Assembly (NCBI GenBank): GCA_963575745.1
Contig: CAUYUJ010000002.1
Span: forward strand, 806,001-870,000
DNA: 64,000 nt
Origin: Prorocentrum cordatum
Lineage: Eukaryota
Direction of reading: 5' to 3'
The notes beneath the pieces were generated by a model, which was given only the letters and a program-made list of their open reading frames with translations, was not told the origin of the DNA and made no database searches. This document shows, one piece after another, positions 1 through 64,000 of this stretch. Each line of letters opens with the position of its first letter. Within the stretch, counting starts at the first letter, position 1. The position numbers and the translations under genes were made by a program.

Positions 1-369
1 AGCTTTCCTCGCAATTCGCTGACAGAGGAGGCACCCGCGACGGGACTGCCTCAACATGCAGGTCTCATGAGCCTCAAAGTGACGACATACATGATTGAGA
101 CGTCCACGGATTAGAAACAACGGCTCCCGTCCAAGGCTCAAGCCTTCCTCAATAGACAGACCTCAGGAGCCCAACAGTGACGACATGTGAAACTTGATTA
201 TATGACCCGCACCAGATTGGAAGCATCAAATGTGTGAACTCATTGGGAGTGGGTCCTGCCCGAGGCTTCCTAGCAATTCACACAGACGAGTCTCCCGCTG
301 GAGTCGCCCTCGAGATTAGTGTATGAATGTGCATAAGTGCGTGAGTGTGTGAGTCTGGGGGGGGGCTGG

Positions 370-641
370 TGGCGATGGTGATAGGAATTGTGATGATGAT
401 GGTGATGATGATGATGATGATGGTGATGATGATAGTGATGATGATGACGATGGGTATGGGTATGGGGATGATGATGATAATGACGATGATGATGATATTG
501 ATGATGATGATGAAGATGATGATGATGATGATGCTGATGATGATATTGATGCTGACCCTGATGGTGATGATGATTGTAGTGGCCTTCGGCAAGTGCCGCC
601 GATCCGGGGTGCTCCGGATGATGATGATGATGATGATGATT

Positions 642-680
<39 letters not shown>

Positions 681-1111
681 GTGATGGTGATGGTGATGGT
701 GATGGTGGTGATGGTGATGGTGATGGTGATGGTGATGGTGATGGTGATGATGGTGATGATGATGATGATGATGATGACGATGATGATGATGATGATGATG
801 ATTACGTCCCCCCCCCTCCCTCCCTGGCAGCGAGCACATAATTTGTCAGGTAATCACGTTCCCCCCCCTCCCTCCCTCCCAAGCAGAGCTAAAGCTCATG
901 CTTAAGCAGAGCTTCAGCGTAGACTTCTTAAACTCACACGCCGGATCGGCGGATGATGATGATGATAATGACGATGGTAATGACGATGATGATGATGATG
1001 ATGATGATGGTGATGATGGTGATGGTGTTGATGGTGTTGATGGTGTTGATGGTGATGATGATGCTGATGATGATATTGATGATGGTGATCATGGTGATGG
1101 TGATCCTGTTG

Positions 1112-1150
<39 letters not shown>

Positions 1151-1151
1151 C

Positions 1152-1219
<68 letters not shown>

Positions 1220-1220
1220 C
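370..1220. repeat. Compound (GAT/GGT/GCT)n trinucleotide microsatellite
   Basis: Near-continuous GAT runs with variant triplets, interrupted at ~805-950; gives spurious poly-H/M/D ORFs. Confidence 0.95.
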
Positions 1221-1404
1221 TAGTGTGTGAGCGTGCGTGGTAATGACGATGACGAGTGTAAACAAGAAGGGAAGAGCAGATCGGAGGGGTGTGGGTGTGT
1301 ATTCCTGCAAGGGGACTCCTAGAGAAAAAATAGCCCCCTACAAACGTAAACATAACCATCACTTAAGAAAACACGAACCCCACGCCTGGTGGCAAACTCT
1401 GCAT

Positions 1405-1565
1405 ATATATATAAACTGTCGGAGATGCGCGCGGATTTCTTGGATCGGAGCTGGACGCCTTGGCGGCTCCTTCGGCACCGCCCGTGGCGCGCTCCGCGCG
1501 CCAGGCAGGGGGGGCCCAGCGCGGATCCAAAGTTATCCGCGCGAGCCTCCGAAAGTTCATGTTCA
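1405..1565. mobile_element. Degenerate MITE, probably related to the 11884-12019 element
   Basis: Left end ATAAACTGTCGGAGATGCGCGCGGATTTCTT and right end ATCCGCGCGAGCCTCCGAAAGTTCATG are imperfect inverted repeats resembling the TIRs at 11884-12019. A weaker relative lies at ~30890-30990. Confidence 0.5.
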
Positions 1566-1789
1566 AAATTGTTCAAATTTGTTTGCCTCCCGACCCGAAG
1601 TTGCTTGTGTGCAGCTTCGGCCCCCTCTCCCCAAGCTGCGTACACACGGGCTCGGGGTTCCTTCTTCTGCTGGGATTCCAGACGAACCAATCCCCAACGT
1701 ATGCGGAATCTGCCATTGATTTCTGCTGTTGTGCACTGCTGCAAACGATTCAAACCGCATGTGTCCCTCGTTCTTACTCTCTGCACGAA

Positions 1790-1982
1790 CGAAATGGGCC
1801 CGGAAAGAATGGGTACAATGCCCAACAGCAGTTCCTGTTCATTCTGAACAGGACTCGCTGTCCGAGCCGCCGCGGCCCTTGTCCATTCGAGACAGAGGGC
1901 CGCCTGCCCAACAGCGGCCGCTGTTGGTTTGGGACAACATTTGCCGTTGGGCATTGTACCCATTCTTTCCGTACCCATTTCG
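1790..1982. mobile_element. MITE-like element with ~40-bp terminal inverted repeats
   Basis: CGAAATGGGCCCGGAAAGAATGGGTACAATGCCCAACAGCA (from 1790) matches the reverse complement of TGCCGTTGGGCATTGTACCCATTCTTTCCGTACCCATTTCG (ending 1982) with 3 mismatches; no TSD evident. Confidence 0.7.
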
Positions 1983-2139
1983 GGCGTCCAAATACTCGGG
2001 GAACACATTGGATCGCCCGCGCCCGCTCCCTCGGGGCTCCGTGCGGCTCCACGCCGGGCTCCCCCGGCGGGGGCTCGGCCGTGCTCGGCCTCGGCGGGCG
2101 ACCCACCGTCCTGGGGGCTCCTCGAACGCCCGGGGTCGA

Positions 2140-2246
2140 GGACGACGACGATGACGAAAACGACGGACGACGGGCGGACGACAGACGGTGGATGAATACG
2201 ACGACGACGGCCAGACGGACGCACGGACGGAGACGACGACGACTCA

Positions 2247-2306
<60 letters not shown>

Positions 2307-2312
2307 GACGAG

Positions 2313-2354
<42 letters not shown>

Positions 2355-3520
2355 GACCACGAGGAGGACGAGGACGAGGACGAGGGCGGACGAGCAGGGC
2401 GGGTTCCCGCGGAGGCGCCCGCCGCCGTGTCCTTCCGCCTCGCGTGGGACTCGCCCCAGGAGTGGGGCGGCGTGCAGGACGCACGCTTCGGGGGGCGGAG
2501 GAGGGAGGGAGGGAGGGAGGGAGGGAGGGAGGGAGGGAGGGAGGGAGGAAGGGAGGAGGAGGAGGAGGAGGAGGAGGAGGAGGAGGAGGAGGAGGAGGGA
2601 GGAGGAGGGAGGAGGAGGAGGGAGGAGGAGGAGGAGGAGGAGGAGGTAGAGGAAACCCAGGCTCCCCGCAGCCATTTTTAATCTCTCGATCCACTCCCCG
2701 CGCAGGGTCATTTACTTGACCAAGGGCCTCCTACTCCTCCGTTTTCTCCTCTTCCGTTTCCTCTTTCTCCTCCTCTACCTCGTCCTGTTATTGTTCCTCA
2801 TCATTTTCCTCATCGTCATAGTCACCACCATCATCATCGTTACCATGACCATCCTCCTCATTATCATCGTCATCGTCGTCCCTTTCTCCTCTCTCGTCGG
2901 GAAGGGGGAGCGGCGCTCGCGCGGGGTGGGGTGGGGGAGGAGCCGCGGGCGGGGAGAGACCGGGGCGCCCCCCCCCGCGCGGCGCAGGACGTCCAGTTGC
3001 GGCTGGAGTCGCGGGCGAGCGGTCAGGCGGCTGGCGGGGGCGGGAGAGGGCGGCAGCGGCAGCCGGGGGGGGGAAGGAAGGAGAAGTGATGATGAGAAGG
3101 GGCAGCAGCAGAGGGAGGGTGAGCAGCAGGAGCTGCAGCTCCTTGTCTTCCTCCTCTCCGCTGCTGAGCTTCCTTGCCCGCGACCAGAGAAGGAGCAGGA
3201 GGAGGAGGACGACGACGAGGGCGAAGACGTCAATGAGCGTGAGAAGGAGGAAGAGGAGGAGAGGAGGAGGAGGAGGAGGAGGAGGAGGAGGAGGAGAAGG
3301 AGGAACGCAGGAAGAGGAGGGTAGCGACGCCGCGCAGCAGGGTCACACCCCTTACGCCAGCATCTTTTGAGAAGGGCGGGAAGGAGTAACAAGAGCGAGC
3401 AGGAGAGCGAGGAGGGCGAGGAAAACGACGACGACGAGGACGACGAGGACGACGACGACGACGACGACGACGAGGACGACGACGACGACGACGACGACGA
3501 CGAGGACGAGGACGACGACG
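2140..3520. repeat. Cluster of (GAC)n, (GGA)n and (GGGA)n microsatellites
   Basis: Visible tracts at ~2230-2385, 2500-2645, 3245-3300 and 3425-3520. Confidence 0.9.
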
Positions 3521-5050
3521 AGAGCCGTCCGCACCGAGCTCACGGCCAGAGCTCGGCGAGTGGCCCAGAGCCTGCGATGCTTCCTCCCCTGGGCTGAACG
3601 TCGACGGGTAGATAGCACTTACGCATCTTTGTTGCTGCTGCTGCTGCTGCTCCTCCGAGGGTCGCCGATGCATCGGCGATGCGGCGCGATCTGGGGCTCG
3701 TGCGTCTCTGGCCCGCCGTCGTCGATGTTGGTCCCTGGGCCTCGCCAGTAGCGATTTTGCGCTGGCTCCCGCTCTCGGGGGTGCCTCGGTCGCGTGGAGT
3801 AGAAGTATACCTCACAGAGTGCGGGAGCGTCTTCCCCAAGCGGGAGGAGGGGAAGAAGTGGGCAAAATGGGGAGAAGGAGGTGGAGGGAGGGAGGTGCAA
3901 CAGGAGAATGGATGGGACGGGAAGCGAGAGAAGGAGGCAGGAGGCGGAGGGAGGGGGGGGGGTGGAGGGGCGGAGAGTTCGATCCCCACGACAGTGCCTG
4001 CATTGCTGCAAGGGTACTTGCCCTTGTTCTCTGAGGTGTCGCCCAGCGGCCGCGTGTGGCCGCCCCACGTGCTGGCCAGGTGTTCCAGGTGTCTGCCCAG
4101 TGGCCGCATGGGTTTGTCTGCCTGTCCGTGCGCTCGGAGGGCAGAAGGGAGTGGCATACTTTATCGTTTTTTCTATCAGCGGTTGAATGAGGGAGGCAGG
4201 GAGGAGGACCCAATCCGAGATGTCAACGAAAAGTTGAAACCACTCGAAGAAACCTCATCAACGCTGAACCTGAGCCCTCGAACGGGCGAACGAGCGGATC
4301 GTCAAGAGGCCTGGCCCGCGACGGGCTGCTTGTGTGGCGCTACACTGCGCAGAGTGCTGGGCTTCCGCGCGCCGCGACCCAGAGACTGACGGCGTGAATC
4401 CACCCTGGAACACCTGCGGCGAAGGAGGAGGAGGAGGAAACGAGGAGAGGGGAGGGAGGGAGAAACGAGCGGTGCACCCATCTTGGGGCGGATGCCAGAC
4501 AGCACCTCGGCCAGCGTAGCCAGCTGCGCCTTCTTGCGGCGCCTCTCCCTGGAGAAGCCACGGCACACCCCCCTTAGCTTACGCGTGGGGCCAACACGCG
4601 ATTGCGTCGAGAGGGATGCACGGCAGACGAGCGCGTGCCCCGCTTGCACCACTTGATGACCACGCTCGGCGAAGCAGCCCAGATCAATCCGAGGCCCGAA
4701 AAGCATCACGGCACTAATTTTGGGCCCCAGGGCCCACTCAGGCCCCAGGGGCCCCAGGTAAGTGAAGTGATGTTTCTTTCCCATGTAAGGACCCCGAAAT
4801 TCATCACTTCACTAAACCGAACCCAGGACAAAAGTCTGGGGCCGAATTGCTGCTGTGATGCAACATAGGTCTCGTAATGAATGGGAGGGATCGGCACCAT
4901 CACGCTCTCGGGCGGCTCACCCGTACTGGCCTCCACCCCATCGGGCGCAGCCGCCGCCATGAGCACCGGGCCTGCTGTGGGGTCCGCGCCCTCATGGAAC
5001 ACACGCCCCATCCGCCGAACGACGGCCAGGTACAGGGCAGACCCTAGCCT

Positions 5051-5207
5051 TAAGTCGGGCCTGTCCCTCTACAGGGGGATATTCAAAAATAGTCCAAAAA
5101 CAGTCTGGGGACGATTTTTTGATTATTTTTGACCGTCTCGGAGTATTTTTGGTGTATTTGTGATCTTTCGTCCAAAATCCCCCTGTAGGGGGACATGCCC
5201 GACCTAA
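5051..5207. mobile_element. MITE family A, copy 1 (~156 bp, ~28-bp TIRs, 9-bp direct repeat)
   Basis: TAAGTCGGGCCTGTCCCTCTACAGGGGG ... CCCCCTGTAGGGGGACATGCCCGACCTA; AT-rich core; flanked by CCCTAGCCT at 5042-5050 and 5208-5216. Homologous to 15720-15879 and 17570-17719. Confidence 0.85.
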
Positions 5208-5479
5208 CCCTAGCCTCCGCTCAGGCGTGGGCTCACACGCGCCATGCGAACGATTCCCAAGAGATCGAAGCGTGAGCTCGGTGCAGGCAGTCCAACTGCA
5301 CTCCCTGCCCAGCACCTCTGCGGTGTCAGGAAGTCTAGCAAACGAGTGCTGAGTGGAGCAGAGAAGGGCTGCGCGAGGCTTACTGGCAGGCTTTTCGGCC
5401 ACTCTCCTGATTTTGACGACCCCCGCCTCTTTCCCCCCTCCCTCCTCGCCCTCCTGCCCGCTCCTCCTCCCTTCTCTTT

Positions 5480-5700
5480 CACCATCAGCAGCATCAGCAT
5501 CAACAGCATCATTAGCATCATCATCAGCAGCATCATCACCATCATCATCATCATTATCAGCAGCATCATCATCAGCAGCATCATCATCATCAGCATCATC
5601 ATCAGTATCATCATCATCAGAATCCTCATCCTCATCAGCATCATCATCAGCAGCATCAGCATCGTCGTCATCAGCACCAATGATCATTATCATTACCACT

Positions 5701-5742
<42 letters not shown>

Positions 5743-6012
5743 AGCATCCTTCTCGCCACGGAGCCTCATCATAATCTTCATCTTCATCATCAGCATCATC
5801 ATCATCATCGTCACCATCATCATCATCATCAGCATCATCATCATCAGCAACAGCATCATCATCATCATTAGCATCATCATTATCAACATCATCAGTATCA
5901 TCATCAGCAGCATCATCATCAGCATCGTCATCATCATTCACACCACCATCGTCATCCTCATCCTCATCATCATCAGCATCATCATCATCATCAGCAGCAG
6001 CAGCATCATCAC
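5480..6012. repeat. (ATC/AGC)n microsatellite
   Basis: Continuous ATC runs with CAG variants. Confidence 0.95.
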
Positions 6013-8079
6013 CATATAGCCGCACTGGGCCGAGGCACTTGCTTCGGCCCGCGGCTTGGAGGGTGCATCTGCGCCCCCCGCGCCCCCCCCGTGCGCCCCA
6101 GCCCTTCGCTCTTCCTTGGCCATGGTCGTCGCGTCTCACCTGGCATGGCTCCGCTCCCAGGTCGTCCAAGGCGTTCGAGCTCATATCTCGGTCTCCGCTG
6201 CGTCGGCCCACGGAACAGGGGAGCTCAAGGTGGTCGTGCATCATGATGCCCCGCATCTAGCAGATGCAGCTCGAGTCTTGCTTCTCGCGTCGATAGATGC
6301 CCTCGCCCCTCCTCTCGTGCATGGCGTGACAGTAGATCGTGGGCACAGACATCCGAGTACGGATTGCAGCGAGACTCACTTCTGGTTTCGAGTCCCACCT
6401 GGCGAACCTGCTCATGATGCTCCTCCCAGCGGATGGCTTCCAGGTGGCGGACCCGACGCGGATGGGGATGGCGGCGTTGATTTTAGAGGGGTTCCGCCTC
6501 AGAAGCCTCGCGATGTGGGCAGGGGCGCTGACCCAGGGCAGGGGCCCGTGGGCTTCGGCTGCGGCCTCGTTGGGGCGGTGTGGACAGGGGCGCTGACCCG
6601 TGACGGATCCGCGGGCTTCGGCGGCGGCCTCGGTGGAGCTTTGTCCGAAGAAACCAGGGCAGATGGGCATCATTTCTGGTGTTGGTGGTTGTCTTGCTGG
6701 CTGTCTTCATGAAGATGATTGGCCACCGCGGGGACTTCCTGTGGTTCCTCCGCTCCCGTTCAGCAAGGAGGCCCGTATGTTTGTTCCTGCTGGTTATTGC
6801 AATGTGGATATCCTACCTCCCGAGTTGAACGGTGGCCTTCCTGAGGGGATTCCTCACTAGTATCGTGGTGGCTGCTGTTCTCTAACGGAGTATGGCGGTC
6901 CTCATGCCGAGCCTGGTGATACTGATCGTGCGGGGCCTCATGATCGATGCTTTTCTTGTTGAAGATGGAGCTGGAGATCCCAGCGTCCCCCGCAGTGATG
7001 TTGAGGTTTGCTTCGCCCCGCTACGCGAGGCCATGACGAAGCTGGAGGCACAGATATCGAAAGTCCTTCGTGAACAGGCGGACGAGGGTCGTTCGCTGGT
7101 GCTGGAACTGTACATGGGACGAGTGGTACGTGAGATCGTGTGGCCTGAAAATATCCCGACGGACAACTTCGACGATAACATGTGGGACACTCATCAGCAC
7201 TACGGTTGGCCAATCGGTCTCTTCATTGGCGTTTTGCCACGATTTGGGAAGATGCGCGTATTGGACGCACGGGGCGGATTACATCTCTCAGTGGTGACTC
7301 TCGTTTTCATCTCGCGGTCTTTCCTGATGATGCGCAAGTTGCTATGGAGGCATCCCATCTCCGCGAGGACCATGACCCTTCGAGCACCGCGCAGTGGGAG
7401 GGCATGTTGCTAGAAAAACAGACCCTGGATGAAGAGCTGGGGCGCGGCGCGCAAGAATTCTCAGTCTGACGCAGGCATGAGGTCTTCGATCCTGAGGTCA
7501 TCGCCAGTACGTGGTCCCCCTCGGCTTCCTTGTGTGCCTCTTGGGGGACACGCTGGTCGTCGTGCGCTGCGGCTCCTTCTATTGGAAGGTGTCTTAGGCC
7601 GCGGACCCACCCTTTTCGTGTCGTTCTGTCTGTGTTCGTCTTGTCTCTTCGCTCTGTCGCCTCCTCTCTCGTGTCCTGCCCTCTTGCGTTGTCGTCTCTG
7701 CGCTTTGGGGTTTGTCGTTGCTTCCCCCTCGGCCTCGTCTTCCTCCCCTTTTCCCCCGTTCCCTCGTCGCCCTCCGCTTTCGGCGGGGCGGTGCCCGACC
7801 GGATCGGTGCCAGCTGCCGGGGGGGGACATCATCACCATCATCAGCAGCATCATCATCATGATGATGCTCATCATCAGCCTAAGCAATATCCGCAACAAC
7901 ACCAACACCAACATCAAAATTCATTTCCGCAACGACAGCAGCAACAACAACATCAACGTCCTCCCCCCGCCCCCGCCCTCCCTTTTTTTCCCCCCTTCCT
8001 TCTCGTCCTCCTCGTCCTCCTTCCTCACCCTTCTGCCTCGTCCTCATCACCCTCCCCATCGCCTCCTGCCCCCGAGGAG

Positions 8080-8584
8080 AAGGAAGAGAAAGAGGAGGAG
8101 GAGGAGGAGGAGGCACAGGAGGTTTGACGACGGGGCCCACATTTGGGAGGGGAGCGACAGAGTGCGAGGATAAGGACGAGACGGATGAGGGAGGAGTCGG
8201 AGGAGGAGGAGGAGGAGGGACGAGGAGGAGGAGCAGGAGGAGGAGGAGGAAGAGGAAGAGGAGGGACGAGGAGGCGATGACGAAGAGACGACGAGGGCGG
8301 GACGAGGGGGAGGGGGCACAGGCGGAGGATGCACAGGAGGAGGAGGAGGTCCTTCCCTCGTCGCCCCTTCCCGCCCAGAGGATGGGGGCGCCCCGCGCGC
8401 GCGCGGCTCCGGCCCGCCCCGAGGTGCAGCTGATCCGAATCCGTGTGGACGGCTCGGGCGGCTTGGACGCTTTGCCCCCAGAGTTCCAGGCCGGGACGAT
8501 GACGGCAAGGACGACGACGACGACGACGACGACGCCGATGCCGATGGCGGCGGCGGCAGCGGCGGCAGCGGCGGCGACGCCGAC

Positions 8585-8633
<49 letters not shown>

Positions 8634-10054
8634 CCGCGGCGGCGGCGGCGGCGGCAGCGACGACGACGACGGGTGGCGGCGGCGACGGCCACGACGTCGC
8701 CGACGGCGGCGGCGGCGGCGGCGACGACGCCGACCACAGCGGCGGCGGCGGCGACGACGACTGTGACGACGACGACGCCAATTGCGTCGGCGACGGCGGC
8801 GGCGACGACGACGACTGCAGCGGCGGCGGCGGAGGCCGCTGCGGTGGCGGCGGCGGCGAGGGGGAGGAGGAGGGGGGGGAGGACACAGGGTCGGCCGACC
8901 GAGGGGGCGCCATCGTGGCACCCGACGCGCCGCGGCCTTACAACCGAAATTTACACTTAATGATGCGAGCCCGCCTGGCTTGGCGGGCCTGGACGGGCTT
9001 AACGATGGGGTCCCCGTTGGGGGGGAGGACGGGGGGGGGAGGGGAAGGACGAGTCGCAGGAGGAGGGGGGACGAGGGACGAGGAGGCGAGGACGAGGAGG
9101 CGAGGAGGGCGGGCCGAGGGGGCGCAGGAGGAGGTGGACGGGGAGGGGGGCAGCTCGATGCGGACGTGGACGAGGACAACGAGGAAGAGAATGAGGGAGG
9201 GACGACGCGAACGAGAAGGAGTGGGAGGAGGTGGAGGACGACGACGAAGAAAACATGCAGCGGGGGGGCAAAAGCCGGATGAGGACGAAGAAGAGCAGCA
9301 ATCAGCACGACGAAGCCCATAGCATGCTTGCTATGTACGTATGTCTTCTCCCACTGCCAGTGTGGTTAAGCTTCTCTGGGTAATTGCAATAGATGGTTTC
9401 GTCGCGGTGGTGTAAGCATGCGATGGGCATGACGAGCACGACAATGTCGAGTCTCGTCGCAGATCATGACCCCTGGAGTTTCATGGAGGTCAACAGGGGC
9501 CTGGGGCCTCCGGAAACCCTGTGAAATTCAAGAGGGGCCGATAATGTCGAACATCTTCGATCCTCGATTTTCGGCGGTACGAAATTGGCTGAGCATGTTG
9601 CCCTGGACCGCTCCAAGGGCCCATCCTAGCCTGTTGAGAGGGGACCTGCTTCAGGCCACGGTGATGAAGAATACACCCGAAGCCCACGATTCGAGGACCT
9701 CGACCGTCGGGAGCAAAACTTTTCACAACGACGACGACGACGACGACGCCGACGACGACGACGACAACGGAGACAAAGACGAGGAGGACAAGGGCGAGGA
9801 GAAAGGGAGGGTGGAGAAGGACGAGGAGGATGAGCAGAAGCAATAGGGGCAGGAGTACGACGACGACCATCGCGATAATGAAGGTGACGTCGGCAACGAC
9901 GACGACGACGCCGACGACGATGATGATGCCGACGACGACGACGACGACGACGATCACGACGACGACTACGACGACGACTACGGACGACGGACGACGGACA
10001 GCGACGACAGCGACGACGACAAGCACAGCGTATGTCGCCGACGACGACGGACGA

Positions 10055-10086
<32 letters not shown>

Positions 10087-10440
10087 ACGATGACGGCGGC
10101 GGCCGCGGCGGCGGCCGCGTTGGCGGCAGCGGCGACGACGGCGACGGCGGCGGCGGCCGCGGCGGCGGCCGCGTTGGCGGCAGCGGCGACGACGGCGACG
10201 GCGGCGGCGGCGGCGACGGCGGCGGACGGCGGCGGACGCACAGCGGTCAGCAGCGGGCGGCCCCCGCGGCGGAGAGGCCCCGGGGCGGTTCGGCTGGGCG
10301 GCGCTCCTGGCGGCCGCGGCGCTGCTTTGGTGCTGCTGCAGGCGCCTCCTCCTCCTCCTCCTGCTCCTCCTCCTCCTCCTCTCCTCCTCCTCCTCTCCCT
10401 CCTCCTCCCTCCTCCTCCTCCCTCCTCCTCCTCCTGGCTC
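8080..10440. repeat. GC-rich microsatellite mosaic (GGA, GAC, GGC, CCT)
   Basis: Several trinucleotide tracts separated by short unique segments. Confidence 0.85.
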
Positions 10441-11883
10441 CTCCTCCCCCCCCCCGCGTGTCAGCCGCCCGCCGCGCCGCGGCCGTCGTCGCCCGCCGCG
10501 GCCGCGGCCATCACCGTCGCTGTGCCGCGGGCGTCTGGAACACATCGAGGTGATGGTCTTTCAGATTGTTCCACCCTTCGGGGCCCTTACACCGGGCTTC
10601 GGGGCCGTCAAGAGGCGGTTGCGAGTAAGGGGCTCACCGGGGAAGTGGTCGAGACAGGTCGGGGCCTCGTGTCTCGAAAAGATCGAGGCGCTTGATGACT
10701 GGCTGGGTTCGTCCTCGTCGTCGCAGCGCGCCCTGGTTCTCCCGCCGCCGTCGTCTCCGTCGTCACTCATGCGCTCTCTCTCTTTCTCTCTCTGTCTCTC
10801 TTCCTCTCTCCTCCTGCCTCCCCCGTATGGCGCGTTCAGACTCAAGAAAAAGCTCTCCTTCTCGTCATCCTGATCCCCCCCTCCCTCCTTCCATGCCTCC
10901 CTCCCTCTCTCCATCCTCTGGTTCCACCCCCTTCTCGCCCTCAGCCGCGTCCTCCCTTCTTCCACTCGCGTGGGGCACGCTTGGCATGAGTCTGGCGCGC
11001 GCACCCGTCTCCCAGTTTTCGGGGCAGGGTCGGGTCGAGTTCTCGGAGGTGGTAGAACCCTCCCCCGTTTCGGATTTCCTTGGGAGTTCTCCTGAGAGCA
11101 CGAGACGAGACGACGCAGAGGCCTGACCTGGCATTGCCACGCCAGCGTGCTGCTGGCCGAGCTAGCCCATCGTGGCCAGTCGCGCGGTGGTCCCTTCACG
11201 TCAGAGTAGCGCGTGGTGGCGGCGCTGATCACGAGCTGCCACCACTCGGGCGCTGACCTGAGAGGGGGCACGAATTCAGAGGTAGAGGTCTCTCCCCAGC
11301 AAGAGGGGTAGATGCGGAACTGTGGAGTCTGAGTCCTCAGAAGAGCACGAGACGACGCGACAACAGAGCTCCTGGAGGGAGGGCGAGGGGCGCAGGGGCG
11401 GCGTTCGCTGGCGGGGCTCGCGCGAGGCCTCGGCGGGCGTCGCCGGCAAGTGCGGGGTGCCGGCGAGCCGCGTGCGTGGACCGCGCGTGCGTGGCCCGTG
11501 GACCGCGCTGAAGGCGAAGAATACACGCCGAGCCGACGCAGCACGGCCGCCTTCGCAAACACGAAGAACTGCGCGGCGCTCCGGCGGGGGGCACCGTGCC
11601 GCCCGCGCCCGCGCGCGGACCCGCTGCGAGGGCGGCGGGAGCGGCACGGGCCGCGCGCCCACACATGTGAGCGCCACGTCCAAGGGAGGCGCGGAGTGCG
11701 CACGGGAGCAGGAGGGGGTTTTCACCCAGGGGCTTCGTACCCCCTGTCTTGACGAGGTTCCGAGGCCCCTGGGGGGCTCTCTGGAAAGCCCCCTCCCCAA
11801 AAAACCCCTTTTGGAACCCTCTGGGTGGTCGAGCCGTCGGAGATGAGCAGGGGGGAGGAGAAGCATCGGGGAACAGACGATTA

Positions 11884-12019
11884 CATAAGCATAAATTTTC
11901 AGAGGTCCGCGCGGACTTCTCCGATCGGCGCTGGAGCCCCCTGGCGGCGCCTCTTGCGCCGCCCTCCGGAGGGGGGTCCAGAAGAAGTCCGCGCGGACCT
12001 CCGAAAGTTTATGCTAATG
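11884..12019. mobile_element. MITE with ~36-bp TIRs and TA flanks (Tc1/mariner-type MITE)
   Basis: TA-CATAAGCATAAATTTTCAGAGGTCCGCGCGGACTTCT ... AGAAGTCCGCGCGGACCTCCGAAAGTTTATGCTAATG-TA; 3 mismatches between the arms; TA on both sides. Confidence 0.75.
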
Positions 12020-15000
12020 TAGTGCGCGGCTCTTCTCCAGCAGGAGCAGCAGGAGAAAGCCTCGCGCCGTGCGAAAGGCGCGCGAGGTGTTGGCAACTCC
12101 CGGCCTCCGCGGTCCCTCGCCAGGCCCCGGGGCCGTGAAGCAACGACCCAAATTGGGAGACCACTCTTCGGCGCTTGGGACTGGCCCGGCTGGAGACGGG
12201 GCGGGCGGACCGCCCTTGAGATCCGACGTCACGAGAGGAACGCAGCATCGCGAACAAAAAAATCGCTCGGAGCCACGGGGGATGCGGCCCGCTGACGCCT
12301 GGAGCCATCGATGGCAGGTTCTGCTCGTCTCTGGAACCGATGCAACAGTTGTCACATATGCGAAAATTGCGATACCCTTGCCGAGAAAGAGAGCCAGTGT
12401 GCATGTGTGGAGTCAACGGGAAGCCCTTCACATTCACCACGAAGTCTCAGCGAGGCCGCAGCCCCGAGCGGGTGACTGGGCTCCGAGCTCTAGCCATCAT
12501 CTTTCTGCAGCATTTTTTGAGCCGGAACGGTCCGCGCGAATGCCCATGCCCGCTTCCCCTCGCCATGAAGGAGAGGTGAAGCACAGGAGGTTCCGAGAAA
12601 CGGGTCCTGGACCAGGGGAGCCTTCCCCGAGGACCAGTGCTCCATCACGAGTCGTCTATTGACGGTCCCGGGTCCCGTGGGGAGGCCCGAACTCGGGAGC
12701 CTTGAGACGGGGGTCAATGCAAACGGGGGTCAGCCAGAGCGCCACGACCGTCGCCACGATCTTGCAGGATCCTGCAGGTCCAGGGTCGCATTGACCCGGG
12801 TTTGGGTGCAGGATCCTGCAGGATCCTTTGCATTGACCTGGGTTTGGGCGCAGGATCTTGCAAGGCTTGACTGACCGTGGTCTGGATTGACCCGGGTCAG
12901 AAGATCCCCGACGAACACGGCGAAAAATTGAACTTCGGTTTTTTTTTCATTTCAGGACCCTTGTCCTTCACGGCGGTCCCAGCTTCGGCGGTCACAGATC
13001 GACCCCTGGACCCGTCCTGGAGTGCGCTCCGACCAGAACTTCGAAGGGAATCAACCCGAGAGGCTCAAAAACGGTCGATCCAAGACACATCTAAAAGCAT
13101 TCGAAGTTCGATCCTCGAGCCTCCCTTGAGATCCGACGCAGCGAAAACAGACAACATCGTTAAAAATATCACGCCCAGAGCCCTAGACACCCTCTTTCTG
13201 CGTCACTTGTCGAGCCGGATCGATCTGCGAGGGTCCCGGGGCCCGACAAAGAGCGAAAACGCCCAGCTCGAAAAAGTTGGGCCGCCAGGACCTCAAGCAG
13301 TGGCGAAGCGTCCTGGCTCGCCTGTAGGCCCACCAAAGAATGTTCTAATGACCTTTTGTGGTCTGCATGGGTATGTTCTTAGAGCATGGTTTTGTGGTCT
13401 GCATGGTTATGTTTTTAGAGCATGTTCGAATGACCTCGGGCTTAGGTTCTAAGAACACGGTGTTGTTCTTCGACCACTGCTGGGTTGTAAGAACATGTCG
13501 TGGCAGGCCTACAGGAACGCTGGGACGGTCGGTCCCTGCTCAAGGACCGTAGGGTCTTCCCTCGTGCCAGCCCCTCGCTGCCTCCGCCGGAGAGCCGTGG
13601 ACGCCCAGGTGCGCCTCCTGGGGCTCCCGCCGCGCACCCGCGGACCGCCCCCGAGAGCCGCCCCCTGCCTCGAGGGCCGCGGAGCTGTCCTCACAGCCGT
13701 GTTGGGAGGGGGGCGACGAGGAGGATTCAGAGGAGGAAGAGCTACCCATGCCTCTACCCTCCCCTCGTTTTCCCCTTTGGGGGCCTTCGTCGCCACCGCT
13801 GGATTCGCCTCGAAATGCTGGTCAGAACGCACCCCAGGAGAGGTCTGGGGAGTAGCGGTATCCGTACCTTGTGGTAACCCCAAGGAGGGGGAGGAAGGAG
13901 GAGGGGACGCAACAAGATCTGATCTTCGTGTCCGCGCAACGTGACAAAAGAAGGAGAAGGAGGAGGAGGAGGAGGAGGCGGAGGAGGAGGAGGAGGAGGA
14001 GGAAGAGGATGAGGATGAGGAGGAGGAGGAGGAGGAGGAGGAGGAGGAGGAGGAGGGAGGAGGAGGAGGAGGGGAGAAGGAGGAGGAAGAGGAGGAGGAG
14101 GAGAAGGGAGGAGGAGGAGGACAAGGACGAGGACGAGGACGAGGACGAGGAGGAGGAGGAGGAGGAAGGAGGAGGAGGAGGAGGGAGAAGGGAGGAGGGA
14201 GGAGGATGGGGGCAGGGAGATTGGACGAGGGGGAGGGGGAGGAGGGAGGAGGAGGAGGCCCAGCACCCCCTCGCGTGGTGAACAAAACACGACAGGAGGT
14301 TGGGGGCCTCATCGGGCCTCGGGACCGTCAAAAAGGGACTCAAAATGGAAAACCAGTCCCGGGGAATGGGTCCAGACCTCTGGGGGTCGACATTATGGAA
14401 AATCATACGCTGTCCATTCGATCGTGGCATTGGGCGGCGTTCCCGCGCCACCAAAGGGCGAGCAGGGAACTCTGGCGCCGCCAGGATGGCCCGCACCGGA
14501 AATCCACCAGGGGTCCACCCTGGCAGGAACACCGCCCATATCAGCGAAAAACATGGGGAGGTAGTGGGTCGGTGATGAACCCGATCGCGGGTTGCAACCA
14601 AGCCCTATCCGGGCTGATGAGATGCCCAGTCCGGGCAATAGCCCAGGCGATCGCAGACATAGTTCAAGGGGGCGTGGATTACCGGCGGGTTCCGTTTCCA
14701 TGGGATATCGCGGATTTCCGACGCCGAGCGAGGCGGCACCGGCCGCTTTTTAGGGAGGGCGCCTCCCCCGATCCATGGATTTGATGACCGCGCGCCAAAT
14801 CCATGGATCGCTAATCCATGTTTGCGCGCCCCCGACTAGCGCACCCAATCCAGGTTGCCGATGGGCCCAATCCAGGCTGACGACGCCCCAATCGGGGCAA
14901 GTGAGCAAGTGAAATTGCCCAAGCCCACGATGCTGACTTCACCGGATGGTTGGGTGACCCGATGGACGGGTTGTCCAACAAGCACCGGCAGCAGGCGCCG

Positions 15001-15082
15001 CGTCACGTCGAGGGCGAGGGGCTGGAGCTGGGGGGGTGGGTTTGCGCACGGCTTGCCGCGAGTGTCGCCAGTTCGCAGCCAC

Positions 15083-15237
15083 GCGCAGAGGGGGGTGGGG
15101 GGAGGGGGGGGGCTTCTTAGAAGCCCCCCTGCTTCTTAGAAGACGCGGGCCTTATCTGTAGATACAGGGCCAGCGCCTTCTAAGAAGCAGGGTGCTTCTA
15201 AGAAGCCCCCCCCCCCCCCCCCACCCCATTGTGCGCG
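15083..15237. repeat. Long imperfect palindrome / fold-back element
   Basis: G-run + CTTCTTAGAAGCCCCCTGCTTCTTAGAAG mirrored by CTTCTAAGAAGCAGGGTGCTTCTAAGAAG + C-run; a partial relative lies at ~22220-22278. Confidence 0.75.
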
Positions 15238-15719
15238 CCGCCGACACAGTTCGCCAAAGCAGGGATCTGCGATATATGCGACATGGTCGGTATCCAGAAG
15301 ACTGCAGCGCCAGGTGGCCAGTGGCCGCGTTCTTGTCGGGCTGACTGCGGGCACTTCGTGGATAGGAAGCGCCCCAGATGCGGGGAGGAGGTTTGGGCAT
15401 CGTTCCATCGAATCCGGTGTTGCCCCAAGGATGTCTGCCCAGAGTCCGAGAAGTCACAGCACCCAGATCCCCAGTTATCGGCGCAACATGTGTCAGTTCC
15501 GTGCTTTGGGCTTCGAGGGGCCCCTCCAGCGAGTTAGACCCCACTCCCCTGAGGGCACCAGGTACCCCAGCGAAGATGTCACTCTCTACCGGCCCAGTTC
15601 CTTCGAAGCTGTGGAGGTGAACCTCAAGCACAGTAAGGTTGTCATTGTTCTGTGACGGCTCGGGGGGGCCTGCAGCTCTGACCCGAGGAGCAGGCATTGT
15701 GGAACTGCGATCGTGGCCT

Positions 15720-15879
15720 TAAGTCGGGCCTGTCCCTCTACAGGAGGAATATTCCAAAATAGTTAAAAAATAGTATGGGGACTAGTTTTCAGAATGTTTT
15801 GACTATGTTGGATCATTTTGGGGGTACTTTTTTGATTTGTCGTCCAAAATCCCCCTGTAGGGGGACATGCCCGAACTAA
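15720..15879. mobile_element. MITE family A, copy 2
   Basis: Same TIRs (TAAGTCGGGCCTGTCCCTCTACAGG ... CCCCCTGTAGGGGGACATGCCCGAACTA) and similar core as 5051-5207. Confidence 0.85.
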
Positions 15880-17569
15880 GGCTACCGCTGTAGAGCGGGA
15901 ACTGGCTACTGGAGCTAGATCATCCGTCGGATGCAGGAAGCACACGGTCCCTAGGGCCGAGTGTGTTTGGTCGTTTCGCTCGCGCTCGAAATTGTTAAGG
16001 ATTTGTGGCCCATCACCGACCATCCAAGAGTGGATTAGTTCAGGACCTCTGGAGTCGCCTCATGCTTTCTTTTGGGAGATAGCACCGATTCAGATATTAG
16101 TTTGCATTTGGCACCCCGCCACTTCAGGTCGGATCAAGATGACGTTGGTCCCTACCTATTTCGGGGCAGTGCCCTGGTTGGTGAGGGGGCGGGCAGGGCG
16201 GCGTCGGATTCGCTGTCGTGGTGTCAGGGGGGGACGTCGGATTAGGCAGATAAGTGGGACGTGGCGGCAGCCCTGGTCAGAGACAGGGGCCCGTCGAGCG
16301 CTGGAGCTGGCGACGGAGCTGGACCCTTGGTCTGGGGAGCGGCCTGCCAAGGAAAACACCGCCCCCGGCTCCGCCCTCTCCCGCGCGCTCGCCTCCACGC
16401 ATCATCCACTCGAGAAGACAGGCTCGAAGCTTCAACGCAAGTCCTGTGGGCCTGTGGGTAAGTCGCCCCTGCTTCCACGAAAGCAGGAGTTGCGTCGAAC
16501 TGTTCTGGACCCCCTGCGGGCTCGAGAAGCGTTGGCCCCGTGGGGCCAGGCACCATCTGTGTGCAGAATTGGTCCGACGTCCATTTCCTCCTACTTTCGT
16601 CCGCATCGGGGCGCCCCCCCTCTCCTTGTCGAGGACGACGCCCCGGAGCCGCTGTGGGCACACGCTGGGGCGCCGGTGTTGGGCGCTGGCTTCGCGGGGA
16701 CAGGCGTTACCCGGGCTGGGGGGGGAGGAGAGGAGGAGAGGAGGAGGAGGAGGAGGAGGACGAGGAGGAAGGCGGCGAGGAGGAGGAGGAGGAGGAAGAG
16801 GCTGGGGTAGAGGGGGGAGGAGGAGGAGGAGGAGGAGGAGGAGGAGGAGGAGGAGGAGGAGGAGGAGGAGGAGGAGGAGGAGGAGGAGGAGGAGGAGGAG
16901 GAGGAGGAGGCGGAGGAGGAGGAGGAGGAGGAGGAGGAGGAGGAGGAGGAGGCGGAGGAGGAGGAGGAAGAATTGTGGAATAAGGGGGAAGAAGGCGGAG
17001 GCGGAGAAGGAATAATCCCTCGGACTCCACCTGATCCTTCTCATTCGTTAACATTCGCCTCCTCCTCCTCTCCCTCCTCGCCCTCCTCCTTCTCCTCCCT
17101 ACATCCCCTTCTGATCTTCATCCCACCCCCCGAGCTGGTCGAGGAAGACGAGGAGCAGTAGCTGCAGCTACAGAACCAGGAGCACAAGGGCGGAGGTTGA
17201 GGGGGAGGGGGAGGAGGACGAGGAGGGAAGAGATGCTTTACCCCACGAGACACCATGCGATGGCTACTCTGGTGACGGGGGGGGAATCATGGCACGACTG
17301 AAGCGGGAGTTCCTGGATCACGTCGGACCTTCCAGCGTCCCGTTCGGTAAGCTGGACGCGGGGTCGAGATCCACGAGAGGTTGGACGAGTTCCTCGAGAG
17401 GGCTCAGGCGCAGGGCCTGTTCTCGATGCTCGAGCTCGGCCATAGCTTGGACGAGAGGATCCCACTGGCCGGCACTCCCTCGAGCAGGAACGGCAGCGTG
17501 CGCGCCCAGACGCTCGTGGCGGGGTTCAACCGAGATTCTGCCAGCTGAGCCCCAAGTAAAATCGAATTG

Positions 17570-17719
17570 TAAGTCGGGCGTGTCCCTCTACAGGGGGGAT
17601 ATTCAAAAATAGTCAAAAAAATAGCATGGAGACGATTGTATGACCACTGTTGGTGCATAATTGAGGTATTTTTTATTATTTGTCACAAATCCTCCTGTAG
17701 GGGGACATGCCCGACCTAA
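17570..17719. mobile_element. MITE family A, copy 3
   Basis: Same TIRs; flanked by ATCGAATTG / GTCGAATTG (8/9 direct repeat). Confidence 0.85.
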
Positions 17720-18544
17720 GTCGAATTGCTTGGGCTCAGCGGCTTCAGCTTCAGGATACCTGCCTGTCCGCGCCCGCCCTGGGACGCTGCGGAGGCGAGG
17801 TGGCCTTCCTGAGGACGAAAACGAGACGGGCGCGTACACTCAGGGATGAGCTTTGGGGGATACCCTAACCAACCACGCTTAGCCAGGAGGGTTGGCCAGT
17901 GGGCCAGATGGTTGGCCGGGGCAAGTTACGGATTGGTTGTATCCAGTTGCTTCGGGCAATTCCGCCACCGTGCCAGCGCAGCATGCTGGGTGGCAACGAT
18001 TCGAGAAGGCAAGGGGGCTTGCTGGCGGCCTCTTGGGGCAGAAGGCTCAAATTCTATGTTTGCTTTCCCACTCGTGGGCCACGTCTTGGGGTCATCTTGG
18101 GCACCTTTTGGGCCGTCTTGGAGCCACCTTGGGCAGTCTTGGAACTCTCTTGGGGGCCTCGTGAGCCGTCTCGGGGGAGTCTTGTTCGAAAAGGCGAGGA
18201 CCCAAACAACATTGAACAAGCTATGCAGAACAAATGTGTTCTGCCTCCCAGGGCCCTCTTGGGGCCTCTTTTGGCCCTCGTGGAGCCTCCTGAGCTCTTG
18301 GGGCGGAAGGCTCGAGTTGTCGATTCGTGTTCACCCTCTTGGGCGCTTCTTAGGGCCATCTTGGTATCCTCTTGGGTATTGTTGCCGCCTCTTGGACCGT
18401 CTTGGAGGGCTGCCTTGGGCCAGTCGTGGTGGCCTCTTGGGTCGTCTTGGGTCACCGAAAGACTTTCAAAAAAAGCGAGAACCCGAATCAACATGGAAAC
18501 ACCTAGGGAATGTTAGCCAGCGTGGAGCCGGCACATTGTATATG

Positions 18545-18960
18545 TAGCTAAATGTTTTGCAAATGATGTGGAACCATCCATGTTGTGCAATGTAGGTGCG
18601 TCAAAGTATTTGGAGCTATCCCTGAGATGGTGCAACATGTTCGGTCGAATGTATGTGGTGGAGTATAGGTGGCTCAAGATATGAGGTACAATATATGTGG
18701 TGCAGACTATGTTGTACCATCTATGTTGTGCAATGTAGGTGGTGCGACCTATGCGGTGCCATCCATGTGGGGCAATACTTGTGGTGTATTACATGTGGCG
18801 CAACATCTTCGGTGCAACCTATGTGAGGCGATCTGCGTGGTGCAATCTGCGTGGTACAATATGTGTGTGCAATAGATGTGTTGCGCTCTAGGTTGCGGCA
18901 TCTATGTGGTGCAATGTCAGTGGTGCAATCTGTGCGGTGCAGTCTACGCGGCGCAATCGA
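18545..18960. repeat. Degenerate short-period tandem repeat (TGTGGTGCAATCTA-like)
   Basis: Recurring GTGGTGCAA/TATG motifs at roughly 15-nt spacing. Confidence 0.6.
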
Positions 18961-20104
18961 TGCGAGGCGGTTACGGGACTGCGACGGCGGCGACATGGCT
19001 GGCAGACTGACGCACAGCCCCAGACGTCGGTCGGCGACGGGGCGGCGATGGCAGCAGCATAGCCGCCAGACTGACGCATAGCCCCAGACGTCGGTCGGCG
19101 ACGGGGCGGCGACGGCGGCAACAAAGCCACCAGACCGACACACAGGCCCAGTTCTGTAGAACATAAATAACAACCCTTAGGTGCAAGCACTGCTTGGGGA
19201 ATATCAATGAGTGTTGCCTCTCGGGGCCCTCGTGAGAAGGCTCTCGGGGCTCTTCTTGGGATGCCTCGAAGGTCTCGGGAGCCGTCGTCAAGCCATCCTG
19301 TGCAGTCTTGTGACCAAGGTGGCCCGTCTTGAAGTGATATCCGGCCGTCTTGGAGGCAGCTGGGCCTCGGGTGCGCGAGCCTGTCGTATGTTGCAAGGGA
19401 GCGTGGCCTCGGGAAGAGGGGGCGGTGCATGCCGCTGGACGCGGCCAGGGAGGGGGGGGCGGCCTTTAGAAAATGGCAGGAACCCTACCAGACAGCACCT
19501 GGCATTCAAGCACATCCCAATGTGCCGGGGGGCACGGTGGCGGATTTCCTACAGTCTTGATGCCACAAAATCCAGCGGAAGGGGAATTGACGTGAACACG
19601 CGGAGCGTGCGTGAATTCGGGGAGGTGTAGACGGTTTCTTGTAAGAGCGCTCGCGGAATGGTGTGGAATACAGTCGGATTGGGGTATAAGATCGAGGTCC
19701 GTTCGGGGAGGGCACCCGAGTGTTCTTCGTGTTTGTTGGATGTTGTTGCGCATCCTGGAAAGGGTATCATTGGATATTTCCCCAATCAGAGCTTGCCTCT
19801 GTAGTGGTCCTAGCGGATTCATATGGTAAGGTTAGGTTTGCCGCCGATTTTCGCTGCACGCCCGGGTGCCCGGGGGCCCAGGGGGGCCCGGGTGCCCGGG
19901 TTCGGCTAAACGTACGAGTGACCTTTCGCCAGAGTGACCTTTGGTGCGGGCCCACTGGGGCCGCCCGCTCGCCGAACCCGAGCGTCTTGTGATCTCGTGC
20001 TTGGCCCCCGCCCGCGGTCCCCAAAAGGCCGCGCACCAAAGGTCACTCCTGCGTGTAGCCGACGGGTGCCCCGGCGTGCCCGGGGGTGCCCGGGTGCCCA
20101 GGGG

Positions 20105-20320
20105 TGCCCTATAGCCCAATAGCCCTACAGCCCTGTAGCCTTACAGCGCTATAGCTCTATAGCCCTATATCCCTATAACTCAACAGCCCTACAGCCCTAT
20201 AGCCGTATAGCCCTATAGCTCTATAGCCTTATACCCCTATACCCTACAGCCCTGTAGCTCTATTACCCTATAGCCCACTAGCCCTATAGCCCATATAGCC
20301 CTATAGCCCTACAGCCCTAA
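20105..20320. repeat. 8-bp minisatellite (GCCCTATA)n
   Basis: About 25 degenerate copies of GCCCTATA/GCCCTACA. Confidence 0.9.
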
Positions 20321-21400
20321 AAAGATTATGATTGGGGTTGTCTCTGGTATCATTTGTTTGTTTTGGCCGTCGGAGGGTTCCTTCCTCCCTCAACAAAGTG
20401 GCCCGCGGCAAGTTGAAATTGCACCAGTCAGCAGATCCTCTGCCAGCCTGGCCACCTCTTTGGGACCGCCGTTGGAGAAGCCCACCAGTAGAGCGGAGCG
20501 CCGTGGCCTGTATGATCTGCCCGCCTGGCCATGCCAGAAGTCATGCAAGCCACGCGGCATCACCGCAGATCGCCAGCTGCTTGTGGGCACCGAACCCACG
20601 ATGAGAGAGATGTGAGCTCGTCTCCCCGACTGCCCAAGCAGTGGGCAAACGCGCCAAAGGGGTGTGGCTTGGGTCTTGCAAGGCTCGAGGACCTTGCAAA
20701 GCTCGAGAGCAATGCCCGGCCCTTCCCCTGGGCTGTTTTTGTTCATCCCGCGCCGTTTTTGGACAGTCCGGGGCCCAGCGAGGCACCCCAGAGGCCGACA
20801 GTTGACAAAACCCCCCGCTGCGATTTTTTCTAAATACGACGCGATCATGTCTGGGTACCGGCCACGGTCGACCGACCGACCGCGGCCACGACCGACCACG
20901 AACACGACGGAGACGACGAGCACCACGATAGGAACCACGATCACAGTGACGGCGAGCATGACGGTGGCGACAGCGACCACGACCAGGACCACGACAAACA
21001 CGACTTCGACCACGACTGACGGCAACCGACCACGTTCGACCCCCCCCCCGTCCTCATCCTCATTCCCCCCTCCTCTCCTACTCACCCCCCCCTCCTCCCC
21101 CCTCCCCTCCTCCTCCCTGTCCTCCCCTTCTCCCCCTCCTCCTCCTCCTCCCCCCCCTCCTCCTCCTCCTCCTCCTCCTGCTCCTCCTCCTCCTCCTCCT
21201 CCTCCTCCCCCTCCTCCTCCCCCTCCTCCTCCCCGGCGCCGCGGCCCGCCCCGCCCCGCGCCGCGGGCGGCCCAGGCGAGCTGCCCCCGGTGGCGGCCGG
21301 GCTCGGGCCGAGGCCACGCGCCGCGGGCCCCGCGGGAGGGCCGGCGTCGTCGTCATCGTCGTCGTCGTCGTCGGTCCTCCCGCGCACCCCGCTGGACGGC

Positions 21401-22181
21401 GAGGTTCCACGGCCTCCCACCTCCTCTCGTTGGGTGAGTGGGAAGAGCCTGTCGAGGCAGGTGGAGGGAGGGGAGGGAGGGAGGAGTACCGGAGGGAGAG
21501 GGCGGACGGACGAGGGCAGGATCCTCAGCACCAAGTCGGGAGATCGGGTCGAATCCGAGCGTGCATCGGTTCGTGCCGCATGGGCGCGGGCTCGGGCAGA
21601 GGCCGCCCGCCGCTCACCCCCGGGGGGCCTGGCGGCCAGCGGAGGGGGCCCACGGGCCCCCCGCATTGAAAAAAGCACGACGGGCGATTTTTTCCCATCA
21701 AACAACCGATGTGATGCTGAGCATCCTGCCCTCCTCCATCCGCCTTCTCCCTCCTGCCTCCTCCCTTCGGGCCCCCCGCATTGAAAAAAGCACGACGGGC
21801 GATTTTTCCCATCAATCAACCGATGTGATGCTGAGCATCCTGCCCTCCTCCATCCGCCTTCTCCCTCCTGCCTCCTCCCTTCGGGCCCCCCGCATTGAAA
21901 AAAGCACGACGGGCGATTTTTCCCATCAATCAACCGATGTGATGCTGAGCATCCTGCCCTCCTCCATCCGCCTTCTCCCTCCTGCCTCCTCCCTTCGGGC
22001 CCCCCGCATTGAAAAAAGCACGACGGGCGATTTTTCCCATCAATCAACCGATGTGATGCTGAGCATCCTGCCCTCCTCCATCCGCCCTCTCCCTCCTGCC
22101 TCCTCCCTTCCAACCCCCCTTCTGCCTCGACGCTCCTCTCCCCCTCACCCAACGAGAGGAGGTGGGAGGTCGTGGAACCTC
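21401..22181. mobile_element. Non-autonomous TIR element (~780 bp) containing 4 x 114-bp tandem repeats
   Basis: GAGGTTCCACGGCCTCCCACCTCCTCTCGTTGGGTGAG at 21401 is the inverted repeat of CTCACCCAACGAGAGGAGGTGGGAGGTCGTGGAACCTC ending 22181; the internal unit marker CATTGAAAAAAGC occurs at 21664, 21779, 21893 and 22007. Confidence 0.75.
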
Positions 22182-23166
22182 TTGGCGGCGCGCACAAGCG
22201 GGTATAGGGGGAGGAGTGAAGGCGTCTTAGAAGGACCCTTCTCTATAGATGTAGGGCCGGCGCCTTCTAAGAATCAGGCCTTGTGTGCGCCGCCAAGTTT
22301 TGTCTCATCAAACAGCCAATGCATTGATGATGAAAGTTGCCAGTTCCCCCACTGAGGGAAACGGGACTCCCCCACGCGAAGCACCAGCCGCAAACGAGAG
22401 GAAAGAGAAAGCAGGGACTCCGAGGCAGCTGCGCGCCGTCTCCAGGCTGCTGCCCCCGGCACTGCAGCCGAGGATGCTCGGCTCTGGCCCCCACCCCGCC
22501 TTGCCAGGGGCTGCTTCGGGGGCAACGAGGCAGGAGAGTGGACAGCGTGGTCCGCCAGAGGCGGCTGTCACGACGGGAGGTGTTTGCTATGCTCTGCATC
22601 CAGTGGCATTCGCCGGGCCTCGGGGCCTTTGCGCAGAGGTTCAGAAACACATCATGACGTCGGGGGTCTGGGGGCGTCAGGGGCAACGATAGGGTGGGAT
22701 GGGCATAGGGGGGGATGCATCGACCCCCAATCGCCCATTGATCGCCGATAGGGACCCGATAGCCCCAATCTTCCCAGGACGTTGCGGATTCACTATCGGG
22801 GGCCTATCGCCGATCTATCGGCGATGTATCGCCGATTCCAGGTTGATGCATCCCACCCAATGCCAGTCCCCCCCTATCGTTGCCCCTCACCAGAGCGGAC
22901 GTTTTCCAACCTTCCCTTGAGATTTTGGTGTCGCAGTTTTGTCCAGGTGGGCGCTTTCTCGCCCAGTCTTGGGCCCCAAGGCCCTCGCAAATCGATCCAG
23001 CTAGAAAAGTGGCGCAGAGAGATGGGGTCCAGGGCTCCAGTCGAGTTGCAGTACGGCCTTGTGCTTGTTTCGACAACCGAAAAAAACAAAACAAAAATTA
23101 GCCTGGCGAAGGACCCAACCATATGCAGTTGTGAGTACCGTCGTTGTGAGTATCGCAATCGATGGA

Positions 23167-24217
23167 GATCCCTATGGGCCACGAAAGGCTGTCCTGGGTG
23201 GGGGAGACGCATGTGAGTGCAGCCGCTGGGGCCTTCGGTGGAGCTCCCTATAGTGGCCACGAAACGCTTCCCTGGGTGGGTGGAGGCGCATGCGAACTGC
23301 GCCACTGGGGCTTTCGGTTGAGCTCCCTGTGGGGCCACGAAACGCTGTCCTGGATGGGGGAGGCGCATGCGAGTGCAGCTGGGGCGTTCGGTGGAGCTCC
23401 ATATGGGGCCACGAAGCGCTGTCCTGGGTGGGGGAGACGCATGCGAGAGCAGCCACTGGCGCCTTCGGTGGAGCTCCTTATGGGGCTACGAAAGGTTGGC
23501 CTGGGTGGGGGAGACGCATGCGAACTGCGCCACTGGGGCCTTCGGTGGAGCTCCCTATGGGGCCACGAAACCCTGTCCTGAGTGAGGGAGACGCATGCGA
23601 GAGCAGCCGCTGGCGCCTTCGGTGGAGCTCCGTGTGGGGCCACGAAACGCTGTCCAGGGTGGGGGAGACGCATGCGAGAGCAGCCACTGGCGCCTTCGGT
23701 GGAACTCCCCATGAGACCACGAAACGCTGTCCTAGGTTGGGGAGACGCATGCGAGAGTAGCCACTTGGGCTTTCGACCGCGAAACAGTGTCCTAGGCGGG
23801 GGAGACGCATGCGAGAGCAGCCACTTGCGCCGTCGGTGGAGCTCCCTATGGGGCCACGAAGCGCTGTCCTGGGTGAGGGAGACGCATGCGAGAGCAGCCA
23901 CTGGCGCCTTCTGTGGAGCTCCCCATGAGCTCCCTATGGGGCCACGAAGCGCTGTCCTGGGTGGGGGGACGCATGCGAGAGCAGCCACTGGCGCCTTCGG
24001 TGGAGCTCCCTATGGGGGCCACGAAGCGCTGTCCTGGGCGGGGGAGACGCATGCGAGAGCAGCCACTGGCGCCTTCGGTGGAGCTCCCTATGGGGCCACG
24101 AAACGCTGTCCTGGGTTGGGGGAGACGCATGCGAGAGCAGCCACTTGCGCCGCCGGTGGAGCTCCCTATGGGGCCACGAAACGCTGTCCTGGGTGGGGGG
24201 GGACGCATGCGAGAGCG
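23167..24217. repeat. ~77-bp tandem repeat array (~13 copies)
   Basis: Unit CCTATGGGGCCACGAAACGCTGTCCTGGGTGGGGGAGACGCATGCGAGAGCAGCCACTGGCGCCTTCGGTGGAGCTC, head to tail, without unique spacers. Confidence 0.95.
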
Positions 24218-24952
24218 AAACGCGTGAGGGGTGTACCGACGGAAGGAGGAGGGGGAGGGAGGAGGGGGAGGAGGAGGAGGAGGATGAGGAGGAACGCGGG
24301 GCACCGTCTCTTCAAAACGATTACCCAACACCACAGGATAGTTGGGAAAAACGACGGCGGATGGTGTTTGGCAATTTTCGACCTCGGGGTGCCCTCGCTC
24401 GCCAGGCTTCGGGACTGTTGAACAACGACTCGGGACGAAGAACTTTTCCCAGGGAAGGGGTCCAAATCTTCGGGTGTCCACGTTGCGGGAAAAACAAAAA
24501 CACGACCGTGGAGTTCTGACTTGTTCGTCGGTTCCCAGAGGTTCCCAGAGGTGCCCAGATCGCACGAAAGGCTTCGAGGCTCGAGGTTCTGTTAGGTGTT
24601 CGGACGTCTGGGTCGGTTCTCGGCGGTCTTTCAAGCCTCGGGATGCCTTCCAGCGGCTGCCTCTCTCCGAGCTGGTTCGGGGGGTGGCCGCATCGTCCCG
24701 AACGGCCGACGGAGGGCCGAGTTATGGCCTGAAAATCATGGGACAGCGGAGACAGGCTCAGGGGGCGCTGCATCGACCCCCAATCGCCCACTGATCGTCG
24801 AGAGGAGTCCGACAGCCCCAACCCGCCCAGGAGCGTGCGGTTTTGCTCCCGGGGGCCTATCGCCGATCTGGCGGCGATGCGTCGCCGATTCCAGCTCGAT
24901 GTGTGCCCCCCTGGGCCAGACAGTCCCCACCGATATATGGCCCGAAAACGAG

Positions 24953-25910
<958 letters not shown>

Positions 25911-26249
25911 AAACCAATTGCCCTAGCCAGCCCAACCAGCCAACCCAACCAACCAGCCACCCAAACAACTCAACCTGCTCAACCAGCCCAACCAGCCACC
26001 TCGCAACCCCAGCCAACCCGCCACCCCGCCAACCCGCCCACCCCCGCCGCCTGCCCTCCGTCACCGTCGAGAGGGGGGGGGAAGTGTTTCTCACAAGCGA
26101 AAACTACAAAAATCACCCTCCCGGGGTCCGGCGGGACAGCGGGGGGAGGGGAAATCGCGCCGTACTATGCGGGAGCGGGATTCGCGCCCGAGGTGCCCAA
26201 AGACGATTTGGGGCCTCAAATGCGACACTGTCGTCACTTTATGACCTTT

Positions 26250-26540
26250 CACCGCGCTCCCCTTCTCAACGGAAAGGCTCACATCCGCGAAACCGTCATC
26301 ATTTTTCAGCCCCCGCGAGAGGCTTCTTAGAGGCCCCTAGAGGCTCCAGGAGGGCCCATGGCGGCCTCGGGAGTGCCAAGGAGACCTCCAGAAGGCCCCA
26401 GGAGGACCCACTCTGCACCGCGCCCCCCTTCTCAACGGAAAGGCTCCCATGCGCGAAATTGTTTTCATCATTCCGCCCCCGCGAGAGAGTTCTTAGAGGG
26501 CCCACGGAGGCTCCAGAAGGGCCCATGGCGGCCCCGGGAG
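26250..26540. repeat. Two-copy direct repeat (~166-bp period)
   Basis: CCCCTTCTCAACGGAAAGGCTC...CCCCGCGAGAG...TTCTTAGAGG...GGGCCCATGGCGGCC occurs at ~26259 and ~26425. Confidence 0.75.
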
Positions 26541-27079
26541 AGCCCACGAGATCTCAAGAGCCCCCCCGAGGACCCATTTTGAATTACACTCAGTCCGTCC
26601 TGCTTCAAATCCTTCCTCCCCCTCTTCCTCCTCCTTCTCCTCCTCTTTCTCCTATTCCTCCGCCTCCTCCTCTTCCTCTTCCTCCTCCTACCTCATCCGT
26701 AGCCTCGATGGCTCCGATAGCGCCGTGCGCGAGATCCGCCTCCTCCCCATCCGTCCTCCTCCCTCCTCCTTCCCTTCTCCCTCCTCCCTCCTCCCTCCTT
26801 CCCTCTCTCGGGAGCGTCACAAAGAGGCCCTCCGAGGATAATTTCACGACAACAAGGGCGCCGACCCGATGAACAGACACCACGTCGGGGCTCTGGGAAC
26901 GGAGTCGAAGACGAAACCTCGAACAACTTAGTCTTCGATGTTCGGGGCATTTATCTGACCACCTGCGAGCCTTGTGGAAACTTCCGAGATCATCAGGGGT
27001 GGACGTCTGGCGCAAGAACACGAGTGGAGGAGGAGACAACACGACTGTTGGTTTCTACCCCCGTGAGGGGCGCTACAGG

Positions 27080-27084
27080 GTAGC

Positions 27085-27148
<64 letters not shown>

Positions 27149-27289
27149 TCAGTAACAGTAACAGTAACAGTAACAGTAGTAACAGTAGTAACAGTAGTAA
27201 CAGTAGTGACAGTAGTAGTATTCGTAGTAGTCGTAGTCGTAGTCGTAGTAGTACTAGTAGTAGCAGTGGTAGAAATAGCAGTAGCGGCC

Positions 27290-27360
<71 letters not shown>

Positions 27361-27501
27361 TGTAGTAGTAGTAGGAGTAGGAGTAGTTGTAATAGTAGTG
27401 TTTGTAGTAGTCGTAGTCGTAGTCGTGCTCGCGCTCGTAGTCGTAGTCGTATTGGTGGTAGTAGTACTACTAGTGGTGGTAGTAGTAGTAGTAGCAGTAG
27501 C

Positions 27502-27577
<76 letters not shown>

Positions 27578-28059
27578 ATAGTCGTTGGAGTAGTAGTAGT
27601 GGACGTAGTAGCCGTAGTAGTAGAAGTAGTCGTAGCAGTAGTAACAGCAGTAGCAATAATAATAGGAGTAGCAGTGGTAGTGATAGTAGTAGTAGTCGTA
27701 GTAATGGTGGTGGTAGTAAGCGTTGTTGTACTATCTGTAGTAGTAAGCATAGTGGCAGCCGTAGTTAAAGTTGTAGTAGTAGTAGCAGTAGGAGCAGTAG
27801 TAGCAGTTGTTGCTGTAGTAGTGGCCATCGTCGTAGTAGTAGTAGAAGAATTGGCGTTGGTACTAGTAGTAGCGGTGGTAGTAGTAGTAGTAGTGGCAGC
27901 GGTAGTAGTAGTAGTAGTAGTAGAAGAAGAAGACGTAGAAGTAGTAATGAAGACAGCCGTGGTAGTAGTAGTCGTAGTCGTAGTCGTAGCACTAGTCGTA
28001 GTCGTAGCAGTTGTTGTAGTAGTAGTGCTAGTAGTAGTAGTAGTACTAGTAGTAGTAGC

Positions 28060-28102
<43 letters not shown>

Positions 28103-28310
28103 CGAGTCGTGGTAGTAGTAGTAGTAGTAGTAGTAGTAGCAGCAGTAGTGGTAGTAGCAGCAGTAGCAGTAGCAGTAGTGGTAGTGGTAGCGGTAGTAGT
28201 CGTCGTAATACAAGCAGAAGTCGCAGTAGAAGCAGCAGTCGTTGCAGCAGATGTAGCCGCAGTCGCACTAGAAGTGTCAGTAGCGTTAGAACGAGCAGAA
28301 GCTGTAGTAC

Positions 28311-28350
<40 letters not shown>

Positions 28351-28538
28351 CGTCGTCGTTGTCGTGGCCATAGTCGTAGACGTAGGCGTAGTCGCAGCCG
28401 TGGTCGCCGTAGCAGTAGTTGTAGTAGTAGTAGCAACAGTAGCAAACAGTAGCAGCAGTACTAGTAGTAGTTGAAGTGCCAGTAGTAGTAGTCGTAGTAG
28501 TTGCAGGAGTCGCCGTAGTCGTCGCAGTAGTAGTAGTG

Positions 28539-28611
<73 letters not shown>

Positions 28612-28712
28612 AAGTAGTAGCAGCAGCAGAAATAGTTGCAGCCGTAGTAGTAGTAGTACTAGTCGCCGCCGTTGTAGTAGTAGGTCGTAGTAGCAGTAGT
28701 GGTGTAGTAGCC

Positions 28713-28785
<73 letters not shown>

Positions 28786-29002
28786 TAGTAGTAGTAGTGG
28801 TAGTGGTGGTAGTAGTGGCAGCGGTAGTAGCAGTAGCAGTAGCAGTAGTGGTAGCAGCGATAGTGGTACCAGTCTGTGAAGTAGTGGCTGTAGAAGTCGC
28901 AGTACGACTACTATTTCTATTGCTACCACTACTTCTACTAGCACCACTAGTGCTAGGAGTAGCCGTAGCAGTTGTAGCAGTAGTGGTCTCCGTAGTAGTA
29001 GC

Positions 29003-29038
<36 letters not shown>

Positions 29039-29309
29039 GGTAGGCGTCAACAGTCATAGTTGTAGTAGACGTCGTAGCAGTAGTCGTAGCAGTGTAGTAG
29101 TAGTCGTAGCCGTAGCAGTTGTAGCAGTAGTAGTAATCGTAGTAGTAGGCGTCGCCGTCGCCGTCGTCGTCGTAGTAGTAGTAGTCGTCGCCGTCGTCGT
29201 AGTAGTAGTAACAGTTGTACTACTAGTAGTAGTCGTAGTCGTAGTCGTAGTCGCAGCCGTAGCCGTAGCCGCAGTCGCAGTCGTAGTCGCCGCAGTGGTA
29301 GTAGTAGTC

Positions 29310-29348
<39 letters not shown>

Positions 29349-29370
29349 ATAGTAGTAGTAGTAGTCGTAG

Positions 29371-29401
<31 letters not shown>

Positions 29402-29447
29402 CGCCGTTGCATCGTACCCGTAGCTTAGTAGTAAAAGTAAAAGTAGA

Positions 29448-29506
<59 letters not shown>

Positions 29507-29529
29507 ACGTAGCAGTAGTAGTAGTAGTA

Positions 29530-29572
<43 letters not shown>

Positions 29573-29593
29573 TCGTAGTCGTAGTAGGAGTAG

Positions 29594-29654
<61 letters not shown>

Positions 29655-29750
29655 CGTAGTCGTAGTCGTAGTCGTAGTCGTAGTCGTAGTCGTAGTCGTA
29701 GTCGTAGTCGTAGTCGTAGTCGTAGTGATTGTTGTAGTGGTAGTAGTAGT
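27080..29750. repeat. Very long degenerate (GTA)n microsatellite (~2.7 kb)
   Basis: GTA-based triplets throughout; source of the poly-V/T/L ORFs. Confidence 0.97.
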
Positions 29751-32700
29751 GAAAGGAATCAATGGAGGAACATGGGGGCGAGGAGGAGCAGGCGGACGGC
29801 GAGGAGGCGGTGGAGGAGCGGGAGGAGAAGGACGGAGAGGAGCAGGAGGAGGAAGAAAAGGGACAAGTTTTCATCCCCGCCGACAAAGTGCAGGGGTAGC
29901 AGCAAAACGAAAGACCGTTCCACGGCTATGTTCCCAGTCCTGATCGTATGCGGCGCCTCCCGTTTTGTGGGGCAGGCCTGCACGGCATTTGTGGCTGCGG
30001 AGCCTGGTCGAGCTACCGCCCGAACTGGTGCGCACCTCGCCCCTTCCTCCCCCCTCCTCTCCCCTCCCTCCTCCCTCGCGCCCCGCCCTTCCTCCCCCCC
30101 CGCCTCCTCCACCCACCCCTCGCCCTCCTCTCCCCTCCCCCTCCCCCCGCCTCCCTCCTCCAGGGAGGGGGCCACGCCACGGGCCGCGCCCAGGCACCCC
30201 TTCGGCGCCTCGCCCTTCCGCCCCGTGGCCGCCGGCTGAGCCGCCGCACGGGCGCGTTGCCGTCCCCCTCGGGTCGCCCGCCCACCGCGCGTCGATCGCT
30301 CGTCGGTCGCTCGTCCTCTCTCGCCCTCGCTCGTTGTCGCTCGCTAGTCGTTCGTCGACCGTCGCCCATTCGTCGGCCGCCGCCGCAGCTCGTCATCGTC
30401 GTCGTCGCCTTCGCCATCGTCTGCGTCTTTCTTCCTGCGGCGGTTGCGTTCTCCTCCTCGGTTCCGTGGGCGCTAGGCGCACCATGTCCCGCGGACGCTG
30501 GCGCGTCGCGCGCCAGCAGAGGGGGGATATGGCCCATTCAGCGCTCAAGAGGGGTTTGTCCCCCGATGCATCCTTTTCCTCTCGCCTCCTCCTTCTCCCC
30601 CTCCTCCTCCTCCTCCTCCTCCTCCTCCTCCTCCTCCTCCTCCTCGCCTCCTCCTCTTCCTCCCCCTCCTCCTCCTCCTTCTCCTCCTCCTCCTCGTCCT
30701 CCTCCTCCTCGCCTCCTCGCCTCCTCCTCGGCACAAGCTTTACCGGGCGCGCCTCACCCCGAGCTAGCGCGGACAAGTTCACCCAGCACCTAGTCGGAAG
30801 ACCGACCAGCAACACGTTCTACTGGCTGTGCTCCCCACTCTCCCTCCCCTGCCCCTTTCCCCAAACCCTTTCTCATTGAGGAGAAGAAGGAACATAACAG
30901 AAAACTTGCGCGCTCCGCGCGCCAGCGAGGGACTCCCGCGCGCACATCAAACAAATCCGCGCGGGCCGACCAAAGTTTTTGTTTATGCCGTGGTGCCTCC
31001 CTCCATGTCGTTCCCCATCCCCACCCTCTCTACCTCCTTCTTCTCCCCATCCCTACCTCCTCGGCGGGCCCCCCCAGACCCCCCGCGCAGCGGCCGACCC
31101 CTATGAAAACCGCGCGGCCCGCGCGGCCCGCACGCGCTCTTGCGGGAAGGGTGAGGGTAGGAGGTGACAGGGAGCAGGCGAGGGGGGGGACGGAAGGGGG
31201 GCGGGCGAGAGCAGGAGGAGGAGGAGGAGGAGGAGGAGGGGAGGAGGAGGAGGAGGAGGAGGAGGAGGAGGAGGAGGAGGAGGAGGAGGAGGAGGAGGAG
31301 GAGGAGGAGGAGGAGGAGGAGGAGGAGGAGGAGGAGGGAGGAGGGAGGAGGAGGAGGAGGAGGAGGAGGAGGGGAAGCAGAGGCAGTAGCAGCAGGTGGA
31401 CGAGGGGGGGTGAAGGGGGGAGAAAGAGGAGTTAAAGAGGATAGGAGAGGAGGAGGAGGAGGAGGAGGAGGAGGAGGAGGAGGAGGGGAAGAGATGGAGA
31501 GAGGACGACGACGAAGGTGGCAAGATGAGGGAGCATGTGGGGGAGAAGGAAATGGATAGTCGAAGTAGGAGGAGGGGCGATGTTTACGATGGTTTGTCTT
31601 GTTGTCTTTGGGTGCCACTAGGTGGGTCACCGATGGATCCGCCTCGAAGCCTGAGGATTCATTTGCGATACTGAGTTTTCCAGTGCCTCCAATTGCTCCC
31701 GAAGGTCCCCGAGCGTCTCTGGAGGATCCCGTGGGGAAGGGAGGGTGCATTCGACGGCGCGGGACCGTTCGATCATGCTTGTCGTGCCCGCATGCTTGAG
31801 CTGTTATCGGCTCACGGCACTTGCGAAAGTGTGTGTCCTTCGTACGATAGTGGTATGCCGTGTCATCAAAACCAAGTAAACGACGCAGAACGACGGAGTC
31901 ATTTGCGCGGACGTTCTCGCGTAAGTTGCCCGCGCAAGGTCGCGCGTCAGCGCCCTCGCTTCCAATGTGGGTGCCGCGCTGGCGGCCCGCGTAAGCCACC
32001 GTGAGGTCGCTGTGCCATCTCGCGTAAGACCCGCTTCTTTTCGTCGCCCCAGTGGAAAAGCAATGTTGTCACCAGGGCGAGCAGAGAGACTCCCTCATGC
32101 TCACCCTGTTTTGCCGAGCCTCTGATCATGCCTAGACAAATTCGGGCCCCATTGCCAGCAGGAACTGAAACCATCGATATTCGGATGATGGTTATGCAAT
32201 TTGCGACCGTGAGGGTGTGGCAGCACCGTATTGGTACCTTCGATGAGATTCGCTATATTTTTGGGGTCGGCAGCGAGAACGGTCGCTAATGCGTTGAAAT
32301 CGCTGGCGGGCCGCGCCAGGATGTTGGCACATTGAGAAAATGGAATAGAGGAAGGCGGCCGCAGTGCGCGCATGATGGGCCTGTTTCCCACCACCACCAC
32401 CACCACCACCACCACCACAAGTTGGAGGGGGAGGGGGTTGTCCTCCTCCTCCTCCTCCTCCTCCTCCTCCTCCTCCTCCTCCTCTCCTCATCCTCCTCCT
32501 CCTCCTCCTCCTCCTCCTCCTCCTCCTCCTCCTCCTCCTCCTCCTCCTCCTCCTCCTCCCCGTCGTCCTCCTCCCTCCCCCTCCAATTCATGGTGGTGGT
32601 GGAAAACAGGCCCATCAGCGCAGGCAGCCTCAGGCACCGGAAGCCGATACACGCACTGGCTCCGCACGGCGCAGGTTGCCGAGGGGAAGGCAGCGCTTGG

Positions 32701-33233
32701 GGCCATCGGAAGGCACGGCCGTCACCGGACGCGGCGGGCAGAAGGGCGTCGGGGGAGCCAGGCCCTGCGGAGGTCGGGGCAGATTGGCGAGCAAGGCGTG
32801 GCCAGGCTTCTGCGGTGGCCTCCTGAGTGCGGCGGCCGTGCCAAGTAGGGCGCAAGGCCAGGGTGCAGGCCTTGTCGAAGAGCAGCGCGGCGAAGCGACT
32901 GCCGGGCAGGCACGAGACCGGAGCTCAAAGTTTGCCGTCGAGTCGAGTTGGCAGCGCAGGCGGCCGCCATGGCGGCTGGAGGGAAGGAGGGGCGACAGGG
33001 AGGGGAGCGGAAGAAAGGAAGAAGAGGAGAGCGAGAGGGAGAGGGCGCACCTTGGTGCACAGCAGCGACGAGGGGGCTGCGGGAGGTCGAAGGTGGACCT
33101 CCGCAGCGGGCTCGGGCGGGCGGGACAGCCTGGGGGAGCATCCGGAAAGTATTTATTGGGTGCGGGAATTCGGGAATTGGCGAAAAGAGGGGGGGGACGG
33201 GGACGGGCACCCGCGACCGTCAGAGGCGGTTGG

Positions 33234-33278
<45 letters not shown>

Positions 33279-33481
33279 CACCCAACGGTTTGGGAACGTA
33301 TCAACAACGCTGTTAGGCAGCCGGACGAAGCTCCGCGGACCCAGATGGGGCTGGAGTAGTGGTTGATAATTTACCTGAATAGATGCTACAAAGCATGTGT
33401 GTGGAGGACGGCGCAGCCTTCGAATTCTGTATTGAAGTAGTCGATCTAATTGTCATGCTGTCTTTTTCAAACCAGACACGA

Positions 33482-36275
33482 GGCTAGGTCCGACCAGGAA
33501 AAAACTAAGCCCGACAACAGGGAAAACTAGAACCGACCAGGGGAAAAAACTAGGCCCGACCAGGGGAAAAACTAAACCCGACCAGGGGAAAACTAGACCC
33601 GACTAGAGGAAAACTAGATCCGACCGGGGAAAAACTAGGCCCGACCACAGGAAACATAGGCCCGACCAGCGGAAAACTAGATCCGACCAGGGAAAAACTA
33701 GACCCGCGCAGAGGAAAACTAGGTCCGACCAGGGAAAAACTAGGCCCGACCACAGGGAAAACTAGATCCGACCAGGGGAAAAACTAGACCCGACCAGGGG
33801 AACACTAGGCCCGACCAGAGGAAAACTAGGTCCGACCAGGGAAAAACGAGACCCGACCACAGGGAAAACTAGACCCGACCAGGGGAAAAACTAGACCCGA
33901 CCACGGGGAAACCAGACCCGACCACAGGGAAAACTAGACCCGAGCATGGGAAAACTAGGTCCGACCAGGGAAAAACTAGACCCGACCAGAGGAAAATTAG
34001 GTCCGGCCAGAGTAAAAAATTAAACCGCAGCAAAGGAAAACTAGATCCGACCAAGGAAAAACTAGGCCCGACCACAGGGAACACTAGACCCGACCAGGGC
34101 AAAACTATGCCCGACCACAGGGAAAACTAGACCCGAGCATGGGAAAACTAGATCCGACCAGAGGAAAACTAGGGCAGACCAGGGAAAAACTAAGCCCGAC
34201 CACGGGGAAAACTAGACCCGACCAAGGGAAAAACTAGACCCGACCAGGGGAAAAACTAGACCCGACCAGAGGAAAATTCGGTCCGACCATGTAAAAACTA
34301 GACCCGACCAGGGGAAAAAATAAGCCCGACCAGAGGAAAACTAGGTCCAACCAGGGAAAAACTAGGCCCGAGCAGAGGAAAACTATGTCCGACCAGGGAA
34401 AAACCAGGCCCAACCACAGGGACAAATAGGCCCGACCAGAGGAAAACTAGATCCGACCAGGGGAAAACTAGACCCGACCAGAGGAAAACTAGATCCGACC
34501 AGGGAAAAACAAGGCCCGACTACAGGGAAAACTAGGCCCGACCAGGGGAAAACCTAGGCCCGACCAGGAGAAAATTACACCCGACCAGAGGAAAACTAGG
34601 ACCGACCAAGGAAAAATTTGACCCGGCCACGGGAAAAATATACCCGACCAGAGGAAAGCTAGGTCCGACCAGGGAAAAACTAGACCCGACCAAAGGACAA
34701 CTAGGTCCGACCAGGGAAAAACTAAGCCCGACCACGGGGAAAACTAGACCCGACCAGGGGAAAAACGAAATCCGACCAGGGGAAAACTAGACCCGACCAG
34801 AGGAAAACTAGATCCGACCAGGGAAAAACCAGACCCGACAAGAGGAAAAATATACCCGACCAGAGGAAAACTAGGTCCGGCCAGGGAAAAACTAAACCCC
34901 AGCAGAGGAAAACTATATCTAGATCCGACCAGGGAAAAACTAGGCCCGACCACAGGGAAAACGAGGCCCAACCAGGGGAAAAAACTAGACCCGACCAGGG
35001 GAAACTAGACCCGACCGGAGGAAAACTAGGTCCGACCAGGGAAAAACTATACCCGACCAGGGGAAAAATAGACCCGCGCAGGGGAAAACTAGGTCCCGCC
35101 AGGGAAAAACGAGAGCCGAGCGGAGGAAAACTAGGTCCGACCAGGGAAAAACTAGGATCGACCACAGGGGAATTTAGGCCCGACCAGGGGAAAAACTAGG
35201 CCCGACCAGGGGAAAACTAGACCCGACCACAGGAAACTAGGTCCGACCAGAGAAAAACTAGACCCGACCAGGGGAAAAATATACCCGACTAGACCCGAGC
35301 ATGGGAAAACTAGGTCCGACCAGTGAAAAACTAGGCCCGACCACATGGAAAACTAGACCCGATCAAGGGAAAAACTAGACCCGACCAGGGGAAAAATATA
35401 CCCGACCTGAGGAAAACGAGGTCCGACCATGGAAAAGACCCGACCAGAGGAAAACTTGCTCCGAGCAGGGATAAACTAGACCCGACCACAGGAAAAACTA
35501 AACCCGACCAGGGGAAAAACTAGACCCGACCAGGGGAAAACTAGACCCGACCAGGGGAAAACCAGGTCCGACCAGGGAAAAACGAGACCCGACCACAGGG
35601 AAAACTAAACCCGACCAGGGGAAAAACTAGACCCGACCACAGGGGAAAACTAGGCCCAAGCAGAGGAAAACTAGGTCCGACCAGGGAAAAACTAGGCCCG
35701 ACCACAGGGAACACTAGACCCAGCCAGAGGAAAACTACGTCCGACCAGGGAAAAACTAGGCCCAAGCAGAGGACAACTGTGTCCGACCAGGGAAAAGCTA
35801 GGCCCGACCACAGGGAAAACTAGACCCGACCAGGGGAAAAACTAGTAACTAGACCCGACCAGGGGAATACTAGACCCGACCAGAGGAAAACTAGATCCGA
35901 CCAGGGATAAACTAGGCCCGACCACAGGGAAAACTAGACCCGACCAGGGGGAAACCTAGACCCGACCAGGGGAAAACTAGACCCGACCAGAGAAAAACTA
36001 GATCCGACCATGGAAAAACTAGGTCCGACCAGGGAAAAAATAGAGAGGAAATCTAGGTCCGACCAGTGAAAAACTAGGCCCGAGCAGAGGAAAACTGGAT
36101 CCGACCAGGGAGAAACTAGGCCCGACCAGAGGGAAAAATAGACCCGACCAGGGGAAAAAGTAGACCCAGATCCGACCATGGAAAAACTAGACCCGACCAG
36201 GGGAAAAAATTGACCCGACCAGAGGAAAACTAGATCCGACCAGGGAAAAACTAGACCCGAGCAGGGGAAAACTAG
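33482..36275. repeat. ~20-21-bp satellite array (CCGACCAGGGAAAAACTAGAC-like), >100 copies
   Basis: Continuous head-to-tail variants over ~2.8 kb. Confidence 0.97.
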
Positions 36276-36458
36276 TCGTCGTCATCACCACCATCGTAGT
36301 CGCCATCATGACCACCGACATCATGAGCGCAATCAGCGACACCATGACCACCGACATCATGACCATCGTCGTCATGACCACTGTCATCATGACCACCGAT
36401 ATCATGACCATCGTCATCATGACCACCGACACCAATGGTATCATCAGCACCACCGTCG

Positions 36459-36489
<31 letters not shown>

Positions 36490-37874
36490 TACCATTATCA
36501 CGCCAAGTTCGCATCAGATTAGCGCTGCGGGTCCTTAATATAATGTTCGGCCCCTTGGTGGACAAGTCTGCAAATTTATTGTGACTGTAATATAGAGCAT
36601 TCGCATAATCGCGCAAATCTTTAGCATCAAAACAACAAGGCCAGCCGCACCGACAGAACTGGTCACATAAAACACCATATGTATCGGAATAGCGCGACCT
36701 TGCAACCTCATGTAACCACCACGCGTACTACAGCCTGAAACCGACGACGGGGTAAATTTACGTTGGCCCCGCTGTTCATCCAACCAGCCACGCTGCTCAA
36801 AATATTAGCATGTACCCTACACAGGGGGAGAACATGAAATATTGCAGAGCTGGTGAAATTATCTTTTACATGTAAATATGTTTTACTATATATATATATA
36901 TATATAATAATAAATAAAAAATAAAAAAGACTCGCCAACGCACTTTCGTTTTTTCTTGGCAGGGATATATTGGAGCACCAGCAGCAGACATATGTTTCCA
37001 TTCTTCCTCGTGCTGAACTGGGCCGACTACGGCAAACATTGCCGCTCTGGAATATCAAAAAAACTGTTTGACGAATGTCCAAAGGTGCATTATATCCTCA
37101 AATATATTCCTAGGTTTGTTTTACAATATACATATATAACATATGTTCTGAATTCTGGAGACACCTGCTGCACAACGAACATGCAGTGGGACATCCGCTT
37201 AGAGAACGAAAAAAGCAGCCATGCGCCAAATGAGCGTGGGCTAAGAAATGAAAAATGATTTGCCAAATGCGTGCCGCAGCAGACAATTATATATGATGCG
37301 CCCAACGCATTTGCAAAGGCCGTGAATGCGGCAAATGCGCGTTGGGAGCACGTAAGGGCTGGGGAAAGGAACGACGACGAAAGGCAGGCGATTACACGCC
37401 AAGTACGTGCCCAAGTGGCTTGGACGCGCGAAATGCAAACGGCGAGAGGAAAGGGGAAGGAAGAAGATCAGAATAACAGCAACGGAAAGGAGGGGACAAA
37501 AATTCTGCGCAAAACGGGCGACGCCAACCTCCCGGGTACTTATACGCAAATTGAGTTTATACCAGTTAGCTACAAAATTGCAAATAGGATACGCAGAAGC
37601 ACGACAATGAACAAACAATGTGGTTCCGGTCCGGCAAGACAATGCTAATTTTTTGGTACGTCGAATAATCGGCGCGGCATACATATTTGCTTCGTCGTTT
37701 TGTTTCCCAACCCTCTTTGGTTGGATATTCGTTTTGACCAACCTATTGCGGTCTCCAGATATCCTCCCGCCTCTCGCCTCTCGCTTTCCTCATGTCTCCT
37801 CTTGTCTTGTGCGTACCTCGTGTGTGTGTGTGCATCCTGTCTGCGGTACCTCTTGTGCGTGCATCTTGCCAAAG

Positions 37875-39585
37875 GTGCTGCGATCTGTGACATTGTCGCC
37901 ACTTTCGAGGGTTGCTGGTGGGTTTTGCGGAGTGAGGCACCGCGGGGACTTGAGCGAGACCTCGCCGTCCCTGGGGGGCTGCGATCTGCGACATTGTCGC
38001 CACTTTCGAGGGCTGCTCGTGGGTCCACCAGACTGAGGCGCCGCGGTGACTTGAGCGAGATTTCGTCGTCCCTGGTGGGCTGCGATCTGCAAAATTGTTA
38101 CCACTTTCGAGGGTTGCTCGTGGGTCCAGCGGAATGAGGCACCGCGGGGACTTGAGCGATACCTCGCCGTCTTTGGGGGGCTGCGATCTGCGACATTGTC
38201 GCGATTTTCGAGGGCTGCTCGTGAGTCCAGCGGAGCGAGGCCCCGCGGGGACCTGACCGAGATCTCGCCCTTTTTGGGGGGGGGGGCTGGGATATGCGAC
38301 ACTGTCGCCAACTGTCGCAATTTTCGAGGGCTGCTGGTGGGTCCAACAGAGAAAACCACCACGGGGACTTGAGCAAGACCTCGCCGTCGTTGGGGGGGGT
38401 GCGATCTGCGACATTGTCGCCACTTTCAAGGGTTGCTGGTGGGTTTTGCGGAGTGACGCGCCGCGGGGACTTGAGCGAGATGTTGCCGTTTTGGGGGGTT
38501 TGCGATTTGCGATATTGTCGCAAGTTTCGAGTGTTGCTGGTGGGTCCAGGGGGCTGAGGCGCCGTGGGGACCTGAGCGAGACCTCGCCGTGTTTGGGGGG
38601 GCGCAGTATGTGACATTGTCGTCACTTTCGAGGCCTGTTGTTGGGTACAGCGGGGTGAGGCACCACGGGTACCTGAGCGAGACTTCGCCGCCTTTGGGGG
38701 GGAAGGTTGCGATTTGCGATATTGTCGCAATTTTCGAGGGCTGTTGGCGGGTCCAGTAGAGTGAGGCACCGCATGGATTTGAGCGAGACTTCGCCGTCCT
38801 TGGGCGGGCTGCGACATCGTCATCACTTCTGAGGGCCGCTGTTGGGTCCAGCGGAGCGATTCGCCGCGGGGACTTGGGCGAGATCTCGCCGTCCCTGGGA
38901 GGGGTTGCGATCTGCGACATTGTCGCCACTTTCGATTGTTGTTGGTGGGTCCAGCGGAGTGAGGCACCATAAGGACTTGAGCGAGATCTCGCCGTCCTTG
39001 GGAGGTGCTGTAATGTGCGACGTTGTCGCCATTTTTGAGAGTTGCTGGTGGGTTCTGCGGAGTGAGGCACCACGGAACTTGAGCGAGACTTCGCCGTCTT
39101 TGTGGGGTTGCGATTTGCGACATTGTCGCCACTTTCAAGGGCTGTTGGTGGTTCCTGTAGAGTGAGGCGCTGCGGAAACTTGAAACTTGAGCGAGACCTC
39201 GCTGTCCCTGGAGGGTGCGATTTACGACATTGTCGCCATTTCCGAAGGGGTATTGCAGCGGATTGGAGAAAAACGTGGTGGTGAGCAAAGCTTCGTCGTC
39301 CTTGAGGGATTGCGATTTGTGACATTGTCACTACGTTCGAGGGGTGTTGATGGGCCCAATGGGCTGAAGCGCCATGGGTACTTGAGCGAGATTTCGCCGT
39401 CCCTGGGGAGCTGCGATCTGCGATATTGTAGCCATTTTCGAGGGTTGCTCGTGCTGGACCCGCGGGGATTTGAGCAAGACGACGCCGTCTTTGCGGACTT
39501 TGCGATGTGTGACATTGTCGCCGCATTCGAGGGGCTGTTGGTGGATCCAGTGGACAGACACCGCGGGGATTTGAGCGAGACTTCA
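37875..39585. repeat. ~101-bp tandem repeat array (~17 copies)
   Basis: TGCGATCTG(C/T) recurs at 37879, 37980, 38081, 38182 and onward; the unit contains GACATTGTCGCCACTTTCGAGGG and GACTTGAGCGAGACCTCGCCGTC. Confidence 0.95.
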
Positions 39586-41989
39586 CCTTTCCGAAGGGTT
39601 TTTGGTAGTTTTTGATGGGGCACGATCAGCGCAACGGGCGCATGGCACAGCTAACGGGATTGATTTATGAAAAGTGTTAACATTCATGGTATGTGATCGC
39701 TCCCGTTCTAGCAATTGTGATGTATGTTTGCCACGGTTTGCGTAAGGGTTGGACTAGTCATTAAAATATTGTGTTCACCTTTTTGCAATTGCGATTCCAC
39801 AATAAATTTAGAGAAGATATTACAATGAAATATAAAATGCCCGAATGGTTCAAAAATGCCTGCCCACACCATAGTCATTCATGATCTTCAAATTACCCCA
39901 GTGAGATCTTACCTCAGAGTTGGAGCCCCGAAGAAAGCAGCATTAGTTGCCATGCCATGCCATGATATGCTGCGCTATGTTATGCAATAAGATTATGATG
40001 TGTTGCGTTGTGTTATGCTATGTTGGGCTCTGTTATGATATGCTGTGTTGCGCTATGTTACGCTACAGTTCAACGATCGCTCCTTGTTTGAATGTCACTC
40101 GGGGGCTGCCTTTGTTCTGCGACGTTACTGTCGTCTCACCAATATCTGGGAATGATACACCGCGAACAGGGACGAGTAATTACGGAAGACGGCTGCTTGA
40201 GTATACCGAAAGAGAGAACAAGAATCGGGAGGTTATCTCAAGCAGATATGGGGTCGTTGCAGTGTTTGGGAGTAGAGGTCTATGGAAGATGGGGGTCCCA
40301 AGCTGTGCAATTAGTCCCTTCATTGGCACGTGAAAAGGCACGCAACCACCATCCACTGATACGGCGGGGTATGGTTCTAAGCTTGCAGCACCGCTTGTGG
40401 GGCTTACTAGGAGTGGATCAGTTTTGAGTGAAATTGGGGATTTGCCCCGGACCCAACTGGAACCAGACCGCCCCCTAGCCAACCTGGAGCCGGTGCCGGC
40501 GTATTCCTCCTCCTCCTTTTTGTTCCTCTTCCTTTTCCTCCTCCTTTCTTGACGTTGCTTAGGCTACCGGCGGCGCATGTGGTTTCACCCAGGCCTTTTT
40601 TGCGAGTTTGCTGCTGCCGTCCAAAGGGAAAAAACCTGACCTAAGATGGAACTACATTAAGATGGAAGAAGCTAAGATGATGTAAAACAACGCTAAGCTC
40701 CGCCCGGGGCAAGCACCACTGCTCGGCGCTTTTATGGTAAAGAATCATGGGTCAATCATCGAAAACATTTTCACCGCGGCCCTTTTCTGAAATTGAACTT
40801 CGGAAATCGATTCGGCACTCAAAAATAATGTTAAAATGAAATTTCTTACGCATATGGAAAACCATGTAATTATTTCATATACAGCATTAATACCATATGG
40901 AAAACCACATGGAAAACGTAATACGATTTCGCAACAAAAACGCAAGAAAACGCGGCACATCTAGCAATTTCAGAATCGCGAAATGTAGAACACAGACAAA
41001 CAAACAGAAACCATGCGCTAACCCACGGCACGGTGCCTTGGCAGAACGAAGCAAATACGCCAAATAGAATATGCCAAACGCATGCAATCATGCGAATGAC
41101 ACGCCAAACGCATACCGAAGAGGGGGGAGGGAGGGAAAGGACGACGAAGCGGGATGATTATGATGTTCCCCATGCAACGTACAATCACAAATATTGCAAG
41201 TCATGTTATTTGTTCTGAAGCAAAATCAAAAACCTGCCGGCGGGGTAGACTAGCTCGAATTCGTTTAGCGTCGTGGAAACGAGGTCGGCGCATTTATAGA
41301 AAATCGTATGTATCATTACCCGTTGTAGCGCCGTTCCCAAGATGCCCCCCCATTCGTAGCAAATGCCCATGATGGTCCGTCGACGTATCTTCGCATGTAG
41401 GTTACGAATTTGTTTTGTAATGGTGCGAAGACAAAATCGCACCATAAGTATTCTAACGCGCAGAGACTTGACGTGATGACGTCGTTGTGGGTACGGTTGT
41501 TCATGATTTTTACCGTTTGTTTAAATTTGTTCCGTCTCTGATCAATTACCATTTTGTTGTTCTACATATTGTTCATATGGCGATGCCGCTAAGATCACAA
41601 ATCAATATTATCATAACTGTCCGAGGGCAGGCAAAATTACCTTCGACGCGTTTTTTTTCTCCACGTTTCCTACGACACAAACCAGTTCACAAACCACATG
41701 TAGACCGACAAGAACGCCGTACTGCCACAGCGGAGATCTGCACAGACCAGCGCTAGAGCCGATCAAACAAAGCACGTATCAACAGTTGTTACACGACATA
41801 TGTTTGCAAAATTAAAGTTTGGATGCGCGGATTTTTGCGTGGATAGCGATTCGGACAAAGATGTCGACCTACCCGGAGAGCTGGACAAAGATGCCGACCT
41901 ACCCGGAGAGGAGCTTGCACCCCGTATCGACGCAGCACTGGGCAAAGTAACCGATGTTACTTCATACCAACATGGTTTCCATCATATGG

Positions 41990-43748
41990 ACAATATGTGG
42001 GGCAGATCAGAACGCCAATGCCGGCCACTACGAGATGCATGTTTCGCAACTTGGAACGTGGAAAGTTTGGGCAAACATCGCACGAAACTTATTGAAATAT
42101 ATGGAGCAGCGCAAACTGTCAATTATATGCATCCAGGAGACAGGGGCCATTGTTTCTGACACGTTCGAGGAGGAAGGGTACCTCATCATCCTATCTGGGA
42201 CGAACAAGGAAATCTCTCGGCGATTCTACTCAGGAGCGGGGTTCATCATCGCCCCACTGGCGAAACAAAGTGCGATCAGCTCCAAGCTCATGTCGGACAG
42301 GGTCGCTTTATTACGCCTTCGTGTCATTGGCGGTATTCTTAACCTTTTTACTGCTTGTGCTCCACAATCAGGACACGACCCAGACGACAGGCGCGCTTTC
42401 TGTGATGAGTTGATCGGCGCATGGCCAAAACAAAGCAACCATACATGCACCATGGCACTCGGCGACTTCAATGCGAAGCTCTTCCAACAGCAGCCGGGAG
42501 AAGACGACATTGTTGGGCGATATGTGTTCGAAAACAAATGGCCGCAACGCAGAGACAATTTGAACTGAGATTTTTTGGCAGAGGCATGCCGAGCCACAAA
42601 CTCAGTTGTTGCCAATGCATTTTTTCGAACATGGGGCAAACCAATTGGTCGCACACTACTCCCCTGACGGCAATGTAACAGAAGACGCCCATGCCAAAGG
42701 TTTCGCTCAAATTGACAATTGCGTGGCGGATGCCCCGCTATTGGAACATATTTCAAACATTGAATCCAACCGTGATGCAACGCTGGCATCACGACATGTC
42801 GCGTTGCAAATTTGGACGTCTATTTCGTTGGACACGCCATGGAAACCCAAAGTTCGGCATTCCACTCGGGGGCAAGCACTCCGCATTGATCGAGCTCTGG
42901 CGGAGATCTACGGCGACGCATTCTGCGGGGCAATGCGCGCGAACACCATCCCTGAAGCTTTAGATCAGCATGCCGAACAAATCAAAAATGCGATGCACTC
43001 CGCTTCAGGGGTCGCCAGCGAGACTGCTAAGCAAGCTTACCGGACATGAATTACACAAGATACATTAAGTTTAGTTGCCAGGGATGCCGCTCGACGCGCC
43101 CGCCGACACGACGAAGAAAAACTACTCTCCAAGGCCATTCGGAACTCCTGGGGAAAAGGATAAACGCACGTGGTTTGATGGCCAACTACACGGCGGCCCC
43201 TGGCGAGCAGCTCGACAGCTTCGGAAAGGCCCCGCAAAGAAACCCACGCAAATCAAATACTCGAATGGGGAACTCGCTGAAAGCAAAGAGCGCGGCAATG
43301 CATTGGCAGATTATTTTGAGCATACGCAATGGAAATTCACGAACCCCAACGCAAAACCTTCAGCTGGATCACACATGGGAGAGACACTTCAAATCAATAT
43401 GGACGCTTTTACAATGGAGGAACTGACCGACGTTCTCAAAAAGATGTCGGTTGGGAAGGCTGCCGGAGCTGATGACGCACCCCCTGAATTCTGGCAGCAC
43501 CTGCTGCGCAACAGGGAGGCACTGGACAACTTATTAGTGTTATGTCAAAAATGCTGGGATCAAAACGACATCCCCACACAATGGAAAACATCATGTGTAA
43601 CGCTGCTCTACAAAGAGGGCGACGCAAGCCTCCCGGCTAACTACAGGCCGATCGCGCTTTTACCAGTTGGCTATAAAGTGGTGGCTTCAATTATACAGAG
43701 ACGCCTGCAAGATGGAGGAGCAGAAACACGCATGTTTTTTTTTTTATA

Positions 43749-43808
<60 letters not shown>

Positions 43809-44880
43809 TCAGACCCGGCAAGAATACAACGCAGGCTATTTCCATCGTGCGTCGAATGATTGGCGCGGCTCACGCCTCTGCCTCATCTGGTTCCTTGGCA
43901 ATTTTTCTGGGTTGGGCAAAAGCTTTTGACAGACTCAAACACGATGAATTGATTACCGCATTGCGCCGATTTGGAATTCCAGAAAGAATGGTAAGTTGCA
44001 TAGCAGGTATATATTCTGAGCGTTTCTTCATCCTCAAAGACGAAGCAGGCAATTCAACAGCAAGAAGACAAAAAGCTGGGATCGCTCAAGGTTGCCCGTT
44101 GCCCCCATATTTATTTATCATTGTTCAATCGGTCACGTTCTTCGATGTCGACAAACAAATGGAAGAGTTGACGTCGACTATCAAAGAACCACCTTTCCTT
44201 ATGGCCACGGACCTCTTGTGCGCAGACGACACAATACTGGCGAGTAGCAGCGCGCACTGAACGTCGTTATCGAAGAAGGGGCTGCCTACGGGCTAGAATT
44301 AAACTGGGACACAACAGTTGCGATGCACATCGAACACAACGGCTGCATTTTTGATCCGTCTGGGAACCCTCTCAAAACAGCGGAGCAGACAATTTACCTC
44401 GGAAGTTTAATCACTGTAGACGCGCCCGCAAAAGCAGAAGTTACCAGACGGATTGGGGAGGCGCAAGGAATTTTCAAAGCGATGCAAAGGTGCTGGTCGC
44501 ATGCGAACATACCCAGGACAAGGAAGCTCGAATTATATAGTGCGATTGTGGTGCCAAAGCTTTTGTATAGCCCCGAATCTATATGGTTGTTGCAAGCTGA
44601 CAAACGTCGTTCGGGCGGTTTCCACGCGCGCTGCCCGAGGAAAAGCATGCCCATCTGATTTTCGTTCATCTCGCGAGTTTCCAACGCGGAAGTCTTGGGA
44701 AAAGCATCTTTTCCCGTTCTGAACGCAATTTTGCTTGAGCGGCAGATCAAACTGTACAATGGCGCATGCAATTTGCCCTCTGACAACTTCAGACTCGCGT
44801 AAACCCAGGAACTGGGAACTCAACCGCAGGCCTGGGAGACCCAAACAACAATGAGCTCGTTGCGTGCGCGATTGCATGGA
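41990..44880 (+). pseudogene. Decayed non-LTR retrotransposon (RTE-like LINE): APE endonuclease + reverse transcriptase
   Basis: Endonuclease motifs FATWNVESL, ICIQET, LGDFNAK, QIDNC. RT motifs KAAGAD, LYKEGD..NYRPIALL, FLGWAKAFD (from FLDW), GIAQGCPLPPYLF, LCADD (from YADD), IYLGS; C-terminal RRPGRPK. Motifs are spread over several frames with stops (e.g. 42566, 44258, 44656) and a T/A tract at 43735-43806. Confidence 0.9.
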
Positions 44881-46162
44881 AGATATGTGGCTCTGATTTC
44901 GCCCCCCCTCCTGCCCCCCCCCTTCTTCGGCCTCGGCTCCTCCCTCCCCTCTTCCTTCGCCCCGTGCCGGCGCGCATTTGGCGTGTCCTTTGTTTTCTTC
45001 GGTTCGCATTTGGCGCGTCTGCCCCCATGCATTCGCACGCGCACTTCGCGCGTTTTGCCCCCGCGCCCCAATGCAAAACTCAAAGCAGCTTCGCGCGCCG
45101 ATGCGCCGTGTGGGCGCCTGGCTTTTGTCCGATGATTTCCACGGATAGGAAAATGTGGCCGAAGTCATTTGCTCAGACATGCCGTTTAACCATTTTGCGA
45201 AATGCCGCTGGCATTGGGAAAGCGTGCGTGGCCGCTTTCGAAGACGCTCTCCAAAACGATGCCCATACCGAATTTTTGGAATGTGCACGCAAACGTTCTG
45301 GCAAGAGCAGTGCCAATAACATCAAAAGTTGCAACCGCCCCCAATCGGAAACGTAAAATGGATATCGGTATGCACGCTGGACTGGCTCTGCCACTTTAGA
45401 GCTCTACCGGCACCCATCGGTTCGGCATTATTTGTCGCAAGCCTTGATTGATTTGGTCGTCGTTCGGTCGCCTGCGCCGCCTCTATTGCGCGGCGGGCCT
45501 TCCCCCATCATCCGGTGGAGCAACCAATGCGTCCGCGCAGACCGCCAAGAGTTGCCTGAGTGCTTGCTGGATGCCACCACCTAGTTTGTATCAATTTAGA
45601 AACCGAAATTACCATTCGCCCGCACGGTGAAGATTATCCCGATCAATATCTCCGCATATTAATTAACGCAAATACACATTGATATGGAAAGTTCTTGCGG
45701 AGACCGCATAAGTAGTTTTTTTCTCGAACCTTAGGCATTATTTCTCTTATTACCGCGGCTCCTGCTACACCGCGCGCCCCGCGGAGGCGAGGCGGGGGAG
45801 TGCGAATGACGACAGCGGATATAATGGTTTGACGTGGGATTCTGGGACAAATTCTTGGATTCAACATGAGCGAGTCCAGGAAGAACGTCTACTCATTAAC
45901 CTAGCCGGGACCCATCAAGTATAACGGTTGGTGCAAATACGTAAGCTGAGCCTTGCACTTGCCTTATTTCGTCAACGGGGTAAACTCTGGGGAACGACGC
46001 CATGATGAGCTCTAACACCCGGACTTACGCCCTACGAACCTTGCAGCGCCGAACCCCGACGGATTGGATACGTTCCGACGGATGACACCCATGATATATT
46101 TGGAATTGTTGTTCGGGAAACACGGCGTGGGTTATCTGTTGGGTTGTGGGGTGCGAAGTACG

Positions 46163-46170
46163 AATATATA

Positions 46171-46241
<71 letters not shown>
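46163..46241. repeat. (TA)n microsatellite
   Basis: Nearly pure TA run. Confidence 0.95.
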
Positions 46242-46243
<2 letters not shown>

Positions 46244-46244
46244 G

Positions 46245-47005
46245 GAATACGACGTCGATTCTAGCTCATTGCATGATGTGGTTGAGCGTGTGAGCCGAGC
46301 AGAACTGCCTGTTGCACAAACTACGCGTTTTTTTGTTCAACCGTTGCTCTCAGGAAGTCTAACACAAAAGTCAGAGGCATCTCGTCAGGAGACTCTTTCC
46401 GACGATTGGTGGCCAAAACCCTTGCAAGATAATATCAATCGTCGTTCAGGGAAAAAGTGTCACCATTGAATTTCGGGCTCTGCAAATACAAGCGGAACTG
46501 ATGCCTGGAAAGATGTATTGGACACGTTTCGGCAACTGTTCGGTATTTGTGGACCCGACGAGTGGGGCCCGGACCTACACGATGTACACTGCAACGCGTG
46601 GGTTGCACAAGCTAGACTGCCATTACGTTTTGGCGACTTGGGTTACGAGACTCTGTTTTTCTGTCGTCAGCTGCGTACTGGTCCAGTTGGGCGGATTCAA
46701 TACGGAGCCTTATCCTTGGATTTCCGACGATCGGTCGAGATATCTTATTCCACTTAACAAACCTGGAGAACGCTCAAAATTTGGCACCGGGGGCTCGACC
46801 CGATTGCCTCCGCGCCGCTGAAGAGGCTGTTCGATTCTGTGACAGTGCCAACTAGAACGACAGACCTCTCTGGGGCACACTTGCGGTCGACAATTCGCCG
46901 CCTGCGCCTCCCCCAATGCCATTGGCTCTAGGTGAATGGACTCACGGATGGCAATTCCATGCGTCCTCAGGCGTACTACGTCGAGCATATACGACGGTGT
47001 TGCGG
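46245..47005 (+). pseudogene. Fragment of a CRE-like (restriction-endonuclease-type) non-LTR retrotransposon ORF with an internal deletion
   Basis: Manual translation gives VALRKSNTKVRGISSGDSFRRLVAKTLAR*..PLNFGL (RT N-terminal blocks, ~46340-46480). It then jumps to post-RT motifs QARLPLRFGDLG, AAYWSSWADS and GEWTHGWQFHAS. The YxDD core is missing; stops and frameshifts present. Confidence 0.7.
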
Positions 47006-47007
47006 CA

Positions 47008-47243
47008 CCAACGGGACTCGCAACTGAACAACGGGACTCGCAACTGGAACAACGGGACTCGCAACTGGCAACAACGGGACCCGCAACTGGCAACAACTCG
47101 ACTCGCAACTGGCAACAACGGGACTCGTAACTGGCAACAACGGGACTCGCAATTGGCAACAACGAGACTCGCAACTGGCACGAGATTCGTAACTGGCAGC
47201 ATCGGGATTCGCAATTGGCAGGCTCGCAATTGGCAGCAACGGG
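47008..47243. repeat. 22-bp minisatellite (GCAACTGGCAACAACGGGACTC), ~11 copies
   Basis: Head-to-tail units, e.g. starting at 47061 and 47083. Confidence 0.9.
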
Positions 47244-47261
47244 GCGCGCAAACGAAGGAAT

Positions 47262-47675
47262 TGTAGAGACGTGCGGCTTTTGCAGGAGATCCCGTTTAAG
47301 CGGGAAAGTCGATAAAAGAAATAGAGTTCGTTTGGGTTAGGCGGGGGAACCGGCCTACCAATTCAGCGGGATCCGGCTTACGCGGGGGAAACAGTTTAAG
47401 CGGGATATCCGGCTCAAGCAGGAGAGCCGGGAGAGCTGGCTTCAAAAAGAAAACTAGGTTTAATGGGAGAGGTCGCTTTTGTGAATGGAACCCGTGTAAT
47501 ACCCTCATATATACTCCTTATCCTTACCTATCCTGCGCCTGGCCGTTTGGGCTCAAATATTGAGATAGATCGATCAGACTTTGATCGTGCGGGAGGGAAA
47601 GATATCCATCTATCCCTCCTTCTCTCTACCAACGGATCAGGGGTTCTGTGCCCTTGTACTTCAACCCCATACACA
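47262..47675 (+). repeat. Putative 5' LTR
   Basis: Ends ...CCATACACA immediately before the PBS. Candidate starts are TGTAGAG (47262) or TGTGAATGG (47480; 8/9 inverted match to the terminal CCATACACA). The partner LTR is not in the window. Confidence 0.55.
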
Positions 47676-47687
47676 GGTTATCAGCCC
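47676..47687 (+). promoter_or_regulatory. Primer-binding site, half-tRNA (anticodon-arm) type: GGTTATCAGCCC
   Basis: Directly follows the CA terminus and precedes gag; resembles the GGTTATG(G/A)GCCC PBS of copia-type elements primed by a 5' fragment of initiator tRNA-Met. Confidence 0.7.
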
Positions 47688-47739
47688 TTTAAAGCTCACC
47701 CTCACCGACTCGCCCGCGGTGACCTCGCATGCGAGCCTG

Positions 47740-49513
47740 ATGGAGCCACTTCGGCGCATGCGCCGCAAGGGTTCCATCGGGGCTTCGCGTCCGAGCTCTC
47801 CCACGGCCCGACGGCTCGGTGACGAGTTGGAGAGCATTAGTGCGGACTGTGTTGGTGTTCCAGATACCCCCCCCAGCTCCGAAGGACCCGAGGCGCGACT
47901 AGCTGCTGAACTTCGCCGCAGCGCCGCCCGCGGGGGGACAGGAGAAGGAGTAGGAACAGGAAGGAAGGAGTTTCACGCGCCGACCTTCGATCCCCCCCCT
48001 CCCTTCCCCGTCGGGAGCAATCCCAACCGCGTCAGGCGAAAGCCTTGCTGGCCTCGACACTCCAGGGCGCTTTCGCGCTAACCGCCGATGGACCTCAGGC
48101 GCAGGGACCCCCAGCCCTGCGAACGTCCCCGTGGCGGAGCACGTAGCCACCTTCGAGGAACTCAGTAGACCAGTGTCGGTACAGCCACAGACGCGGTACC
48201 CCAAGGTATCATCGGATGCGACACCACACACACATGGTCCGAGTCGCAGCTCGTCCGCGCGCAACCGCCGTGGAGCCCCAGGCCCATACGGCGAAAATAG
48301 GTCGAACCCGCGCACTGCCTCTCAGAGGCCACGCACTCCCCGCGACAGGGGACACAGGGAAGCTGACGCTCCCCACCTCTCCATCTCAGACGACCAGCTG
48401 GCGGAGACGTCCGCCGCAGATGACATAGCTGAGCTCAGAGACCAGGTTGAAACCTTCGTGTCCAGGCAATACTCTGGACTACTACAGAGCGTTCAGACGA
48501 ACGCCACCGATACTGCTGCCATACGCCGCGATCTTGACGGCGCCTTAGGGATCATCGATTCCAGGATCGCCGAAGATCGACGCATCATAGGAGAACTGCA
48601 GCACCAGGTTGATCGCGAGGTGTCACACTCAGGTGAACGAACGGCGATGGCCGAGAACCTGCGCAACTATCTCGCGCAGATGGAGCAACAGCTTGTGCTC
48701 GTACGCGACACAGGCGTTTCCGCAGTCAGGATTTTACATGATGAGATCCACGACCAGCTCCGCAACCGACCAACTCCAACCGAGGCCACTGACCTTGGCG
48801 ACGTTCAGTCTCAGATCAATGATCTTCGATCTTATCTGGACCACACTACGGCGACGCTTCGTACCGAAGCACACACCAACTCGTCGAACCTGATCGACAT
48901 GTTGCAGCGCACTGAGAGAGTCATTACTCAAAGGCTTGATGCGACCAACGCTGTCGCGCAGCCACTCGCTAACCGGATCTCTGACATAGAGCAGCGTTTT
49001 CCTGGTGTACAGGACGCCCTGGCAGAGTTGCGTGTCGGACGAGCCCAGACTGATCAGCTGGATTCTCCTCCCACGGTTTACGATTTCGCCCGCCTCACTG
49101 ACAGGTTGCAGGAGGTTCAGAAGGCGGCGGACCACACGCAGTTGGAGCTCTCCCAGGTTATTCATGAAAGAGATACTGAGAAGGTACGTGTAGAGAGTTA
49201 CCTCGCACGTCTGGAAAGCGAGATGGAGGCACAAAGCGCCCGTCTCCGAGCATACGAGCATCGACTTGATCGGTATTCACAACGTTCTCGGGATACTGAT
49301 GAGTATACACGCCAAAAGGTGGGTCAAATACAAGAAGACATGACGAGCTGGACGAATCAGCTGATCGACCACACTCACGACACCAACCTCCACTTTCGAC
49401 ATACAGCCGACCTGCACAGGCCGACGGCAGCGTCCGCCGAAGCACCACAAGTTTCTGCAGGACAACAACGACGTACGTCCCCAGGAGAAGCCTCCGCGGC
49501 AGCTTCTGCATAG
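47740..49513 (+). CDS. gag: Gag N-terminal region, long predicted coiled coil (interrupted)
   Basis: ORF 48131-49513 is rich in L/E/Q/R heptads. The probable true start is ATG 47740 (MEPLRRMRR), joined by a frameshift in the C-run at ~47992-48003. It ends in TAG 49511, in frame with the next ORF. Confidence 0.6.
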
Positions 49514-51331
49514 ACACGTCATGTGTCTCCTGTGCGCACAGAACCAACCACTGACGGTGCACCGATACCCTCACAACCATTGTCTGCGGTGTCGGTCCAT
49601 ACAACAACTCCTATCAAGGAGTCAGACACCGTCCGAGTACCTGTCTTGCCTAAGATCACGCAGCTGCTGGAGTGGCAGCAAAGAGTGCGGAAGAACTTCG
49701 GGGCCGCCTCAGGGCGACCATCCAAAGCATGCGCCTTCCTATGCGTGGCAGAACAGCCCGAATGTACATTCGAGGATTTACAAGACAGTGGAGACTTTGA
49801 GAGCATCGATTGCAAACTCGCAACCGCTCTGAGCGACATCTTATCCTCAGACTTACGCTACCAAACCAGGCTCATCGAGACCAGAGAACACAAAGCAGGA
49901 CGCATGCTCAAAGGACGCCAGCTATACCGGCATATCCTGCAGTCCTACAAAGTGACAGAAGTTGACGACGACCTGCACGATTTTGAGCGCCTTAAAGAAT
50001 TGAGGATGAGAGATGACGATTTGCAACGTTTCATTACCGATTGGGACGCCTTACTCTTGGAATGCCGAGAAGTACCCGATCCAAAGATATTGGAATCGCT
50101 ATTTCGTACACAGATTCGTAGACATGCATGGATGAAACAAGACATGTACGAGTACCAGCGCATGAAGATGAGCGACCCGAATCGTACCTACGGTTGGCTT
50201 CGACAGCGTGTCCTGGACTTACTGGAGATTAAACAATTGGAGAAGAATCAAAACAAGCTACGGTACGAACATGAGACACGATCTCAGGTCAACGTGTGCG
50301 CTGCATGGAAGAAAGGTAATTGTCGCAGCGGTGAACGGTGCAAGGCTTTACATACATATTCCAGGGATTGGAAGAACAACGAATCTTCCAGAACATCAAC
50401 GGCTGGTGGCAACCCCCGCCGTAGTATGTCCACTCCTGCGAATCACAAGAAGCCAGCATCGAAACCATTCTGCTTCGATTTCGCCAAGCGCAACACATGT
50501 ACCAGAGGTGATAAGTGCAACTTCCCACACGTCGCACAGTGCAAAGATTTCGCACAGAATAAGTGCACAAAAGGCGACAAATGCAAATACGCTCATCTTG
50601 CACCTGGTGCAAAGACTCCTGAACGAAGCCCGAGTCGACCACGGACTTCCAGCCAGGATAGCCGTGGCCGATCACCATCCCGCGGATCAGGAAGCCAACG
50701 GTCTTCACAACGCGGGGGGTCTCGCTACGCAAGCGAATCACGACATGGACGTGACAGCCGACGCCAATACGACCGATCCCGTTCGACATCTAGGAGGTCC
50801 CAAGACTCTCGCAGCCAATCGAGAAGTCGTTACGACAGATCTTCGAGATCTACCTCCCGAGGACGAGACAATCGTGGCGGCGGACGCGGCAGTCCACACG
50901 GCCGTGACAGATCATATGGTAGTGACAAAGGACGTGGCAAACGGTATCCGAGCCGCGGATCGCCCCGTGGTTCTCCCAACGCCAGAGCACGTTCTCCTGC
51001 CAAGTTTCGACGTTCACGCCTTTCAGACCGCAGTTACGTCATCCGTGACAAGACCCCCATGGCCAACACCAAGGCCACAGCGACATCTACCAAGACACGT
51101 CGTCGGATACGCTTCGACGTGCGCAACGTGGATTACTATTTCCATACCATATCTGGCAGAGCCAGACTGGATACATGGAAAGAGCTGCCGAACGAGGGTG
51201 ACATCGTCAAAGTACCAGATCCATTACCACAACGATGGTGGGATGAAAGTGCAGATGCCTTACGAGAATGTCAAAAAGAGGCGCAACTATGGTATGACGA
51301 ACTATATGACTACCGACACAACAAAGAGTAG
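49514..51331 (+). CDS. gag: Gag core with three CCCH zinc fingers and an Arg/Ser-rich region
   Basis: Helical capsid-like core (LKGRQLYRHIL...LQRFITDWDALL...LESLFRTQI). CCCH fingers at 50297-50353, 50471-50530 and 50540-50596; RS-rich tract ~50620-51030. Lies directly upstream of the protease in the same frame. Confidence 0.75.
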   Translation, partial: TRHVSPVRTEPTTDGAPIPSQPLSAVSVHTTTPIKESDTVRVPVLPKITQLLEWQQRVRKNFGAASGRPSKACAFLCVAEQPECTFEDLQDSGDFESIDCKLATALSDILSSDLRYQTRLIETREHKAGRMLKGRQLYRHILQSYKVTEVDDDLHDFERLKELRMRDDDLQRFITDWDALLLECREVPDPKILESLFRTQIRRHAWMKQDMYEYQRMKMSDPNRTYGWLRQRVLDLLEIKQLEKNQNKLRYEHETRSQVNVCAAWKKGNCRSGERCKALHTYSRDWKNNESSRTSTAGGNPRRSMSTPANHKKPASKPFCFDFAKRNTCTRGDKCNFPHVAQCKDFAQNKCTKGDKCKYAHLAPGAKTPERSPSRPRTSSQDSRGRSPSRGSGSQRSSQRGGSRYASESRHGRDSRRQYDRSRSTSRRSQDSRSQSRSRYDRSSRSTSRGRDNRGGGRGSPHGRDRSYGSDKGRGKRYPSRGSPRGSPNARARSPAKFRRSRLSDRSYVIRDKTPMANTKATATSTKTRRRIRFDVRNVDYYFHTISGRARLDTWKELPNEGDIVKVPDPLPQRWWDESADALRECQKEAQLWYDELYDYRHNKE

Positions 51332-53632
51332 GTGGCCACACCAACTGCGATCCGAAAGTATGACGACACTGTCAAACAGTCATCAAAGACTGACCAGACG
51401 ACAACAACGACAAAGCAAGTCGACCCTCCACGTTCGACCGCAGCATTGACAAGGTCTTGGGTTCTCGACAGTGGTTCTGCTCATCATATTCAGGGAAAAC
51501 ACGAACTTACGCAGACCGAGTCGGATCGCATATCTATTCGCGAAGAGCATATTCTGGAAACCGCCAATGGTGATCGCACCGTCAATGAGCACTACGACAT
51601 ACGGCTACCCGAGGTTGGGCTGCATAGTTCAGCCCTTGCTCTACCAGACTGCCCATCATTACTATCAGTTGGGAAATTGATTGAGGCTGATGGCTTTCGA
51701 CAGCTTTGGGATCCTGAGCTGGGCTACCTGCTTCAGGACCCGGGGGGCCAATGGTATAAGATTCCAATCAACAATCGAGTGCCAGAGTTACGACTTGACG
51801 ACTTAACATTGATACCACCACCACGTTTATGCACTTCGTCAGCACCCCGCCGTCGTCAGCGCAAGCGTTCATCCGCCCGCTGTAACGACATTTGTTGGTG
51901 CTGCAAAACTACAGAGCAACCAACCACTGCAGACGAGCTTCGGCCCCACATAGGGACCTGCCCCAAGAGACCACATGTCGGAGAGGGAGGAGGAGCACGG
52001 ACCACCACGGTCGAAGAACCTCCCGACACAAGCACAGACGAGCCCAACGTGGACACAACCACCGACTCGCCTACGTCTCAGACGCAGTGTTCTCCTCCAC
52101 AATGCGGGGGGTTAGATATAGCTCAAGCAGATAACGACATACCGACAGAGACACCCACACGAACGCATCCAGACAACGATCGAGTTCTACCCAACAGACA
52201 AAAGAAACCGATCGACCCGATGCATTATATGACTCACAGCCCAAAACACCCTGATTGTGAGATCTGTTCTCGTACGATGGCACAGAATGCCCCGCGTAGA
52301 CGACAGCGCAAACCACATCCACCGGCAGACCCCACCGACGAGGATAACGCCTGCGAGGCTTTTGTCCCGAAGAAGTTCGGTGAGGCTCTAACTGCCGACC
52401 ATATCGTACTGGCCAAAGACGATGCCGCGGACAAGCATGGCGACAAATATGCACTTGTTGTCCTTGACAGATATACCGGCATCTTCACGGCCTACCCAGC
52501 GCTACATAAAGACGCAGCTACCACAAAGGCATCCTTTCAACAGTTCATCGCCGCGAACGATGAGGTGAAGCATATCTATACAGACAACTCTGGAGAGCTT
52601 CAGAAAGCTTGCCGCCAACTGGGATGGAGACACGACGCGAGTACGCCACATCGTCCGCAGACAAATGGATTGATTGAGCGCGTTGTCAAAATTGTCATTC
52701 TCGGTACAAGAGCTGTGTTACATATGTCTGGTCTGGGACACGAATGGTGGAAAGAGGCCATGCAAGCCTTTTGCTGTGGACACAATGTTGTGCATACATC
52801 CACGGGCGCGGCTGCCCTCAGCGAAGAACATGCAGAAAAGACAGCTCATGAAATGCGATTTGGCGAAAGCTTTCCTTGGCACTGTATACCATTCGGTGCT
52901 CGGATCTTTTGGAGATGCCTCAACCCCGAGATTAACAACGAGACTGCAAAGTTCAAAGAAAATACCCGGGAAGGGTTATTCATGGGATACCACTTACACT
53001 CTGGTGGACGATGGTCAGGTGACTACCTTGTTTTGGACACGGCTACATACGCCAAGAATCCTGATGGTGAACTGTGTCATGTGCACAGAGTCAAAGACAT
53101 CATCATTCCTGATGGCAAGTTCACCTACCCAGTGAAAGATGGTACTCTACGACATCATAACCCTGAGGCACACGACGAGGTGAAGGCATCCACTTCTCGC
53201 CCCTTGGGCGACAAGCCAATGCCTGACCCTCCACTTTCCTACCCTAAAGAGTGGGATGACCCATCTATGATGACAACGGAGGATAACGCTGTTGATATCC
53301 AGACATCGGCCTCTGAAGTTGCTGCACCAGCGCCGGAGCCAGACTACTGGGAACAGCGTGGATATTGCGTCATCAGACATATCCGTACTCCAAGAAAGAA
53401 ACTGTTCATCCCGACGGACGACGTCATGAACATACCTGTACCTGTTGATCAACTCGATGTGACACGGGATTTCCAAACGACTTCTACTTTTGAGGGAGAA
53501 AGTAACTTCCGAGACGTTTGGGGTGGTGTTAGCGCCAACGACCACAGGGAGTTAAGTGAGCCGTGGACAGGCGCGATTCAGTTCTATGAACTTCCAAATA
53601 CTGTATGCCAAATTACCTGGTGGGCCACGTGA
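51332..53632 (+). CDS. pol: Pol part 1: aspartic protease + integrase
   Basis: WVLDSGSAHHI (D at 51467) ... SLLSVGKL. Integrase HHCC HYMTHSPKHPDCEIC (52223), catalytic TADH, YTDNSGE and NGLIER, plus a GLFMGY motif. Frameshift to the next part at ~53590-53630. Confidence 0.92.
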   Translation: MATPTAIRKYDDTVKQSSKTDQTTTTTKQVDPPRSTAALTRSWVLDSGSAHHIQGKHELTQTESDRISIREEHILETANGDRTVNEHYDIRLPEVGLHSSALALPDCPSLLSVGKLIEADGFRQLWDPELGYLLQDPGGQWYKIPINNRVPELRLDDLTLIPPPRLCTSSAPRRRQRKRSSARCNDICWCCKTTEQPTTADELRPHIGTCPKRPHVGEGGGARTTTVEEPPDTSTDEPNVDTTTDSPTSQTQCSPPQCGGLDIAQADNDIPTETPTRTHPDNDRVLPNRQKKPIDPMHYMTHSPKHPDCEICSRTMAQNAPRRRQRKPHPPADPTDEDNACEAFVPKKFGEALTADHIVLAKDDAADKHGDKYALVVLDRYTGIFTAYPALHKDAATTKASFQQFIAANDEVKHIYTDNSGELQKACRQLGWRHDASTPHRPQTNGLIERVVKIVILGTRAVLHMSGLGHEWWKEAMQAFCCGHNVVHTSTGAAALSEEHAEKTAHEMRFGESFPWHCIPFGARIFWRCLNPEINNETAKFKENTREGLFMGYHLHSGGRWSGDYLVLDTATYAKNPDGELCHVHRVKDIIIPDGKFTYPVKDGTLRHHNPEAHDEVKASTSRPLGDKPMPDPPLSYPKEWDDPSMMTTEDNAVDIQTSASEVAAPAPEPDYWEQRGYCVIRHIRTPRKKLFIPTDDVMNIPVPVDQLDVTRDFQTTSTFEGESNFRDVWGGVSANDHRELSEPWTGAIQFYELPNTVCQITWWAT

Positions 53633-56465
53633 CATTACTACGGTACTGTACTACCGTCAACTATCACAACAGCATGATGGAGAAGAACGTGCTTTGGTAT
53701 TTGTGGATAGCGAGGGAACCGACTTTGGGACTTTGAACCCGCTTATACGCAAGTTCACCCGGCCGGTAGTAATACCAACCATGCCACGTGAGACCAACTA
53801 CACGCCGGCACACAGAGATAAAATACCAGATTCAGCATGGTCACGCCCAGCACTAGTTACCAGAAACTTGAGTAAGAAAGAAGTTGCCGCAGAATCACGT
53901 GCACAAGAAGCCCTACGAAAAGAATACGAGAGATTGGAAAAGAAACAAACATGGATGTTGGAGACTGTTGCAGAAAAAGCTCATATTGAGTCACAAGCTA
54001 TCCGCAATGGAACAAAGGTGCATTTCTTCAATATCTTGGAGTTATCTTCAGTCAAACATGAGGAACTTCTTCCTGATCTACGTCAATTCAACGGCAGAGT
54101 GGTGGTTCAGGGCAATACAGGCAAAGATGAAACTGGCTTGGCCGCCATATTCGCCGACGCCGCTTCCAGTGCTTCGCATATAGAGGCTTCCAAACTTTGC
54201 GATGCCACTGCGTTATTGCCGCAATATGCGGGATAGCAAAGTGACGCACCTGGAGCCTACACGCAGGCCTTACTATACGGCGACGGACGAATTGATCCAG
54301 TTGATACTTGGATTACTATACCTAAATGGCGACAACCGACATCATGGTCAAAATACAAGAACCCAGTGTGCAGATTGCGATTGGCACTATACGGACATCC
54401 TCTCGCAGGTGTCTTTTGGGAACGAAAATGCCGTACATGCTTGGAAAGCGTTGGTTTCGAGCCTATTTCAGGATGGGAATGCGTATGGAGACACAACAAA
54501 CTGGGACTGATACTTTCAGTATATGTGGACGATTTTAAATTGGCCGGCCCAGCTCATAATCTACGGACTGGCTGGGATTATATTCGCAAAAGCGGTGTTG
54601 ACTTGGATCCACCTACCCCATACTCACAATATTTGGGTTGTGGACAACAAGCACATGATGTACCGCAGAACATCTTCGACAAAAGAATGTCCACAATACG
54701 CCCTATGCTACCTGCACACAATGAGAAAGATTACAATACGGCCAAACACGTTCGTGGCATTCGACATGATATGCTTGGTTTTACAGATCAGTGCATTGAG
54801 CGATACCTGGAATGCGCATCCAATCGCGCCCAGGGAACAGGGTCACGTCGGAAACGATCCGACTCGCCGAGGGCTTCGCGATCCAAATCGCCAACATCCT
54901 CCGGGTCGGTCGCCAGACCTACTAGTGTGCTCAACGCACGGCCACGATCATCCAGTCCAGCAAAATCGGTCGACACGACATCTACCAATACCATGCCCGC
55001 CACATGCCATGACCTACCCGACGCAGAGACCCCTGGCATCGAGGACACCTCTTTCACTGAGTCCGACTATTCAGACGAGGGCATCCTCGGCCAGGACGCG
55101 GCAAGTGTACTAATGAAGATCTTGTACTTGGCACGTTGCTGTCGTTTCGATCTTCTACATCCGGTATGTATGTTGGCCAGAGAAATTACCAAATGGAATA
55201 CTACATGTGACAAACGTCTACATCGGTTGATATGCTACATCAAAACGACGCGCGCACATTGCTTACACGGATGGATTGGCGATTCGTCAGACAAGTTATC
55301 CATCATGTTCTTTACCGACGCCTCGTTCGCTGATTGCATTACATCAGCCAAATCCACTACCGGTGTTTTTGCTGCGCTTGTTGGACCCAATACGTTCTTT
55401 CCAGTCAACGATGTATGTAAGAAACAAACGGTTGTTTCACATTCATCTACTGAATCTGAGATTGTTGCTCTCGATTCCGCACTACGACTGGAAGGGTTAC
55501 CACTACTATCATTCTGGGAAGCCGTGGTGGGAATTGCCAAAACATGCAAAGAGAAGAATGCATGCCTGAGCTGCCATCGACACGTCGACCCGGCGATGTG
55601 TCCCACATTGGCAGCCAAAAAGAAGCGTACACCATCGCCTCGCAAGGCCCCCCCTACACGGGGATCTTCTCCTAGCCGTAGGCAACTACCGCTAAATACG
55701 GATTTACCTACGCCTCCAAAAAGACGCACAATATCCCATGAAGGTACAGTACTACACGTGGATCCAGAGCCAGTTCAAGAGATCAGTGCTCCCAAAGTAC
55801 GTCTTATCGCCCTGGAGGATAACCAGGCCGCCATCAAAATTGTCCAAAAGGGACGTACACCAGCACTTCGTCATCTTCATCGTACTCATCGTATCAATCT
55901 GGATTGGATATGCGAAACATGCCAACTCGAACATATCGAGCTCAAATACGTAGGAACAAAAGAGCAGATCGCAGATATGATGACCAAACATTTCGAGACA
56001 AAGAAAGCAGACCTTTGGAAGGATCTCTTGGAACATTCGCTTATCTTTCCCGTTCCTCCGATACAATGTCCTCCGATACGAGGGTTTCGGAGGCCCGACG
56101 GTTTACCTCATGAAGCTGAGCCTCCTAAATTGAATGGATGCCCAGACATATGCAAGATATTGCTGACGGAAAAAGAAAGATGGGGCGAGGTAGGATCAGA
56201 ATGCGGATTTCAGTGTGTTGGGCAAGCTAATCACGAGGGACTATGTGCATGCATGTACCACATTGGCGTACCAGCTGCAGATATTGCATCGCGCACACCT
56301 CGTTCACGCGCACGTTCACCGCACGGTAGACACCCCCGTCATCCTCCCTCGCCTCCACGAGATGCAGAGAGAGTTAGGACATGGATTATCCGTTCATGCC
56401 CAATTTTACGACTCGAGCTACAAAGCTTACAAGCATCTTGTTCGCCGTTTGCGAGGCGAATATAA
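53556..56465 (+). CDS. pol: Pol part 2: reverse transcriptase + RNase H (in-frame TAG at 54234)
   Basis: GRVVVQGN, *QSDAPGAYTQA, RLALYGHPLAG..W, SVYVDDF (54522), YLGC. RNase H motifs FTDASFAD, VSHSSTESEIVA, LEDNQAAI and KEQIADMMTK. ORFs 53556-54236 and 54366-56465 share one frame. Confidence 0.93.
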
Positions 56466-58540
56466 GTGAGATCGGTTATAATCCCGACCCCCCCATCCAC
56501 GAGATGGATCAGGCACAGCCGCTCCACCTCGTCGGCTGGCCCATCGGCTACGACACGGAGTACGATCCGAACGCCAGGGACGACGACCGCGTGGGCTTCA
56601 CGTACCACGCTCAAACTGGCCGTCCTCGTGATCCCGAAGACGGTTACATATACATACATCAACGGCGTGCTGATCGAAGCGGGGAGTTCGATCTTCGCGT
56701 ACCCGACGAATCCTCTATTCGAGAGTTTGCCCGCTTCGCGTCCGTCGAGGCTAAGAAATGGGCCAATACCGAGAGTGGATCCGTCGGCGGCAACGCCAAC
56801 TACGAGCACAACACGTTCACAACTACGCCGTGGCTATCATTCATGCGTGCTATGTGTATGATTTCCAGCCTTTTCAATCGTAATCCCTCGGTACAAGAAA
56901 GTGTTCGTGGACTACATGATCACTTGAACGCGGTGATCCCAGGATCGCACCGCAAGTGTCCACCAGAAAACTTCACGACAATGATACTGAAAACGGAGTG
57001 GATGATGATTCACAACGATTGGTCCAAAATTGGCAGTGCAGTATTGGGACAATACACCGAGGACAGCGTTCGGGATACACAAAGATACTATAACAATGGT
57101 CTGTGTGCACCATCCGATGTATACCAAAATGGATTGGTAACGCCATGCTATGCTCCTAAAATTGATCGTGCAACGGCCAAGTTGCCTACTCGCCCACCTG
57201 GCATTGCCAGGACATCGGATACATCTGGACACATCGGCCATATTGTTGAAGATAATTTGGTCACCAACATGAGAGCATTTTCCGACTTTAACCAAACAAA
57301 CAAATTCCGCCGCAAGCTTACTACACGGCTGACGGCGCGCGGAGGCTTTGGAAGTATCGGATCAAACGCCAAGACGGTGGCAACACCATCCGACCATGCG
57401 AATGGTTGGGTGGCGATATTGGACGATCCACAAGATACAGACCGTACCTATCGTTGGACACCATACAACGAGGGCAACGACTTCTTCGGCGAAGCCGCTG
57501 ACCAGATCGGTTCGAATGACCCTGGCCTTACTCCTGGTAATGATGTTGACCCATTTGAGCTGGACCACGCAAAATACAGTGCTGTCTGCGGTGGTCGCTT
57601 GGTTTCTACCCTACTTTCAGATAATGGGTGGCACTCCCTCATACAAGAGGACTTGGGACTACTGTTGCATCATGCATGTGGGCCATCGGGTCACACGTAC
57701 AAATGGACCAACTTGTATACTGACTCAACATGGATCATGCAGCCCAAGAAAGGGGCCAAGAGTGCAAAACACAAGAAGTATCCTACTTTCGGCACCCAGA
57801 AGAGAATCGACCTCGCCAATGCATCAAATACTGCTCTTGTGCCGCTATTTATGCCGCGCCTCAACCGCGCGGAATACATGGGCGGCGCTACTCTTGTGCA
57901 TTTTTCGACCATTATCCGCGACGACATCATGATGTGGGCATTTTCCTTTGGCAATTATAGGGAATGGTTCAGACAGAATGACACGCCGATCGGTCAAGAT
58001 TGTGTTCTCTTGCCTGAAACTGGTTATGACGACATACGCTATGGTATGGAAGAACTACGCAAGCAACGTTTCGAGAAAGAAGATAGCCGTACCAACGCTA
58101 TTCTCAACAACCAGTTTGAGAACACTCTCGAGCAGCGCAATATGATCAGGAAGATCCGCGAAGCCAGAGGCCTCATGTTTCAAAGCGACAACGCTTCTAT
58201 CAAGAAGTGGCGCGAGTTGAATGAGACTATCTGGGATTACTGGGCCAACGATTTCCCATCATACGTGGAACAAAGACACTATTGCAGGGGACTTAATGCC
58301 ATGGTAGTATGGAGCGCGAACGACATCGCGTGTGCCAATCACGGACAAAACACCATCGACATGCGCCGACATCAGAATCGTGCTCCGACTAACGTATACG
58401 AGCTCCAAAAGATGGAATGTGAGGGCGGCGTCCCGACGCTCATGCCCGTGCACGTGCTCGTGGACGTGTCACGTTTTGTCGACGTGATGCAGTATTTCCG
58501 TTGCCCCACGGTCATGGGACCTGGAAAAGCAGCGCAATGA
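56381..58540 (+). CDS. Cargo polyprotein part 1; unknown N-terminal domain plus a possible SGNH/GDSL-hydrolase-like fold
   Basis: 719-codon complex ORF starting at ATG and overlapping the end of pol in another frame; motifs LYTDS, MGGATL, VVWSAND; ends in TGA in frame with part 2. Confidence 0.7.
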   Translation: MDYPFMPNFTTRATKLTSILFAVCEANISEIGYNPDPPIHEMDQAQPLHLVGWPIGYDTEYDPNARDDDRVGFTYHAQTGRPRDPEDGYIYIHQRRADRSGEFDLRVPDESSIREFARFASVEAKKWANTESGSVGGNANYEHNTFTTTPWLSFMRAMCMISSLFNRNPSVQESVRGLHDHLNAVIPGSHRKCPPENFTTMILKTEWMMIHNDWSKIGSAVLGQYTEDSVRDTQRYYNNGLCAPSDVYQNGLVTPCYAPKIDRATAKLPTRPPGIARTSDTSGHIGHIVEDNLVTNMRAFSDFNQTNKFRRKLTTRLTARGGFGSIGSNAKTVATPSDHANGWVAILDDPQDTDRTYRWTPYNEGNDFFGEAADQIGSNDPGLTPGNDVDPFELDHAKYSAVCGGRLVSTLLSDNGWHSLIQEDLGLLLHHACGPSGHTYKWTNLYTDSTWIMQPKKGAKSAKHKKYPTFGTQKRIDLANASNTALVPLFMPRLNRAEYMGGATLVHFSTIIRDDIMMWAFSFGNYREWFRQNDTPIGQDCVLLPETGYDDIRYGMEELRKQRFEKEDSRTNAILNNQFENTLEQRNMIRKIREARGLMFQSDNASIKKWRELNETIWDYWANDFPSYVEQRHYCRGLNAMVVWSANDIACANHGQNTIDMRRHQNRAPTNVYELQKMECEGGVPTLMPVHVLVDVSRFVDVMQYFRCPTVMGPGKAAQ

Positions 58541-61500
58541 GGCGCACATCCGAACTTTGATCACCACGCGAGCGACCTGATCAATATCATGCAGAACCGT
58601 GGTATCACTGTTCTTCCATCCGATCATTGGGTGGATACGCACGATAGGATTACTCCACAGGCTTGGCACGCCAAGCAGAACAACCATAACATGGCAATGT
58701 TTACAACGCAGTTCTGCGACGCAGCATGCTATCGCAATTTCTGCACTTTGATACAGTCTCTGCCTTCTCAGCCATATCCATTCAGGCCGCCATTGCTGAC
58801 TGCTGTCACGGACGATCAGGCCTACACGCAGGCCAAAGAAATCATGGCAGCCCTCGATTTCAGAGAAAAGTTGACAAACGAATGGGAAAGAGACCTCAGC
58901 CTCACGACGTTGATGACACAGACGGCAAACGAGATGGCTCATTGTGCGTGGATGGCGTCATGTGCCGAGGGTACATTGCCGGCATCACTGCCTGCCGAAG
59001 CAGGCGACACCACTGAGCCTACTCCTGGAATGTCGACACGCACGCCAGCACCTGACCCTGGCGATCCTGACCAAACCCTTCCTGAGAATGATCCATGGGT
59101 TATCGCATACAACGACTTGTTCCAGTACCTCATGCTGTTGATCAAAGACTACCCTGGGGCTTGGGCATCTTGGCATTCTCTTGAGAAAATGGAACTCCTA
59201 CATCCCAAGATCGTCAAAACTGTTGAAGATGCACATGCAGTTACTTGGGTTGTATTCGAGCATTTCTTACATCAGATCAAAGATTTGGATGGAGATGATA
59301 ATGCGACCAAAGTAAGAATCATTGCAGAAGATAACAGGTTGTCTTCTCACTGCATCGGCCCAGCTGCCGCGAACGAGAAGAACATCGAAGCATGCAAAAC
59401 ATTCTTCAAGCAGAATGCACTGGATCGGGTTGCTTTGGGTCATGACCCTGATATTCCTACAGCCGCATGGAAGGCAGCTGCTGATACAGCACAGCCAGCC
59501 CCACCAGGCCCATTGCCTGATCCACTGCAACCTGTACCGCAATCGATAAAAGTGTCGCAACCATCGACTCCAGAACCCAAAGCAGAACAACCGCCAGCAG
59601 ATCAGCTCCCAAAGGCTGAGGCGGTGCCGATCCCTGACGACGGCACCGACCTTGAGGCCATGGAGTTGGAGGCAACTCCTGCCGAGGAGGAGCCTTCTCC
59701 ACATGAGATGCAGGACAGCTGCGAGCGTTCCATGCACGAGGACACCAGCAAGATCGGGATATTCGATAACGCATGCACTATTCGAGAGTGGAAGCTACAA
59801 GCAGGCATCAAATATGACCATCCATACATGTGCCCAATGTTGCGGGGCACGCGCGCAACCAATGGATTTGCCTGCGTGGAAGACCATGAATGGTACGATC
59901 AACTATTGCATGATGATAGTGTGATTGCTCATACGCCTGACATCGCACAGTCTGGTTGCTTCCCAGACTGGAAATGGATATCATTACCACATTACGACGA
60001 TGTACGTTATGGTCCCGAGCTAATTGAGGAAGATTGGTTGGGAGCAGTCAAATGGATGGGCAAAGACATAACGACTATGTTACGCCATGAGATTCACTAC
60101 AAAAAGTTTTGGATCAACCAATTTCATGACAGACGTATCAATATCTGGGAGAAAACAAAAAAGAATGAATGGACGATTCCAAGCAATTGGAAATCCTTTA
60201 AAGAGATGGTCGAATGGAAATTCAGAGATCGAAAAGACAAACACAATGGACCAGCCATGGAAGCGGCAGTGGCACACTTTAAGAAAGATTGTGAACATGA
60301 TGGATATGCCGATTGGAACGACTACTACCCGATATTCATCATTCATGCGTTCCAGAAACATATTGATTCGCAGAAAAACAGAATCGAGATACATGCCAAG
60401 CCGATCCCTGAGGGAGGTGACCCCAGTTCTTTTGACTGGAACAGCGTCATCGTTATTCGGTGCGTTGGTGGTCACAGTTGTGCCAATCCATCTTCCAAGC
60501 CATGGAATATGGGATGGGAGAGCCTACAATGGACAGATGTTAAATATCTCCATCACGGCACAGCATCCCGCGCTTGGAAGAACATATTGAAGACAGGGAT
60601 CATTCCTGGATACGTTGATCCAACTTCTCAGAGAGACAAACATCATAAACCATCACAGCGCTCTGAGGCATTATTTAGTTCTAGCACATATTTGAACAAT
60701 GTCCAAAAGAATCCACACACTTCAGTGGAATCATACAAGTTCAATAACTACAAGAACGAGGTCGAGCTGGTGATCAACATGGAGATCGCCACAACAGCAG
60801 GTTGCAGATTTTGGTTGGGTGCTCAGGGCGCTATCATGACAGAGGACGTGGTACCCGCTGCGGCAATTATTGCAATTCGCCGCCTCAAGCCACACCACAT
60901 GCATGGCCAGCAGTTATGGCCAGATGGCGACCCATGGGACTACCCGCCATTGGCAGCAAGACAGCCATTGAGTAAGTACGAGATTTGCGCCTACCTTCCT
61001 GGAGAGCTCATCGATGACCCTCCTGGGATAGCACCTGTCAACCCCGACCAGAACATGGAGCCTCCAAGGACAACGTCAGCGTCAGCACCTTCGGTCAAGC
61101 TGGGGGAAACCCCTGCTAGCCGCACGTCTGCAGACGACGCCTTGGATGAACAAATAGTCCGCGCTATGATTCGGGAGACCAATCACAAAGCAGATGATAA
61201 AGAATGGTTAATTGCCTTGTCATACTGTCGCGAAGCTCTTCGACCGATCACATCGAAGATCATGCAAAAAGATCGGGGCCGTCGCCCTGCATTTAATGAT
61301 GTTCGAATGGGAGACTTCATTGTCGTCAAGAATTGGGGTTCTACCAAATGCTTTCATTGCGACAATCACTGGCCCAAGGGCAATCACAATACCAAGATTG
61401 CCTTGACCAAGGGACGCATATATGGTCAAATCATCCATTTCGGCATCTTCGACAAGTTCTTCGCGGTACAAGTACCTATTCTCAACTACGGTTTACGATG

Positions 61501-62269
61501 GGTAAACATATGGTATAATGACAAAAGCATGCCCCTCAAGGGCGTCGTCTTTGCATTGCCGATTCGTATCGAAGAACTCGCCATTGACCCAACATATATG
61601 GAGACCGTCCTGAAAGGTCCGACATCACGCAGCGAAAAGATACTCCAGCACAAGACCGATGGCAGTTTACCATACCTTGGCATGCCGAGCATTCATAGAC
61701 CACGTATTCCGCGTACACCGCCCAGAAGGCCCGCTCCTCGGACACCCGATCCCGATGAGCTGGTGGCCACACCTGCCGAGGACAACGCTCATACGGGCGA
61801 CAATCCTCGACAGACTGCAGCATCATCGCGTGATCCGTTGATCGCCGTAATCGTGGACATATCGAACATAACGCTCACTGTTGATGAGAAAGCTGCGAAC
61901 GACAACATGGGAGCAGATCTCTCGGCAGACATCCAAGCAGATGAGCAGATTGAGGCAAGCATCCTCGACAACATCATTGACCCGCCATCGGACTTCCTTA
62001 ACCATCCAGATTACGACCCCGACGAGGGTTCAAGATGGATTAAACAGTCAGATGACTGCCGTGTATATTGTTGGACATCGGAGCTGCTGGTGGATTCGCC
62101 GATGATCAAGATGAAACAGATCATCGAGATACACAGTGGCGCAGACAGAATTGTAATGGACAAAACACAGTCGCATTTACAATTAGAGATTCGATTTGGA
62201 TCGAAAGCATGGAATGCAGAATCATACCAATTGAACTACGATCATACCCACAAATGGGCACGTGACTGA
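58541..62269 (+). CDS. Cargo polyprotein part 2 containing a Tpt1/KptA-like RNA 2'-phosphotransferase domain (~60050-60885)
   Basis: In order: KDITTMLRH, DGYADW, QKNRIE, IRCVGGHS, LHHGT..AWKNILKTGI, RSEALFS, LVINMEIATTAGCRFWLGAQGAIMTEDVVP. These match the Tpt1/KptA motif series (SK.LS.LLRH, DGW, K.RF, IRA.QGHS, LYHGT..I..GL, R..VHLS, ID..A..G..F..S.NGV.LT..IP). Confidence 0.82.
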   Translation, partial: GAHPNFDHHASDLINIMQNRGITVLPSDHWVDTHDRITPQAWHAKQNNHNMAMFTTQFCDAACYRNFCTLIQSLPSQPYPFRPPLLTAVTDDQAYTQAKEIMAALDFREKLTNEWERDLSLTTLMTQTANEMAHCAWMASCAEGTLPASLPAEAGDTTEPTPGMSTRTPAPDPGDPDQTLPENDPWVIAYNDLFQYLMLLIKDYPGAWASWHSLEKMELLHPKIVKTVEDAHAVTWVVFEHFLHQIKDLDGDDNATKVRIIAEDNRLSSHCIGPAAANEKNIEACKTFFKQNALDRVALGHDPDIPTAAWKAAADTAQPAPPGPLPDPLQPVPQSIKVSQPSTPEPKAEQPPADQLPKAEAVPIPDDGTDLEAMELEATPAEEEPSPHEMQDSCERSMHEDTSKIGIFDNACTIREWKLQAGIKYDHPYMCPMLRGTRATNGFACVEDHEWYDQLLHDDSVIAHTPDIAQSGCFPDWKWISLPHYDDVRYGPELIEEDWLGAVKWMGKDITTMLRHEIHYKKFWINQFHDRRINIWEKTKKNEWTIPSNWKSFKEMVEWKFRDRKDKHNGPAMEAAVAHFKKDCEHDGYADWNDYYPIFIIHAFQKHIDSQKNRIEIHAKPIPEGGDPSSFDWNSVIVIRCVGGHSCANPSSKPWNMGWESLQWTDVKYLHHGTASRAWKNILKTGIIPGYVDPTSQRDKHHKPSQRSEALFSSSTYLNNVQKNPHTSVESYKFNNYKNEVELVINMEIATTAGCRFWLGAQGAIMTEDVVPAAAIIAIRRLKPHHMHGQQLWPDGDPWDYPPLAARQPLSKYEICAYLPGELIDDPPGIAPVNPDQNMEPPRTTSASAPSVKLGETPASRTSADDALDEQIVRAMIRETNHKADDKEWLIALSYCREALRPITSKIMQKDRGRRPAFNDVRMGDFIVVKNWGSTKCFHCDNHWPKGNHNTKIALTKGRIYGQIIHFGIFDKFFAVQVPILNYGLRWVNIWYNDKSMPLKGVVFALPIRIEELAIDPTYMETVLKGPTSRSEKILQHKTDGSLPYLGMPSIHRPRIPRTPPRRPAPRTPDPDELVATPAEDNAHTGDNPRQTAASSRDPLIAVIVDISNITLTVDEKAANDNMGADLSADIQADEQIEASILDNIIDPPSDFLNHPDYDPDEGSRWIKQSDDCRVYCWTSELLVDSPMIKMKQIIEIHSGADRIVMDKTQSHLQLEIRFGSKAWNAESYQLNYDHTHKWARD

Positions 62270-64000
62270 CCAAATTGCAGCGCAGATCATTTCTTCAAAA
62301 AGTTGATACATTACCTCGACCCAGAGACTATCGAGGAGTCGGCCACAGGCATCTTTCAATGGATCTCCAAAGTATACCAGAACATCTTGAAAGATAGTAT
62401 TGCGGAGCTTCCAGATTTCACCAAAGAGGCCATCCATGAGAAACATCCTGCACTCCAGGCATTGCGTGACCTATTCAAAAATTGTACTGAGACATACGGT
62501 AATCCAGACTTTCCTGTATGGGAAGAGCCGGTGGAAACACCTGCTGCGCCTCGTGGGCAAGGCGCTGAGCAGGATATTCCCCAGGATCCAGGCAGCGTTG
62601 CGTCTGCAGCTCCTGATCAGGAAACCATGGTACGTATCTTGGCCGAGCAGACGGGACTCAAGCGCGAGGAGGGCGACAACGAGGCCACCTTGCAGGAGAA
62701 AGCTCGCCGTCTTCGTGAAGAGAACGCATGCCATGGCGGTGCCGAGGATACGGACAACACCAAGATAGAGTACAAAGGACTGCAAGGGGAAAGATTGTCT
62801 AGGATCGAGATCGAGGGTTTAAGTAGATCAATCGCTTCCCGACCGAACACCGAGACCAATCGTGAGGCGATCAATCAGATCGGCCAGAGCCTCGCTCGCG
62901 GTCAGGACACCCGCTGGGGATCCCGCGATCACCTCACTTCGGAAGGGGCCCCCGAGACGATATTGCATCCCATGCCGCTCTGTGAGAATTGCGGTCGAGA
63001 TCTGTCCCTCGGGATTGTCACAGGTGACGGCACATTTTGTGATATCTGTTGGCAGTATACCGTGGCCGTAGGCGCCACGGGTAAGAGCACCGCTACACAG
63101 AGCGATCTCGCGTACCTCCAGAAGATGACGAACTGGATCAAGAAGACACTCTCGGAGGACCACATCGCGAGATACATGAAGGACGGCGCGCACGTCATTA
63201 TGACGGGTGCGCGATCGCACGCAGGCAACGAGAAAGATCAGTTGCGGAGATTGGTCAATGCGCCCAGAAAGAGGCATCAGAAGTGGGTCGAATCAGGTAG
63301 CCCTCCTGCACACGAGCGCAGACTGATGGGCGAATCCGAGGACGACCGACCTCTGTACTACCCATTCGCCAATCTCGTACAACGCTTTCTCAACGACCTC
63401 AAGTTCCACCACCAAATGACAGGCGCCCGCGTGAACATCGGCAAGAAGCCCTGGACCGTGGAGGACATGCGCGATGCGTGGGACATCCTCGACGTCAGTA
63501 TTAGGACAGGACAGGCTGGTCGGAGGAAATGGTGGCTGAACGAGGGGCGCCTCGACAGGCAGACGCGGCAGGCCCGCGGACTGGTCACGGTTTCTCTACC
63601 TAGAAGAGACGGAACCCGTGAACAGTTCACTCAGCGTAAGCTTGCCGCGATTGCCAATGAGTTGTTAGGCTCCCTCGATCCGGCACATACCGACCAGAGG
63701 GGGGTTGATACAGGGATGAGAACCGATCCCGATGCACAATCCCACCAGTCCGATGATGCCATGGAGCCGCGCCATCCGCGGCCGCCGCCGCGCCCTGCTC
63801 CTGGCGACGCTGCTGCGCCCAGCGCCTCAGGCGCGACGGACTACGCGCCCGCGGGGCCGCGTACCAAGAGAGCGCGTACATCAGATTACGCCGCGTACTG
63901 GCGCGATGACCTCGAGGACAGCTACCGGGGGCTTAGGTACTGGAGTTACTACATCAACTGTTGGATCTACATCGCGATCAACAACGATGAGTACGTATAC
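62270..64000 (+). CDS. Cargo polyprotein part 3 (open to the window end, absent from the ORF track) with a C4 zinc ribbon
   Basis: Manual translation in the same frame after TGA 62267 (PNCSADHFFKKLIHY...) has no stop through 64000; contains CENCGRDLSLGIVTGDGTFCDIC at ~62980-63048. Confidence 0.75.

What the first reader, a model, noticed from the sequence alone, without database searches (positions are those of the whole stretch)
47262..64000. Giant copia element with a >2,500-codon cargo frame downstream of RNase H
Seen: coding on one strand from ~47.7 kb to the window end. After RNase H there is no PPT/LTR. Instead a second frame (56381 to >64000, at least 2,540 codons) is broken only by two single TGA codons and shows no introns or microsatellites, unlike the surrounding genome. 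Established: typical copia elements are ~5-8 kb, and known extra ORFs (env-like ORFs of sireviruses, DNA methyltransferases of some algal retrotransposons) are of other kinds. Inference: a distinct lineage of oversized multi-enzyme copia elements.
Basis: partly seen in the sequence, partly recalled or inferred. Interest (0 to 1): 0.78.

Follow-up and report, generated by a model that had tools for sequence, protein, structure and literature searches.

The report
Giant copia retrotransposon with Tpt1-like cargo
This is a slightly damaged copy of a high-copy copia-type retrotransposon from a marine-type eukaryote whose polymerase gene runs on for at least 2,540 extra codons, including an apparently intact RNA 2'-phosphotransferase-like enzyme not reported in such elements in the papers I could search.

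Summary
From 47.7 kb to the window end, one strand encodes gag (three CCCH fingers), protease, integrase, RVT_2 reverse transcriptase and RNase H. An open frame follows from 56378 to beyond 64000: 2,541 codons with two TGA, against 50-130 stops in the other five frames.

Contigs from four public runs cover gag-pol and cargo alike, in thousands of variants at 85-100% identity. In three of the four runs, most contigs crossing 56396-56400 carry four extra bases. That puts the cargo in frame with RT-RNase H. The stops at 54234 and 62267 are private to this copy, and 9 of 11 relatives read W at the 58538 TGA. So the family encodes a pol-cargo fusion and the window holds a decayed copy.

One cargo segment (about 60038-60922) is a Tpt1/KptA-like domain. 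VIA-align gives Z 12.4 and the 21 best Foldseek matches are all Tpt1/KptA. The Arg-His-Arg-Arg tetrad is conserved in the window and in 13/15 to 15/15 related fragments at each site. The rest of the cargo matched nothing.

The 3' LTR lies outside the window and could not be checked. "Multi-enzyme" is not shown. Verdict: a new variant of a known kind, interest about 0.7.

The parts
47004..47220 (.). 22-bp tandem array of about 10 copies, directly upstream of the candidate LTR. Whether it is host flank or part of the element is unresolved.
   Evidence: Tandem Repeats Finder. One low-depth contig of run X3 spans 47080-47370 (record 17).
47262..47675 (+). Candidate 5' LTR, starting TGT and ending ACA. 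The alternative start is 47480. The boundary is not fixed and no second copy lies in the window.
   Evidence: Sequence read directly. No other copy in the window. Contig cover rises within the bin 46903-47536.
47676..47687 (+). PBS-like dodecamer directly after the candidate LTR. From memory it resembles the half-tRNA (initiator-Met anticodon stem-loop) primer sites of copia and Ty5.
   Evidence: Sequence. The similarity is recalled, not tested. Half-tRNA priming itself is described in passages of PMC5371799.
47740..51328 (+). gag-like region. It starts at the ATG at 47740 in frame 1 and continues in frame 2 from about 48000. It holds a long helical/coiled stretch and three CCCH zinc fingers (50297-50353, 50471-50530, 50540-50596). 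There is a TAG at 49511.
   Evidence: Other copies lack one base at 48000, which joins the two frames (table 4).
51332..53632 (+). Protease (DSG at 51464-51481) and integrase (HHCC at 52223-52267, rve core around 52391-52681). A TAG at 51329 precedes this part.
   Evidence: Pfam rve E 2.2e-6. Motifs located.
53596..53598 (+). Site in the INT-RT linker where the other copies carry extra sequence that the window lacks. It coincides with the switch from frame 2 to frame 0.
   Evidence: Loose ends on both sides in all 4 runs (table 7).
53556..56465 (+). Reverse transcriptase (RVT_2, YVDD at 54522-54533) and RNase H (55311-55994), followed by about 130 further codons. There is a TAG at 54234.
   Evidence: At 54234 every laid contig of all 4 runs reads G instead of T (table 3).
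56396..56400 (+). Junction between pol and cargo. The window copy is four bases shorter than the dominant form in three of the four runs.
   Evidence: table 4. Depth carrying the extra bases against depth at the site: X2 410.3 of 446.2, X3 62.9 of 70.6, X5 24.1 of 24.1. In X1 it is 0 of 120.5, plus 3.4 of 33.7 for a one-base form.
56378..64000 (+). Cargo frame of at least 2,541 codons, open at the window end. TGA at 58538 and 62267.
   Evidence: 121 related protein fragments tile residues 1-1200 of the middle piece. At 62268 all laid contigs read T instead of G. Relatives read W in 9 of 11 rows and R in 2 of 11 at the 58538 codon.
60038..60922 (+). Tpt1/KptA-like NAD+-dependent RNA 2'-phosphotransferase / ADP-ribosyltransferase-fold domain with both lobes. 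Tetrad motifs lie at 60077-60091 (R-H), 60452-60478 (R) and 60653-60682 (R). The H-G-T motif lies at 60548-60562.
   Evidence: Pfam PF01885, AF2 model, Foldseek, VIA-align, profile alignment to 6e3a, residue counts.
61412..61519 (+). Small conserved module of unknown fold. It also occurs at the N-terminus of an unrelated-order relative, P0235.

Best explanation
The region is one mildly decayed copy of a multi-copy Ty1/copia-type retrotransposon family of a eukaryote whose relatives are marine protists. In the family's dominant form the pol reading frame does not stop after RNase H. It continues for at least 2,540 more codons, so the element would be translated as a very long gag-pol-X polyprotein (more than 5,400 codons from the ATG at 47740 to the window end) that the element's protease presumably cuts up.

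X is a chain of conserved globular modules joined by Pro/Ser/Ala-rich linkers. One module is a Tpt1/KptA-type enzyme with its catalytic Arg-His-Arg-Arg tetrad intact.

Shown: the anatomy, membership of the cargo in the repeat family, the in-frame fusion in most copies of three runs, the private nature of three of the five stops, and the Tpt1-like fold and residues.

Inferred: that the enzyme uses NAD+ to act on phosphate ends of the element's own nucleic acids inside the particle. It could remove a 2'- or terminal phosphate, for instance to give a cleaved tRNA-half primer an extendable 3'-OH. It could instead ADP-ribosylate a 5'-phosphate end of RNA or cDNA. I put the structural reading at about 0.8 and any one enzymatic role at 0.3 or less.
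For: Copia identity. The order PR-INT-RT-RNase H is present with DSG, HHCC, D-D-E, YVDD and RNase H motifs. The RT-RNase H piece has 256 relatives at E<=0.001 among 7,999 scored candidates. Most of the 120 listed carry PF07727, and the few named ones are a Symbiodinium protein and a Ty1/Copia polyprotein.

The cargo is coding. It has 2 stops in 2,541 codons against 50-130 in the other five frames, and 200 shuffles gave a mean of 113.7. An exhaustive HMMER search with residues 1-1200 of the middle piece found 121 proteins at E<=0.001 (74 at <=1e-10). These are mostly fragments of 46-250 aa at 28-92% identity, and together they tile the whole query.

The cargo belongs to the element. Contigs of four runs from four studies cover 27-30 of the 30 bins. 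They number 1,883 to 17,154 laid contigs per run, spread over the identity classes >=99%, 95-99%, 90-95% and <90%, and cover runs without a break from gag through the cargo. Contigs crossing 56396-56400 carry four extra bases in X2 (410.3 of 446.2 depth), X3 (62.9 of 70.6) and X5 (24.1 of 24.1). By the frame arithmetic this puts window frame 2 in register with frame 0.

The window copy is decayed. At 54234 and 62268 all laid contigs of all four runs differ from the window, so neither stop exists there. Other copies lack one base at 48000, and other copies carry extra sequence at 53596/53598. At the 58538 TGA, relatives read W in 9 of 11 rows and R in 2 of 11.

Tpt1-like domain. PF01885 scores 25.6 bits against a cutoff of 26 in the window, and 27.0 in relative P0235. 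The AF2 C-lobe has pLDDT 85-97. The 21 best Foldseek PDB matches listed are all Tpt1/KptA, the best at E 5e-5. VIA-align gives Z 12.4, rmsd 4.2, with 177 of 206 residues aligned to mouse TRPT1 across both lobes. The family profile aligns to residues 9-179 of C. thermocellum Tpt1 (6e3a), with R18, H19, R68 and R121 matched. Those four form the essential tetrad according to passages of PMC6333775. Among aligned fragments they are conserved in 15/15, 13/15, 12/12 and 20/21 rows.
Against: The 3' end (stop codon, PPT, 3' LTR, TSD) lies outside the window, so LTR status is inferred from the protein domains only.

In run X1 the few contigs laid across 56396-56400 mostly lack the four extra bases (0 of 120.5). 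A form with the two frames out of register therefore also circulates.

A single uninterrupted gag-pol-X frame is thus not proven. The TAG at 51329 sits just before the protease and could be a real gag/pol stop.

No full-length or longer protein relative of the cargo was found. None of the 120 listed RT-RNase H relatives carries cargo-like sequence, so the fusion is documented only within this one family.

The window's Pfam score is just under the gathering cutoff, and the RNA lobe of the model has low confidence with an insertion of roughly 100 residues.

About 2,200 cargo residues have no assigned fold or function. No expression data were obtained.
Confidence: 0.72

Rival explanations
1. The cargo is a separate third ORF of the element, reached by ribosomal frameshifting or reinitiation in the 88-base overlap 56378-56465. 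On this reading the window's out-of-register arrangement is the functional one, not a fusion to pol.
For: The window has an 88-base overlap of the two open frames. In run X1 the contigs laid across the site mostly share the window's state (0 of 120.5 depth with the three-base part, 3.4 of 33.7 with the one-base part).
Against: In X2, X3 and X5 the dominant form has four extra bases that put the frames in register: 410.3/446.2, 62.9/70.6 and 24.1/24.1. The window copy carries at least three other private defects, so a private four-base loss fits the pattern. X1 depth at this site is far below its bin mean (about 1,288 for the bin 55779-56412), so few of its contigs were laid across the site.
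Confidence: 0.12
2. The long frame is not part of the copia element. It is a neighbouring repeat, a host multigene family member or another mobile element, next to or nested with a 3'-truncated copia.
For: No 3' LTR or PPT is seen after RNase H. The Tpt1-like module and the small downstream module occur in a different order in P0235, and a piece of the module is fused to WD40 and PDEase domains in the predicted protein P0217. None of the 120 listed RT-RNase H relatives has cargo-like sequence.
Against: The same junction, with its in-register variant, is carried by high-depth contigs in three independent runs. The adjacency is therefore a property of the repeat family, not of this locus. There is no break in contig cover, no boundary repeat and no change in repeat content at 56.4 kb. 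P0217 looks like a gene model that merges a repeat fragment with host exons.
Confidence: 0.08
3. The whole region is part of a larger composite or virus-like integrated element that merely contains a copia-like gag-pol module. It does not move as an LTR retrotransposon.
For: Only one end is visible. gag is atypical: about 1,200 codons, with CCCH fingers instead of CCHC knuckles. Most of the cargo has no known relatives.
Against: A TGT...ACA block followed at once by a PBS-like motif sits just upstream of gag. All pol domains and catalytic motifs are in copia order. No viral hallmark family was hit in Pfam, PHROGs or IMG/VR scans.
Confidence: 0.06

Closest known systems
Ty1/copia (Pseudoviridae) LTR retrotransposons, including the marine-protist copia elements that are its nearest RT relatives
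   Same: The order gag-PR-INT-RT-RNase H, an RVT_2-type RT with YVDD, an rve integrase, and a TGT...ACA block with an adjacent PBS-like motif.
   Different: At least 16.2 kb of coding sequence, against the usual 5-9 kb total length (general knowledge). gag is about 1,200 codons, with three CCCH fingers instead of CCHC knuckles. There is an extension of at least 2,540 codons after RNase H. None of the 120 listed RT relatives has cargo-like sequence.
Retrotransposons that captured an enzyme domain into pol: DNMT in Symbiodinium LINE and DIRS elements and in Klebsormidium Gypsy (PMC5890265, passages read); AlkB-type demethylase in orchid Ty3/gypsy (PMC9289625, abstract in a search listing only); dUTPase in relatives P0101 and P0113
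   Same: A host-type nucleic-acid enzyme sits inside the Pol polyprotein frame with its catalytic residues conserved across copies.
   Different: The enzyme here is Tpt1/KptA-like, not a DNMT, AlkB or dUTPase. It is only about 300 of more than 2,500 added residues. PMC5890265 states that Symbiodinium copia elements lack a DNMT domain, and no DNMT was found here.
Tpt1/KptA/TRPT1 RNA 2'-phosphotransferases
   Same: A two-lobe fold (Z 12.4 to mouse TRPT1), the H-G-T motif and the Arg-His-Arg-Arg tetrad.
   Different: It is embedded in a retrotransposon polyprotein instead of being a free protein of about 180-250 aa. It has a roughly 100-residue insertion in the RNA lobe. Identity to solved Tpt1 chains is only 13-28% (rows). 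The Pfam score is 25.6 against a cutoff of 26.
Sirevirus-type copia elements with an env-like extra ORF, and bdelloid LTR elements with captured extra ORFs (PMC5408684, abstract in a search listing only)
   Same: Extra coding capacity downstream of pol in an LTR element.
   Different: No hydrophobic, transmembrane-like window anywhere in the 2,540 residues. The cargo is fused to pol rather than being a separate ORF in most copies, and it is several times longer.

Membership tests
Ty1/copia LTR retrotransposon | Pol domain order PR-INT-RT-RNase H (integrase before RT) | tested here: met
   DSG at 51464, HHCC at 52223, rve core at 52391-52681, YVDD at 54522, RNase H at 55311-55994.
Ty1/copia LTR retrotransposon | RVT_2-type reverse transcriptase | tested here: met
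   PF07727 is hit at E 1.2e-5, though below the gathering score (25.5 against 31.6). Relatives reach E 8e-129, and most of the 120 listed carry PF07727.
Ty1/copia LTR retrotransposon | Two long terminal repeats flanked by a target-site duplication, with a polypurine tract before the 3' LTR | not testable with these tools
   The 3' end lies beyond 64000, no genome is held, and there is no second copy of 47200-47760 in the window.
Ty1/copia LTR retrotransposon | tRNA primer-binding site directly after the 5' LTR | tested here: inconclusive
   A dodecamer at 47676-47687 follows ...ACA. Its likeness to the half-tRNA primer sites of copia and Ty5 is recalled from memory. No tRNA gene is in the window to compare with.
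Ty1/copia LTR retrotransposon | gag with a CCHC zinc knuckle (typical, not strictly defining) | tested here: not met
   There are three CCCH fingers instead (PF18345 and PF00642; coordinates).
Tpt1/KptA RNA 2'-phosphotransferase | Two-lobe fold: a winged-helix RNA lobe plus an ADP-ribosyltransferase-type NAD+ lobe | tested here: met
   Foldseek's 21 best listed matches are all Tpt1/KptA. VIA-align gives Z 12.4, rmsd 4.2, 177 residues aligned, model 111-405 against chain 19-224. The RNA lobe of the model has low pLDDT.
Tpt1/KptA RNA 2'-phosphotransferase | [quoted passage not shown] | tested here: met
   The profile alignment to 6e3a matches R18, H19, R68 and R121. All four are present in the window. 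Among fragments they are conserved in 15/15, 13/15, 12/12 and 20/21 rows.
Tpt1/KptA RNA 2'-phosphotransferase | Pfam PF01885 gathering score (26 bits) | tested here: inconclusive
   The window scores 23.2-25.6 bits. Relative P0235 scores 27.0 and P0137 scores 21.7.
Tpt1/KptA RNA 2'-phosphotransferase | NAD+-dependent removal of RNA 2'-phosphate, or ADP-ribosylation of 5'-phosphate ends | not testable with these tools
   This needs an enzyme assay.
Sirevirus-like copia with an env-like ORF | Downstream ORF with transmembrane segments | tested here: not met
   No 19-residue window reaches a mean Kyte-Doolittle hydropathy above 1.4 in the cargo.
DNMT-bearing retrotransposons | C5 cytosine methyltransferase domain in the element | tested here: not met
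   No DNA methylase family appears among Pfam hits, even at E up to 5.

The most novel reading that the evidence does not exclude
A lineage of giant pseudovirus-like retrotransposons encodes one polyprotein of more than 5,400 codons. In it a Tpt1/KptA-type enzyme and some 2,200 residues of wholly uncharacterised conserved modules have become part of the replication machinery. The enzyme might heal or cap the phosphate ends of the tRNA-half primer, the genomic RNA or the cDNA. That would be the first retroelement to carry its own nucleic-acid end-modifying ADP-ribosyltransferase.
Probability: 0.3. Interest if true: 0.85.

Novelty: new variant of a known kind. Interest (0 to 1): 0.7.

Why it matters
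LTR retrotransposons rarely fix new protein domains. Known cases add a single domain of a few hundred residues. Here a copia family has roughly doubled its coding length and kept the addition open and conserved across relatives down to about 30-35% identity.

The one recognisable module is an enzyme whose role outside fungal and plant tRNA splicing is still an open question. A retroelement that needs it would offer a natural system for finding what Tpt1/KptA enzymes do to RNA or DNA ends. The family is also abundant enough in marine sequence data to matter for annotating protist genomes and for interpreting the many orphan protein fragments in metagenomes.

Tried and rejected
Genome and related loci. 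No genome is held for the window. Scans for related loci found nothing confirmable:
- Metagenome contigs with cargo piece 1 and with a small alignment;
- Viral contigs with cargo piece 2 and with RT-RNase H;
- Genome contigs with cargo piece 2.
Two larger alignments were too variable for the scanner.

Protein searches. The word-index search for cargo piece 2 found nothing at near lengths or longer lengths. The ESM Atlas gave no usable hit for cargo pieces 1 and 2.

Structure and family libraries. PDB sequence and profile searches gave nothing for the N-terminal 300 and the C-terminal 360 residues of piece 2 or for piece 1. Piece 3 gave only chance-level rows. NCBIfam and PADLOC gave nothing. 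PHROGs gave only a weak RNA 2'-phosphotransferase row.

Second AF2 model (nt 57941-59440, read through the TGA by table 4). It is all-helical with pTM 0.34. It has no Foldseek match at E<=0.001 and only generic helical matches in VIA-align, Z<=8.0. My guess of an SGNH-hydrolase-like domain there was not borne out.

RNA ligase/kinase/2H-phosphoesterase partner set for Tpt1. Motif scans found no HxT pair and only one P-loop-like string, which is about what chance gives. I rejected this idea for lack of evidence.

Other blanks. Rfam and tRNA scans of the window were empty. Earlier-findings look-ups returned nothing.

Sequencing runs. No RNA holder was listed, so nothing can be said about expression. 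Runs X1 and X3 have bins without cover in 45001-46902; I make nothing of that.

Literature. Searches for Tpt1/KptA together with copia, retrotransposons or transposable elements returned no relevant paper. Neither did searches for giant copia elements with extra ORFs in dinoflagellates or haptophytes. Ke et al. 1999 on Ty5 priming is not held.


Full report
WHAT IS THERE

On the + strand the window carries open frames from 47.7 kb to its end.
- Frame 2 is open from 47954 to 53632, with TAG codons at 49511 and 51329.
- Frame 0 is open from 53556 to 56465, with a TAG at 54234.
- Frame 2 is open again from 56378 to 64000 and beyond, with TGA codons at 58538 and 62267.

The last frame is 2,541 codons long. 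It has 2 stops, against 62 and 127 in the other two + frames and 50, 82 and 130 on the opposite strand. In 200 shuffles the mean was 113.7 stops and the minimum 88. Upstream, a frame-1 ORF (47569-48081) supplies an ATG at 47740.

It did not report the three TAG codons or the two frame switches inside gag-pol.

WHAT KIND OF ELEMENT

Pfam finds CCCH zinc fingers, an rve integrase core and RVT_2, in that order. By direct reading:
- the protease DSG is at 51464;
- the integrase HHCC is at 52223 and its D-D-E core at 52391-52681;
- the RT YVDD is at 54522;
- the RNase H motifs are at 55311-55994.

Integrase ahead of RT is the copia arrangement. The RT-RNase H piece has 256 relatives at E<=0.001 among 7,999 scored candidates. 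The best is 68% identical over 40% of the query. Most of the 120 listed come from environmental assemblies. The few named ones are a Symbiodinium protein and a Ty1/Copia polyprotein filed under a marine bacterium's name.

gag is unusual. It spans about 1,200 codons before the protease, has a long helical stretch, and has three CCCH fingers (50297-50596) rather than CCHC knuckles.

Just upstream of gag lies a TGT...ACA block ending at 47675. It is followed at once by a dodecamer (47676-47687) that I recall as resembling the half-tRNA primer sites of copia and Ty5. That way of priming is described in passages of PMC5371799. The sequence likeness itself rests on memory and was not tested.

The 5' boundary is not fixed. 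The candidates are 47262 and 47480. Contig cover rises inside the bin 46903-47536, and one low-depth contig of X3 spans 47080-47370. No second copy of 47200-47760 lies in the window, so the 3' LTR cannot be checked.

DOES THE LONG FRAME BELONG TO THE ELEMENT?

No genome is held, so I used public runs. A look-up with 54001-64000 listed ten holders from seven studies, with shares of 0.06 to 0.33. I laid the contigs of four runs from four studies on 45001-64000 at 85% likeness or more.

The four runs laid 17,154, 8,821, 2,388 and 1,883 contigs. They fall in every identity class; for X2 the counts are 1,437 at >=99%, 2,654 at 95-99%, 3,172 at 90-95% and 1,558 below 90%. They cover 27 to 30 of the 30 bins, from the bin 46903-47536 to the window end, with no break at 56.4 kb.

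The tool warns that summed contig depth is not a copy number and cannot rank parts. I use it only in one way. In X2, contigs on the flank have depths of 3-23 (records 9-11), while contigs on the cargo reach 90-463 (records 13-16). So the cargo, like gag-pol, exists in many diverged copies.

The junction is the key point. Contigs that cross 56396-56400 carry four extra bases in three runs: X2 (410.3 of 446.2 depth), X3 (62.9 of 70.6) and X5 (24.1 of 24.1). With four extra bases, codons of window frame 2 fall into register with frame 0. Frame 2 is already open from 56378, so RT-RNase H then reads straight on into the cargo.

In X1 the few contigs laid across the site mostly lack the extra bases (0 of 120.5, and 3.4 of 33.7 for a one-base form). 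An out-of-register form therefore also exists.

THE WINDOW COPY IS DECAYED

- At 54234 and at 62268, every laid contig of all four runs differs from the window, and neither stop codon exists in them (table 3).
- At the 58538 TGA, related protein fragments read W in 9 of 11 rows and R in 2 of 11.
- Other copies lack one base at 48000 (X2 358 of 358, X3 33 of 33, X1 86.6 of 178.8). This joins the ATG-bearing frame 1 to the gag frame.
- At 53596/53598, all four runs have loose ends on both sides. Other copies therefore carry sequence that the window lacks, exactly where frame 2 gives way to frame 0 (tables 4 and 7).

The TAG at 51329 lies just before the protease and could be a genuine gag/pol stop.

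IS THE CARGO A REAL PROTEIN?

An exhaustive HMMER search with residues 1-1200 of the middle piece (58541-62140) found 121 proteins at E<=0.001: 74 at <=1e-10 and 19 at <=1e-30. Nearly all are fragments of 46-250 aa at 28-92% identity, and together they tile the whole query.

Word-index searches found nothing of similar or greater length. That fits a repeat that assembles only into short contigs. Relatives at 34-46% identity still align without gaps across the 58538 codon.

The cargo has no transmembrane-like window and an ordinary globular composition. It has at least four stretches poor in hydrophobic residues that look like linkers.

WHAT IS IN THE CARGO?

One domain is recognisable. Pfam PF01885 (Tpt1/KptA RNA 2'-phosphotransferase) scores 23.2-25.6 bits against a cutoff of 26. 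The related protein P0235 scores 27.0.

An AF2 model of residues 390-830 of the middle piece, built with 48 aligned sequences, has a confident C-terminal lobe (pLDDT 85-97) and a weaker N-terminal part. Its 21 best Foldseek matches listed in the PDB are all Tpt1/KptA enzymes, the best at E 5e-5. VIA-align gives Z 12.4 (rmsd 4.2, 177 aligned) to mouse TRPT1 across both lobes. Bacterial ADP-ribosyltransferases follow at Z about 8.

A profile of the family aligns to residues 9-179 of Clostridium thermocellum Tpt1 (6e3a) at E 0.009. R18, H19, R68 and R121 are all matched. Passages of PMC6333775 name these four as the essential tetrad. In the window they lie at 60077-60091, 60452-60478 and 60653-60682. 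Among aligned fragments that cover each site they are kept in 15/15, 13/15, 12/12 and 20/21 rows.

Everything else in the cargo stayed blank:
- Pfam at E up to 5;
- NCBIfam, PADLOC and PHROGs;
- PDB sequence and profile searches;
- the ESM Atlas;
- a second AF2 model of 57941-59440, which is all-helical with no specific match.

HOW IT MOST LIKELY WORKS

Shown:
- a copia-type family with many diverged copies;
- a dominant form that fuses an extension of at least 2,540 codons to pol;
- a decayed copy in the window;
- a Tpt1/KptA-like module with its catalytic residues under conservation.

Inferred: the element is translated as a very long polyprotein, which its protease cuts into pieces. The Tpt1-like enzyme then uses NAD+ on phosphate ends of the element's own nucleic acids.

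Two concrete versions are possible. In one, the enzyme removes a 2'- or terminal phosphate so that a cleaved tRNA-half primer gains an extendable 3'-OH. The abstract of PMC6573784, seen in a search listing, reports terminal 2'/3' phosphomonoesterase activity in a subset of Tpt1 enzymes. In the other, it ADP-ribosylates 5'-phosphate ends of RNA or cDNA. The abstracts of PMC12678800 and PMC10415124, seen in the same listing, report that activity for this family. Neither version is tested, and I give each 0.3 or less.

RIVALS

A separate ORF3 reached by frameshifting is kept alive by run X1 and by the 88-base overlap of the two frames. It is disfavoured by the three other runs.

An unrelated neighbouring repeat is disfavoured because the same junction recurs in high-depth contigs of independent runs. 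In its favour, P0235 shows the Tpt1-like module and the small downstream module in another order. P0217 joins part of the module to WD40 and PDEase domains, which probably reflects a merged gene model.

A larger composite element cannot be excluded without the 3' end.

COMPARISON WITH WHAT IS KNOWN

Retrotransposons that have taken an enzyme into pol are known:
- DNMT in Symbiodinium LINE and DIRS elements and in a Klebsormidium Gypsy element. The same paper states that Symbiodinium copia elements lack a DNMT (PMC5890265, passages).
- An AlkB-type demethylase in orchid Gypsy elements (PMC9289625, abstract in a listing).
- dUTPase, in 2 of the 13 relatives I scanned.

My literature searches found no paper placing a Tpt1/KptA domain in a retrotransposon. 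They also found none describing copia elements of this size in dinoflagellates or haptophytes. Those searches cover only the held open-access library.

None of the 120 listed RT relatives carries cargo-like sequence.

VERDICT

This is a new variant of a known kind. Interest is about 0.7.

Noticed in passing
window 1-37000, e.g. 2174-2687, 5401-6062, 13889-14267, 21031-21274, 24864-26000: The host DNA upstream is packed with imperfect arrays of 9-15-base spacing (multiples of trinucleotide units such as GGA/GAG, CAT/CAG and TCC). GC rises to 0.60-0.70 in 2-kb windows. The element (47.7-64 kb) is free of such arrays and has GC 0.49-0.57.
   Followed up: partly
window 33488-35278: A long array with 21-22-base spacing lies in a stretch with very strong AT skew (0.69 for 34001-36000).
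   Followed up: no
window 23375-24232 and 37826-39453: Two further tandem arrays, with units of about 77 bases and about 101 bases.
   Followed up: no
window 47004-47220 and 46164-46240: A 22-base unit repeated about 10 times abuts the candidate 5' LTR. An (AT)n run of about 77 bases lies 0.8 kb further upstream. A contig of run X5 matches 46637-47004 and then continues with 130 letters unlike the window.
   Followed up: partly
window 50297-50596: The gag region has three CCCH-type zinc fingers instead of the usual CCHC knuckle. It is preceded by about 850 codons of largely helical and low-complexity protein, so gag is itself oversized.
   Followed up: partly
proteins P0101 and P0113 (relatives of the RT-RNase H piece): Two of 13 scanned relatives carry a dUTPase domain. 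In P0101 it sits N-terminal to the RT match, and in P0113 it sits C-terminal to RNase H. This clade of environmental copia elements has therefore picked up other enzyme domains as well.
   Followed up: partly
proteins P0235 and P0217 (relatives of the cargo): P0235 (764 aa) has the small conserved module ahead of the Tpt1-like domain, the reverse of the window's order, and it passes the Pfam PF01885 cutoff. P0217 (776 aa) joins part of the Tpt1-like RNA lobe to WD40 repeats and a cyclic-nucleotide phosphodiesterase domain, probably as a merged gene model.
   Followed up: partly
window 59709: One contig of run X2 (294.2 of 868.4 depth) carries 15 extra bases behind 59709, and other runs have loose ends there. 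This is an in-frame length variant inside a linker of the cargo.
   Followed up: no
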